This document shows positions 1-64,000 of a stretch of DNA of 64,000 nucleotides, in pieces; positions within the stretch are counted from its first letter, which is position 1; each line of letters begins with the position of its first letter. The notes under the pieces were generated by a model, which saw nothing but the letters and a program-made list of their open reading frames with translations, was not told the origin of the DNA and did not search any database. The DNA is from a virus. Made by a program: the position numbers and the translations under genes. The stretch lies in the IMG/VR virus record IMGVR_UViG_3300044591_002613. One strand, written 5' to 3'.

Positions 1-1
1 A

Positions 2-853
2 GCGGGTAGCGGTGCAATAAAGTATACAAGCGGCTTTTTGTATTATTCCGATGGCACAAACTGGAATACTATTGCGCAGTATGCAAACTCTATATACCAA
101 AGCACATCGTTTACGGCTTCAAATAACGTCAATTATTTCGTTGATACTACATCCGTCGCAGTTACTGCTACATTGCCGTCGGGTTCAGTTAATGCGCGTA
201 TCAGATTTGCCGATGTAAAAGAAAAATGGGGATTGAATAATTTTACAATCACCCCGGCAACTGGTGAAAAAATTGATAACTTAGCAATAAATGAATCTTT
301 AATCATGGACATTAATGGTTCGTGGATTGAGCTGGCATGGGATTCTACATCCTCTTCTTGGGTTGTAACTGGCTCATTGTCATACGGAACTACACCTTTT
401 GGTTTTGTTACCCATACTGGAAATAGCTTAGCAACTGATTTACTAATCGGTACTAATGATAATTATGCTCTAGCGTTTGAAACAAACGGATCAGAGCGTA
501 TGAGAATTACTAATACAGGATTTGTTGGAATTAATACACTTTCTCCGCAAGCGCCACTAGATCTTAGCGGTGGCTTCAAAGGTTCTTATGATTCTTACGC
601 TGTAAATGCAAATTTAAATAAATATCACCATTTTGTGGTTGCTACCGCCGCCATCACTTTAAATTTACCAACATTAACATCAAACGATGCAGGGTTTACT
701 CTTTATATTAAAAGAGTTACAGCGACTGGAATTGTAACTATAAATCCCGGTGTTGGTGTCACAATTGATGGCGCTAGTTCATGGCCATTAACATCAAATT
801 ACGAATCAGTTAAATTAGTTTGGCGCGGTTCTACTGATTGGAGTATTTTCTGA
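2..853 (+). CDS. Tail fibre protein, 5' truncated by window edge
   Basis: Frame open from base 2. Contains a gp34/gp9-like domain (YFVDTTS..TLP..NNFTI..EKID), a fibre repeat (LAFETNGSERMRI..GFVGINT) and a C-terminal TLP...TIDG...W domain. Confidence 0.75.
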   Translation, partial: AGSGAIKYTSGFLYYSDGTNWNTIAQYANSIYQSTSFTASNNVNYFVDTTSVAVTATLPSGSVNARIRFADVKEKWGLNNFTITPATGEKIDNLAINESLIMDINGSWIELAWDSTSSSWVVTGSLSYGTTPFGFVTHTGNSLATDLLIGTNDNYALAFETNGSERMRITNTGFVGINTLSPQAPLDLSGGFKGSYDSYAVNANLNKYHHFVVATAAITLNLPTLTSNDAGFTLYIKRVTATGIVTINPGVGVTIDGASSWPLTSNYESVKLVWRGSTDWSIF

Positions 854-854
854 T

Positions 855-1514
855 ATGGCGTACTTACCATTTCCATCAGGAACATTATTAACGTTTGCCG
901 GATCAACAGCACCAGATGGCTGGCTTTTATGTGACGGTTCTGCAGTAAGCAGGACGACTTACGCTCGTCTATTTGCTGCAATTTCTACTACATACGGTAA
1001 CGGTGATGGCGCTTTAACATTTAACATACCAGATTTACGCGGTGTTTATCCGCGTGGCGCGGGAACAAATGGCACAGCAAACTATGGTGGTGTAACTGGC
1101 CACACACCAACAGCAGGTGTTTTAGCTACTAAAGGTGGGCAAAAGACTGCAAAAAATGGTTTGAGCAATGCCGCAAGCTCATTATCTGCGTTAACATTAA
1201 ACAGCAGCGGCGTTTCTGGATCTGCTACTTCTGGCGGTGTAGATCATACACACACTGCAGGCATCTTTCGCAATACCGCAGATTTTACAAACGGAACCAC
1301 TGGTCTAATTAGACAAGGTGGAGCTTCGACCCCTACTAGTTTTGGTACGGCAGAGGCAACAGCAGGCGCATCGGCCTTTAACCATACACATGGATTATCT
1401 GGGACTGCAGCGGCTCAGGGTCTTTCTTCTAGCACCGTTACCGCACAAACAATTACTGGCGATACCGAAACAACTCCTGCCTTTTTGGCAGTTAACTATA
1501 TTATCAAACTATGA
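855..1514 (+). CDS. Tail collar domain / short fibre protein 1
   Basis: Collar motif PSG..TFAGSTAPDGWLLCDGSAVSRTTYARLFAAI...TFNIPDLRG, HTH (His-x-His) motifs and C-terminal ETTP..LAVNYIIK. Confidence 0.85.
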   Translation: MAYLPFPSGTLLTFAGSTAPDGWLLCDGSAVSRTTYARLFAAISTTYGNGDGALTFNIPDLRGVYPRGAGTNGTANYGGVTGHTPTAGVLATKGGQKTAKNGLSNAASSLSALTLNSSGVSGSATSGGVDHTHTAGIFRNTADFTNGTTGLIRQGGASTPTSFGTAEATAGASAFNHTHGLSGTAAAQGLSSSTVTAQTITGDTETTPAFLAVNYIIKL

Positions 1515-1557
1515 AAATACTAATATCTTTAACTAACAATTTAATAGGAAGAAATCT

Positions 1558-2229
1558 ATGATTGTTACTAAAGATACATCTGTTAATTTTCCATTTTTTA
1601 TTATTAAAGATTTTCTTCCAAATCCAGAACTGTATAGAAAAATGGTTTTAGAAGGGGAATACGATAAAACCAACGGTTATTGGGTGGGGGATAATGTCAT
1701 TCTTCCGCAAGAATTTAAAGACAGAACACTAGAATATATTCTAGATACTGCGGCAAAAACACTAAACGACTATGTGTGGACACATCGACCATTCATTTCA
1801 TTTCGCAGATTAGAACAGCCCAGAACATCTGAACTAGCCGCGCATGTTGATCGACCAAAAGAATTTGACTTTGATAACCAAGGACGTCCTATTTATGCCA
1901 ATTATAAATATTGGGCCTTCATTTTAGATTTTACTCCGCAAGATAAATCTGCAAGATTTTGTTTTTGCGAAAACGACAGTGGCGAGCGCTTTGTTAAAGC
2001 GAGTACCCTTCCAGATTTAGAAAGACAAAAAGATTTTTCTAAGTGGAGTATTTATAAAGATTTTTATTATTCGTATAATACAGCAATTATGTTTCCAGCT
2101 CACTTCTGGCATACAGCAATTGACTTTACATGTTCTAAAGAACTGCCTAGAACAATGGCTGTAACATGGTTTTATTCTGGATTTAATGCAAAATATAATA
2201 AATGTGGTATACCATCTATTGATGAGTAA
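1558..2229 (+). CDS. Putative 2OG-Fe(II) oxygenase
   Basis: HVD iron ligands, IMFPAHFWH distal His and R.MAV.WF 2OG-binding Arg. Confidence 0.6.
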   Translation: MIVTKDTSVNFPFFIIKDFLPNPELYRKMVLEGEYDKTNGYWVGDNVILPQEFKDRTLEYILDTAAKTLNDYVWTHRPFISFRRLEQPRTSELAAHVDRPKEFDFDNQGRPIYANYKYWAFILDFTPQDKSARFCFCENDSGERFVKASTLPDLERQKDFSKWSIYKDFYYSYNTAIMFPAHFWHTAIDFTCSKELPRTMAVTWFYSGFNAKYNKCGIPSIDE

Positions 2230-2240
2230 AGGGCTTAGCG

Positions 2241-4937
2241 ATGGCTTTATGGTCTAATAAAACAGTACAAGTACCAGGATTGGCGTCTGTTTACGCATCC
2301 ACTGGGCCAATCACAGCCGAAAGCCGTCGTCATTATATTCTTGATACAACATCAAATACAATTGTTGTTAATTTGCCGATTGGTATTGATGGAACAACGA
2401 TCCGTATTTCCGACGCTAAAGGTACATTTTTAACAAACAACGTAACTGTTAATCCAGCGTCTGGCGAAAAAATTAATAACTTAACAACAAACGAACCGCT
2501 CATTCTAGATGCAAATGAAATGTGGATTGAGTTTACATGGAATGCATCGGCAGGATCTTGGATTGTTAATGCGCCTGGCATACTCGCGTTAATAACAGAT
2601 ACATATACTGATTATCCATATATCACGTCCCCCTCATCTCCAGCAACAAGTACACTCAGACTTTATGCAAAATCGGATGGAAAACTTTATACAAAAGATT
2701 CGTCGGGATCCGAAAAAAAAGTTGGTGGTGGATTAGACCATCCAACAACCGGATCAACGTTTGAAGTTGATAGTTATAATGCGTCAATGACTGGCCAATA
2801 CAATACCGGTATTGGTTATCTTGCTGGTGTTTCTATAACTTCTGGTTCAGAAAATACAGTATTAGGGTTAAGTGCCGGCCAACAAATAACGACTGGCGGA
2901 TCAAACACATTAATTGGATCTGGCGCCGGTTTATATATCAGCGCAAATGGTTCGAACACAGCAGTTGGAAGAAATTCGTTTCGATCATACGGAACTGTTA
3001 GTAACTCAACTGCCATAGGTTCTAGTGCAGGATTTTATGCACAAGGAAGCGGTCACACATTAATTGGATCAAATGCAGATTCTTATACTGATTCTGGTTC
3101 ATATAACAACACAGCAATTGGTAAAGAGACTGGCATCCAAACAAGTTCAACCGGTGTATCAGGAACTGTGTGCATCGGAATTGATAGTTCTGGAAATGCC
3201 GCAGTTGCAACTTCTAGCAATCAATTTGTATTAGGCGCAATAAATCATAAATATAGATTTCCCGGCGTCGTAGAAACATCTTTGGTTCTCGGACCCACAG
3301 GAACATTAACTGGTCAAACGGGTGAGCTCAGGTTTAGAGAACTTGTTGCTAACGGCACGCATTCTGTTGGTTTAAAGGCTGCAGATTTAATTGCGGCTGA
3401 TGTTACTTGGACATTACCATCCGCAGATGGCACAAGCGGACAGGCGTTAGTTACTAACGGGTCTGGAGTGTTAAGCTTTTCATCGATTGTGGCTAAATCT
3501 GGCGACTCCATGACTGGCGCATTAACTATGAATGCGCAAAACCAGATTAGATTTGCCGACAGCGATTCATCAAACTACGTTGGTTTTCAAGCTCCAGCAA
3601 CTATATCTACAAACAGAATTTGGACATTACCATCTGCAGATGGGATTAACGGCCAAGCCCTTACTACTAATGGTTCAGGAACATTAAGTTGGGCGCCTGC
3701 CGGAAACACTATTGTTTTAGTTACTCAAAACACACATGGGTTTACTGCCGCAGATGTTGGCCGACCACTGTATTTAAGTGGATCAACCTATACATATGCC
3801 AGAGCAGACTTGGAAGCTACTGCCGAAGTAGCGGGACTTATTTATAGCATTATTGATACAAATACTTTCCAAATTTGTTTAGGTGGGGAAGTTACTTCTG
3901 TTGGCGCAAACCTTGTTGATGGTGGCGGATCTTTAGCCGCTGGCGAAGTTTACTTCTTGTCACCGACAACTGCCGGAAAAATTACTACAACTCCACCATC
4001 TGTGGTTGGTCAAATTTCTAAACCGATTGGTGTTGCCAGAACAACTACTGCATTAGATTTTTACAATATGCGCGGTAGTGCAGTTGGTGGATCTAACGTT
4101 TATACACAGATTTCACTAGCAAATGCTGTTGCAACAACAATTCAAAACGCAAGTGCATATAACGCGGTTGAGCTTGTTGGATTTATTTATATAAATGCCA
4201 CAACACCATATCGTTTTACTTTTAAAGCGCAAGTAACCAAAAAGGGTGATGCTACTGACTATTTAATTAGTTATCAAACATCTGGTGATACACCGCCGGT
4301 AGGATTTAATATTTCCGTAACGACTGGCGGATTGGTTCAAGTAACACTGCCATCAGTAGCCGGATTTACCAGCGCGATTGCACAATTCAGCCTGAACGGG
4401 CCAGCTGTTGGCGTATCGCTACCCTTACAAATTCAGTCTAGCCTACTAACGCTAAATGCTGGAATTCAATTTCCAGCGACTATGATTGCTAGTTCAGATC
4501 CAAACAATTTAGATGATTACGAAGAAGGTGTTTTTGCGCCTTCTTTTTATGGAAGCTCTACTGCCGGAACTTGGACCCCAAACGCAACACAAACCGGTGG
4601 ATATTATATTAAAATTGGTAAACTTGTTTATTTATTTATTAATCTTAATGGTACGATGTCCGGAGCAGCCGGAGAATTGCGAATTGGCAATCTTCCTCAT
4701 CCAAGAGCTGCATCAAATGCGGGCAATGCATGGAATGCAACATATTCAGCATTTACTATGGCATATGGCAACGGCTTAACATGGACTGCAGGTCATTATT
4801 GTTCCGGCTGGCTAATCAATCCTTCTAACTTTTTGTATGGCCATACAATGCCAACGGGCGGTGGCACCGCAGGCGTTATTAATGTAACCAATGGTGTCTT
4901 AAACGTTCACATTGCTGGCGCGTATTATACAGATTAA
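2241..4937 (+). CDS. Long mosaic tail fibre
   Basis: N-terminal gp34-like domain, NT(A/G)xG beta-helical repeats, two RF.D..SNY/WTLPSADG modules and C-terminal LDDYEEG..YIKIG domain. Confidence 0.8.
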   Translation: MALWSNKTVQVPGLASVYASTGPITAESRRHYILDTTSNTIVVNLPIGIDGTTIRISDAKGTFLTNNVTVNPASGEKINNLTTNEPLILDANEMWIEFTWNASAGSWIVNAPGILALITDTYTDYPYITSPSSPATSTLRLYAKSDGKLYTKDSSGSEKKVGGGLDHPTTGSTFEVDSYNASMTGQYNTGIGYLAGVSITSGSENTVLGLSAGQQITTGGSNTLIGSGAGLYISANGSNTAVGRNSFRSYGTVSNSTAIGSSAGFYAQGSGHTLIGSNADSYTDSGSYNNTAIGKETGIQTSSTGVSGTVCIGIDSSGNAAVATSSNQFVLGAINHKYRFPGVVETSLVLGPTGTLTGQTGELRFRELVANGTHSVGLKAADLIAADVTWTLPSADGTSGQALVTNGSGVLSFSSIVAKSGDSMTGALTMNAQNQIRFADSDSSNYVGFQAPATISTNRIWTLPSADGINGQALTTNGSGTLSWAPAGNTIVLVTQNTHGFTAADVGRPLYLSGSTYTYARADLEATAEVAGLIYSIIDTNTFQICLGGEVTSVGANLVDGGGSLAAGEVYFLSPTTAGKITTTPPSVVGQISKPIGVARTTTALDFYNMRGSAVGGSNVYTQISLANAVATTIQNASAYNAVELVGFIYINATTPYRFTFKAQVTKKGDATDYLISYQTSGDTPPVGFNISVTTGGLVQVTLPSVAGFTSAIAQFSLNGPAVGVSLPLQIQSSLLTLNAGIQFPATMIASSDPNNLDDYEEGVFAPSFYGSSTAGTWTPNATQTGGYYIKIGKLVYLFINLNGTMSGAAGELRIGNLPHPRAASNAGNAWNATYSAFTMAYGNGLTWTAGHYCSGWLINPSNFLYGHTMPTGGGTAGVINVTNGVLNVHIAGAYYTD

Positions 4938-4951
4938 TCAAAGGGATAATC

Positions 4952-5416
4952 ATGGCTCAGGTGCCGTTAATTAATCATACAACCGCGCTAAATCCAAATC
5001 GACCAGCATTTTTGGTCGGCTGGCCCGGCTCCATGTCTATTACTGGCACCGCTGCTCTTCCACCAACTGGCGGAACTGTAAAGATCAATATTGGATCAAA
5101 TTTTAATACGTCTACAATGCGGTTTACGTGTCCCGTTAACGGCGTTTATATGATAGGTGGTAGTTATTTAAGACAAAGTAGTAATAACATAGTTGTTCGT
5201 ATGAACGCATATAAAAATGGAGTTTCTGAAGGGCAACAACTCCGTACAACAGAAGGTTATACGGGATATAATTACACTGCGGGTCAATGGTGGATAATAA
5301 ACGCAAATGCTGGAGATTTATTAGATATCAGAATTTGGTCTGATGCCCCGACCACATTATACGCAGACACAGGAAGCGCTGAGTATAATTGGGTTTCCGG
5401 ATATTTATTAGGATAA
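4952..5416 (+). CDS. C1q-like domain fibre-associated protein
   Basis: PAF...NIGSNFNTSTMRFTCPVNGVY...SGYLLG, a C1q-type pattern. Confidence 0.6.
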   Translation: MAQVPLINHTTALNPNRPAFLVGWPGSMSITGTAALPPTGGTVKINIGSNFNTSTMRFTCPVNGVYMIGGSYLRQSSNNIVVRMNAYKNGVSEGQQLRTTEGYTGYNYTAGQWWIINANAGDLLDIRIWSDAPTTLYADTGSAEYNWVSGYLLG

Positions 5417-5420
5417 AAAT

Positions 5421-5921
5421 ATGGCAAATGTACCTCTTTTAACACAAACCGGACAAATTTTGCAAACTGTGCAAAACAGCGTAAATATTTCAGATTCTAC
5501 AACGTCCGGAGCTACCTACGTAATATCTGGTTTAACTTGCCAGATTGCGCCAAAAATAATTAACTCTAAATTTCTTGTGAGCGGGACTGCATTGATAAAC
5601 TCGCGAGCCGCAGGTTTTGGTTTTACCGCTAAAGTAATGGTTAGAAATGTAACTACTGCGAGTGCTTGGAGCGATTTTGCTATGGGTCCATCTTGTGATT
5701 CGCATGGAATAGGTTCATACGCGGATATAGATACAGACCAATGGACTTCATCAGGGTTTACTTTGTTTGGTACATCATCTGTTTCTTATTCGGTCGGTCA
5801 AATTTTAGAATTTGCGGTTTGGATTAGATCGAGTGGAATTGGAAGTCCAGGCTCAACGACATGTCGTTTCGGACACCCAAATCGTACATGCAACATGGTT
5901 ATAACTGAAACTTTAGGATGA
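5421..5921 (+). CDS. Fibre-associated beta-sandwich protein
   Basis: GQILQTVQ...I.PK..NSKFLV...ITE pattern common in phage fibre modules; located in fibre cluster. Confidence 0.5.
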   Translation: MANVPLLTQTGQILQTVQNSVNISDSTTSGATYVISGLTCQIAPKIINSKFLVSGTALINSRAAGFGFTAKVMVRNVTTASAWSDFAMGPSCDSHGIGSYADIDTDQWTSSGFTLFGTSSVSYSVGQILEFAVWIRSSGIGSPGSTTCRFGHPNRTCNMVITETLG

Positions 5922-5925
5922 AAAG

Positions 5926-6621
5926 ATGTCATCATCAAGCATATCTCAACAAAAAATAAATATTGCATCCGATACTCAAGACGGACTGGTATCTACCACG
6001 CAGCAAACTTTTGCAGGAAATAAAACATTTAGTAACGGTTTGAAAACAAATGAAATACAAGCAAATACAGCGGCACCAATAGTTATTAAAAATTCATCCG
6101 GCACAACAACTGCAACAATATCAGAAACTGGAAATTTATCTGTTTTAAATAATATTCAACAAAACGGTTCTAACGTTATTTCCTGGGTAGAGGTAACGCC
6201 ATTTTTTATTGAATGGTCATTCAGTGGCGCAGTTACTTCGCAATCCGTAGATTTAACAGCCGTAATTCCAACAACAGCTAGGTATATTTTGGCAGATGTA
6301 TTTGCTACTGCAACTGTTGTTCCAGGCCAAACTTATGGTGATCACCAAAATTTTATTCTTGCCCGAAGTGCTCTAACAAATCAATATTCTTGGGTTGATT
6401 CTCGCGGACAGCGCCCATCAACAGTTTTTGGATCTGGTTTGCCCAGACACGCAGTTATTTTAAATTATCCCGGCGAAACAGATGGTTTCAGTCCATTTTA
6501 TGGAATTTGGTTCCCTTCTCAAAATATTCCAGTAACCGGAAGAACTGTTTATTTTAGTAATTATGGCAACAGCGGAAGCAGTGGTTGGATTTACATGATC
6601 ATTAAAGGCTACTCAATCTGA
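5926..6621 (+). CDS. Fibre-associated protein, paralog of 6629..7315
   Basis: Shares QQTFAGNKT..NGLKT.EIQA..NNIQQNGSN.ISWVEVTP with the next gene. Confidence 0.55.
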   Translation: MSSSSISQQKINIASDTQDGLVSTTQQTFAGNKTFSNGLKTNEIQANTAAPIVIKNSSGTTTATISETGNLSVLNNIQQNGSNVISWVEVTPFFIEWSFSGAVTSQSVDLTAVIPTTARYILADVFATATVVPGQTYGDHQNFILARSALTNQYSWVDSRGQRPSTVFGSGLPRHAVILNYPGETDGFSPFYGIWFPSQNIPVTGRTVYFSNYGNSGSSGWIYMIIKGYSI

Positions 6622-6628
6622 GGATATT

Positions 6629-7315
6629 ATGGCTAGTAGTATTATTGATAATGAATCAAAAGGTCCAGCTAATGCTAATCAGCCGGGTCAAGTTACTACA
6701 AGCCAACAAACATTTGCAGGTAATAAAACACTTGCAAATGGATTAAAAACTATCGAAATTCAGGCGGCTACTGCAAATCCAGTCGCCTTTAAAAATTCTT
6801 CTGGTGCTACAACTATAGTTGCAAATGAGACAAATAGTTTATCTATATTGAATAATATTCAACAAAACGGTTCTAATATTATTTCTTGGGTAGAAGTAAC
6901 ACCTGCATACACAGAATGGTCATTTGCAGGTGTTGCAAGTTCATCCGTTACGTTAAACCCAAGTTCTATTCCAGCTAACGCAAGATATGTTTTATTAGAT
7001 GTTTTTATAACCGCTAGTGCATCTGATCATTTCAATTTATCTTTAGGCAGAACCGCTCTTAGTGATCTGCGTAACTGGACTAACCCTCAGGGCTCTCAAC
7101 CTAGTGCTTATTTTGTTGCGGGGGTTGGTTCTAGAAATGTTGTTTGCATGACTCATCATGGTAATGCTGACGGATATTCAACTATGATGGGAAAATGGTG
7201 GTCTAGTGTAATAACACCATGTGATGGCAGAACCTTATATTACAATTTATCTGGCGTCGATAGCGTTTCAACTACAGGCTGGATATATGTAATAGCCAGA
7301 GCTTATTCTTTATAA
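6629..7315 (+). CDS. Fibre-associated protein, paralog of 5926..6621
   Basis: Collinear similarity over the whole length; RBS AGGA upstream. Confidence 0.55.
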   Translation: MASSIIDNESKGPANANQPGQVTTSQQTFAGNKTLANGLKTIEIQAATANPVAFKNSSGATTIVANETNSLSILNNIQQNGSNIISWVEVTPAYTEWSFAGVASSSVTLNPSSIPANARYVLLDVFITASASDHFNLSLGRTALSDLRNWTNPQGSQPSAYFVAGVGSRNVVCMTHHGNADGYSTMMGKWWSSVITPCDGRTLYYNLSGVDSVSTTGWIYVIARAYSL

Positions 7316-7387
7316 ACCCATCTTGTGTTACAATTTAATAGCAATTACTGGCGAAAGCCACTTTAAAAATAACTAAGGGCAACTACT

Positions 7388-10039
7388 ATGAGCGGCGCTG
7401 TTATATTTAATGGCGATTATGTCAAGGCGTTAAAATCTAAGCTAAAACTTGGCGAAGCCGCTTATATTGAAACTGGATCTGCAGATCCTACTACTCTGTC
7501 CCTTAGCTCTCCACTTGGCTCATTATACTTAAGATCAAACGGTATAGTTTACATTAAATACGCAGCCGGTGTTTCAGCATGGGCCCCTGCATTAACTACT
7601 GGCACCGGCGGTACATTAACATCTACAGCTCTGCAAGACAGCACTGTTTATTTTGCGGATGAAACGGATCCCACCAAAAAACTGTTTTTCCAACTATCTG
7701 GAATTGATAATAACACATCAAGAACTTTAACAGTTCCAAATACTAGCGGCACAATTACTCTTGGCACAGCATCTACCAATCAGGTTGCTTATTGGAACAG
7801 CACTAATACGTTAGCTGGAGAAGCTCAATTATCACCAACAAGAGGTGGTACCGGAACTAGTAACACTGGTTTATTTAGTTATGGCTCTAATAACATTACG
7901 TTAACGACAACCGCTTCAACAAGTCTAACTCTGCCCACCTCTGGCACATTAGCTACTCTAGCCGGTGCAGAAGCTTTAACTAATAAAACTATCAACTCAT
8001 CTTCGATTGGTGCAACCACTGCAAGTTCCGGTGCATTCACCTTTCTTACATTAAAAGGCACAGGCGTTGCGGGCACCGCATATTTCGATTTCTTGAATGA
8101 ATCAGTAACACCCTCGTCCCCGCTTTCCGGCTATACACGAATTTATTTTAAATCGGACGGTTCTCTTTATTACTTGAGTTCTGCAGCAGTTGAAAAGAAA
8201 ATTGGTGATATTGCACACCCAACTACCGGATCAACATTTGAGACTGGTGCGTTTAATGCATTAATGACTGGTACAAATAATACAGCGTTTGGTGTTGCAT
8301 CTTTAGACTCAGTAACTTCCGGCGTGCAAAATACTGCCTTCGGCACAAATGCACTGGCTGCCTTGACAATTGGAACAAATAACACTTCTGTTGGTTATAA
8401 TGCGTTAACAACTTTAACAGATGGTTCTGATAATACAGCAATTGGCTGGCGCTCGATGCGGCTTGTTACTAGTGGTTATAGCAACACAGCAGTTGGTAAC
8501 CAGTCCTCCGAATTAATGACAACCGGATCAGATAACACTGCGGTTGGTTATTTTGCTTTAAGAAATGTTACAGATGGATTTGGCAATGTTGCAATCGGTT
8601 CTGGCGCTGGTCTTTTATTAGGCGGCTACAGTAATAACAACGTATGCATCAATACAGGCGGGGCATTAACTCCCGGTTCTGTTTTAAGCGGCACAGTTAC
8701 CATCGGAAAAACAGCAGCAGGTGGTGGTTCTTACGCCACGGCTGATAACCAATTTGTATTAGGCGATTCTGGCCATCTTTATAGATTCCCTGGTATTGCG
8801 GAAACTTCTTTAATTCTTGGCCCTACCGGAACATTGGCAGGAAATGGTGGCGAGCTTAGATTTAGAGAGCTAGCAGCAAATGGCACAAACTCAGTTGCGT
8901 TTAAAGCTGCAGATTCTATCATCGCAAATGTTACATGGACACTGCCAGCCGCTGACGGCACAAACGGCCAAGCATTAATTACAAATGGTTCAGGCACACT
9001 GCGATGGGCAGAGGCCACTAACACAATTGTAGAAGTTACTCAAAATTCGCATGGATTCACAACTGCCGATATTGGCAGACCGTTATACTTAAACGGATCT
9101 ACGTATACCTACGCAATTGCTAATGCGACAAACACAGCCGAAGTAGCTGGATTAATATACAAAATCGTAGATACAAATACATTCTTAGTTTGTTTAAGTG
9201 GTGAAGTTGCTTCAGTTGGGGCAAACTTAATTGAAGGCGGTGGATCGCTAGTAGCCGGCGAAACATATTTTCTTTCACCGACAACTGCCGGAAAAATTAC
9301 TACATCAGATCCTACAGTAGTTGGGCAAGTATCTAAGCCTATTGGCGTTGCTCGCTCTACAACTGCGTTTGAATTTTTCAACATGCGCGGTTCAGTTGTT
9401 GGTGGTGCTAATGCCAGAACGCAGCTTTCGTTATCTAATAATGCAATAACAACAATTCAAGTAGCCTCTGCTTACGATGCCGGCGAATTAACTGGCTGGG
9501 TAACTATTGACGCAACTACTGATTATCGTTTTTATGTTCAAGCCCAGTTCGCCAAAAATGGCGCTGGGACTGACTATAACATTTCATATCAAACCATGGG
9601 CGATGTTCCGCCACTTGGATTTAGCGTTACTATCACTGCCGCTGGTTTAATACAAATCACTCTGCCAAATATTGCGGGGTTTGTTAATGCGGGCGTTAAC
9701 TTTGCATTAAATGCTCCAGCTGTTGGCGCAACTTTTCCGTTAACAATTGGCGGAAATAATATAGTAGCAAATTATAGAGCAGTTACAGGAACGTATACAA
9801 TCACACCATCTGATTACTATGTATCTGCTTCTGGTGCTGCTGGATACACAATCAGTTTGCCCGCAACATCCTCCGTATCCGGTAAAATATTTATTGTAAA
9901 AAGCAGACTAAATGCTGGCCAAGTTTTGACAATTGATGCCAATGGTTCGGAAACTATTGATGGTTCTTTAACGGTTGGTCTATTCCAAAACGAGTCTTGC
10001 TATTTAGTCAGCAATGGCACATCTTGGGAGATGTTCTAA
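7388..10039 (+). CDS. Long mosaic tail fibre
   Basis: NTAxG repeats; HPTTGSTFE and GELRFREL.ANGT modules shared with 2241..4937; C-terminal SLP...TIDG...W domain. Confidence 0.8.
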   Translation: MSGAVIFNGDYVKALKSKLKLGEAAYIETGSADPTTLSLSSPLGSLYLRSNGIVYIKYAAGVSAWAPALTTGTGGTLTSTALQDSTVYFADETDPTKKLFFQLSGIDNNTSRTLTVPNTSGTITLGTASTNQVAYWNSTNTLAGEAQLSPTRGGTGTSNTGLFSYGSNNITLTTTASTSLTLPTSGTLATLAGAEALTNKTINSSSIGATTASSGAFTFLTLKGTGVAGTAYFDFLNESVTPSSPLSGYTRIYFKSDGSLYYLSSAAVEKKIGDIAHPTTGSTFETGAFNALMTGTNNTAFGVASLDSVTSGVQNTAFGTNALAALTIGTNNTSVGYNALTTLTDGSDNTAIGWRSMRLVTSGYSNTAVGNQSSELMTTGSDNTAVGYFALRNVTDGFGNVAIGSGAGLLLGGYSNNNVCINTGGALTPGSVLSGTVTIGKTAAGGGSYATADNQFVLGDSGHLYRFPGIAETSLILGPTGTLAGNGGELRFRELAANGTNSVAFKAADSIIANVTWTLPAADGTNGQALITNGSGTLRWAEATNTIVEVTQNSHGFTTADIGRPLYLNGSTYTYAIANATNTAEVAGLIYKIVDTNTFLVCLSGEVASVGANLIEGGGSLVAGETYFLSPTTAGKITTSDPTVVGQVSKPIGVARSTTAFEFFNMRGSVVGGANARTQLSLSNNAITTIQVASAYDAGELTGWVTIDATTDYRFYVQAQFAKNGAGTDYNISYQTMGDVPPLGFSVTITAAGLIQITLPNIAGFVNAGVNFALNAPAVGATFPLTIGGNNIVANYRAVTGTYTITPSDYYVSASGAAGYTISLPATSSVSGKIFIVKSRLNAGQVLTIDANGSETIDGSLTVGLFQNESCYLVSNGTSWEMF

Positions 10040-10755
10040 TGGCATTTTTAGGTATTGCACCAACCGGAACAGTATTACCGTTTGCCGGTTCAGTAGCACC
10101 AGAAGGCTGGGCATTGTGCGATGGTTCGGCTATCAGTCGCACAATATATACAAAACTATTTGTCGTTATTTCAACTACATATGGAGTTGGCGATAACTCA
10201 TCAACATTTAATGTTCCTGATATGCGCGGTGTTTATCCGCGTGGCGCTGGCACAAACGGCACAGCGAATTATGGTGGAGTAACTGGACATACTCCAGCGG
10301 GTGGAGCATTGGCTGCAAAAGGTGGACAAAAGACCGCTAAGAATGGATTAACAAATGCATCTGCTACAACAACTTCTTCTGGTAACAGGAATCAATTTGA
10401 TAGAACTAGCGGAACGGTGAGTTCTGATCATGTTCATGGAACTGGAAATGCCGGAGGCCATTCACACTTTGTAGCTTATGGTAATTTTGGTGGCGATGAT
10501 TTTAACTTGATTGACGGCACTTACGCAGAACGTTTACAAATGGCAGATGCACCAGATAATGATATTGGAGTGTATGCAGATGGTGTTGGTGATCATAATC
10601 ACGGCAATACAGGGGGTATATCTGCTAACCACACCCATACGGTTACATATGACAGTACGTTTTCTGTTTCTGGAACTACGCCAGCACAAACAATTACTGG
10701 AGATGCCGAAACCACACCCGCGTTTTTAGCCCTTAATTATATTATTAAGTTATAA
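10039..10755 (+). CDS. Tail collar / short fibre protein 2
   Basis: Collar motif and HxH motifs. Start moved to the ATG of the TAATG overlap with the upstream stop. Confidence 0.85.
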   Translation: MAFLGIAPTGTVLPFAGSVAPEGWALCDGSAISRTIYTKLFVVISTTYGVGDNSSTFNVPDMRGVYPRGAGTNGTANYGGVTGHTPAGGALAAKGGQKTAKNGLTNASATTTSSGNRNQFDRTSGTVSSDHVHGTGNAGGHSHFVAYGNFGGDDFNLIDGTYAERLQMADAPDNDIGVYADGVGDHNHGNTGGISANHTHTVTYDSTFSVSGTTPAQTITGDAETTPAFLALNYIIKL

Positions 10756-10764
10756 GAGGATCAA

Positions 10765-11565
10765 ATGGCAAACGCAGCATTACTGGCAACATTAGGAGAC
10801 CAAACTTCGTCGCAAGCTGCGGGCGCAATTTCTGTATTAATGCCAGCAGGTGTTATATTGCCATATGGCGGTGGCACTGCGCCAACAGGCTGGTTACTGT
10901 GTGATGGCTCAGCAATCAGCCGAACTACTTATGCAAGTTTATTTGCTGCAATTGGAACATCGCACGGCTATGGTGATAATTCTACCACTTTCAATTTGCC
11001 CGATTTTCGCGGTAGATTTATGCGTGGTGTAGACGGAACAGCTAATAGAGATCCCGATAAAGGGACTAGAACATCAGCCGCAACCGGTGGTAACACTGGC
11101 AATAACGTCGGTAGTGCGCAAACAAACGCTACTGCTAAGAACGGATTAACAGCAAGTGCAGCTTCGGTGTCAACTTCTGTCAGTGGCGCAAAAAACCAAA
11201 TGAATGGAACTTCTGGAGGTCAAAGTGCTAGCCATTCACATGGAATTGGTACTGATGGATGGCATGATCACATGCAATATGTCACCGCAAATCCAGGCTT
11301 AGGACCATATAACACCAGGCATGACTATAATTATGATGCAAATAATCTTCAAATATACGATCATGTTCGCACAGGTGGTGGAGGCAGCCATTCCCACGGT
11401 GGTGGAACAGGCGGTCAAAGCGTAGACCACTCCCACTCTTGGGATTTTGGTGCGACAACTTTTTCTGCATCAGGGACAACTCCAGCACAAACTGTTACAG
11501 TAGGTAACGGAGATAATGAAACAAGGCCATTAAATATAAACGTTAACTATATTATCAAGGTATAG
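10765..11565 (+). CDS. Tail collar / short fibre protein 3
   Basis: Collar motif, RDPD..R....GGN.G.NVGS, HxH motifs, ETRP.N..VNYIIK. Confidence 0.85.
   Translation: MANAALLATLGDQTSSQAAGAISVLMPAGVILPYGGGTAPTGWLLCDGSAISRTTYASLFAAIGTSHGYGDNSTTFNLPDFRGRFMRGVDGTANRDPDKGTRTSAATGGNTGNNVGSAQTNATAKNGLTASAASVSTSVSGAKNQMNGTSGGQSASHSHGIGTDGWHDHMQYVTANPGLGPYNTRHDYNYDANNLQIYDHVRTGGGGSHSHGGGTGGQSVDHSHSWDFGATTFSASGTTPAQTVTVGNGDNETRPLNINVNYIIKV
11456..11496 (+). repeat. Exact 41 bp repeat, copy 1 (copy 2 at 12248..12288)
   Basis: CAACTTTTTCTGCATCAGGGACAACTCCAGCACAAACTGTT is identical in collar genes 3 and 4. Confidence 0.9.
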
Positions 11566-11568
11566 AAA

Positions 11569-12357
11569 ATGTCTAACAGTGCAATTTCTGGACTTACAAT
11601 TATCGATTTTCCAGCAGGAATGATTATGCCATATGCCGGCACATCAACGCCGGCAGGTTGGTTGGAGTGTAATGGTGCAGAAGTTGATGTTTCTGCATAT
11701 CCAACTCTCGCCGCTGCTCTTGGAACTACTTGGAATAATGCTAAAAACCCTTTAACTGGCGCAACATATGCAAACCCGGCAGCTGGTAGGTTTCGTTTAC
11801 CAGACTTACGAGGTTCGTTTTTACGAGGATCTTCTGGCGGAGCTAATAACGCGCAAGGCGTTGCAACAGGATTAGCAGAGTTCCAAGGAAATAAAACAGC
11901 TAAAAATGGATTAACAGCAACAGCCGCATCAGTAACAACTTCTGTGAGTGGTTTAAAAAATCAATTAAATGGAAGTTCTGGCGGTATGTCTGCTAATACA
12001 ACACACGGACATGGAATTTCAGATCCCGGCCATGGCCATGCGCACGGTATCGATACAACCCAAGGATATGCAGTTGGTACGCCTATTTCTGCAACAAGCG
12101 GAGCTACTGGTTTTCAAGGAGGTACGTTTTCTGATCGAGGTGCTACAACAACTGGATCAGGATTTGTGAGAAACGGCGGCACAGGAATTTCAGTTAATGG
12201 ATCTGCCGATTTAAACCACTCCCACTCGTGGGATTTTGGCGGTTCTGCAACTTTTTCTGCATCAGGGACAACTCCAGCACAAACTGTTTCTGTGGGAAAT
12301 GGTGATGCCGAAACAAGACCTGATGCAGTTGGTGTTAGATATTTGATTAAAATTTAA
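11569..12357 (+). CDS. Tail collar / short fibre protein 4
   Basis: Collar motif PAG.IMPYAG..TPAGWLECNG...LPDLRG, HxH motifs, ETRP..VRYLIK. Confidence 0.85.
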   Translation: MSNSAISGLTIIDFPAGMIMPYAGTSTPAGWLECNGAEVDVSAYPTLAAALGTTWNNAKNPLTGATYANPAAGRFRLPDLRGSFLRGSSGGANNAQGVATGLAEFQGNKTAKNGLTATAASVTTSVSGLKNQLNGSSGGMSANTTHGHGISDPGHGHAHGIDTTQGYAVGTPISATSGATGFQGGTFSDRGATTTGSGFVRNGGTGISVNGSADLNHSHSWDFGGSATFSASGTTPAQTVSVGNGDAETRPDAVGVRYLIKI

Positions 12358-12366
12358 GGATTTACC

Positions 12367-12702
12367 ATGGCATTTTATACATCTAAATTTAAACCAACGC
12401 CAGTATTCATGAAGGATTTTTACCTTCAATATTACACAGTTGTTATTACATCTAGTGTAGCTCTAACAGATTTGCCAGTAAATTATCTTTATATTTGCAA
12501 CTCGGCATCAGCAATCACAATCACTCTGCCTTCGGCAGTTAATAAAGATGGTTGCGTTTTATTTTTTAAAAATGTAAATACTGGTAATGTAACTGTTGAT
12601 GGCAATGGGTCGCAAACAATTGATGGACAGTTAACACAAATTTTGCCACAATATTCTTCATTCGAGCTTGTGGCATTTAATGGGAACTGGTTTATTAAAT
12701 GA
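12367..12702 (+). CDS. Stand-alone fibre adaptor-like domain protein
   Basis: AITITLP...FFKN....VTVDGNGSQTIDG...GNWFI resembles the C-termini of 2..853 and 7388..10039. Confidence 0.6.
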   Translation: MAFYTSKFKPTPVFMKDFYLQYYTVVITSSVALTDLPVNYLYICNSASAITITLPSAVNKDGCVLFFKNVNTGNVTVDGNGSQTIDGQLTQILPQYSSFELVAFNGNWFIK

Positions 12703-13433
12703 CGTTAATGAACTTTGTACCAACCGGAACAATCCTTCCAACTGGAGAATCAACAATTCCAGCTGGTTGGCTATTGTGTGATGGATCTGCAGTTAGTAGA
12801 ACTATATATGCAGATTTATTTGGCATGATTGGTACAAACTGGGGAAACGGTGACGGCACCACTACTTTCCATCTACCCGATTTGCGGGGTCGATTTTTAA
12901 GAGGCCGCGACGGTGGAATAGGTCGAGATCCAGACAGATCAACAAGAGTAGCTGCTAATCCCGGTGGCAACGCTGGTGATAATGTTGGCAGCATAGAAGA
13001 CCACGCTTATAAAACTCACAACCATGGCGTTAGTGTTGCCGGCGGTACTACCGGCGGCGAAAGTAATGGCCATATCCATGGTAGTGGTTGGGTATCGCAC
13101 GATCATGGCCATTATATGCCGGCGCAAGGAAATCATTCGCACTGGCATAATGATGCATATTTTGCCGAAGCTGGAGCTGGAAACCAAGGTATTCGCGGCG
13201 AAGGTTATGGCTCTGACTGGGACAACCGTCCACATTATCGATGGATTACATGGAATTGGGCCGGCTGGCATGGACACAGTATGGATGGTAGAAATACAGA
13301 CCACAGGCATTGGGTTGGCGGTCGCGATGCAGGTCATACACACGGAGTGACTTCTTCTGTTTCGGTAACAAATAGTGGCGGTAATGAAACGCGACCCAAA
13401 AATATAATTTTACATTACATGATAAAAGTATGA
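12699..13433 (+). CDS. Tail collar / His-rich needle protein 5
   Basis: Collar motif, about 7 HxH motifs, ETRPKN..HYMIK. Confidence 0.85.
   Translation: MTLMNFVPTGTILPTGESTIPAGWLLCDGSAVSRTIYADLFGMIGTNWGNGDGTTTFHLPDLRGRFLRGRDGGIGRDPDRSTRVAANPGGNAGDNVGSIEDHAYKTHNHGVSVAGGTTGGESNGHIHGSGWVSHDHGHYMPAQGNHSHWHNDAYFAEAGAGNQGIRGEGYGSDWDNRPHYRWITWNWAGWHGHSMDGRNTDHRHWVGGRDAGHTHGVTSSVSVTNSGGNETRPKNIILHYMIKV
12758..12813 (+). repeat. Exact 56 bp repeat, copy 1 (copy 2 at 13489..13544)
   Basis: TCCAGCTGGTTGGCTATTGTGTGATGGATCTGCAGTTAGTAGAACTATATATGCAG is identical in collar genes 5 and 6. Confidence 0.9.
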
Positions 13434-14170
13434 CGTTTTTTAAAACAGTTCCACCAGGTACAATTCTTCCTTTTGCTGGCACCGCTGCTCCAGCTGGTTG
13501 GCTATTGTGTGATGGATCTGCAGTTAGTAGAACTATATATGCAGTATTATTTTCAAAAATTTCTACAAATTTTGGTAATGGAGATGGTTCTACAACATTT
13601 CATTTGCCAGATATGCGTGGAAGGTTTGAACGATCACGAGATCATGGTACAAATAGAGACCCCGATAAAATAACACGCACGGCTGCAAATCCTGGCGGTA
13701 ACACTGGTGATAATGTTGGTAGTGCCCAAGACCATAACTACGCATCTCATGGCCATACTAATACTAATAGTATTTCGACTGGTGGAGAAAGTGTAGACCA
13801 TAACCATGGCGATTCGGCTTGGGAATCTGCATATGGTAACCATGCACATGGTGTAAATGGAAATGGAGATCATCAACACGGTTCCGATGACGCATACTAT
13901 TCAGAAAATTATAATGGCGGTGGTGGCTACTATGGTTCAAACCACGGCGGTGATTTTGATAATAGTGCAGACTCTACATCTCAGACTGCCAATAATGCGG
14001 GTTGGCACAACCATGGTACTGATGGTGTTTGGCAGGACCATTACCACGCAACCGGTACTGTTTCTGCATGGCATACTCATTCAGTTCCATTTTCATTAAC
14101 GATTAATACAGATGGTGGAAATGAAACAAGGCCAATAAACGCTAATATTAATTATGTGATAAAAATATGA
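13430..14170 (+). CDS. Tail collar / His-rich needle protein 6
   Basis: Collar motif, HxH series, ATGA overlaps with neighbours. Confidence 0.85.
   Translation: MTFFKTVPPGTILPFAGTAAPAGWLLCDGSAVSRTIYAVLFSKISTNFGNGDGSTTFHLPDMRGRFERSRDHGTNRDPDKITRTAANPGGNTGDNVGSAQDHNYASHGHTNTNSISTGGESVDHNHGDSAWESAYGNHAHGVNGNGDHQHGSDDAYYSENYNGGGGYYGSNHGGDFDNSADSTSQTANNAGWHNHGTDGVWQDHYHATGTVSAWHTHSVPFSLTINTDGGNETRPINANINYVIKI
13685..13724 (+). repeat. Exact 40 bp repeat, copy 1 (copy 2 at 14422..14461)
   Basis: GCAAATCCTGGCGGTAACACTGGTGATAATGTTGGTAGTG is identical in collar genes 6 and 7. Confidence 0.9.
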
Positions 14171-14895
14171 CCGTATTTAATACATTACCCCCAGGAATAG
14201 TTGTTCCGTTTGGTGGCTCGTCTGCACCACCAGGCTGGCTGCTGTGCGACGGTTCTCCGGTAAGCAGGACTGTATACCAAAATCTTTTTTTATCAATCGG
14301 AACAGTTTGGGGAAATGGAGACGGCTCTACAACATTTCATCTACCCGATTTACGCGGTCGGTTTTTACGCGGAAAAGATGGCGGCATAGGAAGAGATCCA
14401 GACCGAACTACAAGAACTGCCGCAAATCCTGGCGGTAACACTGGTGATAATGTTGGTAGTGTTCAAGATAATGCGCATGGACACGATCATGCAAATACCA
14501 GATCAGCCACCTCGGCTACTCCAAGTGTAAACCATACACATGGAAATACTGGGTGGATTAGTAATAATCATGGCCATTACATTTACGGAAATAATGACCA
14601 TACGCATTGGCGTTCAGATGCTCATTTTAGCTCTCCGCCGAGCGCAAGTTTATTTGGCACAAATCAAAGATACGACTCTGATAATGGACGATATACTCAT
14701 GGAATTAACTCAAATACAACCGGAAACCATGAGCACTGGACAGCTGGAATTGACACAAATCACCAACATAATAGCGGTGGCAGATCTGCAGATCATACTC
14801 ACGTGGCTACAGCCGGTGTTACGATCAATAGTAATGGCACAACAACCGAAACTAGACCTTTAAATGCAAACGTAAATTATATTATAAAAATATAA
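14167..14895 (+). CDS. Tail collar / His-rich needle protein 7
   Basis: Collar motif, HxH series, ETRPLNANVNYIIK. Confidence 0.85.
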   Translation: MTVFNTLPPGIVVPFGGSSAPPGWLLCDGSPVSRTVYQNLFLSIGTVWGNGDGSTTFHLPDLRGRFLRGKDGGIGRDPDRTTRTAANPGGNTGDNVGSVQDNAHGHDHANTRSATSATPSVNHTHGNTGWISNNHGHYIYGNNDHTHWRSDAHFSSPPSASLFGTNQRYDSDNGRYTHGINSNTTGNHEHWTAGIDTNHQHNSGGRSADHTHVATAGVTINSNGTTTETRPLNANVNYIIKI

Positions 14896-14915
14896 TAAAT
14901 GGTTAGGAGCGTAAT

Positions 14916-15533
14916 ATGAAAATTATTATTAAAAAAGGCGAGCCTCTTTGGAACTCTGATGGTTTTCATGTTTTAGATGACAGAGGTTTTGCAGTCGTTA
15001 GCGAAGAACTTCATAAAGAAATAATCATTACAAATCCAGAAGCGGTCGAAAGAGTAAAAAAATCTTTGCGCCGTGACCGCTGGGATGAAATTTATGTTTT
15101 GGCATTAAATAGCACAGAACAATTTTTGCAAGAAAAGCAAGAGCAACTTCTTGATTACGAAGAAGAGCAAAAAAAAATTGAAACTGAACAATTACAAAAA
15201 TCAGAAGAACAATTAAAAATGGAACTTCAAGTGCGCCAGCAAGAACTCGAAGCTCAACGATTGGCATTTGAAATTCAACGTCGCGCAGAACAAGCAGAGC
15301 GTGATGCAGAAATGGCTCGTATACTCCAGGAACAAAAAGAAAAAGACGAAAAAGCCATAGCTGATTCCGAAGTTGAGATGGCTCGTCTTCGTGCTCAAAC
15401 CGAACCAATTATTGCAGAGCGCAAAGCTCGAGAAAAGGCTGAAGCTGAAGCCGCTGCCGCTGAAAAACTAGCACAAGAAGAGCTAATCAAGCAGCTATTA
15501 GAACGAATTGATTCTCTTGAAAAAAGTAAATAA
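14916..15533 (+). CDS. Coiled-coil (E/K/Q-rich) protein
   Basis: RBS AGGAG; long charged helical composition. Confidence 0.6.
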   Translation: MKIIIKKGEPLWNSDGFHVLDDRGFAVVSEELHKEIIITNPEAVERVKKSLRRDRWDEIYVLALNSTEQFLQEKQEQLLDYEEEQKKIETEQLQKSEEQLKMELQVRQQELEAQRLAFEIQRRAEQAERDAEMARILQEQKEKDEKAIADSEVEMARLRAQTEPIIAERKAREKAEAEAAAAEKLAQEELIKQLLERIDSLEKSK

Positions 15534-15545
15534 TTGAGGGAATAT

Positions 15546-16535
15546 ATGAAACTCCAAAAATTAATTGTAAAAGATGTAAAAGATCTTTTGCCGGGTAGTG
15601 AAATTGAAATTGACAGTAATTTTATTATTCAAGATAATAAAGTTATTTCGTATGGAATTGAATCAAAATATATTTCCGAAGAAACAATTAATCCCGAAGA
15701 CGATAAAGAAAAACAAAAACTAGAAGAAGCCAAAAGAAAAAAAGAAGAAGAACTACAAGAATTTAAAGAAAAACGACAAATTAGATGTGGAAGGCATTAT
15801 CTCCATCAAGAACATGGAATGATCGCAATTCCTCAATCTGAAGAAAAGTTTTTTGAAACTAATACAAGTATGTATTTAAAGAAACTTTTTTCTAACTTCT
15901 TTGAAAAGAGTGATCTTTTAAGAGAAAAATTCAAAAGAAATAAACGCGCATATTTGCTTTATTCTGAACCGGGTATGGGTAAATCTGCTCTTATTCGTAA
16001 TTTTACCGAGTATGTTCTTCAAAATGAAGGTACAGCGGTAGTCCAAGTTGATGGCGATATTAACTTTAATATGCTTACCCACATCTTTTTAAGTCCATAC
16101 GCAGAAGATGTTAAACGTATTATTGTGGTTATTGAAGACTTTGGCAAAAAAGATTCCGTACAGAATTCAACCGTATTTAATCCGTCATGCTTAAACTTTC
16201 TTGATGGCACTGCCGGTCTTTTTCGTGTTCCAACAATGATTCTTTGCACGACTAACTTTGCTAAACAACTAGGCCCACAACTAACTAATAGACCAGGTCG
16301 TTTTAATAAGCTTATTAAAGTGCTCCCCCCTTCTGATGAAGAAGTTTTTCAGTTAGTAGAAGGTGTGGGCAAAATTAAAATGACTGAGTCGCAAAAGTCT
16401 GCATTTCGTGGCAAGGGAATGACTCCAGACCATGTAATTGAAGCAATTGTTCGCCATGAGCTTGAAGAAATTACATTAGAGCAGTCTGTAAATGAAGTAT
16501 TATATGAACGAGAGGGAATGACGCAGTGGAATTAA
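15546..16535 (+). CDS. AAA+ ATPase
   Basis: Walker A variant SEPGMGKS, Walker B IVVIED, sensor TTN, arginine finger NRPGRF. Confidence 0.8.
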   Translation: MKLQKLIVKDVKDLLPGSEIEIDSNFIIQDNKVISYGIESKYISEETINPEDDKEKQKLEEAKRKKEEELQEFKEKRQIRCGRHYLHQEHGMIAIPQSEEKFFETNTSMYLKKLFSNFFEKSDLLREKFKRNKRAYLLYSEPGMGKSALIRNFTEYVLQNEGTAVVQVDGDINFNMLTHIFLSPYAEDVKRIIVVIEDFGKKDSVQNSTVFNPSCLNFLDGTAGLFRVPTMILCTTNFAKQLGPQLTNRPGRFNKLIKVLPPSDEEVFQLVEGVGKIKMTESQKSAFRGKGMTPDHVIEAIVRHELEEITLEQSVNEVLYEREGMTQWN

Positions 16536-16536
16536 A

Positions 16537-16833
16537 ATGGCTAATTATCAAAGGGTAAGTGTACAATCTTTAAGATATTCTGCGGTGATCACTGATCCCG
16601 TAGAATTTGATATTGCGTCTGGTACAGTCATTGTCGACTATACCGACGCAGCTTTTTATTATATCGATGTACTGAATCCATCAGCCACTCCATTTGTTTT
16701 AAATGCTAACCAAGTCCATTTGTCTAACAATCTCCAAGTAAATGCGGACTATAATGTTATAGGAACTATATATACCGAAGATTCGGATATTTACGGAACC
16801 GGTGATATTTATGGTTCTGGAGATGTAGTGTAA
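16537..16833 (+). CDS. Hypothetical virion-associated protein
   Basis: Tightly packed ORF in the tail block; ends in a DIYG.G tandem. Confidence 0.5.
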   Translation: MANYQRVSVQSLRYSAVITDPVEFDIASGTVIVDYTDAAFYYIDVLNPSATPFVLNANQVHLSNNLQVNADYNVIGTIYTEDSDIYGTGDIYGSGDVV

Positions 16834-17738
16834 TGGCAAAAATATATGGCGCAACAAAATTAGATCCAGTTAATGCACCGATTGGCATTGTTTCCGACGG
16901 TGTTGCTGTAATTTTGCCGCAAGGCTTTACAATTCCTGCAGGAAAAGATGCCGCTATAGGGCGTAATTTGACGGTCGGCGGATCGCTCTCTGTTACTGGC
17001 ACTATCACACTGTCTGGTGCTGTTAATACAATATCTAATACCACTAATCTGAGTACTTTAAACGTTTCTAGTGCCGCAACATTCAGCTCTACCATTGCTA
17101 TCAATGGCAGCATAAATTCAAATGTAGTCCCAGATTCTAACGTCAGAAACTTTGGTAGCTTGTCGGTAAGATGGGGTACGGGATTCTTTTCTACAGTTAA
17201 TGCAACAGCAATAACCGCCGACACGCTATCAGTATCTACATCGTTATCTTCCAGTGCCGGATTATCAGTTACCGGCACCACGGCCTTGACTGGTGATTTA
17301 ACTTGCACTGGCTCAGCCTTGCCAAAAGAACTAAAAATTAATAATCCTGCAGATACAAATAATACTCAAAACACGGCGCTGGGTTTTTTTGCAGAAGGTT
17401 CTTTTATAGGGGCTTTAACAGGCTGTACTACCAATCCAACTGCTGTTTTTAGATATATTCGTATAGGCAGAACAGTAATATTATCAGGTTCCCCAACTCT
17501 AGAAGCAACTAGTAATAGCGGAACTATGACAATTACCGGACTCCCTGCATTCTTAAATCCATTGAATGATAAGAATATGCCGCATATTATTAAAGATAAC
17601 GGTGTATTAGCTCAGGGTAAAGTAAAAATAACAAGTGGCGGAGTTATTACTCTACATAAAGACGCCGCTGAAACAGCATTTACATCGTCGGGAACAAAGG
17701 GAATAGTTGGATTATCTTGTTATTATATAATTGATTAA
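16833..17738 (+). CDS. Fibre-like protein
   Basis: LTVGGSLSVTG beta repeats; C-terminal EG.F...Y.RIG..V domain like the end of 2241..4937. Confidence 0.6.
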   Translation: MAKIYGATKLDPVNAPIGIVSDGVAVILPQGFTIPAGKDAAIGRNLTVGGSLSVTGTITLSGAVNTISNTTNLSTLNVSSAATFSSTIAINGSINSNVVPDSNVRNFGSLSVRWGTGFFSTVNATAITADTLSVSTSLSSSAGLSVTGTTALTGDLTCTGSALPKELKINNPADTNNTQNTALGFFAEGSFIGALTGCTTNPTAVFRYIRIGRTVILSGSPTLEATSNSGTMTITGLPAFLNPLNDKNMPHIIKDNGVLAQGKVKITSGGVITLHKDAAETAFTSSGTKGIVGLSCYYIID

Positions 17739-17788
17739 CGCACTTCGTTTATATAATATAATTGATTAGAAACTCATTAGGAGCTGTC

Positions 17789-18322
17789 ATGGCTGGACAA
17801 ATTCCATCATTTTTAACAGGCGCGAACCTTGTTATTCGAATCGGTGATATTCGAGTGGCGTTTGCACAAAGCCTTTCATTTCAAAGAAATGTAGCCCATA
17901 CAGCAGTCATGGGTGTTGGCGCATACGATGTTCTTGCGTTAGAACCTACCAGCTTTGCGGCTAGCGGTTCGATGCAGATTTTGCGCTGGACTGATGATAT
18001 GCTCGAAAAACGTAAAAATGACAGAGATACTCTTCCCGAAAATATGGCATCTACAGCATCTAAGCCGGATCTTGTAGGTAACTCAATCGTTAGCGATACA
18101 GCCTTCAACCCCCAAAAACTTCTATTGTCAACGACATTTGACATTGAAGTCTATGAGAAAAAGGCAGACGAGGCGCAAGTAGAAGGTACTCTTTTATTTG
18201 TGTTGAAAGATTGTCGCATTCAAAACTATAACTTCAATTTCGTTCCCGGTGAGCTTTTGGTAGAGAATGTTTCGTTTCTTTGCCGAAGAATTGAAGACCG
18301 AATTGCAAAAGCAATTGACTAA
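17789..18322 (+). CDS. Tail tube-like protein 1
   Basis: FLTGAN..IRIG...VAFAQSLS...G......LEP....ASGS...FDIEVY...DCRI....G.L..ENVSF; RBS AGGAG before ATG 17789. Confidence 0.65.
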   Translation: MAGQIPSFLTGANLVIRIGDIRVAFAQSLSFQRNVAHTAVMGVGAYDVLALEPTSFAASGSMQILRWTDDMLEKRKNDRDTLPENMASTASKPDLVGNSIVSDTAFNPQKLLLSTTFDIEVYEKKADEAQVEGTLLFVLKDCRIQNYNFNFVPGELLVENVSFLCRRIEDRIAKAID

Positions 18323-18338
18323 TTAAAGAGAGGATAAT

Positions 18339-18992
18339 ATGTCCAACAAACTTCCATTATTTGCTTCTGCGCCTCTCTGTACAATTGAGATTAATAGTAC
18401 CAAAATTGCGTATGCAGTTGGTCTAAGCCTAAACGTTGGCATCTCTCTTCAAGAGATCCGTGTTCTTGGTCAATATGAACTAGAATCAATTGAACCAATG
18501 GCTATGATGCCCGTGACCGGTTCTTTTCAGGTTATTCGTCTACTTACCCAGACGCTTCGCACAGAAAATGTGGTTGCAGCGACAGCAGCGTCAAACTCTT
18601 TAGTAAGAACAAAAGAAGAGGTTGGCGACTTAAAAGGTCTTGCAAAAGATGCTGTAATTGCTAATTCATCCGTTTCTGAACAAGGCACTGGCGCTTTAAC
18701 CGGCAGTTCAGAGCTTGCCAAGCATCTTGATCCTCGTACTATTCTTTTGTCTAAATCATTTGATATTACTATCAAAATGAAAGTTCCATCTGTTAAGCAG
18801 GGAGATGATTGGGTTCAAGGCGCGGAAACAGTATTTATGGAAATCAAAGATTGCCGACTTTCTGGTGCTAGCGCTAGCATTTCTCCTGGCGCCTTGCTTA
18901 CGGAATCGGTAGAGTTCCAAGGACTGATTGCTATTCGTAAAAAAGCTAGTAATAGCGTTGAAGCTTCTAGTGTTAAGGTTAAGGATCTTTAA
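18339..18992 (+). CDS. Tail tube-like protein 2
   Basis: Paralog of 17789..18322 (IAYA..LS, LGQYE..SIEP, P...LLS..FDI, KDCRL, G.LL.E.V.F). Confidence 0.65.
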   Translation: MSNKLPLFASAPLCTIEINSTKIAYAVGLSLNVGISLQEIRVLGQYELESIEPMAMMPVTGSFQVIRLLTQTLRTENVVAATAASNSLVRTKEEVGDLKGLAKDAVIANSSVSEQGTGALTGSSELAKHLDPRTILLSKSFDITIKMKVPSVKQGDDWVQGAETVFMEIKDCRLSGASASISPGALLTESVEFQGLIAIRKKASNSVEASSVKVKDL

Positions 18993-19702
18993 TCTTTCCG
19001 CAGCGCCTTTTTAGCTTTCTCGAAGTCTCGTTCGTATAGATGTAAACTACCGGCATTACACATAATAATGCCGGTTTTTACGTTTAATTCATCCGCAATT
19101 TTAGTTTGTAGATAGTGCATAAATTCGATGTCGTATGGAACGCCTAAGAAAATATCCCAACTACGAAAATTAATAATACAAATTAACTCATCGTTACGAA
19201 TAATAAATTGATTATTAGCGCAACATGGCGTGTCCTTGTTCCCTTCCCAAAAGTTTTTAGACTCGCCGTAATGCATTATTGCTTGCCGGCTGTCTTTGTC
19301 ACGTTTGAGAGTTTTAACAACATACTCAAATCCAGTAATGCCCCCTCCCCCCTGGGTGGCGTATTTCTTATCGAATAGAGTTAGATAACCATAGTTGCTG
19401 GTAATATTTCCATGCTCGTCGGCAATTGTTTGCCAGAACTTAGCAGGCGCAGAGTCGGCTCTAAGATTACCGCTTAGGTACCAGTCAAGCTCTTTTTTAC
19501 AGTAGTTGTCGTAGATGGGTTGGCGTTCCGGCAGGCCAGTCTGTGTCCAATCTAGTTTTATCCCAAGGTTAGGATTAATGACAAATTGTTTACCTACTAG
19601 TTCATGGATCTTCTGTCCTCTGGGGGCAGAAACGAATTGCGGGTGGCTGTAAAGTTCTTCCAAAAGATTAAAATAAACGTCATGAAAATTAGCGTAAATC
19701 AT
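18989..19702 (-). CDS. Thymidylate synthase-fold protein, probable dCMP hydroxymethylase/methylase
   Basis: PRG, EL.WY.SG, SNYG, DSRQA, catalytic DTPCC, RSWDIFLGVPYD, GSLHLY; RBS AGAGGA before ATG 19702. Confidence 0.75.
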   Translation of the reverse strand: MIYANFHDVYFNLLEELYSHPQFVSAPRGQKIHELVGKQFVINPNLGIKLDWTQTGLPERQPIYDNYCKKELDWYLSGNLRADSAPAKFWQTIADEHGNITSNYGYLTLFDKKYATQGGGGITGFEYVVKTLKRDKDSRQAIMHYGESKNFWEGNKDTPCCANNQFIIRNDELICIINFRSWDIFLGVPYDIEFMHYLQTKIADELNVKTGIIMCNAGSLHLYERDFEKAKKALRKD

Positions 19703-19755
19703 GTATTTTCCTCTTTGATACATGGTACGATTTTATTAATACGGAGACAATACGC

Positions 19756-20376
19756 ATGGGCGTTTTTCAAGAAAAAGAATTTAAAAATGCTTTACTTAGT
19801 GATATTGACGTTGCAAACGAACGCAGAAAAGCCGAGGCAAATGCTCTTCTAGACGGAAAAAGATCTCCTAATTTTCCTAATTACGGTTCTGGTGCCAGAG
19901 CAAAACTTCTTGTTAATGGCAAAACGATTGGTGCAGCTCTTGATGTTAGTTATTCAGTTACTGCAAGTGTAACCGAGGTGAGAACAATTGATCAGTATTT
20001 GCCGTGGGAAATAGTTCCGGGACAAATGTCTATAAAGGCTAACTTAAGAAGAATTGTTGATCCGAATAGATCTTTGGGATCAGATTCTTTATACTCGACA
20101 ATCCAGTCTTACCTCCACCAACCTTACGTATCTATTGAGATTAGAGATAAATTAGGTAATTTGCAATTTTATGCAAAAGGCATGTTTACAGATATTCAGG
20201 CAAATATTCAAGCTGGACAAATGTCTGTTGAAGGCGCAAGTTTTGTTGGGTATTATTGGCGAGAAAACGTTAAACAAGATTACGCTCCGGAAGACCCTGT
20301 TGACAGTGTCGATAGTTTAATTAAAAAGAAATTTACACAGAATTCTTTAGTAAAAAAAGTATCTTCAATATTTTAA
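19756..20376 (+). CDS. Tail tube-like protein 3
   Basis: SGARAKLLVNGK.IG.A.DVSYSV...EVRTID...P.EIVPG resembles tube folds; tail context. Confidence 0.55.
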   Translation: MGVFQEKEFKNALLSDIDVANERRKAEANALLDGKRSPNFPNYGSGARAKLLVNGKTIGAALDVSYSVTASVTEVRTIDQYLPWEIVPGQMSIKANLRRIVDPNRSLGSDSLYSTIQSYLHQPYVSIEIRDKLGNLQFYAKGMFTDIQANIQAGQMSVEGASFVGYYWRENVKQDYAPEDPVDSVDSLIKKKFTQNSLVKKVSSIF

Positions 20377-20386
20377 TGAGAGTTAT

Positions 20387-21400
20387 ATGGTGAATATAAA
20401 TAAAATGATAGCGCCAAAAGGCGGAGGGGGATTGTTTCAACCCGAGTTATTTTATTTTATCAATCCCGCTAATTGGTATAAAACATATCCGTTTGCGTTT
20501 GAAATAGTTGATTCGGAAAATAAATTATTATGTAGGTTTTTCTTACCTATCCCCCCACAAAACTATACAATTCAGGATATGTCTGCTGCTGAGGCTCATG
20601 CGACTATTGGTGGCGTTGTTGAAGAAGTCAATAAGCCCGTTTTTACAATGGCGACTTTAGTAGGAACTACTGGATTATCAATCAACAGTCCTGCTCTTGG
20701 GAATGGAATTGCATCTGATTTAACAATCAATCAAAGAAAAATGTTAGATGAAATTACAAGAACAAATACATTTGCGGGTAAAATCTTATCTGAATTGCGA
20801 AATAATGTATCAGATTTGATTTCTCTCTCTTTTACAGAGCAAGAAACTTCATTACCATACCAAGATGCACCAAGCTCTGTGAATACGCCCTCCGAAAAAA
20901 CTATTACGCATTTGTTCCATGGGGGGAAAACTGGATATTCACCAGAAAGTCGGCTTGAAAAAATGAATCCGTTTAAAAAAATTGAGATTCCAGATACAGA
21001 ATTTTCTAACGGTTGGGCGTGGTCTCAAGCATTGCGGCAATTTTTCTTGATATACCAAAGAGAAAGGTCTTTGAACCCAAGTATTCAATTGTATTTTTCG
21101 GATTATAAATCCCGCACAACATACCGATGTGTACCAAGGTCTGTGCAATTTCAACAGAATGCAAACGCTCCATATTTAATTAATTACACAATTATTTTAA
21201 AATGCTGGAATCTAATAGACGCAAACACTGAATTTGGTGCTCAAAAAGACGTCAATCGGTTTGATACCGACCTCAAAGAAGTTAATACGGCCTCTATTGC
21301 AGGGGTAGTGTCAAAAGTTGGAAAACTTGCTAATAGTCTTAATAGACTCCCTTCAGTAGCAGGTTCTTTTGTTAGGAACTCAACTGGTTCATTTTTATGA
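20387..21400 (+). CDS. Putative tail tube initiator / baseplate protein
   Basis: LPIPPQN.TI...TIGG...E...L.GTTG and NYTIILK pattern; position before the chaperones and tape measure. Confidence 0.45.
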   Translation: MVNINKMIAPKGGGGLFQPELFYFINPANWYKTYPFAFEIVDSENKLLCRFFLPIPPQNYTIQDMSAAEAHATIGGVVEEVNKPVFTMATLVGTTGLSINSPALGNGIASDLTINQRKMLDEITRTNTFAGKILSELRNNVSDLISLSFTEQETSLPYQDAPSSVNTPSEKTITHLFHGGKTGYSPESRLEKMNPFKKIEIPDTEFSNGWAWSQALRQFFLIYQRERSLNPSIQLYFSDYKSRTTYRCVPRSVQFQQNANAPYLINYTIILKCWNLIDANTEFGAQKDVNRFDTDLKEVNTASIAGVVSKVGKLANSLNRLPSVAGSFVRNSTGSFL

Positions 21401-21777
21401 TTCATGATAGCGATCTAGTAATAGATAGCAACATAGAAAAAATAAGAAAAAAAGCTACGGCGTTAAAATACGCCGAAATTTCTTCGTTTGAAGATTCTAT
21501 AAATTTTGTCCGTTATTGGCTCGCCGATTATTATAAAGTGCCGTCAAAATCTCCAATATTTGATGAATATACAGTTGAAGAACTATTTTTTGAATATTAT
21601 TATTTGACCGCCCCGGAGAAAAAGGTCGACTCAGCATCTATGGTCCGCGAATCCGCTAAAGAATTAGCTAGCCTCTTTGACCAAGAGTTTTCCGACGAAG
21701 AGCAAGTCGCTATGGACAAAATGTTTGAAAATGATGTAAATTGGTCGTTAGATGAACTGGAAAAGAAAGGAAAATAA
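21397..21777 (+). CDS. Putative tail assembly chaperone
   Basis: Small acidic helical ORF upstream of the tape measure. Confidence 0.4.
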   Translation: MIHDSDLVIDSNIEKIRKKATALKYAEISSFEDSINFVRYWLADYYKVPSKSPIFDEYTVEELFFEYYYLTAPEKKVDSASMVRESAKELASLFDQEFSDEEQVAMDKMFENDVNWSLDELEKKGK

Positions 21778-21779
21778 TT

Positions 21780-22121
21780 ATGCCAATCGTAAATGGAAAA
21801 GCTGTATTTGATGTAAATGTAAAAGGTGAATTCAGCGGTAGAGTTTACGAAGGAGGCTTTGTTCTGAAACTTTTCCCTACTCTAAAAGACCGCCAACAAA
21901 TTGCGGTAGAATTTAGTAGGCGCAATTTAGGAAACGATTCGGACTACGAAACTCAGCAAATCACAAAAGCAATTTGTGAACTGACTACGTTATGTGAAAA
22001 ATGTCCAGAATGGTTTTCTAAAGATAAAATCTGGGATTTAGTTGATTTAAATCCAATTGTTGCCGTAAGGGAAGGTTTAGAGGCGGCTCAAAATGAGCAT
22101 ATGGAAGCTTTAGATAAATAA
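21780..22121 (+). CDS. Putative tail assembly chaperone
   Basis: Y.G.F....PTL.D...I...P.WF pattern; directly precedes the tape measure. Confidence 0.45.
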   Translation: MPIVNGKAVFDVNVKGEFSGRVYEGGFVLKLFPTLKDRQQIAVEFSRRNLGNDSDYETQQITKAICELTTLCEKCPEWFSKDKIWDLVDLNPIVAVREGLEAAQNEHMEALDK

Positions 22122-22133
22122 AAGAGACTATGA

Positions 22134-25010
22134 ATGGTCCAAAAACGTATAGATCCAACTAGTTCGATTGCCCGTAATTTAAAAGAACGGGCAGATCAAA
22201 TTGCTGCGCAAAATCGACAAGGTTCTCAGCTAGTTGAAACTATCAAAACGTTACAAGGCAATGCAAATCTTCCACAACAACTCAAAACTTCAGTTTTAGA
22301 CGCATCTAAAAATAGACCCGCGTTTTCTGGACTCAATGTTCCTAATTCAGTTAATGCCGTAATTGGACAACAAAATAGGCCGACGATTTATAATTCTTCA
22401 TATAATACTTCTGCCAGCCAAGCAATAAATCGATTCCAAACATCGCTATCCGGTTTAAATCAATACTCCCCATCACATCAAGGTGCGGGCGTTATTCAAC
22501 GACCATTAATGCAAACACAAGGTACGTTTGGAAGCGGAGCGTTTGATCGTAGCCAAATTGCAAATGCACCACAATCAGCCTTGTTTATACAAAAACAAGA
22601 TAGATTAGCTACTTCTACTGATAAATTAACTCAAGCCGTTGAAAAGCTTAACACTAGCTTGTCAAGCTCTGCACGCTCACGAGGAGGTGCAGCCGGTGCT
22701 GGGGGAGGAGATGGTGGAGATGGTGGTGGTTTAGGGGACACCCTTGAAAACCTTGGTACAAAACCTCGTAAAGGTCTTCGTGGGGGAATGGCCGGTCTTG
22801 GTTTGCAAACTGCCGGATCTTTAATTAATTCTGGAATTGACGCATATTTAAATTATCAATCGGAAATGGCCACTGCGGCTACCGATACATATTCAAATAT
22901 GGCCCGCTTGAGTGGGTTTCAGCAAAAAAGATTTTTAAGAAATTTTCAAGATTATAGCGCAGAAGCTTTAGTTTTGCGTTCTCCAGGTTTGGCGTCTACT
23001 GCAGCAACATCTAATTTAGTAGGCAGGATTGATAAGCTAGCGACCGAAAATAAACAAGCCATCGACACTGCTGAAACTCAAAGAGAATTAAAAGATATTG
23101 CTAAAACAGTAATATTCGATAAGGGTTTCAACCCAAAAAACTTGTTAGAAGGTTTTACTAGCGGCGGCCCAAAAGGGGCGGCGCTATCCGTTTTAGCTGG
23201 TGGATTAACCTCTGCGGCTGATATTGCGGCTAACGCGCCGGGCAATAATGTTTTAATGCGCCAAAGTATGACAAAAGATCTATTTGGCGGCATGATGGGC
23301 GACTTGTATCTTAAAAACAGAACTGCTTTCGATACTCAAAATCTTACCGAGCAAATCAGTAAGATGGAAAATGCAGTTCTTCAAAACGAAACTGTAAATA
23401 TTAATAATTTAAATAAATATCTTGGTTCTGTTAATCCGCGTATGGGTGCAATAAAATCTGGTCGTTTCTTTGATGTTTTGGAAGAATCTGCAAAAGGCGT
23501 TACGGCCCCAGGGTATGACCAAGAAGGTGCAATGGTTCGCACTGCGGAACAGCTTCGTGCGCCAGAAAAGAAAGAGTTCGCAAACGTTTTAGGCAGAATG
23601 GGTGTAACTGTAGGTACCGAGGCAAGTGAGTCTGTAATGGCGTCTTTGGGTGCTGTTGGTGGTGCCGGTGCTGGTGGAGTTAAAGCTTCCGATGCTGCTT
23701 CTCTTGAGCGCGTCCGTCGTATGGCTGTGAGTGGTCGTGGAAATGAACAGCAACTGTTAGGACAAGCTTCCCTTTTAGGAAGAATTTCTGGTGGTGTTTC
23801 GGTTGAAGGAAACATCAAAAAGCTAGAAGAAGTGCTTGGCCGTGCCGTTGCTATTGGAATGGATAATAGCGAATTAGGTCAAGCGTTTGTGCAAAATGTG
23901 GCAAATGTTGCGGCACAAATGAAAACCGGCGATATTGATATGGTCTCTAAGCTTGTAGCAAATATGCAAAAAGCTGGGGGTGGCCAATTAGTAGACTTTG
24001 AACGTATGCAACGAAGCTACGGCCAAGTTGATGAAGTTAGAAATAAAAATGTTGGCGTTAAAACATACACACGCGAAAATATGGCAGCATTTTTGGACAA
24101 AGTAGATATTAAAGATAAAGACATTGCATTAAACATTCTAACCGAAAAATTTACTACAAAAGATTTTCAAGTTCTTGGCGATTATGCAAAAAAATTCTCT
24201 GAAACTGGAAAAATAGGTAAAAATGCGCCGAAAGCGGTTCGCGACTTACTAGAAACAGTAGGAAGAGAAAAAGCCGGTTTGTTCACTGGCCAAGCTATAG
24301 ATGATTTGCGCGATTCCATGATTTCTGGACTGGTCATGATGACCATGAAAGAGTTTAGAGAAAAATTTGGCTCAGCAAAAAACATGAGCGAAAAGGCGCT
24401 GCAAGAGTTTAAGAAAGAATATCAACGAGTTCAGGGTGGTTCGGGAGTTGATGCCGAAGACGTAGTTAAGGGGACTAGATCAGATCTTAATCTTGGTGGA
24501 AAAGCATCTAATGATGATGCAGTAAAATCTGCCGACAGAAAAAATGCTTCTGAACAAGCTCAGGCAACAGCAAATTCAGCGGCTGCTATAACTGGAGCAG
24601 TTCAAGCAGGAAAAAGTTTTTTCCAAAATATTTCTGAAGGACGATTAACAACAAGTCAGCTACAAGAGTACAAATCGTTAAAGATTTCAGAAGCTGACAC
24701 AAAGTTAATGGAAAAGCACCAAGAGCTTTTTACTAAAAGTGTTGATCCAAATAAATACTTCCAAGATAAAAAAGTTTCGGACGATGAACGGTTTCAGCTT
24801 ACCGGCCTCCTCAGCTCATTAAAAAAGACAGAGGTTTTAGAAACCGAACTACAGAAAACCCCTGCTACAACAGAACAAATGGCCAAAGGCGCTGTGATGT
24901 CTGGAGAACAAGCTGCAGACATTGGTACTAAATTTGCGGACGCATTTTTTACTAGACTGCAAGGTTCCGGCGGAAAAGTTGTTTTAGAAGTTCCTGCTAA
25001 AAGACCATAA
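22134..25010 (+). CDS. Tape measure protein
   Basis: 958 aa, A/G/Q-rich and helical, lying between chaperones and the baseplate hub. Confidence 0.65.
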   Translation: MVQKRIDPTSSIARNLKERADQIAAQNRQGSQLVETIKTLQGNANLPQQLKTSVLDASKNRPAFSGLNVPNSVNAVIGQQNRPTIYNSSYNTSASQAINRFQTSLSGLNQYSPSHQGAGVIQRPLMQTQGTFGSGAFDRSQIANAPQSALFIQKQDRLATSTDKLTQAVEKLNTSLSSSARSRGGAAGAGGGDGGDGGGLGDTLENLGTKPRKGLRGGMAGLGLQTAGSLINSGIDAYLNYQSEMATAATDTYSNMARLSGFQQKRFLRNFQDYSAEALVLRSPGLASTAATSNLVGRIDKLATENKQAIDTAETQRELKDIAKTVIFDKGFNPKNLLEGFTSGGPKGAALSVLAGGLTSAADIAANAPGNNVLMRQSMTKDLFGGMMGDLYLKNRTAFDTQNLTEQISKMENAVLQNETVNINNLNKYLGSVNPRMGAIKSGRFFDVLEESAKGVTAPGYDQEGAMVRTAEQLRAPEKKEFANVLGRMGVTVGTEASESVMASLGAVGGAGAGGVKASDAASLERVRRMAVSGRGNEQQLLGQASLLGRISGGVSVEGNIKKLEEVLGRAVAIGMDNSELGQAFVQNVANVAAQMKTGDIDMVSKLVANMQKAGGGQLVDFERMQRSYGQVDEVRNKNVGVKTYTRENMAAFLDKVDIKDKDIALNILTEKFTTKDFQVLGDYAKKFSETGKIGKNAPKAVRDLLETVGREKAGLFTGQAIDDLRDSMISGLVMMTMKEFREKFGSAKNMSEKALQEFKKEYQRVQGGSGVDAEDVVKGTRSDLNLGGKASNDDAVKSADRKNASEQAQATANSAAAITGAVQAGKSFFQNISEGRLTTSQLQEYKSLKISEADTKLMEKHQELFTKSVDPNKYFQDKKVSDDERFQLTGLLSSLKKTEVLETELQKTPATTEQMAKGAVMSGEQAADIGTKFADAFFTRLQGSGGKVVLEVPAKRP

Positions 25011-25019
25011 AGGTGCATT

Positions 25020-26882
25020 ATGACTACGAGCAACGTTTCTCATGACATAGCCCTTATCCATTATGGTTGGAATGATTTTATTCCAGAATTTAATTATTTA
25101 GAAGAAAGAAGACTGGTTCGTGAAGGATTAACTTACGTTTCTTTTACAAGAACAAAAAATATTGGAAACATATTAAATTTAACATTCACCGGTAAATTAC
25201 CAGATTTATATGTTGGTGATTGGTTAGTTTTAAAAACTACAAGCAATGGTCGTTTTTCCGAAGACGAAGATAGTTCAGAATTTTATCTAAAAAAAGGATT
25301 AGTGAGGTTTATTGGCCAAATCTACAACGTTAATTCGCAATATAACGTTGATGCAGACGGTATTTTACGAAAAACTTTTAACATTTCTGTTCGTGAGTGG
25401 TCGCATTGTTTGAATATTCCCGTGAGGTATAGCGACCAAATTCGTCTTTTAAGTCTTAATGAAGAATCTCAAACTCAAGAATTAAAAAAAATTATATCTC
25501 AAGAAACTGCCAAAATACAAAACCCGCAAATTAGAAAGTTTGTCGATAGTGATTGGAAAGAATACCTTTCAACACGCAAACCAGCATTTGAAATTATTAA
25601 AAATATTTTAACTATGATTGGCGTAAGATCTTATGCTCTTTCGGAAAGAAAAGAACAATCTTGGATTTATTTGACAACAAGTCAACTACCATCAATTCCC
25701 GCTCAAATTTATGAAGATCATATTTTTAAATATCAAGAAGAAAAATACGAAGCTGATTTTCCATTTAATACGGGATTCATGGAAACTCTAGTTGGCCCAC
25801 AACAATGGGGAACAAATGCTCAGCTAGGGGCAAATGATTTTTTCTCTTCAAAGGCAATATTTGATATTGTAAATAAAAACGCAAATCGGCCAGTTACGTT
25901 TATTAGTCCAGCTGAGTATTCAAAGGGCGACCCATTCCCAGAACTTGTAAAATCAATTTTGGATTCTGGCGGAGAATACGAAATTTATTCTGACATGTTA
26001 TATATTGCAAATTCTAATAATGGTTCGTCAACCAATTTATGTAAACCAGTTTTCATCGTTAGAGACAAACCTATTTCTTTTAAGGCATTGCAAAATTCTA
26101 ACGATATTAAAGATTACAGAGAAAGCGAAAAAGATTTTGGCTTTACGTATAAAGACGATGTTCCAAGAATCACCATTCCGCTAAACCACGTTTTATCTTT
26201 ATACGTTTCTTATACAAGCCAAGAAACATTTAATTATTTACAATTTAATCCAAAGGCGAAAGCATTTATAGAAACATATGCTCAATCGGTTGCATACCGA
26301 GAAGGTCGGTATAAAGACGTCCAATCTCAAAAAAGGTTTGGTGGGCAGGAGTATTTTGCCTCAATTGGCGAATTTATTTCTGCACCTAAAGAAGAACCTG
26401 CCGAAGCGCCGCCCACATTAAAACGAACTGAAAAGAAAGATAAACAAAATCCAAAAACTAAGGTGGGTTCAGAGCCAGAAGCTAAGAAAAATGGCGCACT
26501 TTCTGTTGATTGGTTTAGAGCATTAACTCAAAAATATAGATATTATATGCCTATTAAACACGCAATGCCCCATGTTAATGTGCAAATCATTGATAAGGAC
26601 TTTCCATTAACTATTGGTTTAATGGTTCGCATCGAGCTGGGAGAAAACAGGCCAACCATTTGTGGAGAAATTCAAGAAATTTCTTATACAACAAATATCA
26701 ATGGCGAAGGTAAAATTTCTAATCAAACTTATGTAAAACTTATAGATTTGTTAATGGAAAATCCAGAAAATCCAAGTGAGCTAATTATTATTCCAAAACA
26801 ATTTTCACAAACATTATTTATTGATACTACTCAATATAATGCAGAAAATTACTCTTTCTTAAACATTAAAAGAGAGAATTAA
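25020..26882 (+). CDS. Putative baseplate hub protein
   Basis: Position between tape measure and spike; RFIGQI..V, R.KP, ..KRFG, G.I..I.Y pattern. Confidence 0.55.
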   Translation: MTTSNVSHDIALIHYGWNDFIPEFNYLEERRLVREGLTYVSFTRTKNIGNILNLTFTGKLPDLYVGDWLVLKTTSNGRFSEDEDSSEFYLKKGLVRFIGQIYNVNSQYNVDADGILRKTFNISVREWSHCLNIPVRYSDQIRLLSLNEESQTQELKKIISQETAKIQNPQIRKFVDSDWKEYLSTRKPAFEIIKNILTMIGVRSYALSERKEQSWIYLTTSQLPSIPAQIYEDHIFKYQEEKYEADFPFNTGFMETLVGPQQWGTNAQLGANDFFSSKAIFDIVNKNANRPVTFISPAEYSKGDPFPELVKSILDSGGEYEIYSDMLYIANSNNGSSTNLCKPVFIVRDKPISFKALQNSNDIKDYRESEKDFGFTYKDDVPRITIPLNHVLSLYVSYTSQETFNYLQFNPKAKAFIETYAQSVAYREGRYKDVQSQKRFGGQEYFASIGEFISAPKEEPAEAPPTLKRTEKKDKQNPKTKVGSEPEAKKNGALSVDWFRALTQKYRYYMPIKHAMPHVNVQIIDKDFPLTIGLMVRIELGENRPTICGEIQEISYTTNINGEGKISNQTYVKLIDLLMENPENPSELIIIPKQFSQTLFIDTTQYNAENYSFLNIKREN

Positions 26883-26884
26883 TA

Positions 26885-28420
26885 ATGTTGTGTTTAGGTG
26901 AAATAATTGAATCATATCCACCAAATGATCCAAGGAACCTAAATAAAGTTCGTACAGAGTATCTTGTCCGCTCTGTTTCACCAAGCGGCGCTATGACTAC
27001 TTATAACAATTGTATTATTATGCAAAATGTTGGCGGGGTGGACGATTTTTCTGAACTTGTTGTACAAACAACTTCAAATGATGCCCAATCTCCATATTTT
27101 GAAGAATATCCAGTTGGTGCTGGCAGTACAGTAGATACTGATGTTTCTAAACAAATTAAAAGAATTGGCGCAAGATGCGTGCTCAGTTTTATGGGCCCAA
27201 ACGAAACACTTCCTATTATTATTGGTTTTTTGCCATTTGAAATTTACAGCAAAGACGGTGAAGAGCTTCTACAAAATGTAGAAAAAAACGAAGACCAAAT
27301 ATTAAACAGGCCAATTAATCTTGAGCGCATGGGCCCAATGTGGCGTATGCGCATGAATGGTGTTAATTTGCATATTGACGAACTTGGTCAATATCGTATT
27401 CAGCACACTGGTATGCCAAACGTTGCCCTCCAAGATGGATATTATGGATATACTGAATGGGGCGATTCTGCTCTTACTACAAGTTTAGATTTTTTGCAAA
27501 ACGGTGAATTTAGAATTGTTGACGGCCAGCAGCAAGGATTGGTAATTAACCCCGACAAAAAATATATTAGTCTTAATAATACAACCGAAATTCCAAATGC
27601 AGAATATGATCCTCTAGAAGAAGTTTTAATTCATGAACCGCAAGAGGACTCCCTCTCCCCCCTGGGGGAGGAGGTTCGCCTTGACAAAGAAAACAAAGCT
27701 CTTATTTTAAGGTCGTCGGGAACATTTTTAAAACTCATTGGTGATAATGCCAAGGAGATAATTTTTGGAAATGAAGAAAGAACCGTACAGAAGAACAAGA
27801 TCGAGACTATCGTAGAAGACTCGCAGATAAAGATTGGCAAGAACGGTGTTATGAACGTTGCCAAGAACTACTCGGTGAGTGTAGGTGACACGTTCGCTCT
27901 TACTTCTACACAGGGAACCCAAGCGCTGATAATGGATTCTACAAAAGGAAAAGAATCGATCTTCCTAAATCATAAAACTGGCGCACAGTTGGTTATGGAC
28001 AAGGACGGTTCGGTTAAACTGACGGCTAAAGATGGCTCGTTTTTATTCTTCGATGCCACCACGGGTGCTGCAAGCATAGTAACAAAAGCGGGGGATGTGA
28101 TATCCGCTAATGAAGGAATTGTAATTTCTGACTCGGCTGGTACTGAGCTACTCAAAATGAAAGACGGCAAGATTGAAATTAGTGCCAAACAAGACGTCGT
28201 AGTATCTGCTACAAATGTATCTGTTAACGCAGGTAGCGTTTCTTTGGGTGCGGGAGCAGCTCTCAGCGCAGTATTGGCAGAAAAGCTAGTAGCAGCGTTC
28301 AACATGCATCTCCATCCAACGCCAACAGGCCCATCAGGGCCTCCTGTAATGCCACTCTTAGCAAGCGGCTCTCCCGCACCAAATGACATTGCCAGTGGCA
28401 GCGTCAAGTTAAAGGCTTGA
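26885..28420 (+). CDS. Baseplate central spike (gpV/gp5-like)
   Basis: OB-like N-terminus (IG.RCV..F......PIIIGF), beta-helix repeats, C-terminal FNMHLHPTPTGPSGPP metal-binding HxH. Confidence 0.7.
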   Translation: MLCLGEIIESYPPNDPRNLNKVRTEYLVRSVSPSGAMTTYNNCIIMQNVGGVDDFSELVVQTTSNDAQSPYFEEYPVGAGSTVDTDVSKQIKRIGARCVLSFMGPNETLPIIIGFLPFEIYSKDGEELLQNVEKNEDQILNRPINLERMGPMWRMRMNGVNLHIDELGQYRIQHTGMPNVALQDGYYGYTEWGDSALTTSLDFLQNGEFRIVDGQQQGLVINPDKKYISLNNTTEIPNAEYDPLEEVLIHEPQEDSLSPLGEEVRLDKENKALILRSSGTFLKLIGDNAKEIIFGNEERTVQKNKIETIVEDSQIKIGKNGVMNVAKNYSVSVGDTFALTSTQGTQALIMDSTKGKESIFLNHKTGAQLVMDKDGSVKLTAKDGSFLFFDATTGAASIVTKAGDVISANEGIVISDSAGTELLKMKDGKIEISAKQDVVVSATNVSVNAGSVSLGAGAALSAVLAEKLVAAFNMHLHPTPTGPSGPPVMPLLASGSPAPNDIASGSVKLKA

Positions 28421-28424
28421 CGTT

Positions 28425-29021
28425 ATGCCATCTAGTTTAGTCTATACATATAAAGTTTATAAAGACGACAAATTAATCTCGGAAAAGTCTTTTAGCGTCC
28501 CCATCCCAGAATTGCCCGTCCCTAGCTTTGGTATTAGCCTTCCAAGTTTGAGTTTACCAGAGCTGCCAGAACTGCCTAAATTGCCACAAATAGATATACC
28601 AGCTATACCCAAAATGCCGGGTATGCCAAAAATGTCTATGAAAGGGATTGGAATAGACGCAAAGATATCTGCAATTACAATGCCACCAATTCCAGATTTG
28701 CCATCACCAAATTTGCCAATTCCACCTCTAGGGCTATCACTGCCTAGTCTGTCTATACCCGAACTGCCAGAATTACCAAAATTGCCAGAAATACCGACAC
28801 CTAATCTGCCAAAGATGCCCGGTATGCCGAAGATGTCTGCTATTGCAGTTCCACCTCTACCCCCGTTGCCATCATTGGATTTGCCGATTCCGTCTTTTGG
28901 AATATCGTTGCCTAGTTTATCTTTACCGGAATTACCAGAAATGCCAAAATTGCCAAGTATAGACATTCCGTCTTTACCTGGTTATAGATTTACTCAATCT
29001 AAAACTGTTAAGAGCAGTTAA
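28425..29021 (+). CDS. Proline-rich repeat protein
   Basis: Three copies of P(S/P)(F/L)G(I/L)SLPSLS(L/I)PELPE(L/M)PKLP and two of PKMPGMPKMS. Confidence 0.7.
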   Translation: MPSSLVYTYKVYKDDKLISEKSFSVPIPELPVPSFGISLPSLSLPELPELPKLPQIDIPAIPKMPGMPKMSMKGIGIDAKISAITMPPIPDLPSPNLPIPPLGLSLPSLSIPELPELPKLPEIPTPNLPKMPGMPKMSAIAVPPLPPLPSLDLPIPSFGISLPSLSLPELPEMPKLPSIDIPSLPGYRFTQSKTVKSS

Positions 29022-29022
29022 T

Positions 29023-29202
29023 CTAGCGGTGGGACTTTTTAGGTTGGCATCTAATCACATTAGGGTGAGCCGAAATAACTTTTTTAATCATATTTTTTTG
29101 AATCACAACTATACGTTTACATTCAATAATCTGTTCTTTTGATTCCGAGGCTACAGCGACACTCGTCAGTAATAGCCCCGAAATCAAAACAAACAGTTTC
29201 AT
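29023..29202 (-). CDS. Small secreted protein (59 aa, missing from ORF track)
   Basis: MKLFVLISGLLLTSVAVA-SESKE signal peptide; ATGA overlap with the upstream stop. Confidence 0.55.
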   Translation of the reverse strand: MKLFVLISGLLLTSVAVASESKEQIIECKRIVVIQKNMIKKVISAHPNVIRCQPKKSHR

Positions 29203-30941
29203 CTCTCGCCCAATACTTTTGGAATGTTAATCACATGCAACTTCCAACGATCATCGCGCAGCGATTCTTCGAGGCCATTTACACACTCATCTGTAAGGTA
29301 CACGAAATCAACGTTCTTGGATAGGTTGTTCTCTTCGAGCATCTTAGCTAGCAGTTGTGGGGACAATTCCGTACCGCCACCACCCTGCATCTCGATTTGG
29401 GAGAAGTTACTCTTTAAATCGATTTTGTGGTGTTCGGTATCGCAGCAATAAAACGCAGCGAGCTTGTTAGACTTGCTGTAGAACTTTGCCGCAGCAGCAA
29501 TCTGATTGAACCACTGTTTATTCCACATAGAGCCTGATGTGTCGGCAATCATAATAACTTGCTTCTTGGGCTTTTCGATCTTTTGGCGGCCAGGAATATC
29601 TTTAATGTCGTTGAAAATACGGTTGATCTTGGCAAAGTTATAGGTCTTTTCATTGCTTGGTGCAAAGAGTCGAACAAACTTGATATGCAAATGCTCAAGT
29701 AGCTTTTTGATTTTGTTATCAAGTGCGGCAGTAGCATCGCCAAACATGGAATTATCAGCAGCGTTCTTACCGGCTTTATGAGCCATAAGTCGGCCTTCTT
29801 CCTGCGCTTTACGAACAGCTTCGCGCAGGCGACGTTCAGCTTCTTCCTTTTTGTCGCCACTCATACCATGATGATCAAATTCATTATCTTCCATTTGCTT
29901 GAGGATTTCATCAATTTCGTCACCGCTACCACCGCCTTCTCCACCTTCGCCATCTCCTTGCTGTGGATCATTGGCATCGCTGTTTTCGTCAAGCTGTTGA
30001 GCAAGCCATTCGATATACTCGTCAGCGTAGTTCAGCCACTCGCCCTCTCGTCGTAGGGTGGGCTGATAATGTGGCATATTGCGGAAGCTATCTTCGAGTT
30101 TTTCAACAGTACAAAGGCCAATCTGTAGGCGCATACATTCAGCAAGCGCCGCAGCTTGGTTTGAGCTGTGTTTTTTGAGCGCAGTTTCAATTTCTAGTTT
30201 CTTCTTAGGGCCAGCATACTTCAGGACATTTTGAACTTCTTCTTCAAACTTACCTGCGGCAATCTTATCCTTGGCTTGTTCTTCCATCGAAAAGCCGCTC
30301 AGGTATGGAACAAAGCGATCAGCCATAAACTGGTTGATGGTCGTAAGCACTTCTTTTGAATTTGGAAAGGCTTTGACCAAATCCTCGTGCAGAGCGGAGT
30401 CCATGGTGATGTTGGATGCACGATACTTCAGGTTTTTCCACCGATTGTTATCTTTGTTGTCGAGGCTATCAATTTGTTTTTGCCAAATATCTTTGTGTTC
30501 CTGCTCTTTGGCTTCGTCGCGCTTTTTGATATAAACATCACGAATGGGGGACAAGTCAATAAGGTTTTCAATAGCTCGCATGTCAGCGCATTGGATAAGG
30601 TGGCGAAGTTCATGCATGATAATAAAGAATGCAGCGTTTTTGTTCTTTTGGGCCAGCTCCGCCATCAGGGGGTGTATATACATTGTAAGGCGTTCAACGT
30701 TTGTGATGCCCGCAATAGCAGGAAAGTTGGGATCAGTTTTAATTTCAACAGTGCCAAGCAGTGCAAGCGTGAAGTAAAACTCACGACCAGCCGCCCACGC
30801 GCAGAAATCGGCACGCAGGTTCAGGATACGATTGCGATATTCTGCAACTTGTGCATCGGTCAACAAAGGAATTTGTCGTTGAAGTGCATTCTGCAGGAAT
30901 TTAGCTTTCTTGGCTTCGAGGCTTGTATCATGGCTGGCCAT
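29199..30941 (-). CDS. VWA-domain / HExxH metallopeptidase-like protein (DUF2201-like)
   Basis: HELRH, acidic G/E linker, MIDAS DTSGS..GGGT..LTD; RBS AAGGAG before ATG 30941. Confidence 0.75.
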   Translation of the reverse strand: MASHDTSLEAKKAKFLQNALQRQIPLLTDAQVAEYRNRILNLRADFCAWAAGREFYFTLALLGTVEIKTDPNFPAIAGITNVERLTMYIHPLMAELAQKNKNAAFFIIMHELRHLIQCADMRAIENLIDLSPIRDVYIKKRDEAKEQEHKDIWQKQIDSLDNKDNNRWKNLKYRASNITMDSALHEDLVKAFPNSKEVLTTINQFMADRFVPYLSGFSMEEQAKDKIAAGKFEEEVQNVLKYAGPKKKLEIETALKKHSSNQAAALAECMRLQIGLCTVEKLEDSFRNMPHYQPTLRREGEWLNYADEYIEWLAQQLDENSDANDPQQGDGEGGEGGGSGDEIDEILKQMEDNEFDHHGMSGDKKEEAERRLREAVRKAQEEGRLMAHKAGKNAADNSMFGDATAALDNKIKKLLEHLHIKFVRLFAPSNEKTYNFAKINRIFNDIKDIPGRQKIEKPKKQVIMIADTSGSMWNKQWFNQIAAAAKFYSKSNKLAAFYCCDTEHHKIDLKSNFSQIEMQGGGGTELSPQLLAKMLEENNLSKNVDFVYLTDECVNGLEESLRDDRWKLHVINIPKVLGER

Positions 30942-30970
30942 AGCGTTCTCCTTATTGTTATTATCCCACA

Positions 30971-31669
30971 TTACTTATCGGAGCTGCTGGCATCTAACTT
31001 TAGGGTTTTTGCGTCCTTTACTTTTTCTAAAAACCTCGAAATTTTAGTGACGTAATTAGCGGTTTCAGTGTTTATGTTTGTCATTTGTTCAACACGTTTA
31101 AGGTCTTTGGAGAATTGACCAGCATTGTAAGAGATGAGCGCAAGCGTTTTAGAGCCGTTTACGTTCTTTAAAATCTCCTTAAAAGCACATGCAGAGATTG
31201 TTAGGTTAATTTCTGTTAAGTACAAGTCTTCGTCGCTAAAATCACTGGGCAGGCCACATTTTTCTGCATACCATTTAGCCGACTTAGGCATGATCTGGCC
31301 GATACCGATTGCACCTACAGGTGATTTAGCTTTGGGGTTGAACCTACTTTCATTGGCAAGAATTGCTACCCATGTTTCACGTTCGTCGCGACTTTCAAAA
31401 GAATCCATGCCTATACGAACAATTTGCGAACCAAGATAAGCATTCTTAGCTTCGGAGTGTTTTGGTGCTGCAATAGCCATTGCATTACTAACGAATTTGA
31501 TAAACTCTTTTTGCTTGCTGTTTTGTCTGTCGAGTAGTTCGGTATATTGGTTGGCAGCGCATTCACTGCTTTGTGTGAGTTTGTGCTGAGTAACGGGTTT
31601 TGAGCAGCCAACAAGTGCAATAGAAGCAATAACCGAAGATACATACGAAAAACAATTCATTGGAAACAC
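30971..31669 (-). CDS. Lytic transglycosylase (SLT), putative lipoprotein
   Basis: ESRFNPKAKS..GAIGIGQIMP, YNAG, ET.NYV; lipobox LVGC. Confidence 0.85.
   Translation of the reverse strand: MFPMNCFSYVSSVIASIALVGCSKPVTQHKLTQSSECAANQYTELLDRQNSKQKEFIKFVSNAMAIAAPKHSEAKNAYLGSQIVRIGMDSFESRDERETWVAILANESRFNPKAKSPVGAIGIGQIMPKSAKWYAEKCGLPSDFSDEDLYLTEINLTISACAFKEILKNVNGSKTLALISYNAGQFSKDLKRVEQMTNINTETANYVTKISRFLEKVKDAKTLKLDASSSDK
30972..31002 (-). promoter_or_regulatory. Sigma-28-like promoter (16 nt spacer variant)
   Basis: TAAA-GTTAGATGCCAGCAGC-TCCGATAAGTA upstream of the VWA gene. Confidence 0.7.
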
Positions 31670-31684
31670 CTCACGTTATAGTAC

Positions 31685-31716
31685 AAAACTCTCCACCCGT
31701 GTAGCACAGGTGGAGA
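31685..31716 (-). terminator. Intrinsic terminator after MoxR ATPase
   Basis: On the - strand: TCTCCACCTGTG-CTA-CACGGGTGGAGA, a 12 bp stem with one G-U pair, followed by GTTTT. Confidence 0.6.
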
Positions 31717-31737
31717 AAGGGGCGCATCAAACCGTCC

Positions 31738-32844
31738 TTACGAACGGTCTTTCGGAGAAAGTTTGCCGAGTTTCAGTGCATAGAGCTGCCATGGAAGGCC
31801 AGTGTCTTTGATTTCCGCATCGTTCTTGCCGGGGCGATTATCTTTATAAGGCTGGCTATCTTTGTCGAGTGGGAACTCTTCTTGGTCATAACGGAACGCA
31901 AACTTGGCTTCTTGCATGGAGCGGGCAAGTTCAGGCGAACCGTATTGGAGCAGGTAATCAGCAACATGGCGTTCAACTTTTTTGAGCGTGCGCTTGCCTT
32001 CATTGGCTTCGAGTTCATTCTTGAACAAGGAAACGATTTCGATAATCATGCCCTCCTGCTCGCACTGCGCAATTTTCTCGAACGCTTCGGGCGTCACTTT
32101 GCGTGGTAGCTTAAATTCTTGTTGGCGCTTGATCTGTAACAGCGTACTTGCAAGAACATTGCCGGATTCATTGCCGAGGCGACCGCGACAAATCAAAGCC
32201 AGTTCTTCTTCGGTCAGCAACTCGGTTTCCCACAGTTGAACAGCAGCGTCAATTTGGCGTGGGCAGTTTTTCAATTTAAGCTCTGGCACACCCGGCTTGC
32301 CTGCGATCTTTGGATTGAGTTTAAGAGCTTCTTGCGCGAGTTTGCTTTGCATGTTACCAATGATTTGGAATTCATCGGGAGCAAAAACCAAGTGGGTCAA
32401 GCGGTTAATGACCGCATCGGGAAGTTCTTGCACACCGGTATCTTCAGTGTCGAGGTTACCCGCAGCAACCACCAGAACATTGTCGGGAAGCTGAATACCG
32501 TTAAGTTCACGGTCGAGCAAGAGTTGCGTAAGCATATTCAATGTTTGGATGCTATTTGGGCGATTAAGTTCATCAAGGAACAGAACGGTTGGCTCATTGC
32601 TTTTGCAAAGTTCATGGAGCCAGCGAGCAGGCCACAGGTCAACAACACGCTCGTTTTCGTTCTTAACGGGAAGTTGGATTTCAAGTGGGTCGATGAACAC
32701 AGTGCGTTTGTCAACAAGGCGATAGTTATGACGTTTGCAAAAACCTTTCACGGTGGACGATTTGCCGTAGCCGGAAGAACCCCACAAAATCAGCGGCAGC
32801 TTGGTTTTGTGATGAGCAAGAAAAATGTTGTCGAACTGTTGCAT
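31738..32844 (-). CDS. MoxR-like AAA+ ATPase
   Basis: GSSGYGKS, LFLDELNR, VAAGN, DAVINRL, PRQ; VWA partner nearby. Confidence 0.8.
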   Translation of the reverse strand: MQQFDNIFLAHHKTKLPLILWGSSGYGKSSTVKGFCKRHNYRLVDKRTVFIDPLEIQLPVKNENERVVDLWPARWLHELCKSNEPTVLFLDELNRPNSIQTLNMLTQLLLDRELNGIQLPDNVLVVAAGNLDTEDTGVQELPDAVINRLTHLVFAPDEFQIIGNMQSKLAQEALKLNPKIAGKPGVPELKLKNCPRQIDAAVQLWETELLTEEELALICRGRLGNESGNVLASTLLQIKRQQEFKLPRKVTPEAFEKIAQCEQEGMIIEIVSLFKNELEANEGKRTLKKVERHVADYLLQYGSPELARSMQEAKFAFRYDQEEFPLDKDSQPYKDNRPGKNDAEIKDTGLPWQLYALKLGKLSPKDRS

Positions 32845-32882
32845 GATGCGCTCCTAATCCACAGCGTTATTGCTGCTTACTA

Positions 32883-32912
32883 TACTTATCGGAGCTTTGC
32901 GTTCTAACTTAA
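32883..32912 (-). promoter_or_regulatory. Sigma-28-like promoter
   Basis: TTAA-GTTAGAACGCAAAGC-TCCGATAAGTA upstream of the MoxR ATPase. Confidence 0.75.
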
Positions 32913-33005
32913 TGCCTAGTCGAAAACTTTTTTATCATTGTATTTTTTGTTTGTCTTATACAAAAAACAGTCGCACACTAATAGTAGGAAACGGAGTAAC
33001 AGTAA

Positions 33006-33560
33006 ATGAAAGTAATTGCATTCTATGGCGCACCAGGTTCTGGTAAAAGTACTCTTGCAACAGCTTGTTATTCTACGATGGGCTACTTGGGCAAGAATGT
33101 TGGATATTGTTGGGAATTTATTAAAGACCCAGCTCAACGTGCCGAGTATAGACCTACTCCGATTGACCAGCTTTGGATTGCAGGAAATCAGTCACAACTA
33201 TTAGTCAATTGTGTGAAGGCAAAGTATGATGCGGTGTTCTGTGATAGCACGCCAAAACTCTGTGCATGGTTTAGTGAATACTATGGCAAGGGACAATTCA
33301 AGCAATTAGAACACTGCGTTGTTGAATGGGAAAAACAACTGCAAGAACAGTATAATTGCGAAATCGTTGATGTGTTTTTGGATATTGCGCCAGAAGTATA
33401 TGCTGAACGCCACAGAGGTAGTGGTCGTTGGGAAAACTTTGAAGATGCGCTCAAAATGCACAACGAAATGCGAGATTGGTTAAAAGCCAGGAGCAACAAT
33501 TTTGTATCTATTGTTGAAACAACTCCCAATTATGTTCTTCGGAAAGTGGGTTTAATATGA
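33006..33560 (+). CDS. P-loop nucleotide kinase-like (AAA_28/NadR-type)
   Basis: GAPGSGKST, EFIK, DQL.I...Q, CDS.P, GRW. Confidence 0.65.
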   Translation: MKVIAFYGAPGSGKSTLATACYSTMGYLGKNVGYCWEFIKDPAQRAEYRPTPIDQLWIAGNQSQLLVNCVKAKYDAVFCDSTPKLCAWFSEYYGKGQFKQLEHCVVEWEKQLQEQYNCEIVDVFLDIAPEVYAERHRGSGRWENFEDALKMHNEMRDWLKARSNNFVSIVETTPNYVLRKVGLI

Positions 33561-34354
33561 GCGAACTTTTTAGATTATATGAGGACTTTTATGCAGGTGA
33601 AGAAAATCAATCTAAACTTATTGAAGATACTAAGCGATTTGTTAGACGATTCTATAATGTTGTTAACCTTCAAAACCATGCAGCTTATTTTTCAGATATA
33701 TCCGACAACAGATCCAGTTATGGTTTTATCTTATGTCCAGAAAACGAATCGGGTCTGCCTGCTATTAACTTAACAGATGTCGCAAGCGTTTCTAGGCCAA
33801 TTGCGTTATTGACGTTAAAACTCTACCAAATTTTAAACTTGCCAAAGACCAGTCGTGTTTTGTTCAACGTGCAGATGTACAAAGGTGATAGTAAGCCTGT
33901 GGCAAAACATTTTGATGGAGAGTTTTTGGAGTTTTCTGTTGACGGCGAAGAACTAAACATTAAACGTGCAATTAGACCGCAGCAGGTTGCTGTCCTCACT
34001 TTGCTAAATAACACCCTAGAAGGTGGCACAAGAGTACATTATGACACCACAGAAGGTGCAAGCGAGTCGTCTGTAATTAAGGGCAAGGCTGGAGACTTGT
34101 TAGTTTTTGATAACATCAAATGCCACCACAGTGTCGATAAGCTAGAAAGCAATGGCCACAAACGATTAGATGGACTTGTTCGTATGATAATTGGCTGGCG
34201 CAGTATTGAAAGTAATTGTGAATTATACGACAACGGTAAATTCATTGCCGCCGATGCAGAAATAGTTCGTCAAGTTCATGCGGAATGGTTAAAAAATGAA
34301 TGGCCTAAAATGTTTGAAGATTATGTAACACAAACTCAACAGGTGGCGTTTTGA
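33557..34354 (+). CDS. 2OG-Fe(II) oxygenase
   Basis: HFD, GGT, GDLLVFDN...HHSV, R.IIGWR. Confidence 0.7.
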   Translation: MSELFRLYEDFYAGEENQSKLIEDTKRFVRRFYNVVNLQNHAAYFSDISDNRSSYGFILCPENESGLPAINLTDVASVSRPIALLTLKLYQILNLPKTSRVLFNVQMYKGDSKPVAKHFDGEFLEFSVDGEELNIKRAIRPQQVAVLTLLNNTLEGGTRVHYDTTEGASESSVIKGKAGDLLVFDNIKCHHSVDKLESNGHKRLDGLVRMIIGWRSIESNCELYDNGKFIAADAEIVRQVHAEWLKNEWPKMFEDYVTQTQQVAF

Positions 34355-34953
34355 AAACTGTATGTCTGCTTGGCCCCGATGGTTCTGGCAAAGATACTAT
34401 TTTGGATTTGATGATTGGGCAGGCTAAAGAACGTGGCTTGCTTGTTGATGTTGTTTATACAACTAAAGTTATTCATGGCAATGAATACTCCGCGTTGTTG
34501 CGCCAAACTCTTGGTTCTTCGTCTGCGACAAATGCAGAACGATTTAATGCCGCGTGGCATCTTTACAAACTAAATGAATACGAATGGCAAAAGAAAAATG
34601 CTGGCTGTGATTATCTTATTTATTATCGTGGCAATTCTTCATTCTTAACATATAACTTTATTGATGGACTTCCCGAAGGCTATCAAGCATCTATTGTCCC
34701 TAAAACTGACATTGCAATTTATTTAGATGCACCGTTCGATGACCTAACAGAGCGTATTAAGCGTCGTCAGTCTTTTGACTTCCAAGATGTTAATGAACTT
34801 TATCGTCGTAAGGTTTGGGAAGAGGGTAGTTTAGATTTCTTGGACTTTAATAAACAATTCAACATAAAACATTTCATCGCAACAAACAGTAACGATCATG
34901 TTCCATCTAAAGTTGCTCATGATATTTGGGAGGCTATAATCAATGCAACTTGA
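34351..34953 (+). CDS. Thymidylate kinase-like dNMP kinase
   Basis: GPDGSGKDT, YYRG.SS..Y, P..D..IYLDA....RIKRR. Confidence 0.65.
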   Translation: MKTVCLLGPDGSGKDTILDLMIGQAKERGLLVDVVYTTKVIHGNEYSALLRQTLGSSSATNAERFNAAWHLYKLNEYEWQKKNAGCDYLIYYRGNSSFLTYNFIDGLPEGYQASIVPKTDIAIYLDAPFDDLTERIKRRQSFDFQDVNELYRRKVWEEGSLDFLDFNKQFNIKHFIATNSNDHVPSKVAHDIWEAIINAT

Positions 34954-35440
34954 AAATCTTAAAAAGATTGTGGCTTCTAGCCCACAAACACCAGTGCTTG
35001 TCTATGCAAAACCAACATCTAAAGCACCGTTCAAAAAACGACCACAAGATGGAGGTTTTGATTTTCACGTTGACCTTATTGATACGTTTGGCGCAGATAC
35101 ACCAATTGAAATTATTCCACACCAAGTAGTCAAGCTATCTACCGGAACAAGATGCGTATTCCCTGACGAGACTGTATGGATTTGGGATGTACGCTCTAGT
35201 ATGGGGGTACTCGGTTTAGACGTATGTTGCCGAACTATTGATAACAATTACACGGGCGTCTTATCGGTTGTCATTGTGAATAACTCAAGCGAGCCAATCA
35301 CTATTAGGCATCTAGATAGAGTGGCGCAGCTGATTCCTAACCCATTCCATTCTGGATTTTATATTCAAGAAGTTTCCGAGGAACAAATCAAATCCAAGGA
35401 TGATCGCGGTTCTGGTGGATTTGGTAGTTCGGGACGCTAA
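34943..35440 (+). CDS. dut: Trimeric dUTPase
   Basis: Motifs GGFD, RSS, TID.NY.G, DRVAQ, RGSGGFGSSG. Confidence 0.85.
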   Translation: MQLENLKKIVASSPQTPVLVYAKPTSKAPFKKRPQDGGFDFHVDLIDTFGADTPIEIIPHQVVKLSTGTRCVFPDETVWIWDVRSSMGVLGLDVCCRTIDNNYTGVLSVVIVNNSSEPITIRHLDRVAQLIPNPFHSGFYIQEVSEEQIKSKDDRGSGGFGSSGR

Positions 35441-35467
35441 AGTTAGATTGCAAACTTCCGATAAGTA
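35438..35467 (+). promoter_or_regulatory. Sigma-28-like promoter (only + strand copy)
   Basis: TAAA-GTTAGATTGCAAACT-TCCGATAAGTA; the TAA is the dut stop codon. Confidence 0.8.
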
Positions 35468-35489
35468 AATGTAAGCGCGGAGGTTTACG

Positions 35490-35792
35490 ATGATGCATGT
35501 TTATACCATTTTGGAATTTGAGTACGCAGTGTGTTTTGACACCATGCGTGTATTCAAAACCCATAAGATCAAACGTATTGCCCAGGTAATCCCCGTAGAA
35601 TTTGTGGATTATCAATTTCGCGCAGAGCTTCCAACAGAAGTTCTGTTTTATTTGTTGCCGTTGTATGAAAAGTTTTTGTCGTCATTCGACAAACGAGAAG
35701 AAGGTAAGCGATTGGCCAAGTTCTTGAATTATGATCTTAACGATTTGGCAGCAAGAAACTTTAATAGCTTTACTGGAGGAAAGGGAGAATGA
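35490..35792 (+). CDS. Hypothetical protein
   Basis: RBS GGAGG directly downstream of the + strand sigma-28-like promoter. Confidence 0.6.
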   Translation: MMHVYTILEFEYAVCFDTMRVFKTHKIKRIAQVIPVEFVDYQFRAELPTEVLFYLLPLYEKFLSSFDKREEGKRLAKFLNYDLNDLAARNFNSFTGGKGE

Positions 35793-36007
35793 AGTTTATT
35801 TCATTTGTATCTATGTGCGTTATTGCTCAACAAATATGTGGTAATCAGTTGGTTGCAATTAATCAAAACACAAAAGAAATTTATACATGTAATACGGTCA
35901 CACTTGAATGCGACCAAATTTCTTGGTTAACTTTGATGCTTATCCGAAACACAAATTCATGTGATCGACTAAGGCTTGTGGATGAGTTTACCGGAAAGAG
36001 CTGCTAA
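35789..36007 (+). CDS. Small Cys-containing hypothetical protein
   Basis: RBS GGAG; ATGA overlap. Confidence 0.45.
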   Translation: MKFISFVSMCVIAQQICGNQLVAINQNTKEIYTCNTVTLECDQISWLTLMLIRNTNSCDRLRLVDEFTGKSC

Positions 36008-38785
36008 TCACTCTTCCGATGGTTTGTAGCCCATTTCTTCTGCTTTTGAAAAGTGAAACAAAGATTTTGAATAATGTTTAACAGCAGATTCTTTGTCGCC
36101 TTTCATAATAGCTTGTCGCGCCATTTCACGATATTCTTTTCCAAGTCTATTGTGGTGGTTAGCGTCTAGCTTTTCGCCTTTGTATTCTCCGCTTTCCATT
36201 GCTGGAGCAGAAATAGCTTTTTTAACGCAAGAGCCTTTGGAATAAGGTTTCTTACCGGGCACTGGTTCATATCCTTCCCAACATCTTTTTTCTAGCTCAT
36301 CGGCTAATCCAGATGTTTTGAGTTTTGAATAATAATGTGGATCTTCTGTTAAATGATCTAAGGCGATTTCTTCGGCAATTTTAGAGTCTTTCGTATGCTC
36401 TAGTTCTACTTTCATTCCATCGGCAAGTTGCCTAGCTGAAAAGTCGGATCTGCGACTTTCGTCACCTTTTCCGCCTTTGAGCTTATTGCTTTTTACAAAA
36501 GACTTATTTGCAGCATCATAATTTTGTAACAATGCTTTGGCTTTTGCGGCATCTGGGCCATAAAAATTACCCATAGAACTACCGCTTGTAGATTCTCGAG
36601 AGTAGGACGCTGCTGGATGTGAAGGATCAGCTTTTAACTGACCGGGTTCTTTAAGAACAGCTTTAGATCCAGTTTTTGGCGTGTGATACTCGCCCATAAC
36701 ATTTAAGTTAGACATCTGTGAGTGCAAATCAGATTCAGGAGATGCCTGAGCACCACCAGCTAATGCGCTTGCGCCTAGAGCTCCAGCCGTCAACATGCCT
36801 TTTAAAGAAAGCTTTTTTTCTAGGCTTTTATCCGTCGGCTCAACAACATCTGCACCCGACTTTTTTCTTTTATTAGTCAACAAAACTCTAGTAGCTCGCT
36901 CAATCAATGGATGCGAGCGACCGCTCATTAATGCTTCAGTTACTTCTTGTTTTTTGTCGGCAGGAATCAAACTAAAGTCTACAGATTTAATAGGCTGTTT
37001 TCTGTTTAGCTCTGTCAATTTTTTAGATTCAAGCTCTGCCTGGTCTTTGATAGTTCCATGCAAAGCGTTTCCTCTTTGCTGAACCGCTGTATTTGGGCCA
37101 AGACCTTCGGCTTCTAGTCCCACACGACCAAGTTTTCTTCCAAGATTGGCAGTGTTGTCATAAACATTTGTGCCAAATGGCTTTAGATTGTTACTCTTAA
37201 CAACTTTACTAAGGCTTTTAAGAACACGCTGCGCTCTTAGTTCAAGTGGGACGGATTCGCTTTTGTTTAAAGACTTGCTGCAACGCCATCTTTTAAGAGC
37301 TGCACCCTTTGGAGTCAACTTTCCTTTTTTAGACGTTGGGCCTTTAACGCCACTCATTCTTGCGCAGAATGATTTACGACGTTTAGCTGCTTTAGAGCCA
37401 GGTTTTACGTTTTTCTTAGTAACTGGACGTTTAAGATTTGAGCCAGTTTCGCGGTTTAGCTTCTTGCGATAAGAATCGTTTAAGCCCCCACTACGAGCGT
37501 GTTTCTTTTTGCTATATCCGTGAAATGGTTTTTTCTTTTTAGAAGACTTTTCGAGTTCTTGTTCAGATTTATCAAACTCATTATTAGGATTCTGGTCAAC
37601 TCCTTGTAAAAGCCTTTTGACTTGTTGCTTTACTTGTATTTTATTACGTTCATCGTAATCAATAGGAACAGGAGTTGTGTTATTTTGATTTACATTTAAT
37701 CCTTGTTTGCGTTGAATGTAATCTTGTCGTCTTTTTTCAGTTCCTGGCTGAACTACTTTCCGCCTTCCCTCTTCATTCGTAACTATAAAATTTCTTTTTG
37801 TTTTTCCTGGGCCTGCATAGTCACCAAGACGACCCCTGTTGCCCTCATAAGTATTTTGAGGGCCAGTGTATTGACCTGTTGCCTCATATTGGCTCACAAA
37901 ATTAGGGTCGGCTCTCTTTCTACTTCTAAGTTTTAGAGCAGATTCCAAATCTTTTTCTAAGTTCTCTTTTGAACTTTTCATACACTTGATGCAATCTTCA
38001 ACCTTAGCAAGCAAAGACTTTGGATCAGCCAATGCTTCCATAGATTTAGCCGCAGGAAGAGCTGGAGGCTTAATTTCTTGAGCTTGAACTTTTGGTCTGT
38101 CAATTAAATGGCCAGGGATTCTAGGAGGAATATCTTGTGGGCCAACACCATGCCCGACTGTCAATTGTCCACGAGCAGCGTGATAAGCATCAGCGCGGTC
38201 GGCTGGAATCTTTCTCCCACCAGCAATATCCATGATGGTTGAACCGTGTTGACGGCGGAATTCTTTCATTTGGTTACGGAAGTCTAGAGCACCTTTAGCC
38301 TTCTTTTCGTAATCGCCTATTTCATCATCGGCCTTGGCAATACCGTCAACTGTATTGGCAATTCTATCCGGTGTAAATTCACTTCCGTGAATAGACTTTT
38401 CTGCTTTTTGTTTCTTTTTACTAAGCATTTCGCAGCATTCTTTTGCCTTGGCAAGAATGTTTTTATTATGCTTAAGATAGCCAGAAATATCTGATAAATC
38501 GGTTTTGGCTCTGTTTATTTTGCCGTCAACCCAATCTTCAAGTTCTTGTTTACCATCAATCATCGAATTGATTTTTTCGGACATTTCGTTGATTTCTGCC
38601 AAGAACTGTTTGGCCATATCACTGCCATCACCCTCGCCAGCTTTCTCAACTTTTTCTGGCAGCTTGCCGGGTTCATCGTGCGAAACCATTCTTTTTGCTT
38701 CCGCTTGACTGATATCAGCTTTAGTGTCTTTTCCTGCTGCTGCGGCATACATTAATCTACGTTGAGCTTCGCTTTGAAATGGCAT
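36008..38785 (-). CDS. Mosaic multi-domain protein, probable head-internal protein
   Basis: PFQSEAQRR.M, LEDWV..KI, RRKSFCARM..W.C (DUF6321-like), G.KVELEHT...IALDHL.E.P.YY..L (DUF5661-like), CWEGY..C; recurring xxK(S/A). Confidence 0.6.
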   Translation of the reverse strand: MPFQSEAQRRLMYAAAAGKDTKADISQAEAKRMVSHDEPGKLPEKVEKAGEGDGSDMAKQFLAEINEMSEKINSMIDGKQELEDWVDGKINRAKTDLSDISGYLKHNKNILAKAKECCEMLSKKKQKAEKSIHGSEFTPDRIANTVDGIAKADDEIGDYEKKAKGALDFRNQMKEFRRQHGSTIMDIAGGRKIPADRADAYHAARGQLTVGHGVGPQDIPPRIPGHLIDRPKVQAQEIKPPALPAAKSMEALADPKSLLAKVEDCIKCMKSSKENLEKDLESALKLRSRKRADPNFVSQYEATGQYTGPQNTYEGNRGRLGDYAGPGKTKRNFIVTNEEGRRKVVQPGTEKRRQDYIQRKQGLNVNQNNTTPVPIDYDERNKIQVKQQVKRLLQGVDQNPNNEFDKSEQELEKSSKKKKPFHGYSKKKHARSGGLNDSYRKKLNRETGSNLKRPVTKKNVKPGSKAAKRRKSFCARMSGVKGPTSKKGKLTPKGAALKRWRCSKSLNKSESVPLELRAQRVLKSLSKVVKSNNLKPFGTNVYDNTANLGRKLGRVGLEAEGLGPNTAVQQRGNALHGTIKDQAELESKKLTELNRKQPIKSVDFSLIPADKKQEVTEALMSGRSHPLIERATRVLLTNKRKKSGADVVEPTDKSLEKKLSLKGMLTAGALGASALAGGAQASPESDLHSQMSNLNVMGEYHTPKTGSKAVLKEPGQLKADPSHPAASYSRESTSGSSMGNFYGPDAAKAKALLQNYDAANKSFVKSNKLKGGKGDESRRSDFSARQLADGMKVELEHTKDSKIAEEIALDHLTEDPHYYSKLKTSGLADELEKRCWEGYEPVPGKKPYSKGSCVKKAISAPAMESGEYKGEKLDANHHNRLGKEYREMARQAIMKGDKESAVKHYSKSLFHFSKAEEMGYKPSEE

Positions 38786-38789
38786 GAGA

Positions 38790-39674
38790 TTAGTCCCTCA
38801 TATAAACGGGCATACTGTTAGAAAGTTCATCTGCGAATTTAACATCTTCAATTTCGTTTTGATGATGTTCAGTTACAGAACCGTCGGGACGACGGATAGA
38901 GTACATATTTCCACCGCCTTCTTCCAATGGCTTTTTATTGTCAACAATATCTACAAGCGGGTGATATTCTTCCGAACCAGATAATTTAATCATCCATCCC
39001 CTGGATTTATCATCTTCAGCCTTTTTCATATATGTGGCTGGATTGCCAGAAACAGTATTTGTGGCATGAAAAACCAAGTTTTTTTCCGCTTCAGCTTGGC
39101 TTCGGTGATCAGAAGTAGGCATCATAGCGTTTAGCTCTTTGCCGCTCATTGTGCCGACGTGTTCGCTGCCTTGATAGATGTGGTAATCTATGTGGTCGTG
39201 AAAACCTTTGCCGTCATTTTCACTTTTACGAAGCGGTGCTCTTTTAAGCGCAGAAATTACTTCATGTAGCCTATTCATAGAATGAGCATGCAAGCCAGAT
39301 TCAGCCATATCTGTGGGCGAACCGCCCCAAACAGAGTACATATATTTTTCAAAGTCTTCTGGAACAGAAGGGTATAGCTCTTTAATCTTTTCATAAAGAG
39401 CTTCGATTAGGCCAATGGTCTTGTGTTCGTTTTGGAATATACCGAGTTTTACAATAGAGGGAATGCGACTAGACTCCCATACAGTAAACGCACCAATCAC
39501 TGAATCAGAATACGGGTGACGTACTTCATAGTGGTCAAGACTATTAACGCCTCTTGCCAAGTCAGTGTATGGCGGTAATTGCGAAGAAACCTTAATTAGA
39601 ATATAGTTGTCTTTAAGAGCGTGCTCTTTTCCAAGACTTTTAGCTAAACTCAAGACTTGTTTTATTTTTTTCAT
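38790..39674 (-). CDS. Hypothetical protein, possibly head-internal
   Basis: Adjacent to and co-oriented with the 925 aa gene; LAKS/LRKS motifs; start moved to ATG 39674. Confidence 0.5.
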   Translation of the reverse strand: MKKIKQVLSLAKSLGKEHALKDNYILIKVSSQLPPYTDLARGVNSLDHYEVRHPYSDSVIGAFTVWESSRIPSIVKLGIFQNEHKTIGLIEALYEKIKELYPSVPEDFEKYMYSVWGGSPTDMAESGLHAHSMNRLHEVISALKRAPLRKSENDGKGFHDHIDYHIYQGSEHVGTMSGKELNAMMPTSDHRSQAEAEKNLVFHATNTVSGNPATYMKKAEDDKSRGWMIKLSGSEEYHPLVDIVDNKKPLEEGGGNMYSIRRPDGSVTEHHQNEIEDVKFADELSNSMPVYMRD

Positions 39675-39683
39675 AGGTTTCTC

Positions 39684-41069
39684 GTGATAAAGAATATTCC
39701 AAACACACAAGGTTATTATACATCTAATCAAGAGTTGATTATTCAGGGTACGCCCGAATCTTTAGCTCTAATTAAAAATTACCTAACAATTAAGAATAAA
39801 GCAATCGACAAAAGGCTGAAAGAACTAAAAAGAACCTCTGCTTTTAATGCTAAACACGCTCATGTTTTGAAGCAACAAATTAAAGAGTTAGAGGAACAAC
39901 TCGTCACTAAAGCCTACGCAGAAGTCGATGATGGTATTAGCACCCTCCCAGGATTTTGGTTCTTATGCAATAAAGTTGAGGGACATACGGCCTCAACCAA
40001 AGCAATAACCTTCGGCGATGAACGCTATTATCAACTAGAATCTGTGCAAACCGCCCTTCAATATAAGAGATCGTGTATAGTAGCAGCCACGGGTGTTGGC
40101 AAGAGTCGTATCATTCGTAACTTAGCAGCCTCACACGTTGCTCAAGGTCGCCGGGTTATCGTTATTGTGCCGAGCATCGAGCTGTTGCACCAGACTTATA
40201 AAACCGTAGTCAGCGGCATGGACAAAATTGGCTGTAAGAAAGTCGGCAAACTTGGTGGAGGAACCACCCCCCCAGACGGGGTGATGTGTTTGGTATCTAC
40301 AGCCCAAAGCTGCCTCAATTATATTGATCGTTTCCAGACCATCATAGTAGACGAAACTCACACGATGGCAGCTCCGTCTTACCAAGATATTGCGATTGCA
40401 GGTATCAACGCCGAGTTCTTCCACGGCCTTACTGCAACTATTGAAAGACCAGATGGCATGACGCCTCTTATTTACGGTTGGGCTGGCGCACCAGTGTACG
40501 TCTACCGATACTCTGATGGCGTCCAGGATGGCTTCCTGAGTCCTGTTAAGTACATACCCAAGGTAGTGTCGACGTGTAGCGTCAAAACAAGCAAGAATAT
40601 GCACTCAACAAAAGAATATATCAAGCTTCATTCTGACCCAGAATATATTAAGTTTGTCAAAGAAACTACCGAAAAGGCTCTGGCCGCTAATCGTAAAGTC
40701 TTAGTTTTGTTTAAGTCTGTAGAATGTGCTAATGCTTTGGCTTCTGCGCTTGAAACAGACGCAGCTAATGGCGAGTATAGACTGCCAATTAAAAAGTTTA
40801 AAGACGGTGATACAAATGTTCTAATTGGTAATTGGCATCTATTAGGAACTGGAATTGACCTACCAGAAATATCGGCTATTTTGCTCTGTATGGCAAGCAC
40901 CAGTGAAATTATGCTTATGCAGGCTATCGGAAGAGGCACAAGAATTTGCGAAGGAAAGAAAGACTGTGTTGTAATTGATATAAGCCCAAATCATGCTAAA
41001 TATATCAATCAATTGGCTAGGAGAGATGAGATTGTTCGGTCGTTTGGGATTGACTCTGTCGGTCTATAA
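39684..41069 (+). CDS. SF2 DExH helicase (UvsW-like)
   Basis: ATGVGKS, VPS, VDETH, GLTAT, GTGIDLP, QAIGRGTR; start uncertain. Confidence 0.85.
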   Translation: MIKNIPNTQGYYTSNQELIIQGTPESLALIKNYLTIKNKAIDKRLKELKRTSAFNAKHAHVLKQQIKELEEQLVTKAYAEVDDGISTLPGFWFLCNKVEGHTASTKAITFGDERYYQLESVQTALQYKRSCIVAATGVGKSRIIRNLAASHVAQGRRVIVIVPSIELLHQTYKTVVSGMDKIGCKKVGKLGGGTTPPDGVMCLVSTAQSCLNYIDRFQTIIVDETHTMAAPSYQDIAIAGINAEFFHGLTATIERPDGMTPLIYGWAGAPVYVYRYSDGVQDGFLSPVKYIPKVVSTCSVKTSKNMHSTKEYIKLHSDPEYIKFVKETTEKALAANRKVLVLFKSVECANALASALETDAANGEYRLPIKKFKDGDTNVLIGNWHLLGTGIDLPEISAILLCMASTSEIMLMQAIGRGTRICEGKKDCVVIDISPNHAKYINQLARRDEIVRSFGIDSVGL

Positions 41070-41241
41070 ACAAAGCGTGTAGTTTGAAGTTTACAAAGAT
41101 TAAGTTTTGGTCAATATGGGCAATATAATCCGTATTCTTAGTGCCATATTTCTTAGCACTAGAAACTTTTTCGCGCTTGGCATATGAATGGAGTAGTTTT
41201 CTGTTGATACGGGTTTTCACACCTTGCCCCATAGTCTTCAT
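41017..41241 (-). CDS. Hypothetical protein
   Basis: Last ORF of the - strand run; overlaps the helicase 3' end. Confidence 0.35.
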   Translation of the reverse strand: MKTMGQGVKTRINRKLLHSYAKREKVSSAKKYGTKNTDYIAHIDQNLIFVNFKLHALFIDRQSQSQTTEQSHLS

Positions 41242-41271
41242 CTTTCTACTCCAATCATAGCATAAGTATTA

Positions 41272-41571
41272 TTAGTCAATCATTTCATCAAACGTATGAA
41301 CAACTTCTTGCAATTTATCTTGTGGAATATTCTGCATTAAGCTAATTGCAATCGTCAACACATTTGGGTTTGTGAACGAATAACTAAGAATATCTTTAAT
41401 GGCTTTAACTTCTTCTCCACTTAGTTCTGGATATGAAATTCCACCTCCCGCTTTGGGTAGACTAATTGCAAAACCACCTCTTGCTTTTTGTGCAATGTTC
41501 AGCAGCGGCTTGCCATAGTGAGTTGAGTTTTCGTGATCAACGGTTGCAGATTTGTAATATGTTTTGATCAT
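41272..41571 (-). CDS. Hypothetical protein
   Basis: RBS GAGG; packed operon. Confidence 0.55.
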   Translation of the reverse strand: MIKTYYKSATVDHENSTHYGKPLLNIAQKARGGFAISLPKAGGGISYPELSGEEVKAIKDILSYSFTNPNVLTIAISLMQNIPQDKLQEVVHTFDEMID

Positions 41572-41573
41572 AA

Positions 41574-41771
41574 TTACCTCGAATTGGTAGTACGAAGTTC
41601 TTCCATAAGTTTGTTAATTCTTTGAATACTTTCTCTAATATTCTTCAACCGCATAGCCATTTCTGGCGATACTTCAGTTTCGGTTGGTGTGACAGTTACT
41701 GTTTTCAGTTCTTTAACAGCCTCCAGCGTTTTGCTTTTACGATACTTTTCAAAATCAATTACGTTGCTCAT
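41574..41771 (-). CDS. Hypothetical protein
   Basis: MSNVIDF start with ATGA overlap and RBS GGAGG. Confidence 0.55.
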   Translation of the reverse strand: MSNVIDFEKYRKSKTLEAVKELKTVTVTPTETEVSPEMAMRLKNIRESIQRINKLMEELRTTNSR

Positions 41772-41995
41772 ACGACCTCCACGTCTTCGACGAGTTCTGG
41801 GAACTTGTTTTGCAGGGCTGCAAAGATAACACCATACGTTGTCATAAGGCTGCTTGGACAATTAGCACACGCACCAATCAAACGAATTTGCAAAGTTTTA
41901 CTTGATGGATTGTAACCAGTAACCTCTACCGACCCCCCATGCTGACTTAAAATTGGTACAATTTCGGAATCAACAAAGCTAGTAATCGCGTCCAT
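41768..41995 (-). CDS. NifU C-terminal (Nfu) domain Fe-S carrier
   Basis: I.PIL..HGG.VE.......RL.GAC.NCPSS..T. Confidence 0.85.
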   Translation of the reverse strand: MDAITSFVDSEIVPILSQHGGSVEVTGYNPSSKTLQIRLIGACANCPSSLMTTYGVIFAALQNKFPELVEDVEVV

Positions 41996-41996
41996 G

Positions 41997-42287
41997 TTAT
42001 TCTCCTTTTAGCGAAACATGAATATGTGTTTTATACAAACCATCGCCTGATAAAATAAATCCTGGAGAACAGGGGCAAGGACACCCTGCATATTGACTCC
42101 ACTTAGCTTTTGTGCCTTCTGGCAAATTAAGTTCTTGGATAACTTTTGGAAGAATATGTTTGCGATAAAGCTCTTGTGGCCTATTGCCGCGATTCATTAA
42201 ATTTTCTTCTAAGGTTTCTTCGGAATGGTGGATAAACACTCTTGTGTTTGAATACCGCGCTTTGTGGCGTTGCTTGGTTATTTTCAT
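41997..42287 (-). CDS. Hypothetical protein
   Basis: WSQYAGC.CPCSPGF motif; RBS GGAGG after promoter. Confidence 0.6.
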   Translation of the reverse strand: MKITKQRHKARYSNTRVFIHHSEETLEENLMNRGNRPQELYRKHILPKVIQELNLPEGTKAKWSQYAGCPCPCSPGFILSGDGLYKTHIHVSLKGE

Positions 42288-42301
42288 TGCATTTTCCTCC
42301 T

Positions 42302-42583
42302 TTACTTACTTATCGGAGGTTTGCTTTCTAACTTTAGGCGTTTCGACAAAAAATCCGTCATTTTTATTGTTAATTCTGCCAAGCGATTAGCATCATAGCC
42401 GGCCAACTTTTCTGCGTTTGGTATTGACGATGCCGGAATTTTTACCAATTCTTTTTCGTTATCTTTATATACAAGAACTGTCCATAACATTTCTTGTTCA
42501 CTAAATTCCCATACAACTTCAATGCCAGTGTCTTGGTGTGTGAACGAAAAATAACGATTATCTTCCGATGCTTCGGATTTCAT
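42302..42583 (-). CDS. Hypothetical protein
   Basis: ATGA overlap; C-terminus reads through a promoter copy. Confidence 0.5.
   Translation of the reverse strand: MKSEASEDNRYFSFTHQDTGIEVVWEFSEQEMLWTVLVYKDNEKELVKIPASSIPNAEKLAGYDANRLAELTIKMTDFLSKRLKLESKPPISK
42307..42336 (-). promoter_or_regulatory. Sigma-28-like promoter
   Basis: TAAAGTTAGA-N9-TCCGATAAGTA. Confidence 0.8.
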
Positions 42584-42828
42584 AATAGCGACTCAAACTC
42601 TTGTTTTGGTTCAAAACAAACCATAAACTCTTCGGTATTCAGAAGTTTATCCGTTTCTTTATTTCCATCGTAAATAGACTTTTCAATATACCCATAACAT
42701 TGAAGTCCGTGAAGATTGCAATAATTCACGCAGGCAAGTTTTTTATTGACAGGTTTTACAGGTTTTACTGAAATTGGTATCAAAAAGATTAGACCTATTA
42801 CAACAAAGTATTTAACAAATCTAACCAT
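42580..42828 (-). CDS. Small membrane/secreted protein
   Basis: N-terminal hydrophobic segment, Cys residues. Confidence 0.5.
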   Translation of the reverse strand: MVRFVKYFVVIGLIFLIPISVKPVKPVNKKLACVNYCNLHGLQCYGYIEKSIYDGNKETDKLLNTEEFMVCFEPKQEFESLL

Positions 42829-42841
42829 TTTAATACTCTTA

Positions 42842-43057
42842 TTATTTAATTCTAATTGGCGTTGAGTCTTTATCTAGAACGTGTTTTCTGAATGCTTTAC
42901 CAATCGACTCGGCAGAAAAAACTTTCTTAACTGTCGATGCGGAAATATCTTGATACAAATAAACAGATTTATTATGGTATTCGATAAGCAGAGCTTGGGT
43001 TTCGTCATTGTAAAAGTAGCCCGCAACAACGCTAGAATCAACCTTTGTCATTTTCAT
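42842..43057 (-). CDS. KTSC domain protein
   Basis: VDSS.V....Y......L.IEY.....Y.Y.DI.......A.SIGK.F. Confidence 0.8.
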   Translation of the reverse strand: MKMTKVDSSVVAGYFYNDETQALLIEYHNKSVYLYQDISASTVKKVFSAESIGKAFRKHVLDKDSTPIRIK

Positions 43058-43187
43058 TTTTATACACCCTCACGCTTTTAATATAATTATCAAAGTTTTT
43101 GGCAATAGACAACCAAATAAGTATAGACCCAACACCCTTCAGTATTCCTGCAAGAACTACGAGTAACAATAAGGTGGAGGTTTCCAT
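43038..43187 (-). CDS. Small membrane protein (49 aa, missing from ORF track)
   Basis: METSTLLLLVVLAGILKGVGSILIWL...; fills the gap in the operon. Confidence 0.45.
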   Translation of the reverse strand: METSTLLLLVVLAGILKGVGSILIWLSIAKNFDNYIKSVRVYKNENDKG

Positions 43188-43189
43188 TA

Positions 43190-43417
43190 TTATTTTTCTA
43201 CCCTTTTCTTTTTGCTTGGCGTGGGTGTTTGAGCAATTTCTGGATTAGGACAATGTGGTTGTATTGTTACTGGCTTGTCGCGTTCTGGTTTTATTCTGCC
43301 ATTTTTGTCTGCTGGTTGAACACAAACTTTAGTTTCGGTAGATGACTTTTTACCAATATCACGATCTTTATAACCAACAAACAATAATGAAGAGACTGCA
43401 ATAATTACTTTCAACAT
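43190..43417 (-). CDS. Small exported protein
   Basis: RBS GAGG; hydrophobic N-terminus. Confidence 0.5.
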   Translation of the reverse strand: MLKVIIAVSSLLFVGYKDRDIGKKSSTETKVCVQPADKNGRIKPERDKPVTIQPHCPNPEIAQTPTPSKKKRVEK

Positions 43418-43425
43418 GATTTACC

Positions 43426-43806
43426 TCACTCAAAATATTCTTTTGCCCAACCGTTTTCTGTTGTGTACCAAACTTCTTTGATATTATTTTGTTTAATAAT
43501 TGATTGACAACCCGAACACGGTCTAGCCATTCCAAGTTCTCCGTTGCGTTTAATTCTCGCAACAACCAAAATCATTCCATCAAGCGATTCCACAAAATTC
43601 TTGGCTCTAATAATTGCTTGCATTTCTGCATGAACTGTTACTGGACGCCCATAGAACTTCGACAGAGGATGCGTTTTAGCATTGTTAGTGCCCACACTAA
43701 TTAGCCTCTTTTTTGCAAAGATTGCCGCTCCTAGCTTGTATTGATAGTCTGTGCTTTCCATTGCCGCTGCGACCGCTGCTCGGAATTGACTTGGCATTTT
43801 TGTCAT
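43426..43806 (-). CDS. Cytidine/dCMP deaminase-family protein
   Basis: HAE and PC..C (RPCSGC) zinc motifs. Confidence 0.8.
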   Translation of the reverse strand: MTKMPSQFRAAVAAAMESTDYQYKLGAAIFAKKRLISVGTNNAKTHPLSKFYGRPVTVHAEMQAIIRAKNFVESLDGMILVVARIKRNGELGMARPCSGCQSIIKQNNIKEVWYTTENGWAKEYFE

Positions 43807-43824
43807 AAAAGAGAAAGGTCGGGA

Positions 43825-44193
43825 TTACCCGACCAGTTCCTTTGAGCGGCGTGCTGAAGCTCGCTTCGAGCTTTCTTGAACATGGCCCTCTTTCGAGGAA
43901 ACAAAATAGCGAGTCTTGCCGTTAGGCCCACCCCATGATGCATCAATAAGGTTAACACCGCAGAAGGAGCTATATGTTCCACAGAAGCGTTCAATGAGCG
44001 AGGTTGCTCGCCCCTTTGAAAGGCCAGTGTTCACCAAAAGCTGCTGCAAAGAAGAGTTTGTAACTCCTTCAGTTGGAAGCGCAGAAAGTACAGTGTAAGC
44101 GGCTGATGGTAGCTTGGCGGAAACCGACTCTCCTGTCTTAGAATTAGTGTAAGTGACGGTGGCAACAGAATTATTATGGGAAACAGTCAACAT
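43825..44193 (-). CDS. Hypothetical protein, paralog of 45329..45922
   Basis: RBS AAGGAG; shared N..LQ...G.S.G.A...IE...S.F.G...NGK pattern. Confidence 0.55.
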   Translation of the reverse strand: MLTVSHNNSVATVTYTNSKTGESVSAKLPSAAYTVLSALPTEGVTNSSLQQLLVNTGLSKGRATSLIERFCGTYSSFCGVNLIDASWGGPNGKTRYFVSSKEGHVQESSKRASARRSKELVG

Positions 44194-44252
44194 ATTTATC
44201 TCCTTTATTGATTGACTAACATAGTCTTAAACGTGAATCATTTTACTGAGTA

Positions 44253-44597
44253 TCATTTTTCAGGGGAGGCTTCTTCAACTTTCATCAAAACTTTTTTGCC
44301 ATCTGGACGAACGCATTGGCGTTCAAGAAGAGCACTGCCTTCTGTTAGTGAAAGAGTAACAAAAAGAGTCTTTTTCATGCCCATCATAGCAACAACCGCT
44401 TCTTCTTCGGTGTCTTTAATAGGAACAACTGCGAGTGGCTTAATTTGATCTGCAAGAACTGTCATTCGCGCATGGCAACTCATTTTACCGTCAGCAAGTC
44501 TGCTTGCCGCACCGTTAGAAACTAATACTGTCAACCCTCCAAGCAAAACCAACAAACCAGATTTATACGCTTGATTCATATACACATACCTCATCAA
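44253..44597 (-). CDS. Putative exported protein
   Basis: Hydrophobic N-terminal segment. Confidence 0.5.
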   Translation of the reverse strand: MMRYVYMNQAYKSGLLVLLGGLTVLVSNGAASRLADGKMSCHARMTVLADQIKPLAVVPIKDTEEEAVVAMMGMKKTLFVTLSLTEGSALLERQCVRPDGKKVLMKVEEASPEK

Positions 44598-45160
44598 AAA
44601 ATTGGGATTTCTTTATCATCGACTACATCATGTTCATCTGCAAGAACAAAGCTCAGTACGATTGCAAATAATTCTTTTTGTAACCTATCCCAATTTGTGA
44701 CGTATGTTTTTTCATCGAACAAATAAGGACTCATCATCATTTTGGACTCTGGATTTGCGTGTCCTAAATCAAGCAGACAGTGGCCTAGCTCATGGAAAAT
44801 AAGTCCACGTTCTTGCATACTGCCAACTTTAGTAATGTTTCTTTTAATTTCCACCCTTCGACTGTTTCTTGCCCACCAGCAAACACCAGCAACAGAACCA
44901 TGTGGGTCAGTTTGTTCATCAAAGCCGTCTACAAATTTGATGGACTTGAGCTTTTGCAAATTATCTTCACATCTATTTGCTGCGGTGGTTTGAACACACA
45001 ATCCGTAGAAATGCTTTAAATAATCAGCCAAATATGAATCGCTTGTAGTTGTTTCACCTCCTGTTTTTGTTTTTGTTGTTGGTGCAATAACGCTAATATC
45101 TTGAGTGCCACAGCCAATCATGGTAATTGCAGTCAACAACGATGTAATAGTAGTTTTCAT
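44594..45160 (-). CDS. Zinc metallopeptidase lipoprotein
   Basis: Lipobox MIGC, HELGHCLLDLGH, Met-turn MMMSP. Confidence 0.75.
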   Translation of the reverse strand: MKTTITSLLTAITMIGCGTQDISVIAPTTKTKTGGETTTSDSYLADYLKHFYGLCVQTTAANRCEDNLQKLKSIKFVDGFDEQTDPHGSVAGVCWWARNSRRVEIKRNITKVGSMQERGLIFHELGHCLLDLGHANPESKMMMSPYLFDEKTYVTNWDRLQKELFAIVLSFVLADEHDVVDDKEIPIF

Positions 45161-45167
45161 GTAAGCC

Positions 45168-45329
45168 TCAGTTAGTGGTTGTGTAGTATTCTTGTCGAAG
45201 AACTACAAACAATCCGCCTTCTTTTTCTTTTGCTTTTAGTTCGTCGATCAAAACTTCGATTGCATCTCTTTCTTTAAGAATTCGCTGCAACTGGTCAACT
45301 AATTCTGGGGGCAATTCGTTAGCGTTCAT
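45168..45329 (-). CDS. Small coiled-coil protein (53 aa, missing from ORF track)
   Basis: TAATG overlap; MNANELPPELVDQLQRIL... Confidence 0.5.
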   Translation of the reverse strand: MNANELPPELVDQLQRILKERDAIEVLIDELKAKEKEGGLFVVLRQEYYTTTN

Positions 45330-45922
45330 TAAATTAGTCCCTCTTTTTTCAAGACTTTTTCAATATGTTCGACATCTTCAAGTGTAAGATCATCGGTATT
45401 CAAGTCATTAGGATCAATACCGAGGTAAGAAAATGCACGATTAAAGCGTGCCTCTATCAGTTGATCTTCGGTTAAAGCTGTCGCATCAATATGCCACTTT
45501 GACTGCACTGGTGTTGCTGTTACCTGCACTTGCAAAACCGGAACGTCTTTTGGTGGCTTGACGTTTAGCATTTCTGTTTTATGCACTGGTGAAAAATCGG
45601 GAGCGTTTTCGTTAAACTTAAAGTGACGTTTGCCATTAATGTTTACGCCAATCAACAATGCGCACCAGCCGTTGAAATTTGAAAACCCAAACGTGTACTT
45701 TTCAATAATTGCTGACGCTTTTCCGCTTCTCCCCCCTGCCGTACTCACACCCAAAGCTGTAGCAATCACACGTTGAAGTTCACCATTACTAATCGGCTCG
45801 GCAATCTTGGAAATGGCATCATAAACATTGCGATCAATCTTTGTAGTTTTGGTTTCCTCGCCAAGAGTGCGTTGGATCACAACTTTGTTGTTATCGTCAG
45901 TATAAAAAACCTTAAAGCTCAT
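45329..45922 (-). CDS. Hypothetical protein, paralog of 43825..44193
   Basis: RBS GAGGAGG before ATG 45922. Confidence 0.55.
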   Translation of the reverse strand: MSFKVFYTDDNNKVVIQRTLGEETKTTKIDRNVYDAISKIAEPISNGELQRVIATALGVSTAGGRSGKASAIIEKYTFGFSNFNGWCALLIGVNINGKRHFKFNENAPDFSPVHKTEMLNVKPPKDVPVLQVQVTATPVQSKWHIDATALTEDQLIEARFNRAFSYLGIDPNDLNTDDLTLEDVEHIEKVLKKEGLI

Positions 45923-45932
45923 AGTAACCTCC

Positions 45933-46304
45933 TCAAACAAGTTCGTCAGGTACAAGGACAATCAGGGGGCGATTTTCTTCGAACTCTGCGTGGATTTCTG
46001 CTGCGCGATCATTTGTTTCGAGAACATTATCAATAAATGAACTTGCCGTTTCAGCAGAAACTTTGCGCCATCCACTCTTTCCACTTTTTCTTTTAATGAG
46101 TGCCTCGAAGCATGAATCGCCATAGTCAACATCCCTCATTCTTACTTTTGTGTATGCACAGTTAATGTCGCCCACAGTGAAATGCCCATTGCTCATCAAG
46201 GTGTACGCCTTGTATGTGAAATTGCTTTCTCCTCCACTCTTGCTATTAGTAGCTTTTTGGATCATGCGAACACCGAGCACAGAAACCTTGTTAACCGTCT
46301 TCAT
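45933..46304 (-). CDS. Hypothetical protein
   Basis: First gene after promoter at 46336. Confidence 0.55.
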   Translation of the reverse strand: MKTVNKVSVLGVRMIQKATNSKSGGESNFTYKAYTLMSNGHFTVGDINCAYTKVRMRDVDYGDSCFEALIKRKSGKSGWRKVSAETASSFIDNVLETNDRAAEIHAEFEENRPLIVLVPDELV

Positions 46305-46335
46305 ACTACCGTTCCTTTACTGTTGGGTGGCATTA

Positions 46336-46365
46336 TACTTATCGGAACCTTGGGGTCTAACTTTA
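46336..46365 (-). promoter_or_regulatory. Sigma-28-like promoter
   Basis: TAAAGTTAGA-N9-TCCGATAAGTA. Confidence 0.8.
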
Positions 46366-46785
46366 CAGGAAATTGGAAACAAATTGCTCAAGTTTTTGGT
46401 TGGCTACGTTCTCCTTATCAAAATGTGCAATACTAAGCAAGAAATTAAGCATCATCTCGCGGTCGTGCGATGTAGTGAAGAACGAAACCTGTGATCGAGT
46501 TTCAAAGTCGTTGCAATGCAGGTTCTTAAAAACCTCGTTAGCATCACACTTTAGATTGCCAAAGGATGCAAACGGGCCAAAGATTGGTGGACAGTTTTTG
46601 GTCTTGAGTGTAAGTTCACCAACTTGTTTGTATCTGTTGAATATAAACACAACATCACATTTTGTAAGATCTTTTTCGGAAGTTTCATAAGCGCAGCCAC
46701 CGCCAAGAGGTATGCTTCTAGTTTTTTCTAAATTCCAATAACAAATAAGACTGCGTTGATCATAAATAGGCTTGTGGTACTGCAT
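46363..46785 (-). CDS. Hypothetical protein
   Basis: RBS AGGAGG after promoter; its stop is the -35 of the next promoter. Confidence 0.6.
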   Translation of the reverse strand: MQYHKPIYDQRSLICYWNLEKTRSIPLGGGCAYETSEKDLTKCDVVFIFNRYKQVGELTLKTKNCPPIFGPFASFGNLKCDANEVFKNLHCNDFETRSQVSFFTTSHDREMMLNFLLSIAHFDKENVANQKLEQFVSNFL

Positions 46786-46801
46786 GACTTACTCCTCCTG
46801 C

Positions 46802-46963
46802 TTACATATACTTATCGGAAGTGCGGAGTCTAACTTTATAGCCACAACGAAATAAATTTGTCAAAATTGTTGTGTGTGTTCTTGAGTCTTCGTCCAGAGA
46901 GACTGCGTAAGTAGGCGGATGCATGCCTTGCTGTTCCAAGAAGTCAATATTGAAATATAGCAT
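46802..46963 (-). pseudogene. Possible remnant related to 61073..61303
   Basis: DFLEQQGMHPP vs RFLEELGMQPP; short frame reading through the promoter. Confidence 0.3.
46809..46838 (-). promoter_or_regulatory. Sigma-28-like promoter
   Basis: TAAAGTTAGA-N9-TCCGATAAGTA. Confidence 0.8.
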
Positions 46964-47020
46964 AGTTTGTTATCCTAAAATAAGAGGTTGCGTTGTTTTA
47001 GTACAAGATGTAGGTATATA

Positions 47021-47377
47021 TTAACAAGTACCGACATTTTGTTGATGACCATTCGGCTCTGCTAGTACGGCGCGGACTGTATATGACATATTGCAACTAT
47101 TTTTATAAATGTGTCCACTACTGCCACTGAAGTACCATACGCTATATGTATATGAAGTATCAAAGTACACCGAAGCCGTCCAGTAATATGTATCCTGACA
47201 ACTCTTCCTGAACTCCTCGTTATGGTCATAAAGGTCACACCACTCACCGCGAGTCAGGAGGCGCAGGCCGCGTGTCTTTGCCCATTCCATCGCCTCATCG
47301 TAGGTCATCTTGTCTTCCGGCTCGAAGTAACCGATACCGTCTATAGTCATGTAACTTAATTTGTAAACTGCTTTCAT
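47021..47377 (-). CDS. DUF1566/Lcl C-terminal-like protein
   Basis: A..W....G.RL.T..E..DL...YYWTAS....W......G........VRAV. Confidence 0.55.
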   Translation of the reverse strand: MKAVYKLSYMTIDGIGYFEPEDKMTYDEAMEWAKTRGLRLLTRGEWCDLYDHNEEFRKSCQDTYYWTASVYFDTSYTYSVWYFSGSSGHIYKNSCNMSYTVRAVLAEPNGHQQNVGTC

Positions 47378-48081
47378 ACCGGCTCCTTCTCTACCTCGTA
47401 GTGCGTGACCACAAAGCGCAGTCCTACCAGACCGTCTTCCTTGTAGGCATACAGCCCACCCGTGCCGACGTATTGGTTGTTGCCCTTGAGTAGTTCCTGC
47501 AGTAGTCCTCTTGCCATACGCCGCAGGTCACCGATGCTTGGCGATTCAACCGAACCATGCCAAGTCCATTCAAGTGCTTTCATGGTACGATGGACTAGCT
47601 CGAAGTCAAACTCGTCAAGAATCTCGTCAATTATTTCGGTACTCATTCCTCGTCCTCCGGTTCCCACATCAAAATTGTTGTGGATTTCTTCTTTTTTTGG
47701 ATAGGTATTGATTGTGTACAACAGTTTAAATAATTGGTCTAATTCAATTGGTTTAGTATGAAATTTAGTTGATATAGATCTCGAGCCGTAATCAACATGC
47801 CCACCCATACTTTGAATGCCTTGGGCATCTCCTCTTGGTATAAATTGGCGAAGAATATTGGCTATTTCTTCATATTGTTGCCTATTTAGATCTAATGACA
47901 TCCTTTCAAATTCTGCAAATATCAATGTTCCACCTCTCATCATAAAAAATATAGAAGCCGAATGAATAGACGTTTCGGCCACTTCTTTTAAGAAAGAAGC
48001 ATGGATAGTGCAGTCGAATAAATCTTTTTTTAAGTGGGGAAACAGACTATTTGGTTTTAAATTCCAATAATAATGAGGCAT
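47374..48081 (-). CDS. Hypothetical protein, probable fusion with internal start at 47646
   Basis: RBS AGGAGG; internal GGAGGACGAGGA-ATG before MSTEIIDEILDEFDF. Confidence 0.5.
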   Translation of the reverse strand: MPHYYWNLKPNSLFPHLKKDLFDCTIHASFLKEVAETSIHSASIFFMMRGGTLIFAEFERMSLDLNRQQYEEIANILRQFIPRGDAQGIQSMGGHVDYGSRSISTKFHTKPIELDQLFKLLYTINTYPKKEEIHNNFDVGTGGRGMSTEIIDEILDEFDFELVHRTMKALEWTWHGSVESPSIGDLRRMARGLLQELLKGNNQYVGTGGLYAYKEDGLVGLRFVVTHYEVEKEPV

Positions 48082-48096
48082 AACTTTTCCTCCTAT

Positions 48097-48126
48097 TACT
48101 TATCGGAGGCAAGGGATCTAACTTTA
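48097..48126 (-). promoter_or_regulatory. Sigma-28-like promoter
   Basis: TAAAGTTAGA-N9-TCCGATAAGTA. Confidence 0.8.
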
Positions 48127-48492
48127 GGGCCAAAAGTTTTTAATATATCTATCTGCAAAATCATCCGCATCTTTTTCGGCTATTGCTTTATCTTTATCAT
48201 CGACACAATAGATATAATCTAAAAACTTTTTATTATCTGCCTGCCATGCGTGGCGATATTCATGTGCAAGTATCCAAGCAACTTTTTTGATAGAGCGTGG
48301 ATAATAAATCTCTCGGTCAGTTGATGCACAAACGTATATCTTTCTTTGTTTTGCATTGCAGCAACCATCTGTTTCTTTATTGATCCACCGTACAAACTCA
48401 ACCTTCCACCCCTTCTCTTTCAAACGAAGGAGAAGGGGTTTCACCGCTGGATGGTTTCGTATTTCTTGCTTGTACTTTACAGTCCATCTCAT
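48124..48492 (-). CDS. HExxH zinc metallopeptidase-like protein
   Basis: ILAHEYRHAWQ...E.DAD.FA. Confidence 0.65.
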   Translation of the reverse strand: MRWTVKYKQEIRNHPAVKPLLLRLKEKGWKVEFVRWINKETDGCCNAKQRKIYVCASTDREIYYPRSIKKVAWILAHEYRHAWQADNKKFLDYIYCVDDKDKAIAEKDADDFADRYIKNFWP

Positions 48493-48743
48493 TTCTGAAA
48501 TGTCTTTGACAAAAGTTTGATGAACTGGGAAAAGTCAATGTTAGTTGGTTGTTCTACTTGCTGGCCGTTAACTTCATAAACCACTTCGTGCTGAAGGCTT
48601 CGATCATTAACGCGCAATGTAGTTTTGTCTTTGTGCAAACGCTTCACCGTAACTGTTCGCTTTTTTACATTAAACTCAAGGTACTCGTAGCTAAACCCTT
48701 CAACTGCGCGAATCAATTTTCTGAAAACTACTGCTTTCTTCAT
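48489..48743 (-). CDS. Hypothetical protein
   Basis: RBS AAGGAG after promoter. Confidence 0.55.
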   Translation of the reverse strand: MKKAVVFRKLIRAVEGFSYEYLEFNVKKRTVTVKRLHKDKTTLRVNDRSLQHEVVYEVNGQQVEQPTNIDFSQFIKLLSKTFQK

Positions 48744-48772
48744 GCCGTACTCCTTTTTTGTTGGTGGCCATT

Positions 48773-48802
48773 TACTTATCGGAACTTGGAAATCTAACTT
48801 TA
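48773..48802 (-). promoter_or_regulatory. Sigma-28-like promoter
   Basis: TAAAGTTAGA-N9-TCCGATAAGTA. Confidence 0.8.
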
Positions 48803-49282
48803 GTCGTAACCGTAAAAATAATAATCATCCTCGTAAGACGTGTAGCGTGGTTCTGCTGGCGGCTCCTCTTGCTTTACTACCGGCTCTTGTTCTTTTGGGA
48901 AAAAGGCTTCATAAATTGTTGGGCAGGCAGAAACGATAGTCAACAAATCTAAAACATTAGGGCATGGTTGGCCTTTGAGCCAAACAAGGCCACCGTCTTC
49001 GTCTTGACCAACGGCCAGTCGCTTCTTTTGTTTTTTATTAGATTCATACATTTCAGTAAAAAGAGGATTGTCGTTCCAATTATCAATAAAGAAACGTATG
49101 TGTGTAACAAAAGACTGATAATCAGGAATAATTTTGTTTAGGTATTTAGCGGTCTGATAATGCTGACCCCCACCAGCCGCCAGTTGGTCTTTTATGTTAG
49201 CAGAAAGCACTGTCCAAGATTTATCTAATGTTTCCGAAGGCACTCTGATTTTGATGTCGCCTTGAAAGTCAATATATTTCAT
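48800..49282 (-). CDS. Hypothetical protein
   Basis: RBS AGGAG; stop coincides with promoter -35. Confidence 0.55.
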   Translation of the reverse strand: MKYIDFQGDIKIRVPSETLDKSWTVLSANIKDQLAAGGGQHYQTAKYLNKIIPDYQSFVTHIRFFIDNWNDNPLFTEMYESNKKQKKRLAVGQDEDGGLVWLKGQPCPNVLDLLTIVSACPTIYEAFFPKEQEPVVKQEEPPAEPRYTSYEDDYYFYGYD

Positions 49283-49708
49283 TCACGCTCCTAACTGATA
49301 AATCTCGAACTTGTTCTTTTTACAATAAATGACGGGCAAGTCTAGCGTTACATTTCGTTGGTAAGTATGCTTACTCGTTAAGCCTTCAGCAATTAAGTCT
49401 CGCCGCACTGTGATATACACTTTTCCGTTTGTTGATAACAAGGCTTTTATATTATTTAATACTTGTTCTTGTTCGGAAACACTCATCACATTTACCACAA
49501 ACGTACACAGAATGGTATCGAACTTGCCTTCTGGCATTTGAGGTCGCCAATAAGGGTCATAGCCTTCGATGTTCAGCTCTTCGCAATCTTTGCCGTGTCC
49601 ACACCCATAATCAAGAACACGGCCAGTCAATAACTTTTGTTGTCTCAGGAATCGGGCGGGAGCAGATATAGAATTACGTTTAATTGCGGTCTTATGGCTG
49701 TTGTTCAT
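49283..49708 (-). CDS. Class I SAM-dependent methyltransferase
   Basis: VLDYGCGHGKD, YDPY, FDTILCTFV.NV. Confidence 0.75.
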   Translation of the reverse strand: MNNSHKTAIKRNSISAPARFLRQQKLLTGRVLDYGCGHGKDCEELNIEGYDPYWRPQMPEGKFDTILCTFVVNVMSVSEQEQVLNNIKALLSTNGKVYITVRRDLIAEGLTSKHTYQRNVTLDLPVIYCKKNKFEIYQLGA

Positions 49709-50118
49709 ACGCACTCCATAAGTTGCATCATAAACTTTCGACGAGTATCTTCGGAAAAATGTCTTTTTGTAACTTTAAGAGCGCGAACTACTTCTTCCAT
49801 TTTTGTTAAGAAAATTTCGCGGTTTTCTATCAATCGTCCTCTTTGCCCATAACCCCAATACGTCACAATATGATCAGTTTGCTCAAAAATATGTTTCATT
49901 TCAAGAAAAACATCATAACCAATACGCGCACTGCTATGAGTAAATTGCACAAGAGTTTTTTCTTGCCAACCATCTCTGGAGACACTCAGTTCGGCAGAAG
50001 CCGGTATCAACGGATTGCCAGGTTCTAAATATCTGCACTCATTTATTTCTATTCTGTAGACTCGTTTATTGGTTTGCTTGCAGTCTCTTAAGATTTTTAC
50101 TTTGTAACTGCCAATCAT
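49705..50118 (-). CDS. Paralog family A protein
   Basis: G.YK..I.RD..Q.NKR.Y.IEI.EC, RIGY, KR.FSE.TR. Confidence 0.6.
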   Translation of the reverse strand: MIGSYKVKILRDCKQTNKRVYRIEINECRYLEPGNPLIPASAELSVSRDGWQEKTLVQFTHSSARIGYDVFLEMKHIFEQTDHIVTYWGYGQRGRLIENREIFLTKMEEVVRALKVTKRHFSEDTRRKFMMQLMECV

Positions 50119-50137
50119 TTGAGCCTCCGCTTATATT

Positions 50138-50167
50138 TACTTATCGGAAGTTCCAAGTCTAACTTTA
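50138..50167 (-). promoter_or_regulatory. Sigma-28-like promoter
   Basis: TAAAGTTAGA-N9-TCCGATAAGTA. Confidence 0.8.
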
Positions 50168-50545
50168 TATATTTGATGTTAATTGACGCAATAAACTTTC
50201 ACGGGTTTTTTCGGAGAAAAGTCGTTTTTGCACAGGAATTTCCATGATTGCCTGTTTGGTTTTCATAAGTAAGGTTTCATGGTCAAGTAATTCATTTGAA
50301 GTGTCAGGTCGGCCAAAATACCTGATTGCATTTTCAGGAAACTGGTCAACCATTTTATCTAGTAGCTCATAGCCAATTCTACGATTGTTGGTATAAAGTT
50401 TGATGACTGAATTTTCTTTATATTCCATAATGTTCGGAAATATTTCTTTATCTGTAGTAAAACACTCCGCAATTTCAATCAGATACCGTCGTTTGTTTTG
50501 TTGATCATAATCACGAAAAACTGTTAATTTATATCCGCCATTCAT
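50165..50545 (-). CDS. Paralog family A protein
   Basis: Same motifs; start moved downstream of promoter and RBS AGGAGG. Confidence 0.6.
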   Translation of the reverse strand: MNGGYKLTVFRDYDQQNKRRYLIEIAECFTTDKEIFPNIMEYKENSVIKLYTNNRRIGYELLDKMVDQFPENAIRYFGRPDTSNELLDHETLLMKTKQAIMEIPVQKRLFSEKTRESLLRQLTSNI

Positions 50546-50565
50546 CACAGGCTCCTCCTTATACT

Positions 50566-50595
50566 TACTTATCGGAGCTTTGGAATCTAACTTAA
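50566..50595 (-). promoter_or_regulatory. Sigma-28-like promoter
   Basis: TTAAGTTAGA-N9-TCCGATAAGTA. Confidence 0.75.
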
Positions 50596-51035
50596 ATAAA
50601 TTCCGCAACAGACTTAAATAAGTTTTTTGTTTTTCTGGGGGAATAGCAGAGGTCGGATGCAGCTTGGTTCAACGCCCAAATAATATCTTCGGTGGTAATG
50701 TCTTGTAGTTGTTCTTCCGATTCAATTTCAGAATTGTGTATTTCAATTGGTGCTAACTTCTTGTCATATGCTTTTACAAAATAGAAAAAGAACCGTCTAA
50801 GTTCTTTTTTGTTAGAAAATTTTATCTTAAATAAGAGGCTTTCTTTCTTTTGTTGACCGCTTTGAACTAAAAAGTTAAACCCATAGATCCAGTATTCATA
50901 TTTTTCATAGTATGAACCAGCCTGAGATTTAGCGATTTGAGAACGGCTGTATGCCACACACTGATTATAGCTAAAATTGCTCCATCTTCGTTTGCTCCAC
51001 AAATCATTTATATGATCAATCACCTGTTGTGGCAT
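50592..51035 (-). CDS. Hypothetical protein
   Basis: RBS AGGA; stop lies in promoter -35. Confidence 0.55.
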   Translation of the reverse strand: MPQQVIDHINDLWSKRRWSNFSYNQCVAYSRSQIAKSQAGSYYEKYEYWIYGFNFLVQSGQQKKESLLFKIKFSNKKELRRFFFYFVKAYDKKLAPIEIHNSEIESEEQLQDITTEDIIWALNQAASDLCYSPRKTKNLFKSVAEFI

Positions 51036-51044
51036 AACAACATC

Positions 51045-51254
51045 CTAATTCAAAATTGAGTGGGCAGCCAGTTTTCTAACCTTATTAGCTAAATCTTCGC
51101 GGTTGTGGTGTTCTAATAGAACGGCTAGCTGTTCTGCAGATTTAATATCTAAACATGTAAATTCTTCTGATTCAACTAGAGCTACACTTTTTACACTCAA
51201 CTTTACTTCTTGATCATTTTCATCTATCGCAATAACAGTAATCATTTTTTTCAC
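51045..51254 (-). CDS. Hypothetical protein
   Basis: RBS AAGGA; GTG start. Confidence 0.5.
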   Translation of the reverse strand: MKKMITVIAIDENDQEVKLSVKSVALVESEEFTCLDIKSAEQLAVLLEHHNREDLANKVRKLAAHSILN

Positions 51255-51275
51255 TCCTTAGGTGAATTGAGGGGT

Positions 51276-51551
51276 TCAAAAATTCTCATAATTATAATAA
51301 TTATTTTTATTGTTTTTTTCCAGCTCTTCTTGTTCAATTTGATCTTGAACATCAAGAATACGCATTATGATGTTTGAGTTGTGCTCTCGAGAGTCGAGAA
51401 CTTCTTGAATAACAAGGCCGTCGTGGTCTTTTGGGTCAATTTCGGAAGCATGTTCAAGGATTTTAACCAGTAGTTGAGCATCGTTGGCATTATCTTCAAC
51501 GTCAATTTCAAGCGTGACGGGCATTGTAACAGTGACAGTTAGTTTTCTCAT
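51276..51551 (-). CDS. Hypothetical protein
   Basis: RBS AAGGAGG after promoter. Confidence 0.6.
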   Translation of the reverse strand: MRKLTVTVTMPVTLEIDVEDNANDAQLLVKILEHASEIDPKDHDGLVIQEVLDSREHNSNIIMRILDVQDQIEQEELEKNNKNNYYNYENF

Positions 51552-51570
51552 AGCGAATCCTCCTTATATT

Positions 51571-51600
51571 TACTTATCGGAAGTTTGGAATCTAACTTTA
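51571..51600 (-). promoter_or_regulatory. Sigma-28-like promoter
   Basis: TAAAGTTAGATTCCAAACTTCCGATAAGTA. Confidence 0.8.
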
Positions 51601-51602
51601 GC

Positions 51603-52082
51603 TTAAAAGTTGCTCATATAACTGTCAACAGCTTTTTGGCGATTCTTTTTACTAAAAGTTTTTGGTGGTAGAGTGTCAAGAGCATTTTGTAAGACTTGCA
51701 TAAATTCTTCGTCGGATAAAAGCGTTCTGGCATTGATAATAAATTCATGGGGTTTGTCATTAAAATGGTATCCCCATTTTGATAATGTTAAACCGCTTGG
51801 CAGAAATTTTTCTACATTGCTCCAAATTCTTGAGCATGTGGGCCAATTTGCATCAATTGAAAATACAGTTTTTCTTTGCATACCAAAAATCTTAATCAGA
51901 AAGTCAGATGCGCCGTAGTAATAAGCCACGGATGGTTCTGCCTGCTCATACGCTTTCCATTTTTCTTCGACAGATTCTGGGGAAAGATCATCTACAATTT
52001 CTTTGTAGCAAAAAAGAGTATATTTATGGCTCGTGTTTTGGCTTCTGTTACGATTTATTGTTAATTGATAATAACCCTTCAT
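51603..52082 (-). CDS. Paralog family A protein (divergent)
   Basis: G.Y.LTI.R...Q....Y and FS...R..; RBS AAGGAGG after promoter. Confidence 0.55.
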   Translation of the reverse strand: MKGYYQLTINRNRSQNTSHKYTLFCYKEIVDDLSPESVEEKWKAYEQAEPSVAYYYGASDFLIKIFGMQRKTVFSIDANWPTCSRIWSNVEKFLPSGLTLSKWGYHFNDKPHEFIINARTLLSDEEFMQVLQNALDTLPPKTFSKKNRQKAVDSYMSNF

Positions 52083-52103
52083 ATTAAATTTCCTCCTTAT
52101 ATT

Positions 52104-52133
52104 TACTTATCGGAGTTTTAGGTTCTAACTTTA
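52104..52133 (-). promoter_or_regulatory. Sigma-28-like promoter
   Basis: TAAAGTTAGA-N9-TCCGATAAGTA. Confidence 0.8.
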
Positions 52134-52463
52134 TAGTGTTGATGTAATAAAGTTTTCAACTTGTGGATAAATTATTTTATCGGAGAAAAACCCCCATTCG
52201 TATTTATCTTCAGATATATGCTTTAGTTCATGTAGCAGTTCTTCAACGGAAGAGGAATGATAAATAACGTATGCCGTTTTGAATTTGCCGATTGTCCACT
52301 TTAAATCAGCTTTTCCTGGCCACATGTATTCTATATGAGCGTATCCGTCAACGCCCATAATTAGTTGTTTCCCATTCTGCAAAAGAAGTGGGTTTTCGGA
52401 ACGGGCGAGCCAGATCTTTTTTAGCTTTTTACTGTAATTATCTTGTAAAAGATAATAATTCAT
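52131..52463 (-). CDS. Hypothetical protein
   Basis: ATGA overlap; stop coincides with promoter -35. Confidence 0.55.
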   Translation of the reverse strand: MNYYLLQDNYSKKLKKIWLARSENPLLLQNGKQLIMGVDGYAHIEYMWPGKADLKWTIGKFKTAYVIYHSSSVEELLHELKHISEDKYEWGFFSDKIIYPQVENFITSTL

Positions 52464-52666
52464 CGCTTGATCTTGTATGTTAGTTTGTTAGGTTCAATCT
52501 TAACCACTTCGGCAGCGCGGTCAAACCTTTCTAAGTCGCCCTCAATTTCGGATCTAAACAAGCCCGTCAGCAATTCCACTTCATAAATATCGGTGAACTT
52601 AAAATCACTGAGGGTACTTTCAACCAATTTAGCGCGGTTAAAATCAACCATGTTTTTAAGTTTCAT
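52460..52666 (-). CDS. Hypothetical protein
   Basis: Overlapping operon arrangement. Confidence 0.5.
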   Translation of the reverse strand: MKLKNMVDFNRAKLVESTLSDFKFTDIYEVELLTGLFRSEIEGDLERFDRAAEVVKIEPNKLTYKIKR

Positions 52667-52964
52667 CTTTTACAATATCCTCATGCGTATCTTTTATGAA
52701 TGGATCTAAATTCGTATTCATTAGCTTGTCCATAAAACTATTTGCAGCTCTGTACGCCATCTCTCGAACCTCGTCATCGCTGCTGGAATATATTTTTACA
52801 AATTCATCTTTTTCGTATTGTTTGACAAAAGCGTTTGCCATATCTAATACCCACAGTTCTCGAAAAGATGGATATTGTTCAAACGTCTCTCGTACTTCTT
52901 TCACCAAAGATGCGTAAATCGAAATGGTAGAAAATCCTAACTCTGTAAAAAACTTGCGAGCCAT
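52656..52964 (-). CDS. Hypothetical protein
   Basis: Operon context; start uncertain. Confidence 0.5.
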   Translation of the reverse strand: MARKFFTELGFSTISIYASLVKEVRETFEQYPSFRELWVLDMANAFVKQYEKDEFVKIYSSSDDEVREMAYRAANSFMDKLMNTNLDPFIKDTHEDIVKDET

Positions 52965-53065
52965 AAGAATGCAACCACCCAAATCATGATTTTAAATAAA
53001 AAAACGCCTAAGTTAAAAACTAATTCTGGTAATTGATTTTCTTTTTCTTCTTCATTATCTTGCAC
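52937..53065 (-). CDS. Small membrane protein (42 aa, missing from ORF track)
   Basis: RBS GGGAGG then GTG; MQDNEEEKENQLPELVFNLGVFLFKIMIWVVAFLWLASFLQS. Confidence 0.55.
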   Translation of the reverse strand: MQDNEEEKENQLPELVFNLGVFLFKIMIWVVAFLWLASFLQS

Positions 53066-53116
53066 GTTACCTCCCTATGATTGGAGCAGTGCGATTGGCG
53101 GGAAATTGCTCCGATA

Positions 53117-53146
53117 TACTTATCGGAGGTTTTGGTTCTAACTTTA
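53117..53146 (-). promoter_or_regulatory. Sigma-28-like promoter with palindromic -10
   Basis: TAAAGTTAGA-N9-TCCGATAAGTA; CTCCGATA-N4-TATCGGAG at 53109..53128. Confidence 0.8.
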
Positions 53147-53734
53147 ATAAAATTCGCAAAAAACATTAAAAGAAACAGACACTTTATTCCCATCTGTTGA
53201 GGGAGAATAATGTTTTAATGACGAGGGAAATAAAAAAGTTTCTCCTTCTTGTGCATAATTTGTATTATGTAATTTTTCAAAATCTAAACAACCATCGGGA
53301 GAAGAAAACGCAGTCAGATTTTTGCCTTCTAAATTTAGAAGATAAAAACCGCTTATTTTAATTTTTTTAAAGAAAACAGATTCACCGTGGTCATGTAAAT
53401 AAACATGATCTCCAGTGTCATAAACATTCCACCATATTTTATTCAAACCAGCGGTTTTAATTTCTTGGTTTTTGTAAATTTGGTGTTTGCGGAGCAGTTC
53501 ATTTAATGGTTCAAAAATAACATTATCAAAGAAAAATTTATCAAAAACGCTTGGCGGTTTTTCAATGTTTGAATGACATAAATTGGTTTTTCTTCCACCA
53601 AAATAATATTCATCTTTTAATTTATTTTTTTCAAATTCTTCTAATATCTTAGGAAGATATATTTGCTTTACCTCTTCATGCCTGTTCACTTTTGTGTGGA
53701 AGACAAAGGGGGGTGTAAACTCAAATATATCCAT
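53144..53734 (-). CDS. Putative 2OG-Fe(II) oxygenase (TIGR02466-like)
   Basis: WWNVY..GD....HDH, ISG.Y, EG...LFPS.LKH, K.SVSFN. Confidence 0.7.
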   Translation of the reverse strand: MDIFEFTPPFVFHTKVNRHEEVKQIYLPKILEEFEKNKLKDEYYFGGRKTNLCHSNIEKPPSVFDKFFFDNVIFEPLNELLRKHQIYKNQEIKTAGLNKIWWNVYDTGDHVYLHDHGESVFFKKIKISGFYLLNLEGKNLTAFSSPDGCLDFEKLHNTNYAQEGETFLFPSSLKHYSPSTDGNKVSVSFNVFCEFY

Positions 53735-53750
53735 ATTTCCTCTTTTATGT

Positions 53751-54488
53751 TTATTTTGGTGTTAAAATCTGCCGTTGTCCTTGACCACCCCCACCTGCGC
53801 CACCATAAACAAGAGGACAAGCGGCTTTTTTAGTTTCTTGGACAGGAGGTGTTGCGAGCAGTTCTTGAGAACATGTTACAAGAACGATTTTGTCTGCAGT
53901 TTTGTTTTTAATTGCATCTTCGCCAACAATCCACCAATCGTGAGCAATTTTTTCTTGGAGTTCTTTTACAGTTAATCCAAGCCGTTTAGCTATTTGAGCA
54001 TCCATCACATCTACAAGGCGTTTCACAAAGGCAATTTGTGAATCCATGCTTCTTAGCTGACCCCGTGTACCGCCACTTACCTGATGGTGCATCAAGATGG
54101 TGGTTGGAGCAACAAACCTGTCATCGCAAGCGGCCTGAAGAAAGTAAAAGGCCATAGAAGCAGCCGAACCGACCAAGCAAGTGACTCGAAGATTTGAGTT
54201 TGCAGCTTTGGCTGCGCGAACAGTCTCGATTGCTCTAAGGCCGTCCATGACGCTTCCGCCAGGAGAATCAATATAAACAGTGATTTCGTTTGAACTTTGG
54301 CTCAAAAAGTCTCTAATAAACCTAGAAACGCTATCCGTATTAAACTCTTCTGTAAATGTAACAAAAGAATTAGGTTTTAAGACCACAACCTCTGGCTGCT
54401 GTGGAGGTGGTTGTACTTCTGTTTTTGCCGCAGCAATAGCAGAAGCACTTAAAAGACTAAATGCAACAAGTTTCTTAAAAAAGTTCAT
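53751..54488 (-). CDS. ClpP-family serine protease with N-terminal signal peptide
   Basis: YIDSPGGSV, AASMA (catalytic Ser), MHHQ, D.W; MNFFKKLVAFSLLSASAIA signal. Confidence 0.8.
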   Translation of the reverse strand: MNFFKKLVAFSLLSASAIAAAKTEVQPPPQQPEVVVLKPNSFVTFTEEFNTDSVSRFIRDFLSQSSNEITVYIDSPGGSVMDGLRAIETVRAAKAANSNLRVTCLVGSAASMAFYFLQAACDDRFVAPTTILMHHQVSGGTRGQLRSMDSQIAFVKRLVDVMDAQIAKRLGLTVKELQEKIAHDWWIVGEDAIKNKTADKIVLVTCSQELLATPPVQETKKAACPLVYGGAGGGGQGQRQILTPK

Positions 54489-54541
54489 GCAAGATTCTCC
54501 TTATTAAACCAAGTTAACAAGAAGAGGTTACAAAAACAATG

Positions 54542-54775
54542 CTAGAAATTGCCATCTAGCTCATCTTTTGTTAGATAACCACCATTTTTATGCAGATATT
54601 CTAAAAAGTCCCCAAGTCGTTCTGCCTTACGTTGTATTTCTCGACTGGCTAATAGCATTTCTATGCTATCTTTGTAATGCAAGTTATCGGTGGATACAGA
54701 AAGTTCATATATTTTATTGACGATGTTCTGCTTTGTTTCTTTGATTGTTAACTCTATTTGCACACCATCCTCCAA
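54542..54775 (-). CDS. Hypothetical protein
   Basis: Operon context; start uncertain. Confidence 0.45.
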   Translation of the reverse strand: MEDGVQIELTIKETKQNIVNKIYELSVSTDNLHYKDSIEMLLASREIQRKAERLGDFLEYLHKNGGYLTKDELDGNF

Positions 54776-54854
54776 GAAAACTTATTATGAACACATAAAC
54801 AAAAATCAAAACTGTTAAAATCAACGGCTGCCATATAAAAAACATAACCGCACC

Positions 54855-55178
54855 TCAAATACGGCTTGGATCTAAAATCAATATCAGTTTTTCAATTTTT
54901 GCAACTAATTCTTCACAGGAAACTTTAGTCTTTTCAAAATGGGGATAAATTTCATAGTAAAAATTCACTTTGTCGCTATCCGAGATGCTTTTCAGCACCG
55001 AAATATTTTCAGACAACTCTTTCGAAGTATATTTTGCTGTGTTCTCTGGCATGTTTTCTTCGGAATAATAAAATCTAAATAACACTTCTGTATTTTCTGG
55101 AACTTTAATTACAATCTCCGCAGGATTGTTGATAAAAAGCCTACTTGTATTGATAGTAGGATACGTTTCGAGCTTCAT
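54855..55178 (-). CDS. Hypothetical protein
   Basis: RBS GGAGG after promoter. Confidence 0.6.
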   Translation of the reverse strand: MKLETYPTINTSRLFINNPAEIVIKVPENTEVLFRFYYSEENMPENTAKYTSKELSENISVLKSISDSDKVNFYYEIYPHFEKTKVSCEELVAKIEKLILILDPSRI

Positions 55179-55192
55179 GCTGTTCCTCCCAT

Positions 55193-55573
55193 TTACATAT
55201 ACTTATCGGAAGTTTTGGCTCTAACTTTAATACTATTGCAATCAATTTTTAGCGTTATTCCTTCTAAAACATTGAATTTTCCTACAGTGGAAGACAAGCC
55301 TGAATCCCATTTATTATTATCTAAACGCCAACGATAATAATATCTTTTATTTTTATGGTCAATTTTTTCAACGCGAACAAAATGCCTAGACTTCCAAACA
55401 TTAGATGTTGGATCTACTAACATTAGACAATCGCCAATAGCGTACTTGCTTGTCGGTTCTTTGAGTGCGTCTTGAGGAACAATAGGCGCTTCTGTTGGTT
55501 TGTTAGAAACACATGCCGCCAGTAGGCCAAACAACGCTATCTTACTAAATGTATTCAACCCATCCGTCCTCAT
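55193..55573 (-). CDS. Putative lipoprotein
   Basis: Lipobox LAAC; C-terminus reads through the promoter. Confidence 0.55.
   Translation of the reverse strand: MRTDGLNTFSKIALFGLLAACVSNKPTEAPIVPQDALKEPTSKYAIGDCLMLVDPTSNVWKSRHFVRVEKIDHKNKRYYYRWRLDNNKWDSGLSSTVGKFNVLEGITLKIDCNSIKVRAKTSDKYM
55200..55229 (-). promoter_or_regulatory. Sigma-28-like promoter
   Basis: TAAAGTTAGA-N9-TCCGATAAGTA. Confidence 0.8.
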
Positions 55574-55739
55574 AGTTGCGAAATATCTTATTGATTAAAG
55601 TAGTGACTTCGCCTCTTTCCATATTCATGTCATGAATTGTTGACATATCGTAAACATTATCTTCAAGGTAGAAGAGCGCAACTTTAAGAAGGTCAATTTC
55701 TTTTTCGGTCAAAAATTCGAGCACTTCTGAATTTTTCAT
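55545..55739 (-). CDS. Hypothetical protein
   Basis: Operon context. Confidence 0.5.
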   Translation of the reverse strand: MKNSEVLEFLTEKEIDLLKVALFYLEDNVYDMSTIHDMNMERGEVTTLINKIFRNYEDGWVEYI

Positions 55740-55742
55740 AAA

Positions 55743-56132
55743 TCACCAACTTGCTTGATAGTAAATGGCGCGGGTTTCGATTTCTGGGCTTGACCTAATC
55801 CATCGTATAGCTTGCTGCAAAACTTCTATTGAATATGGCCGATCATCAGACGAGCTAACGCCAAAGAAAAACCCTTTTGTATCTGGCAGTGCCTCCATCT
55901 TTACAGCATCCAAAATTGTTTCTAGTGCCTTTTCATTCAGATAAATTTTCTGGCAATTGTCTTCTCCATTGCCGAACTGTTGAACTATAAACCCATGCAG
56001 GTCTGGATGTTTTCTCCAGTAAGCCAATTCAACTTCCATTGAAGTTATCTGATAACCATCTTCACATTTTAGCGGTCTTGTGCTATAATACGCTGGAAAT
56101 TTAAGACCGCGCAAGTACATATCAAGGCCCAT
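55743..56132 (-). CDS. Conserved phage protein (MGLDMYL / YWRK family)
   Basis: MGLDMYL, YWRK...LHG.I, DNC, LP...GFFFG, Y.ASW. Confidence 0.65.
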   Translation of the reverse strand: MGLDMYLRGLKFPAYYSTRPLKCEDGYQITSMEVELAYWRKHPDLHGFIVQQFGNGEDNCQKIYLNEKALETILDAVKMEALPDTKGFFFGVSSSDDRPYSIEVLQQAIRWIRSSPEIETRAIYYQASW

Positions 56133-56144
56133 AAATCACCTCCC

Positions 56145-56606
56145 TTAAAGACTTTGTGCATAATCGTCAATTTGATATTCGTAAAAACTACTTTCTAATT
56201 GAAACTCATCTTCAAACTCTTTCGGTAGCGTTTCAAAACATTCTGGCGTATGTGGGTAGTTATACTCAGTCATATGTCCGTTGTCATATTTGCCTAAAAT
56301 ACAACCACCCGATTCATCCCACAGGGCATAAACGTCAAAGCCTAGTTCGTTCATTTTGAAATAAAATTGAACTGGAGGACTCCATGCAGTCATAAAATAT
56401 AGTTTCATCATGTTATTTTCTTGGATAGCAACAGTGGGTTCGCTAATCTCCCACTTTGTTCCCCAATGATCAAAATGGCTCTGGCCTTCTGGAACTGAAG
56501 CAAACGTACTAAATAAGTTCTCTTGATTACTCGCATCAACTGCTTTTTTGATCATCGACTGATCATAATGCCTGAGTGTTAAAACATTCGTACACCAGTT
56601 TGGCAT
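56145..56606 (-). CDS. DUF1281/YubB ferredoxin-like protein
   Basis: MPNWC.N.L, WGTKW, F.TAWSPP. Confidence 0.7.
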   Translation of the reverse strand: MPNWCTNVLTLRHYDQSMIKKAVDASNQENLFSTFASVPEGQSHFDHWGTKWEISEPTVAIQENNMMKLYFMTAWSPPVQFYFKMNELGFDVYALWDESGGCILGKYDNGHMTEYNYPHTPECFETLPKEFEDEFQLESSFYEYQIDDYAQSL

Positions 56607-56629
56607 TGATGGTTCCTCCCGCTTACATA

Positions 56630-56659
56630 TACTTATCGGAAGTTTGCAATCTAACTTTA
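56630..56659 (-). promoter_or_regulatory. Sigma-28-like promoter
   Basis: TAAAGTTAGATTGCAAACTTCCGATAAGTA. Confidence 0.8.
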
Positions 56660-56660
56660 A

Positions 56661-57011
56661 TTAAATTTTTTCAAGGTCTCTTTGTAGAATATGTTTTCCA
56701 CAAGCTACATATCGCCATTCACTGTCAACTATAGATCCTGGTTGTCCGCATCTTTCGCAAGTTGTTTGGCTTCTTTTACACGCTTCGCTGATCAACTCAT
56801 AGTCTTCGTCGGAGTATAGAGCCGCATATATTCTCATAGAGCCAAACTTTTCTTTTATTTGCCTAAAATAAATATCTTTATTATGAGACAACTGCTCGCA
56901 CAGATCCCATATAATTTCATACCAGCCTTCATTTATTTCAAACGAACACTTTTTCAGTTTCTTTGGGAAGGCTTCCATTAAGTCTTCGTAGGTTATTTTT
57001 TTAGGTTTCAT
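56661..57011 (-). CDS. Conserved phage protein
   Basis: GW..I..L, QIKEKFG..RIY, S...CE.CG.PG. Confidence 0.6.
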   Translation of the reverse strand: MKPKKITYEDLMEAFPKKLKKCSFEINEGWYEIIWDLCEQLSHNKDIYFRQIKEKFGSMRIYAALYSDEDYELISEACKRSQTTCERCGQPGSIVDSEWRYVACGKHILQRDLEKI

Positions 57012-57666
57012 TGGTAGTCCACGCTTTTGATGGTGCGCCATGATAAATCAGGCCGATATTTGGAGAATCCCCCAAGCCCGCCACTAGGTCATCTTCACTC
57101 GCATCAACGTATCCGGCAGCAAGCAATTCTTCTCGAGAACCAAAAACTCTGGAGTGAGGTTTTGAACGGTCGATTTCTTTATCGAACAGGCCACCCTCAC
57201 TAAATATGAGCTTGAAGTTTTGTGGAACGGTGATAGCGCGAAAGAATCGAACCATCTTTGTATAGGCATAGAACCTAATGTTTGGATTAGCCTCCATGAT
57301 TTGTTTCCACTTGCGCCAGTAGTTGAGCGCATAGAAGTCGCCGGAATCATGTATTCTAATAACAACCTGTGTATTCTTTTTAGATGCTTTTCTTACAATT
57401 TCGTTAATTTCAAGCTGCATTAGTTCTGGAAAGCTTTCTAATGTAGTTTGAGTATATCGCCATTCATAAACAGAGGCTACATTTGAAAATCTATATGCAC
57501 CTTGCTGAGCATAACAACCGTTTTCTTTGGCACAGATGCCAGCGGCAGGGCAAGTTATCTTGCCATCTCGTGTTTTATAGGCGGTGATACCAAAATTCCA
57601 CAACTGAATATCATGTTTTTTGCCAGACTTTCTGATTTTGGCATTTTTAGTCAAGAGCGTTGGCAT
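57001..57666 (-). CDS. Gp88-like protein (radical-SAM-like fold)
   Basis: TCP.AG.C....CYA..G, RIHDSGDFY, FYAYTK; RBS GGAGG before ATG 57666. Confidence 0.7.
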   Translation of the reverse strand: MPTLLTKNAKIRKSGKKHDIQLWNFGITAYKTRDGKITCPAAGICAKENGCYAQQGAYRFSNVASVYEWRYTQTTLESFPELMQLEINEIVRKASKKNTQVVIRIHDSGDFYALNYWRKWKQIMEANPNIRFYAYTKMVRFFRAITVPQNFKLIFSEGGLFDKEIDRSKPHSRVFGSREELLAAGYVDASEDDLVAGLGDSPNIGLIYHGAPSKAWTTNET

Positions 57667-57682
57667 GTTATTTCCTCCACTA

Positions 57683-57712
57683 AACATATCGGAGTTTTAC
57701 AATCTAACTTTA
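57683..57712 (-). promoter_or_regulatory. Sigma-28-like promoter (-10 variant TCCGATAT)
   Basis: TAAAGTTAGA-N9-TCCGATATGTT. Confidence 0.75.
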
Positions 57713-57988
57713 TAGTTCAAACGAAAGGCTTAAATCATTTTTAAGCTGTTCTATATCGCCATGAATCAAAACTTTTTCTTCCCAATTATGTTCAAAAATG
57801 GGTAAACCCTTGGCATCTCTAATTAATCTTTTGTTTCCATCTAGTTGGTAATAGCCAAGTTCTCCAAGAGCCTCTGACATTTCTGTAAATCTATTTATCC
57901 ACTTAATCTTTTGATCACCCAGTTTAACAAACGCCCATCTATGTGCATCCATTATGACAGCTTTAGTTCTTGCTTGATATATCATCAT
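57710..57988 (-). CDS. Hypothetical protein
   Basis: Stop coincides with promoter -35. Confidence 0.5.
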   Translation of the reverse strand: MMIYQARTKAVIMDAHRWAFVKLGDQKIKWINRFTEMSEALGELGYYQLDGNKRLIRDAKGLPIFEHNWEEKVLIHGDIEQLKNDLSLSFEL

Positions 57989-58193
57989 CGCTGTAAAATC
58001 CTCTTTCGATTAAAGCATTTGTAAGATGTTTTTCAAAATAAACTTGTACATCACGTCTTTGCAGTGGGCTCCAGCACTGCGGCAAAGATGTTTCCAGCTC
58101 TTCGATCAACATATCAAATAGAGATATAACGGCTTTATATTCATTAAATACCGATTCTTTTGACGGGCTAGTAGTATCGTTTTTCATAAACAT
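57963..58193 (-). CDS. Hypothetical protein
   Basis: RBS GGGAGG after promoter. Confidence 0.55.
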   Translation of the reverse strand: MFMKNDTTSPSKESVFNEYKAVISLFDMLIEELETSLPQCWSPLQRRDVQVYFEKHLTNALIERGFYSDDDISSKN

Positions 58194-58208
58194 TTCCTCC
58201 CTTACATG

Positions 58209-58238
58209 TACTTATCGGAAGTTTGCAATCTAACTTTA
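58209..58238 (-). promoter_or_regulatory. Sigma-28-like promoter
   Basis: TAAAGTTAGATTGCAAACTTCCGATAAGTA. Confidence 0.8.
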
Positions 58239-58239
58239 G

Positions 58240-58851
58240 TTAATGAGTGGCAAATTTCCAATCTTCTGGGTATAAGAAAATATTTCCAGAAATTGTGCAA
58301 CGATTTGTATCTTGTTTTTGCATATGAACGCCGTGGCTGAGGTGAGATGGGAAAATAATCATTTGCCCCTCCTTCACTTGTGGCGAAAAAATATCTGGCC
58401 AATGCGTTTTGCTAAATAAACTCAAAATTCGATTTAAACCAGAGGCCGAGTAATTTTTAGCCTTATCATTTACGAAATAAAACTCTGCATCATTTTCATT
58501 AAGATTCATAAAATAAACATAAGAAAAATTTGAAATTGGAGATACGTGATGATGAATTTCTTGCCAACAGCCTTGGTTATAAATATTCATCCAAACAGAT
58601 TCTATGTTGTATTTAAGTTCTTTATGTGCCCCAAAATCATTAACCATCTTTAACACTGCAAAATGTAATTGTTTTAAAAACAATTCGTAATCTATTTCTT
58701 TATTTTTTGCGCGACTTGTGAATACTTTGCAGGGCCACATCAATTGTTCTTGGCATTTTTCTTTTGCAATTGGTAAGAAATGATCTTTTAAAGATTCGTG
58801 GTTAGTAACTTCATAAATGTAATAAAACTCTGGAAATAATTGTTGAATCAT
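58240..58851 (-). CDS. Putative 2OG-Fe(II) oxygenase (TIGR02466-like)
   Basis: W.NIY.....QEIHHH, S.VYF, EG..IIFPS.L.H.V, R.TISGN. Confidence 0.75.
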   Translation of the reverse strand: MIQQLFPEFYYIYEVTNHESLKDHFLPIAKEKCQEQLMWPCKVFTSRAKNKEIDYELFLKQLHFAVLKMVNDFGAHKELKYNIESVWMNIYNQGCWQEIHHHVSPISNFSYVYFMNLNENDAEFYFVNDKAKNYSASGLNRILSLFSKTHWPDIFSPQVKEGQMIIFPSHLSHGVHMQKQDTNRCTISGNIFLYPEDWKFATH

Positions 58852-58869
58852 ATATTAAACTCCCACATA

Positions 58870-58899
58870 TACTTATCGGAAGTTTGGAGTCTAACTTTA
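58870..58899 (-). promoter_or_regulatory. Sigma-28-like promoter
   Basis: TAAAGTTAGA-N9-TCCGATAAGTA. Confidence 0.8.
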
Positions 58900-58900
58900 G

Positions 58901-59221
58901 TTAAATATATTTTTCGATTTGGTAAAAGATTACATGATCTTTGTAGGTGTGCCAGAATGGACTGCTGAATATATCGGCAAGGTTTTCAAAAAGTTCCATG
59001 TTGTGATGAAACCTTGAAGCCATAAAATACTTTATTGATATGTCTGGATAGCGGTTGTAAAGTTGTACTGGCCCTTCTTTTGCATATACCTCTGCAGACG
59101 CAAAGTCGGGAGCATCAAACTTAAAAAAGATTAATTCTCCATATGGAAATTTCTGTAAATCAAAATAAGCGGGCTTTCTTGACCCAAAATCTATAGATAT
59201 TCCATAGTAGGTTGGCATCAC
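58901..59221 (-). CDS. Hypothetical protein
   Basis: Operon context. Confidence 0.5.
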   Translation of the reverse strand: MMPTYYGISIDFGSRKPAYFDLQKFPYGELIFFKFDAPDFASAEVYAKEGPVQLYNRYPDISIKYFMASRFHHNMELFENLADIFSSPFWHTYKDHVIFYQIEKYI

Positions 59222-59622
59222 AGACCCTTTAACAGTTCTTCAAAGTCGGGGCAGGCGAGGATGTTACTCCGAAGTTCTGGATATTTTTCTAGGGCTTTCT
59301 TGTAGGCTCTGCGATAAACAAAAGAGTGGTACGGCACTATTAGCTTGTTTAAGTATTTCATAATGAAAGATCCGTACTTCAAGTCTAGACCGTATAACCA
59401 CTTTGGCCACGTCACATAAACATGGCGTGGTTTGAACAATTGATAAAAAGAATAGCAACCAATAGAGCAATACACTCTAATGGTTCCAAACTTTGATTTA
59501 GTTTGTCGAACGTTGATGCGACCATATTTAACAAGATAATCACCAATTTCATCGGCTATAACGCTGCATTGCCATTCATCGTAATCGTTGTTTAGCTCGT
59601 ATTCTTCTGTTTCCATGACCAC
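59218..59622 (-). CDS. Conserved phage protein
   Basis: QTKSKFGTIRVY resembles QIKEKFGSMRIY of 56661..57011. Confidence 0.5.
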   Translation of the reverse strand: MVMETEEYELNNDYDEWQCSVIADEIGDYLVKYGRINVRQTKSKFGTIRVYCSIGCYSFYQLFKPRHVYVTWPKWLYGLDLKYGSFIMKYLNKLIVPYHSFVYRRAYKKALEKYPELRSNILACPDFEELLKGL

Positions 59623-59627
59623 TTCCT

Positions 59628-59822
59628 TTATACCAGCTCAAGCTCAACAAAGTCATATCCAAAATGACCCCCCATGGCCCACCCCTTTTGATTATATTCT
59701 TTTACAAGTTCTAAATTGAGTAGGTTTACTTGTGTTTGGGCCTTCTCTTTATTTGTAAATACAGGCTGACCAGCTACAAGTTCTAAGGCATCGCCAATAA
59801 ATACAATCACATAAACTAACAT
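59628..59822 (-). CDS. Paralog family C protein
   Basis: VF..KE.A...V..L......KGW....Y.F.EL.L. Confidence 0.5.
   Translation of the reverse strand: MLVYVIVFIGDALELVAGQPVFTNKEKAQTQVNLLNLELVKEYNQKGWAMGGHFGYDFVELELV
59796..59816 (+). repeat. Exact 21 bp repeat, copy 1 (copy 2 at 60267..60287)
   Basis: AATAAATACAATCACATAAAC encodes VYVIVFI at the 5' end of two adjacent genes. Confidence 0.8.
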
Positions 59823-59831
59823 AACTCTTTC

Positions 59832-60293
59832 CTACTTTGTAAGAGTAAAAAGTTCTCGAAACCTTTTAGCTTTTGTTAACGGCAAATCTCCTGTGTAAAC
59901 GTCATAAGTTTTGCCGTTCAATTTACATTGGCGTTCTTTGTTTAGCATTTGTTTGATTTTTGTGACGATGTTTAACGGAATTGTTTCGTCAACCAACGCC
60001 TTAGCAGAAGTTTTAACAGGATTTGTCGTGGTAAGAACCCCAGAAACAAAAATAACGCCATCGGTCTTGTAGGTTGTTGTTCTCGAACGAACATGAGGCC
60101 GGAGCATGTTTATGATCGATTGAGGAGCTAATAGTTCTGGAGCAATAATTGTAGAGGCATTTGCAAGCTGTGCAATTTCATCAATAACACAGTTAGTATC
60201 TGCCGCTTTATTTTGGTTCACTGGAGCCATAGCTACTGAGCCAACAGTTCCAACGCAAACACCAAGAATAAATACAATCACATAAACGGGCAT
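59832..60293 (-). CDS. Putative exported/membrane protein
   Basis: Hydrophobic N-terminus; RBS GAGGA. Confidence 0.55.
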   Translation of the reverse strand: MPVYVIVFILGVCVGTVGSVAMAPVNQNKAADTNCVIDEIAQLANASTIIAPELLAPQSIINMLRPHVRSRTTTYKTDGVIFVSGVLTTTNPVKTSAKALVDETIPLNIVTKIKQMLNKERQCKLNGKTYDVYTGDLPLTKAKRFRELFTLTK

Positions 60294-60304
60294 GATTATT
60301 TCCT

Positions 60305-60667
60305 CTATAACATATATGCCAATACTTCCTGCATCATATTTTTAACAGTATCTACGTCGTCGTAGTCAACACTCATTATTGGAGAACGCTGTAGGTTTTT
60401 TAGATGTTCGGGCATAGTGGCAGAATACTGCAGACATAAAACGCCAAAAGTAATCTTGCCTCCACGTTCATGGAACAAAATTCTCATTTCAATTGGCGCT
60501 TTCCAATTGACGTATATTTGGCCGCCCAACTCTCCTGTTATACTGTCTGGTTCTGGAATAACACCCCCCTCCATGAGGCGGGTTAGAAATTTTTCAATTT
60601 TATGTTTGTGGTTGATCTTAGCTATATGACGACTTTCGGCAATCTGTAAGAGTTCGTTATATGACAT
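60305..60667 (-). CDS. Paralog family B protein
   Basis: I.KFL..L....IP.P..I.....I.V.W...VK..M. Confidence 0.55.
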   Translation of the reverse strand: MSYNELLQIAESRHIAKINHKHKIEKFLTRLMEGGVIPEPDSITGELGGQIYVNWKAPIEMRILFHERGGKITFGVLCLQYSATMPEHLKNLQRSPIMSVDYDDVDTVKNMMQEVLAYML

Positions 60668-61076
60668 AAGAATATATACCCGAAATTATTTTCTTAACAT
60701 GATCGTGTTGCGATAGACCATACAGTTTTGTAAATGATGGTGACCATAGTTCGGCATATTCATCAGCTATAATTGTCCATTCTTTTGTACTAAAACCAGG
60801 AGAGTATATTTTAAGGCTAATTTCGTCATGGATTCTTAGATCAAAATGTATTTGAATTTGTATATAGAGTTTTGGCCAGAACCAATATGCTTGTACAATG
60901 CCGTCTGGCGCAACTTGAATCCCCGGAACCGGAATCTCACTATCTTCAATCATTTTGATTAAAAACGTTTCTATATCTTTCCAATGAGGCTCGCGCTCAA
61001 TTAAATTGAGGCGGTGTTTAATTTTTTGTTCGTTTGTCATATTTCTTTCAGCAGCAGATATATACTGATTATTCAT
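60657..61076 (-). CDS. Paralog family B protein
   Basis: IETFL.......IP.P.I...PDG.V..YW...VKK. Confidence 0.55.
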   Translation of the reverse strand: MNNQYISAAERNMTNEQKIKHRLNLIEREPHWKDIETFLIKMIEDSEIPVPGIQVAPDGIVQAYWFWPKLYIQIQIHFDLRIHDEISLKIYSPGFSTKEWTIIADEYAELWSPSFTKLYGLSQHDHVKKIISGIYSYVI

Positions 61077-61303
61077 TTTTTTAGCTCTCCGTCTTCAGGC
61101 TCCCACAACGCATAATAATGCGATTCTTCAACTTCTTTTAATCCACTTTCTGGAAATAGTTGTTCTAATTTGATGCCTGGCGGTTGCATACCAAGTTCTT
61201 CTAAAAAACGTAATAGCTTATCTGCGCCATCTTCATATTCGAGCTTGACACCTTCCTTAAGAATATAATTGCTTAAAAGATGAACGAGTGCGCTGCGTTT
61301 CAT
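61073..61303 (-). CDS. Hypothetical protein
   Basis: MKRS..V, L..LE..GM.PP, WEPE. Confidence 0.55.
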   Translation of the reverse strand: MKRSALVHLLSNYILKEGVKLEYEDGADKLLRFLEELGMQPPGIKLEQLFPESGLKEVEESHYYALWEPEDGELKK

Positions 61304-61362
61304 AATTTGTACTCAACATAAACATTTGTTGGTTGATATGTCGATAAAAACTGATTTTGTAA

Positions 61363-61581
61363 TCATTCAACTGTTTCGATTTGATAACCATAGGCCCAAT
61401 GACCGTTGTCGAGGGAAAAGACTGTACGGTTCTTATCTTTAAGATCAATTGCATCAACTAGCTCACCGTATTTTTCTCGTTCGCTTTCACAAAGTTCCAT
61501 TCTTACAACAACAGCTTTTTTGGGTGATTGAGCACCCCATCCGCCTCTCCAAATAACAACATCACCTTCTTTAATAGCCAT
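61363..61581 (-). CDS. Hypothetical protein
   Basis: IK.GD.V.WRG.WG, KYG, LDNGHWAYG.QI; RBS AGGAG. Confidence 0.6.
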   Translation of the reverse strand: MAIKEGDVVIWRGGWGAQSPKKAVVVRMELCESEREKYGELVDAIDLKDKNRTVFSLDNGHWAYGYQIETVE

Positions 61582-61590
61582 TTCAATCTC

Positions 61591-61857
61591 CTAATCAACC
61601 CATTCGTATTCAAACACGTCTACTTTACAACCAAAAATGCCATACAAAATACCCGGAAGACAAAACGGATTAAACGGAACTTCTTTAAGCCGCTTAGTGT
61701 CATCTGAATGAACATTGCATTTATAAATAAAATTTTTTGTTGGATAACCCTTCAAAAGAGTCACATCTTCAAAATTGTCATCCAATTGAATCACAACTTC
61801 TGCGGGTCTGGAAACCCGATAGTTAGTCCACTCAATGTTGAATATCCGAATTATCAT
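61591..61857 (-). CDS. Hypothetical protein
   Basis: RBS AAGGAG after promoter; FG..V..FEYEWV shared with the partial ORF at the window end. Confidence 0.55.
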   Translation of the reverse strand: MIIRIFNIEWTNYRVSRPAEVVIQLDDNFEDVTLLKGYPTKNFIYKCNVHSDDTKRLKEVPFNPFCLPGILYGIFGCKVDVFEYEWVD

Positions 61858-61878
61858 TCCGCTGCTCCTTCCTGCATA

Positions 61879-61908
61879 TACTTATCGGAACTTTGGAATC
61901 TAACTTTA
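61879..61908 (-). promoter_or_regulatory. Sigma-28-like promoter
   Basis: TAAAGTTAGA-N9-TCCGATAAGTA. Confidence 0.8.
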
Positions 61909-61914
61909 GCGTTT

Positions 61915-62205
61915 TTATTTTATAAATGAAGTATTTTTGCGATCTAAATAAACAACGTGTGGAGAAAATTCTTCTTCGTTGTTTGTTTTTTCTTGGTGCT
62001 GGCGGTGGAGGTCAATAGCTTTTGTAAGTGCCTCACCATCTTCAAGCAATGAACTCCAGTCAAGAGGTTCGCTAACTTGCTGATCTACATAGCCATACAA
62101 ATCTTCAAGATCATGAGCAAACGTGTAATACGATAATTCATTATTTTTGGCTCTGATAAAAAATACGCGAGGAGCTATTCTTTTGGGGTTAGATTGTTTC
62201 TGCAT
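61915..62205 (-). CDS. Hypothetical protein
   Basis: Operon context. Confidence 0.5.
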   Translation of the reverse strand: MQKQSNPKRIAPRVFFIRAKNNELSYYTFAHDLEDLYGYVDQQVSEPLDWSSLLEDGEALTKAIDLHRQHQEKTNNEEEFSPHVVYLDRKNTSFIK

Positions 62206-62575
62206 ATAATTCCAACATATGATAGCGCAATGCTTTTACGTCTCTGTAACTCCATTCCATAGCAAATGAGCTTGCCTGACGCAACCAGTTTTCGCTTTTA
62301 ATCTTTTTACCCGCTGTGACCATAACATCAACATATTCGCAAAACACCATTTTGACCCCTCCGTTGATCCATTCTTGTTCTCCGTCCAAATACCAAAATA
62401 CATTGATGTAACTTGGTTTTTTATCTACTTTTGAAATAGCAATCTGAGAAGGGTAAGGCAAATCATCGCCAATTAATTCTGTTAAAAATTTTATGACCGT
62501 TTCGTTATCGGCAGCATGAGGAAACGTGGCCACGGCTTCAATATCGCTTTTTATTTTCTCATAAAGTTTTTGCAT
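62189..62575 (-). CDS. Paralog family B protein
   Basis: V.KFL.EL....LP.P..I......I.V.W...M.ELYA. Confidence 0.55.
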   Translation of the reverse strand: MQKLYEKIKSDIEAVATFPHAADNETVIKFLTELIGDDLPYPSQIAISKVDKKPSYINVFWYLDGEQEWINGGVKMVFCEYVDVMVTAGKKIKSENWLRQASSFAMEWSYRDVKALRYHMLELYAETI

Positions 62576-62924
62576 ATAACTCCGTCATATATTTTTTTAT
62601 TTTTAAAACCTCTTCATATTTCCAATGTTTTGTTAATAAATGATTAATTTGTTCTGGCTTATAAACATCAAAAAGAGAAACGCCCGCAGGATAATTGCTT
62701 GCGATCAAGTAAATTTCAAGCCAGTCGTGATAACGGAAGTTGATTGCAACACCTAAATCATCCCATTGAACAAATATACGTTCATCTTTGGCACCAACTT
62801 CTGGTGGCGGCAAACCACCGGATAATAGTTCAGAAAGAAACAATTTTACTTTCTTTTTCTGGTCAACAGCCCATCCATCTGAGCCAAGGCTATCAATTTG
62901 TTTGCCTAATTCTTTAGATAACAC
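62559..62924 (-). CDS. Paralog family B protein
   Basis: V.LFL.EL....LP.P......I.V.W...IKKYM.ELYA. Confidence 0.55.
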   Translation of the reverse strand: MLSKELGKQIDSLGSDGWAVDQKKKVKLFLSELLSGGLPPPEVGAKDERIFVQWDDLGVAINFRYHDWLEIYLIASNYPAGVSLFDVYKPEQINHLLTKHWKYEEVLKIKKYMTELYAKTL

Positions 62925-63285
62925 GAGAATATATGTCCACCATAAGTTTTTTGATTATTGGCAAATCTTCGTAGCAACGATCTGCCCTAAATTCATATAA
63001 AATATGTCGAAACACTGGATCTGTTAACTCTTCTAGAAAATAGGCATACGGTGCTATCGACGTCTGATAAAACTCTAAAAGAATAGACTGGTATCCGTCT
63101 TCCCCATTACCATTAAATCTCCACCTGACTGATATTGGAATACCATCTGCTGGAATGATTATGTTTGTTGGGAGCGGAAGGTCGGTATTCTCCAATAACT
63201 GCTGCACAAAGCGTTCTGCTTTTTCTTTGAGGATCTTTTTATCCTGTTCAGATATTTTTAGGTGGTCGGGAAGATCGTATTTCAT
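62914..63285 (-). CDS. Paralog family B protein
   Basis: F...L....LP.P..I....DG..I.V.W...YED...IKKLM..IY. Confidence 0.55.
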   Translation of the reverse strand: MKYDLPDHLKISEQDKKILKEKAERFVQQLLENTDLPLPTNIIIPADGIPISVRWRFNGNGEDGYQSILLEFYQTSIAPYAYFLEELTDPVFRHILYEFRADRCYEDLPIIKKLMVDIYSRVI

Positions 63286-63497
63286 ACGTCTACCCAACTA
63301 CCGACTAAATCAAACTGTTCAATATCATAGCGATGGGCATAAGAATCCCAACCTTTTTCTTTACATTGTTGTATGTGACTTTGTCGAACTTCTTCTAGTT
63401 TGCGCTCGGCATCTTCCCTTTGAAGGAAAATTGTGGATTCTAGGCCGTCAACAAACTCCCATCCTGCTCCGTCAAATAAAACCATATAGGCTTTCAT
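63282..63497 (-). CDS. Paralog family C protein
   Basis: MK.YMV, IFLQ.EDA....E, L.GSWVDV. Confidence 0.55.
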   Translation of the reverse strand: MKAYMVLFDGAGWEFVDGLESTIFLQREDAERKLEEVRQSHIQQCKEKGWDSYAHRYDIEQFDLVGSWVDV

Positions 63498-63745
63498 ACG
63501 TCTATCCAGCTTCCTTTTAATTCAAGTTGAATGTGGCTAAATTCATAATGTTCTCTTTCTTTGTATCTTTCACAAAAAGACTTATGAGCCTCGGTAAGAT
63601 GTTCTACTCGCTTAAGAGCATCTTTTTCTTGCAAGAAAACAAAGTCGTCAAACCAGTTATCGGGAAATCGGGTGACGTTTCCCATAACATCCATATCATG
63701 ATGGATTCTCATTCGATACACCATAAAAACTTTCATGAAGACCAC
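63494..63745 (-). CDS. Paralog family C protein
   Basis: MKVFMV, VFLQ..DA...VE, L.GSWIDV; follows a promoter copy. Confidence 0.55.
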   Translation of the reverse strand: MVFMKVFMVYRMRIHHDMDVMGNVTRFPDNWFDDFVFLQEKDALKRVEHLTEAHKSFCERYKEREHYEFSHIQLELKGSWIDV

Positions 63746-63762
63746 CCTTTGTTCCTTATATA

Positions 63763-63792
63763 TACTTATCGGAACAATACAATCTAACTTTA
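63763..63792 (-). promoter_or_regulatory. Sigma-28-like promoter
   Basis: TAAAGTTAGA-N9-TCCGATAAGTA. Confidence 0.8.
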
Positions 63793-63855
63793 GGATATGT
63801 TTATTTCATCGACACATAAGAATGGATTTGTCGATAAATTGACAATTTATGAACA

Positions 63856-63999
63856 TTAACTGACCCATTCGTAATCAAAATTTTTGATCTCGTAGCCAAA
63901 TTCATTTATCAAAATTCTTATTGCCCGCCATTTGTATTGAGCAAATTGAGCAAGCATGGGGATTTGTTCTTCCGTCCATACGACTTCTTTAGGCAAGGA
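63856..63999 (-). CDS. Hypothetical protein, 5' truncated by window edge
   Basis: ...LPKEVVW...FGYEIKNFDYEWVS, similar to 61591..61857. Confidence 0.45.
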   Translation of the reverse strand, partial: SLPKEVVWTEEQIPMLAQFAQYKWRAIRILINEFGYEIKNFDYEWVS

Positions 64000-64000
64000 A

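Follow-up and report, generated by a model that had tools for sequence, protein, structure and literature searches.

The best-described counterparts of the element analyzed here are class-3 flagellar promoters, read by sigma-28-family factors (FliA in E. coli, Salmonella and Pseudomonas, SigD in Bacillus, WhiG in Streptomyces). Their motif is conserved from Proteobacteria to Bacillota and Bdellovibrionota, and the FliA consensus is TAAAGTTT-N11-GCCGATAA (PMC7286023). In Bdellovibrio bacteriovorus, 92 of 140 attack-phase promoters read TTAAG-N16-CCGATA (Karunker et al, 2013, PMC3627812); these sigma-28-type promoters serve a broad non-flagellar programme tied to the swimming stage, and sigma-28 can thus act as a global sigma factor. 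Among phages, the SPO1 gp28 and gp33/34 and the phiEco32 gp36 regulons are uniform, phage-wide classes of the non-sigma-70 type, as is the array described below; SPO1 late promoters read CGTTAGA-N17-19-GATATT (PMC3601020). Bastille-like Bacillus phages and the Microcystis phage MaAM05 carry a group-3 FliA/SigF/SigG-like sigma gene. Repeats that combine an early promoter with a stem-loop (PeSL cassettes) reportedly occur in the hyperplastic regions of T4-type phages, and are said to have been described by Arbiol and colleagues in 2010.

We analyzed a 64-kb stretch of DNA (the window) from a novel, uncultured freshwater phage that is myovirus-like and has a genome of ~170 kb. The structural block occupies 1–29 kb of the window, and the element-bearing block (~30 kb) lies at higher coordinates. 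The main comparison genome was G001, a 169-kb phage that is ~70% identical and 100% complete according to CheckV; further relatives were metagenome fragments of 80–93% identity (including L004, L005, L009 and L012). Exact matches to AAGTTAGA-N8-12-TCCGATA numbered 20 in the window, 19 on the minus strand and one on the plus strand (35440). The chance expectation of the exact element is zero, with no match in any of 100 dinucleotide-preserving shuffles. The element has the form AAGTTAGA-N9(10)-TCCGATA, the gap being N9 except in a single copy, where it is N10 (30976–31000), and its full consensus is cTAAAGTTAGA-N9-TCCGATAAGTA, also given as cTAAAGTTAGA-N9-TCCGATA(A/T)GTA. An earlier reading made from the window alone (the sequence-only reading) had listed 20 copies, with starts placed 4 nt beyond TCCGATA, and a TAAA-to-TCCGATA spacer of 15 nt in 19 of them. 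All of these copies were recovered, and the N9 gap in 19 copies agrees with the spacer. The middle 9 nt are variable, as had also been proposed, with a preference for ttccAAAct. Of the 20 copies, 18 have TAAAGTTA as the −35 box and two have TTAAGTTA; two window copies start with TTAAG. The −10 box was TCCGATAA in 19 copies and TCCGATAT in the copy at 57683 (overall TCCGATAA/T), which matches the SigD-like variant noted there before. A scan with a weight matrix built from 35 sites was bimodal: all copies scored at least 39 bits and the rest of the window at most 8 bits. Since nothing else in the window exceeds 8 bits, the structural block at 1–29 kb holds no copies, as the sequence-only reading had stated.

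Set against that of FliA, the phage consensus agrees in 14 of 16 positions and is spaced identically. Agreement with class-3 flagellar promoters amounts to 7 of 8 positions in the −35 box and 7 of 8 in the −10 box. The 11-nt gap between the 8-mers of sigma-28 promoters (TAAA-N15-GCCGATAA) is likewise present in 19 of 20 phage copies and is 12 nt in one, and the SigD-type −10 box is identical to TCCGATAT, the form of most −10 boxes in G001. When 50 kb around the flagellar genes of MG1655 were scanned with the phage consensus at unchanged spacing, the best two matches lay just upstream of tar and fliD, and the E. coli fliC promoter was among the 5-mismatch matches. The earlier assignment of boxes and spacing to the sigma-28 type is upheld by the 14 matching positions and by the recovery of these three promoters. 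Unlike flagellar sigma-28 promoters, the copies are phage-borne, number 20 in 33 kb and appear to drive non-flagellar orphan genes. They also differ in having at least 17 invariant positions, in >90 copies across phages only ~70% identical. Several of these positions are no part of the sigma-28 consensus: AGA follows TAAAGTT, and CCGATA has a T before it and GT after it.

In every one of the 20 copies, TCCGATA is followed by a same-strand purine-rich RBS and a start codon, the latter 19–55 nt downstream, in good agreement with the orientation claimed by the sequence-only reading. The RBS begins ~8–40 nt past the −10 box, and in 9 of 20 copies the TAA of the −35 box doubles as the stop codon of the upstream gene. 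The units behind the copies would be short operons of ~1.3 kb with small, mostly orphan genes; their products also include 2OG-Fe(II) oxygenases and, besides an AAA ATPase, one protein of the GP88 family and one that is VWA/metallopeptidase-like. Promoter-proximal genes are orphans and nearly all small ORFs of the block are without annotation. Orphan genes are usual in phage early regions.

The N10 copy (30972–31002, minus strand) lies upstream of a 590-aa VWA-like/metallopeptidase-like gene (29199–30971), and its spacer is conserved at the orthologous sites of two relatives (L012, and G001 at 137346). The minus-strand copy at 32883–32912, a TTAAGTTAGA variant with its ortholog at 135427 in G001, lies upstream of a 368-aa AAA ATPase gene (31738–32844). 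The only plus-strand copy (35438–35467) precedes small plus-strand genes at 35490–36007, as had been noted from the letters, and its TAA is the stop of gene 34943–35440; its ortholog at 132953 in G001 is on the strand opposite to the other G001 copies. All remaining copies are on the minus strand. Those at 42307–42336, 46336–46365, 46809–46838, 48097–48126 and 48773–48802 lie upstream of ORFs of 96 aa (41997–42287, without a PHROG family), 123 aa (45933–46304), 140 aa (46363–46785), 235 aa (47374–48081) and 84 aa (48489–48743), respectively; the TAA is the stop of 46363–46785 in the second, of 48124–48492 in the fourth and of 48800–49282 in the fifth. The copy at 50138–50167, whose TAA is again the upstream gene's stop, precedes a 137-aa ORF (49705–50118). 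A second TTAAGTTAGA variant (50566–50595) precedes an ORF ending at 50165, with the ATG ~24 nt past the −10 box. The copies at 51571–51600 and 52104–52133 precede ORFs of 91 aa (51276–51551) and 159 aa (51603–52082), the latter copy with its TAA as the stop of 52131–52463. At 53117–53146 the −10 box lies inside a 20-nt palindrome (53109–53128), the start codon is 55 nt downstream and the TAA is the stop of 53144–53734. Farther along, copies at 55200–55229 and 56630–56659 precede ORFs of 107 aa (54855–55178) and 153 aa (56145–56606), and the copy with the TCCGATAT −10 box (57683–57712) precedes the GP88-family gene (57001–57687), its TAA being the stop of 57710–57988. Two copies form the edges of a mobile cassette, one at 58209–58238 upstream of a 76-aa ORF (57963–58193) and one at 58870–58899 upstream of a 2OG-Fe(II) oxygenase gene (58240–58851). 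The copy at 61879–61908 precedes an 88-aa ORF (61591–61857), and that at 63763–63792 an 83-aa ORF ending at 63494, with the ATG ~30 nt past the −10 box.

The element is kept in relatives while the flanking sequence diverges. Fragments at 80–93% identity contained 41 exact and ~10 near copies, and G001 contained 16 exact copies plus variants, all within one ~30-kb block (106.7–137.4 kb); gene order and promoter array are common to the window and G001. Comparison with the relatives further showed that gene cassettes were gained, lost or swapped exactly at promoter copies: L004 lacks the cassette between the 58209 and 58870 copies, and L005 and L009 carry a replacement for it. The identical 30-bp copies also serve as recombination joints, as do, reportedly, the early-promoter repeats that flank small novel ORFs in PeSL cassettes. 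PeSL differs in combining sigma-70 promoters with a stem-loop, whereas the copies here are of the sigma-28 type, fused to the upstream stop codon and without a stem-loop. Recombination at the copies would help to keep them uniform; such concerted evolution could explain the invariance in part only.

Gene-proximal position, orientation shared with the genes and conservation amid diverging flanks all suggest that the elements behave as promoters. In the proposed mechanism, the elements would be read by the host's core RNA polymerase loaded with a sigma-28-family (FliA/SigD/WhiG) factor that the host itself supplies, the likeliest candidate because TAAAGTTA, TCCGATAA/T and the 11-nt gap match a sigma-28 promoter. 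Sigma-28 promoters start transcription ~7–9 nt past the −10 box, for which the layout of the copies has space. Here the start would lie ~7–8 nt past TCCGATAA, leaving 5' leaders of ~12–45 nt that hold the RBS, and the block has the look of a region for early expression or host takeover. On the reading we favor, to which we give an even chance, the array consists of early or host-takeover promoters that host sigma-28 holoenzyme recognizes. If so, early expression would hinge on a host state with active sigma-28, and infection may, as the sequence-only reading proposed, be tied to host motility.

No other promoter signal was found in the 30-kb block. Sigma-70-type promoters were not enriched at 28–64 kb of the window (50 found, 58 expected; 33 found, 36 expected), nor was TGnTAWAAT, and no further upstream motif was enriched. 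Promoters of T7-like single-subunit RNA polymerases have a continuous conserved block of ~20 bp through +1 and come with a phage RNA polymerase gene; the present element has two boxes around a variable middle. In Pfam and PHROGs, no large ORF resembled an RNA polymerase. A search with PF00940 (T7-like RNA polymerase) also gave no match, a result that is uninformative, as the control genomes gave none either.

Promoter behaviour and sigma-28-type boxes and spacing, as put forward by the sequence-only reading, were supported. Its alternative was a factor like sigma-28 that the phage itself would encode beyond the window. The complete 169-kb relative yielded no such factor, which shifts the odds toward the host sigma. 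G001 showed no Sigma70_r2 match and no ECF-type sigma, and no FlgM, sigma-54 or enhancer-binding protein was recognized in it. Neither G001 nor the window matched E. coli FliA, four phage FliA/SigF-like sigmas or their joint profile, no sigma region-2 signature was found, and 106 mid-size ORFs matched no sigma family at E < 8e-7. As neither a sigma factor nor an RNA polymerase could be recognized in the complete relative, the phage may rely on the motility sigma of its host.

Several observations count against reading by host sigma-28. Host sigma-28 promoters are far more degenerate than the phage copies, so that the array looks like the class of a polymerase or sigma specific to the phage. 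Sigma-28 of model bacteria is in short supply and sequestered by FlgM, which would make early genes that need it a gamble. A second CCGATA-type class in G001 starts with TTAAG and differs in its −35 box and in its gap, which is longer by 2 nt (N17); one host sigma does not obviously account for it. G001 also encodes a 5-hmdU DNA kinase; phage DNA probably contains hypermodified thymidine, which may alter promoter recognition. Finally, most ORFs of the G001 promoter block match no family, and a very divergent sigma, an adaptor or a virion-delivered factor is for this reason still conceivable.

The main rival reading, possible if doubtful, is that the promoters are read by a phage-made factor beyond the reach of sequence search (a very divergent sigma, a sigma appropriator or a virion protein), in which case the block would count as middle and not as immediate-early. 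T4 gp55 and SPO1 gp34 are very divergent phage sigmas. The all-or-none nature of the class and an invariance that extends past the sigma-28 consensus would suit such a factor, classical phage-sigma regulons being equally uniform, and the nearly complete lack of annotation among the small ORFs of the block leaves candidates. True immediate-early genes could lie in the G001 control region just upstream of the block, which contains the second CCGATA class, palindromes and strong terminators. The portal protein has distant relatives among the portals of Herelleviridae, in which phage sigmas are common. However, if the factor had no kinship with sigma-28, its preference for both boxes and for the exact spacing would have to be convergent, and G001 nowhere showed the architecture of sigma region 2 or region 4. 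The only region-4-like HTH, in a 188-aa Cys-rich protein of the portal operon, aligned with NarL/LuxR-type domains and lacks region 2. A regulon of the SPO1 late type (gp33/34) was considered, as SPO1 late promoters share the words GTTAGA and GATA(T) with the phage element; the spacing is a misfit, with GTTAGA and GATA 12 nt apart here against N17–19 in SPO1 (5–7 nt shorter), and no gp28-, gp34- or gp36-like sigma was detectable in G001.

Reading by host sigma-28 would place the array beside the Bdellovibrio attack-phase promoters, which share the TTAAG start with the two window copies and the second class of G001, and differ in having N16 against N15 in the window element and N17 in that second class. 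Tests for a Bdellovibrio-like host found no real support.

The array could also be read by a conventional FliA/SigF-type sigma encoded elsewhere in the phage's own genome, as in Bastille-like phages and MaAM05. This we consider improbable. FliA is matched by 183 phage records, which lends such a gene some plausibility, and shows that sigma-28 homologues are easily found where phages have them; here, however, promoters come without a detectable sigma, and Pfam, NCBIfam, phmmer and profile searches of G001, with the same array and gene order, turned up no such gene. We hold it still more improbable that the repeats are primarily recombination or cassette-boundary sites, or an RNA signal (processing, translation enhancer), with an accidental likeness to sigma-28 promoters. 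Cassette loss and replacement exactly at the copies and the fused stop codons are what this would predict, but two boxes at fixed spacing around a variable middle indicate sigma recognition and not RNA structure or a dimeric recombinase target. Strict polarity toward RBS and start codons, the absence of other promoter signals across the 30-kb block, and the 14 of 16 sigma-28 positions (chance ~1e-5 or less by our own estimate, allowing for many consensuses and spacings) also speak for promoters. Least probable of all are ordinary housekeeping-type early promoters read by the principal sigma of the host lineage, though the lack of any enriched sigma-70-type signal in the phage would fit them: the motif is the widely conserved alternative sigma-28 consensus, we know of no bacterial lineage whose primary sigma reads TAAA-N15-CCGATA, and the 38 bacterial genomes that match the core exactly do so only once each and mostly within genes.

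The pattern AAGTTAGA-N8-12-TCCGATA matched 20 times in the window, 19 times on the minus strand and once on the plus strand (at 35440), with 0 matches in 100 dinucleotide-preserving shuffles of the window. The window has 24 TCCGATA heptamers, 20 of which fall within these elements. An alignment that included the flanking sequence gave the consensus cTAAAGTTAGA-ttccAAAct-TCCGATAAGTAtATgTAAGGAGG...ATG, and the middle gap is 10 nt in one copy (30976–31000) and 9 nt in the other 19; the copy at 57687 carries a variant -10 box, TCCGATAT. A weight matrix built from 35 sites of the window phage and its relative was then scanned over the 64 kb. All copies with the 9-nt gap scored 39–50 bits and the best non-copy at most 8 bits, and the tail-fibre/structural block at 1–29 kb contained 0 copies. 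As no scores fell between copies and background, the class is all-or-none. Hence, the 20 copies, their absence from the structural block and the constant spacer in 19 of 20, as claimed in the sequence-only reading, were all borne out by the pattern and matrix scans and the shuffles. Many tandem genes resembling those for tail fibres, tail collars and baseplate wedges are found at 1–15,000, which suggests a complex multi-fibre adsorption apparatus.

Downstream of every copy, and in the same orientation, lie a purine-rich ribosome-binding site and, 19–55 nt past TCCGATA, a start codon, as the sequence-only reading had stated for the orientation of the copies. At nine copies, the upstream gene terminates with the TAA of TAAAG, and in five further copies the element starts 2–7 nt past the upstream stop codon. 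Operons of ~1.3 kb start from the 17 copies between 42 and 64 kb. Nearly all first genes behind the copies were without a Pfam or PHROG family match; those that could be named encode an AAA ATPase, a weakly VWA/metallopeptidase-like protein, a GP88-family protein and two 2OG-Fe(II) oxygenase-like proteins. Genes for a ClpP-like protease (53751–54488) and an SLT-domain transglycosylase (30971–31669) also lie inside element-headed operons. Sigma-70-type promoters were not enriched at 28–64 kb of the window (50 vs 58.3 expected, and 33 vs 36.4), nor were intrinsic terminators in the same region or extended -10 boxes, and when k-mers were surveyed upstream of all genes, nothing beyond the element and the ribosome-binding site came up.

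At 53121, the -10 box of the copy lies within a 20-nt perfect palindrome, CTCCGATATACTTATCGGAG (53109–53128), a possible operator or attenuating hairpin; at 55 nt, the leader of this copy is the longest of all. The minus-strand gene at 36008–38785, with no copy directly upstream, encodes a 925-aa protein with DUF6321 and DUF5661, and in podoviruses of Pelagibacter, Synechococcus and Prochlorococcus, small proteins share 50–62% identity with its DUF6321 module. A UvsW/DEAD-type helicase gene (39657–41069, plus strand) opposes the direction of the block, and its GTG start lies ~10 bp from the start of a divergent 313-aa gene (38790–39731, minus strand), so that both promoters must sit in coding sequence. 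This divergent layout is kept in the complete relative G001 and in the metagenome relatives L006 and L013.

The FliA consensus is TAAAGTTT-N11-GCCGATAA (PMC7286023), and the phage element, written as TAAAGTTA-N11-TCCGATAA, agrees with it at 14 of 16 positions and in gap length. A 50-kb stretch of the flagellar region of E. coli MG1655 was scanned with the phage consensus at the phage spacing. The top two matches lay directly upstream of tar and fliD, and fliC was among the 5-mismatch matches. The likeness to sigma-28 promoters that had been proposed is thus well founded. Attack-phase promoters of Bdellovibrio have the form TTAAG-N16-CCGATA (PMC3627812).

No near relatives of the window were present among 50,697 phage records, and the nearest cultured phage was Myxococcus phage Mx1, with ~28% amino-acid identity. 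A pattern scan of metagenome contigs yielded 13 fragments with 80–93% identity to the window, as well as G001, a genome of 169,059 bp (G+C 36%) that is in IMG/VR as a viral genome, is 100% complete according to CheckV, and is collinear with the window at ~70% identity. Across the fragments there are 41 exact copies and about 10 near ones. G001 has 16 exact copies plus variants, all at 106.7–137.4 kb, in a block that corresponds to window 30–64 kb, and TCCGATATGT is its usual -10 box; the 10-nt gap variant is found at orthologous positions in the window, G001 and the metagenome relative L012. Because boxes and spacing are kept while the surrounding DNA diverges, both are under selection. The single tRNA gene of G001, a tRNA-Ile with anticodon TAT, is at 139,435–139,510 (19435–19510 in its stretch L023); the window has none.

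The relatives also differ in what lies between copies. In the window, two copies (58209–58899) bound a cassette composed of a 2OG-Fe(II) oxygenase gene and its promoter (about 58239–58899). This cassette is precisely missing from the metagenome relative L004, where one hybrid promoter copy joins the flanks (1060–1200), and in two others, L005 (1000–1420) and L009, an unrelated shorter gene occupies the slot. Exact loss and replacement at the copies imply that they are also recombination joints, which could partly explain their uniformity and shows how early-gene repertoires turn over.

The sequence-only reading had left room for a sigma-28-like factor encoded by the phage, and none was found in G001. 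Six-frame searches gave no Sigma70_r2 match, no ECF-type sigma and no sigma region-2 signature, and neither G001 nor the window matched E. coli FliA, four phage FliA/SigF-like sigmas or their joint profile. The FliA query found homologues in 183 phage records, so a conventional sigma-28 homologue would have shown up. The 106 mid-size G001 ORFs, a Mom-family ORF among them, included no sigma family at E < 8e-7, and searches of G001 for sigma-54, an enhancer-binding protein and FlgM were negative. Its large ORFs encode tail sheath, terminase, tail fibres, DnaE, ribonucleotide reductase, GroEL and an SbcC-like protein, with no RNA polymerase among them; a search for a T7-like RNA polymerase was uninformative, as its control was silent in every control genome.

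That the host's own sigma-28 holoenzyme would read the elements is, on this evidence, an evenly balanced proposition. It is favoured because a reader unrelated to sigma-28 would need to have converged on both boxes and the gap, because a related phage reader should have been detected, and because the block looks early and shows no other promoter signal. The near-invariance of the element beyond the sigma-28 consensus, the many ORFs without assigned function and the probable hypermodification of the DNA argue against it.

These same unassigned ORFs could include a phage factor that our searches did not recognise, which we consider unlikely as the reader of the elements. It retains this weight because G001 carries a second CCGATA control region that may be the true immediate-early region. 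Directly upstream of the array, at 101–106 kb, a second class of sites was found, TTTAAGTTTACC-N10-RCCGATAAA, also given as aaaTTTAAGTTTACC-N10-RCCGATAAA, with 6 copies on both strands at 101,000–106,800 (1000–6800 in the stretch L022), just past the equivalent of the window's end. They are interleaved with six TAACAGAGCTCTGTTA palindromes and strong G/C-rich terminators, and the same region has 11 sigma-54-like TTGGCA(C/T)-N5-TTGC boxes, often imperfect palindromes.

One candidate for such a factor was a 188-aa G001 protein of the portal operon (72973–73539) that weakly matches Sigma70_r4 (E = 1.6e-4 and 0.004). It was not counted as a phage sigma: its N-terminus is rich in Cys and region 2 is missing, its helix-turn-helix gives a weak alignment with NarL and resembles NarL/LuxR, and its only homologues are close ones within this phage clade; the AlphaFold model (pLDDT 41) was too poor to use. 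SPO1 late promoters, CGTTAGA-N17-19-GATATT (PMC3601020), have two words in common with the element but were ruled out by their spacing, and G001 has no T4-type late promoter, TATAAATA being without enrichment.

Judging from its gene content, the phage group probably hypermodifies thymidine: G001 encodes a 5-hmdU DNA kinase and an alliinase-like PLP enzyme (79776–80699 and 96164–97231), and the GP88-family gene of the window is at 57001–57687.

In textbook examples, early genes of phages are transcribed with the host housekeeping sigma or by a phage polymerase. If host sigma-28 reads the elements, this phage group would have placed its early/host-takeover genes under a sigma with which the host controls motility or dispersal. 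The permissive swimming state could be either a flagellated planktonic cell or a predator attack phase in which sigma-28 is dominant, and early-gene cassettes would be swapped at the identical promoters. Tentatively, and at somewhat below even probability, we propose the full combination: no sigma or RNA polymerase of its own, the whole early/host-takeover programme on host sigma-28, infection only in swimming cells, and promoters serving as cassette joints. The full-text literature searches that were run returned no paper in which host sigma-28 promoters make up a phage regulon. If true, an early regulon placed entirely under an alternative, life-stage-specific host sigma would give a virus a new means of sensing the physiology of its host, and susceptibility is predicted to depend on the motility state of the host cell.

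The core scans, palindrome scan, BLAST and site counts identified no host. The exact 17-nt core gave 38 single matches across 185,579 species genomes, about chance level and mostly inside genes. Genomes with exact matches showed no enrichment when up to 2 mismatches to the core were allowed, and they lacked the G001 palindrome, and BLAST of window 44–64 kb against 401 Bdellovibrionota genomes gave noise only, with no spacer-like matches. TAAAGTT-N13-CCGATA occurred ~0.9 times per genome vs ~0.2 for the control in 201 Bdellovibrionota genomes, figures from that phylum alone that do not single it out as host. Two of the 38 core matches were in Bdellovibrionota MAGs, one of them with a phage-like layout: in a Bacteriovoracaceae MAG (locus L073, 2218–2243, minus strand), cTAAAGTTAGA-N9-TCCGATAAG...AGGAG...ATG precedes a 267-aa protein without clear family, and that genome has 9 TAAAGTT-N12-14-CCGATA sites vs 0 for the control. 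Finally, a GT9 heptosyltransferase-like ORF among the 106 mid-size ORFs of G001, together with an SLT-domain protein, hints at a Gram-negative, LPS-bearing host.
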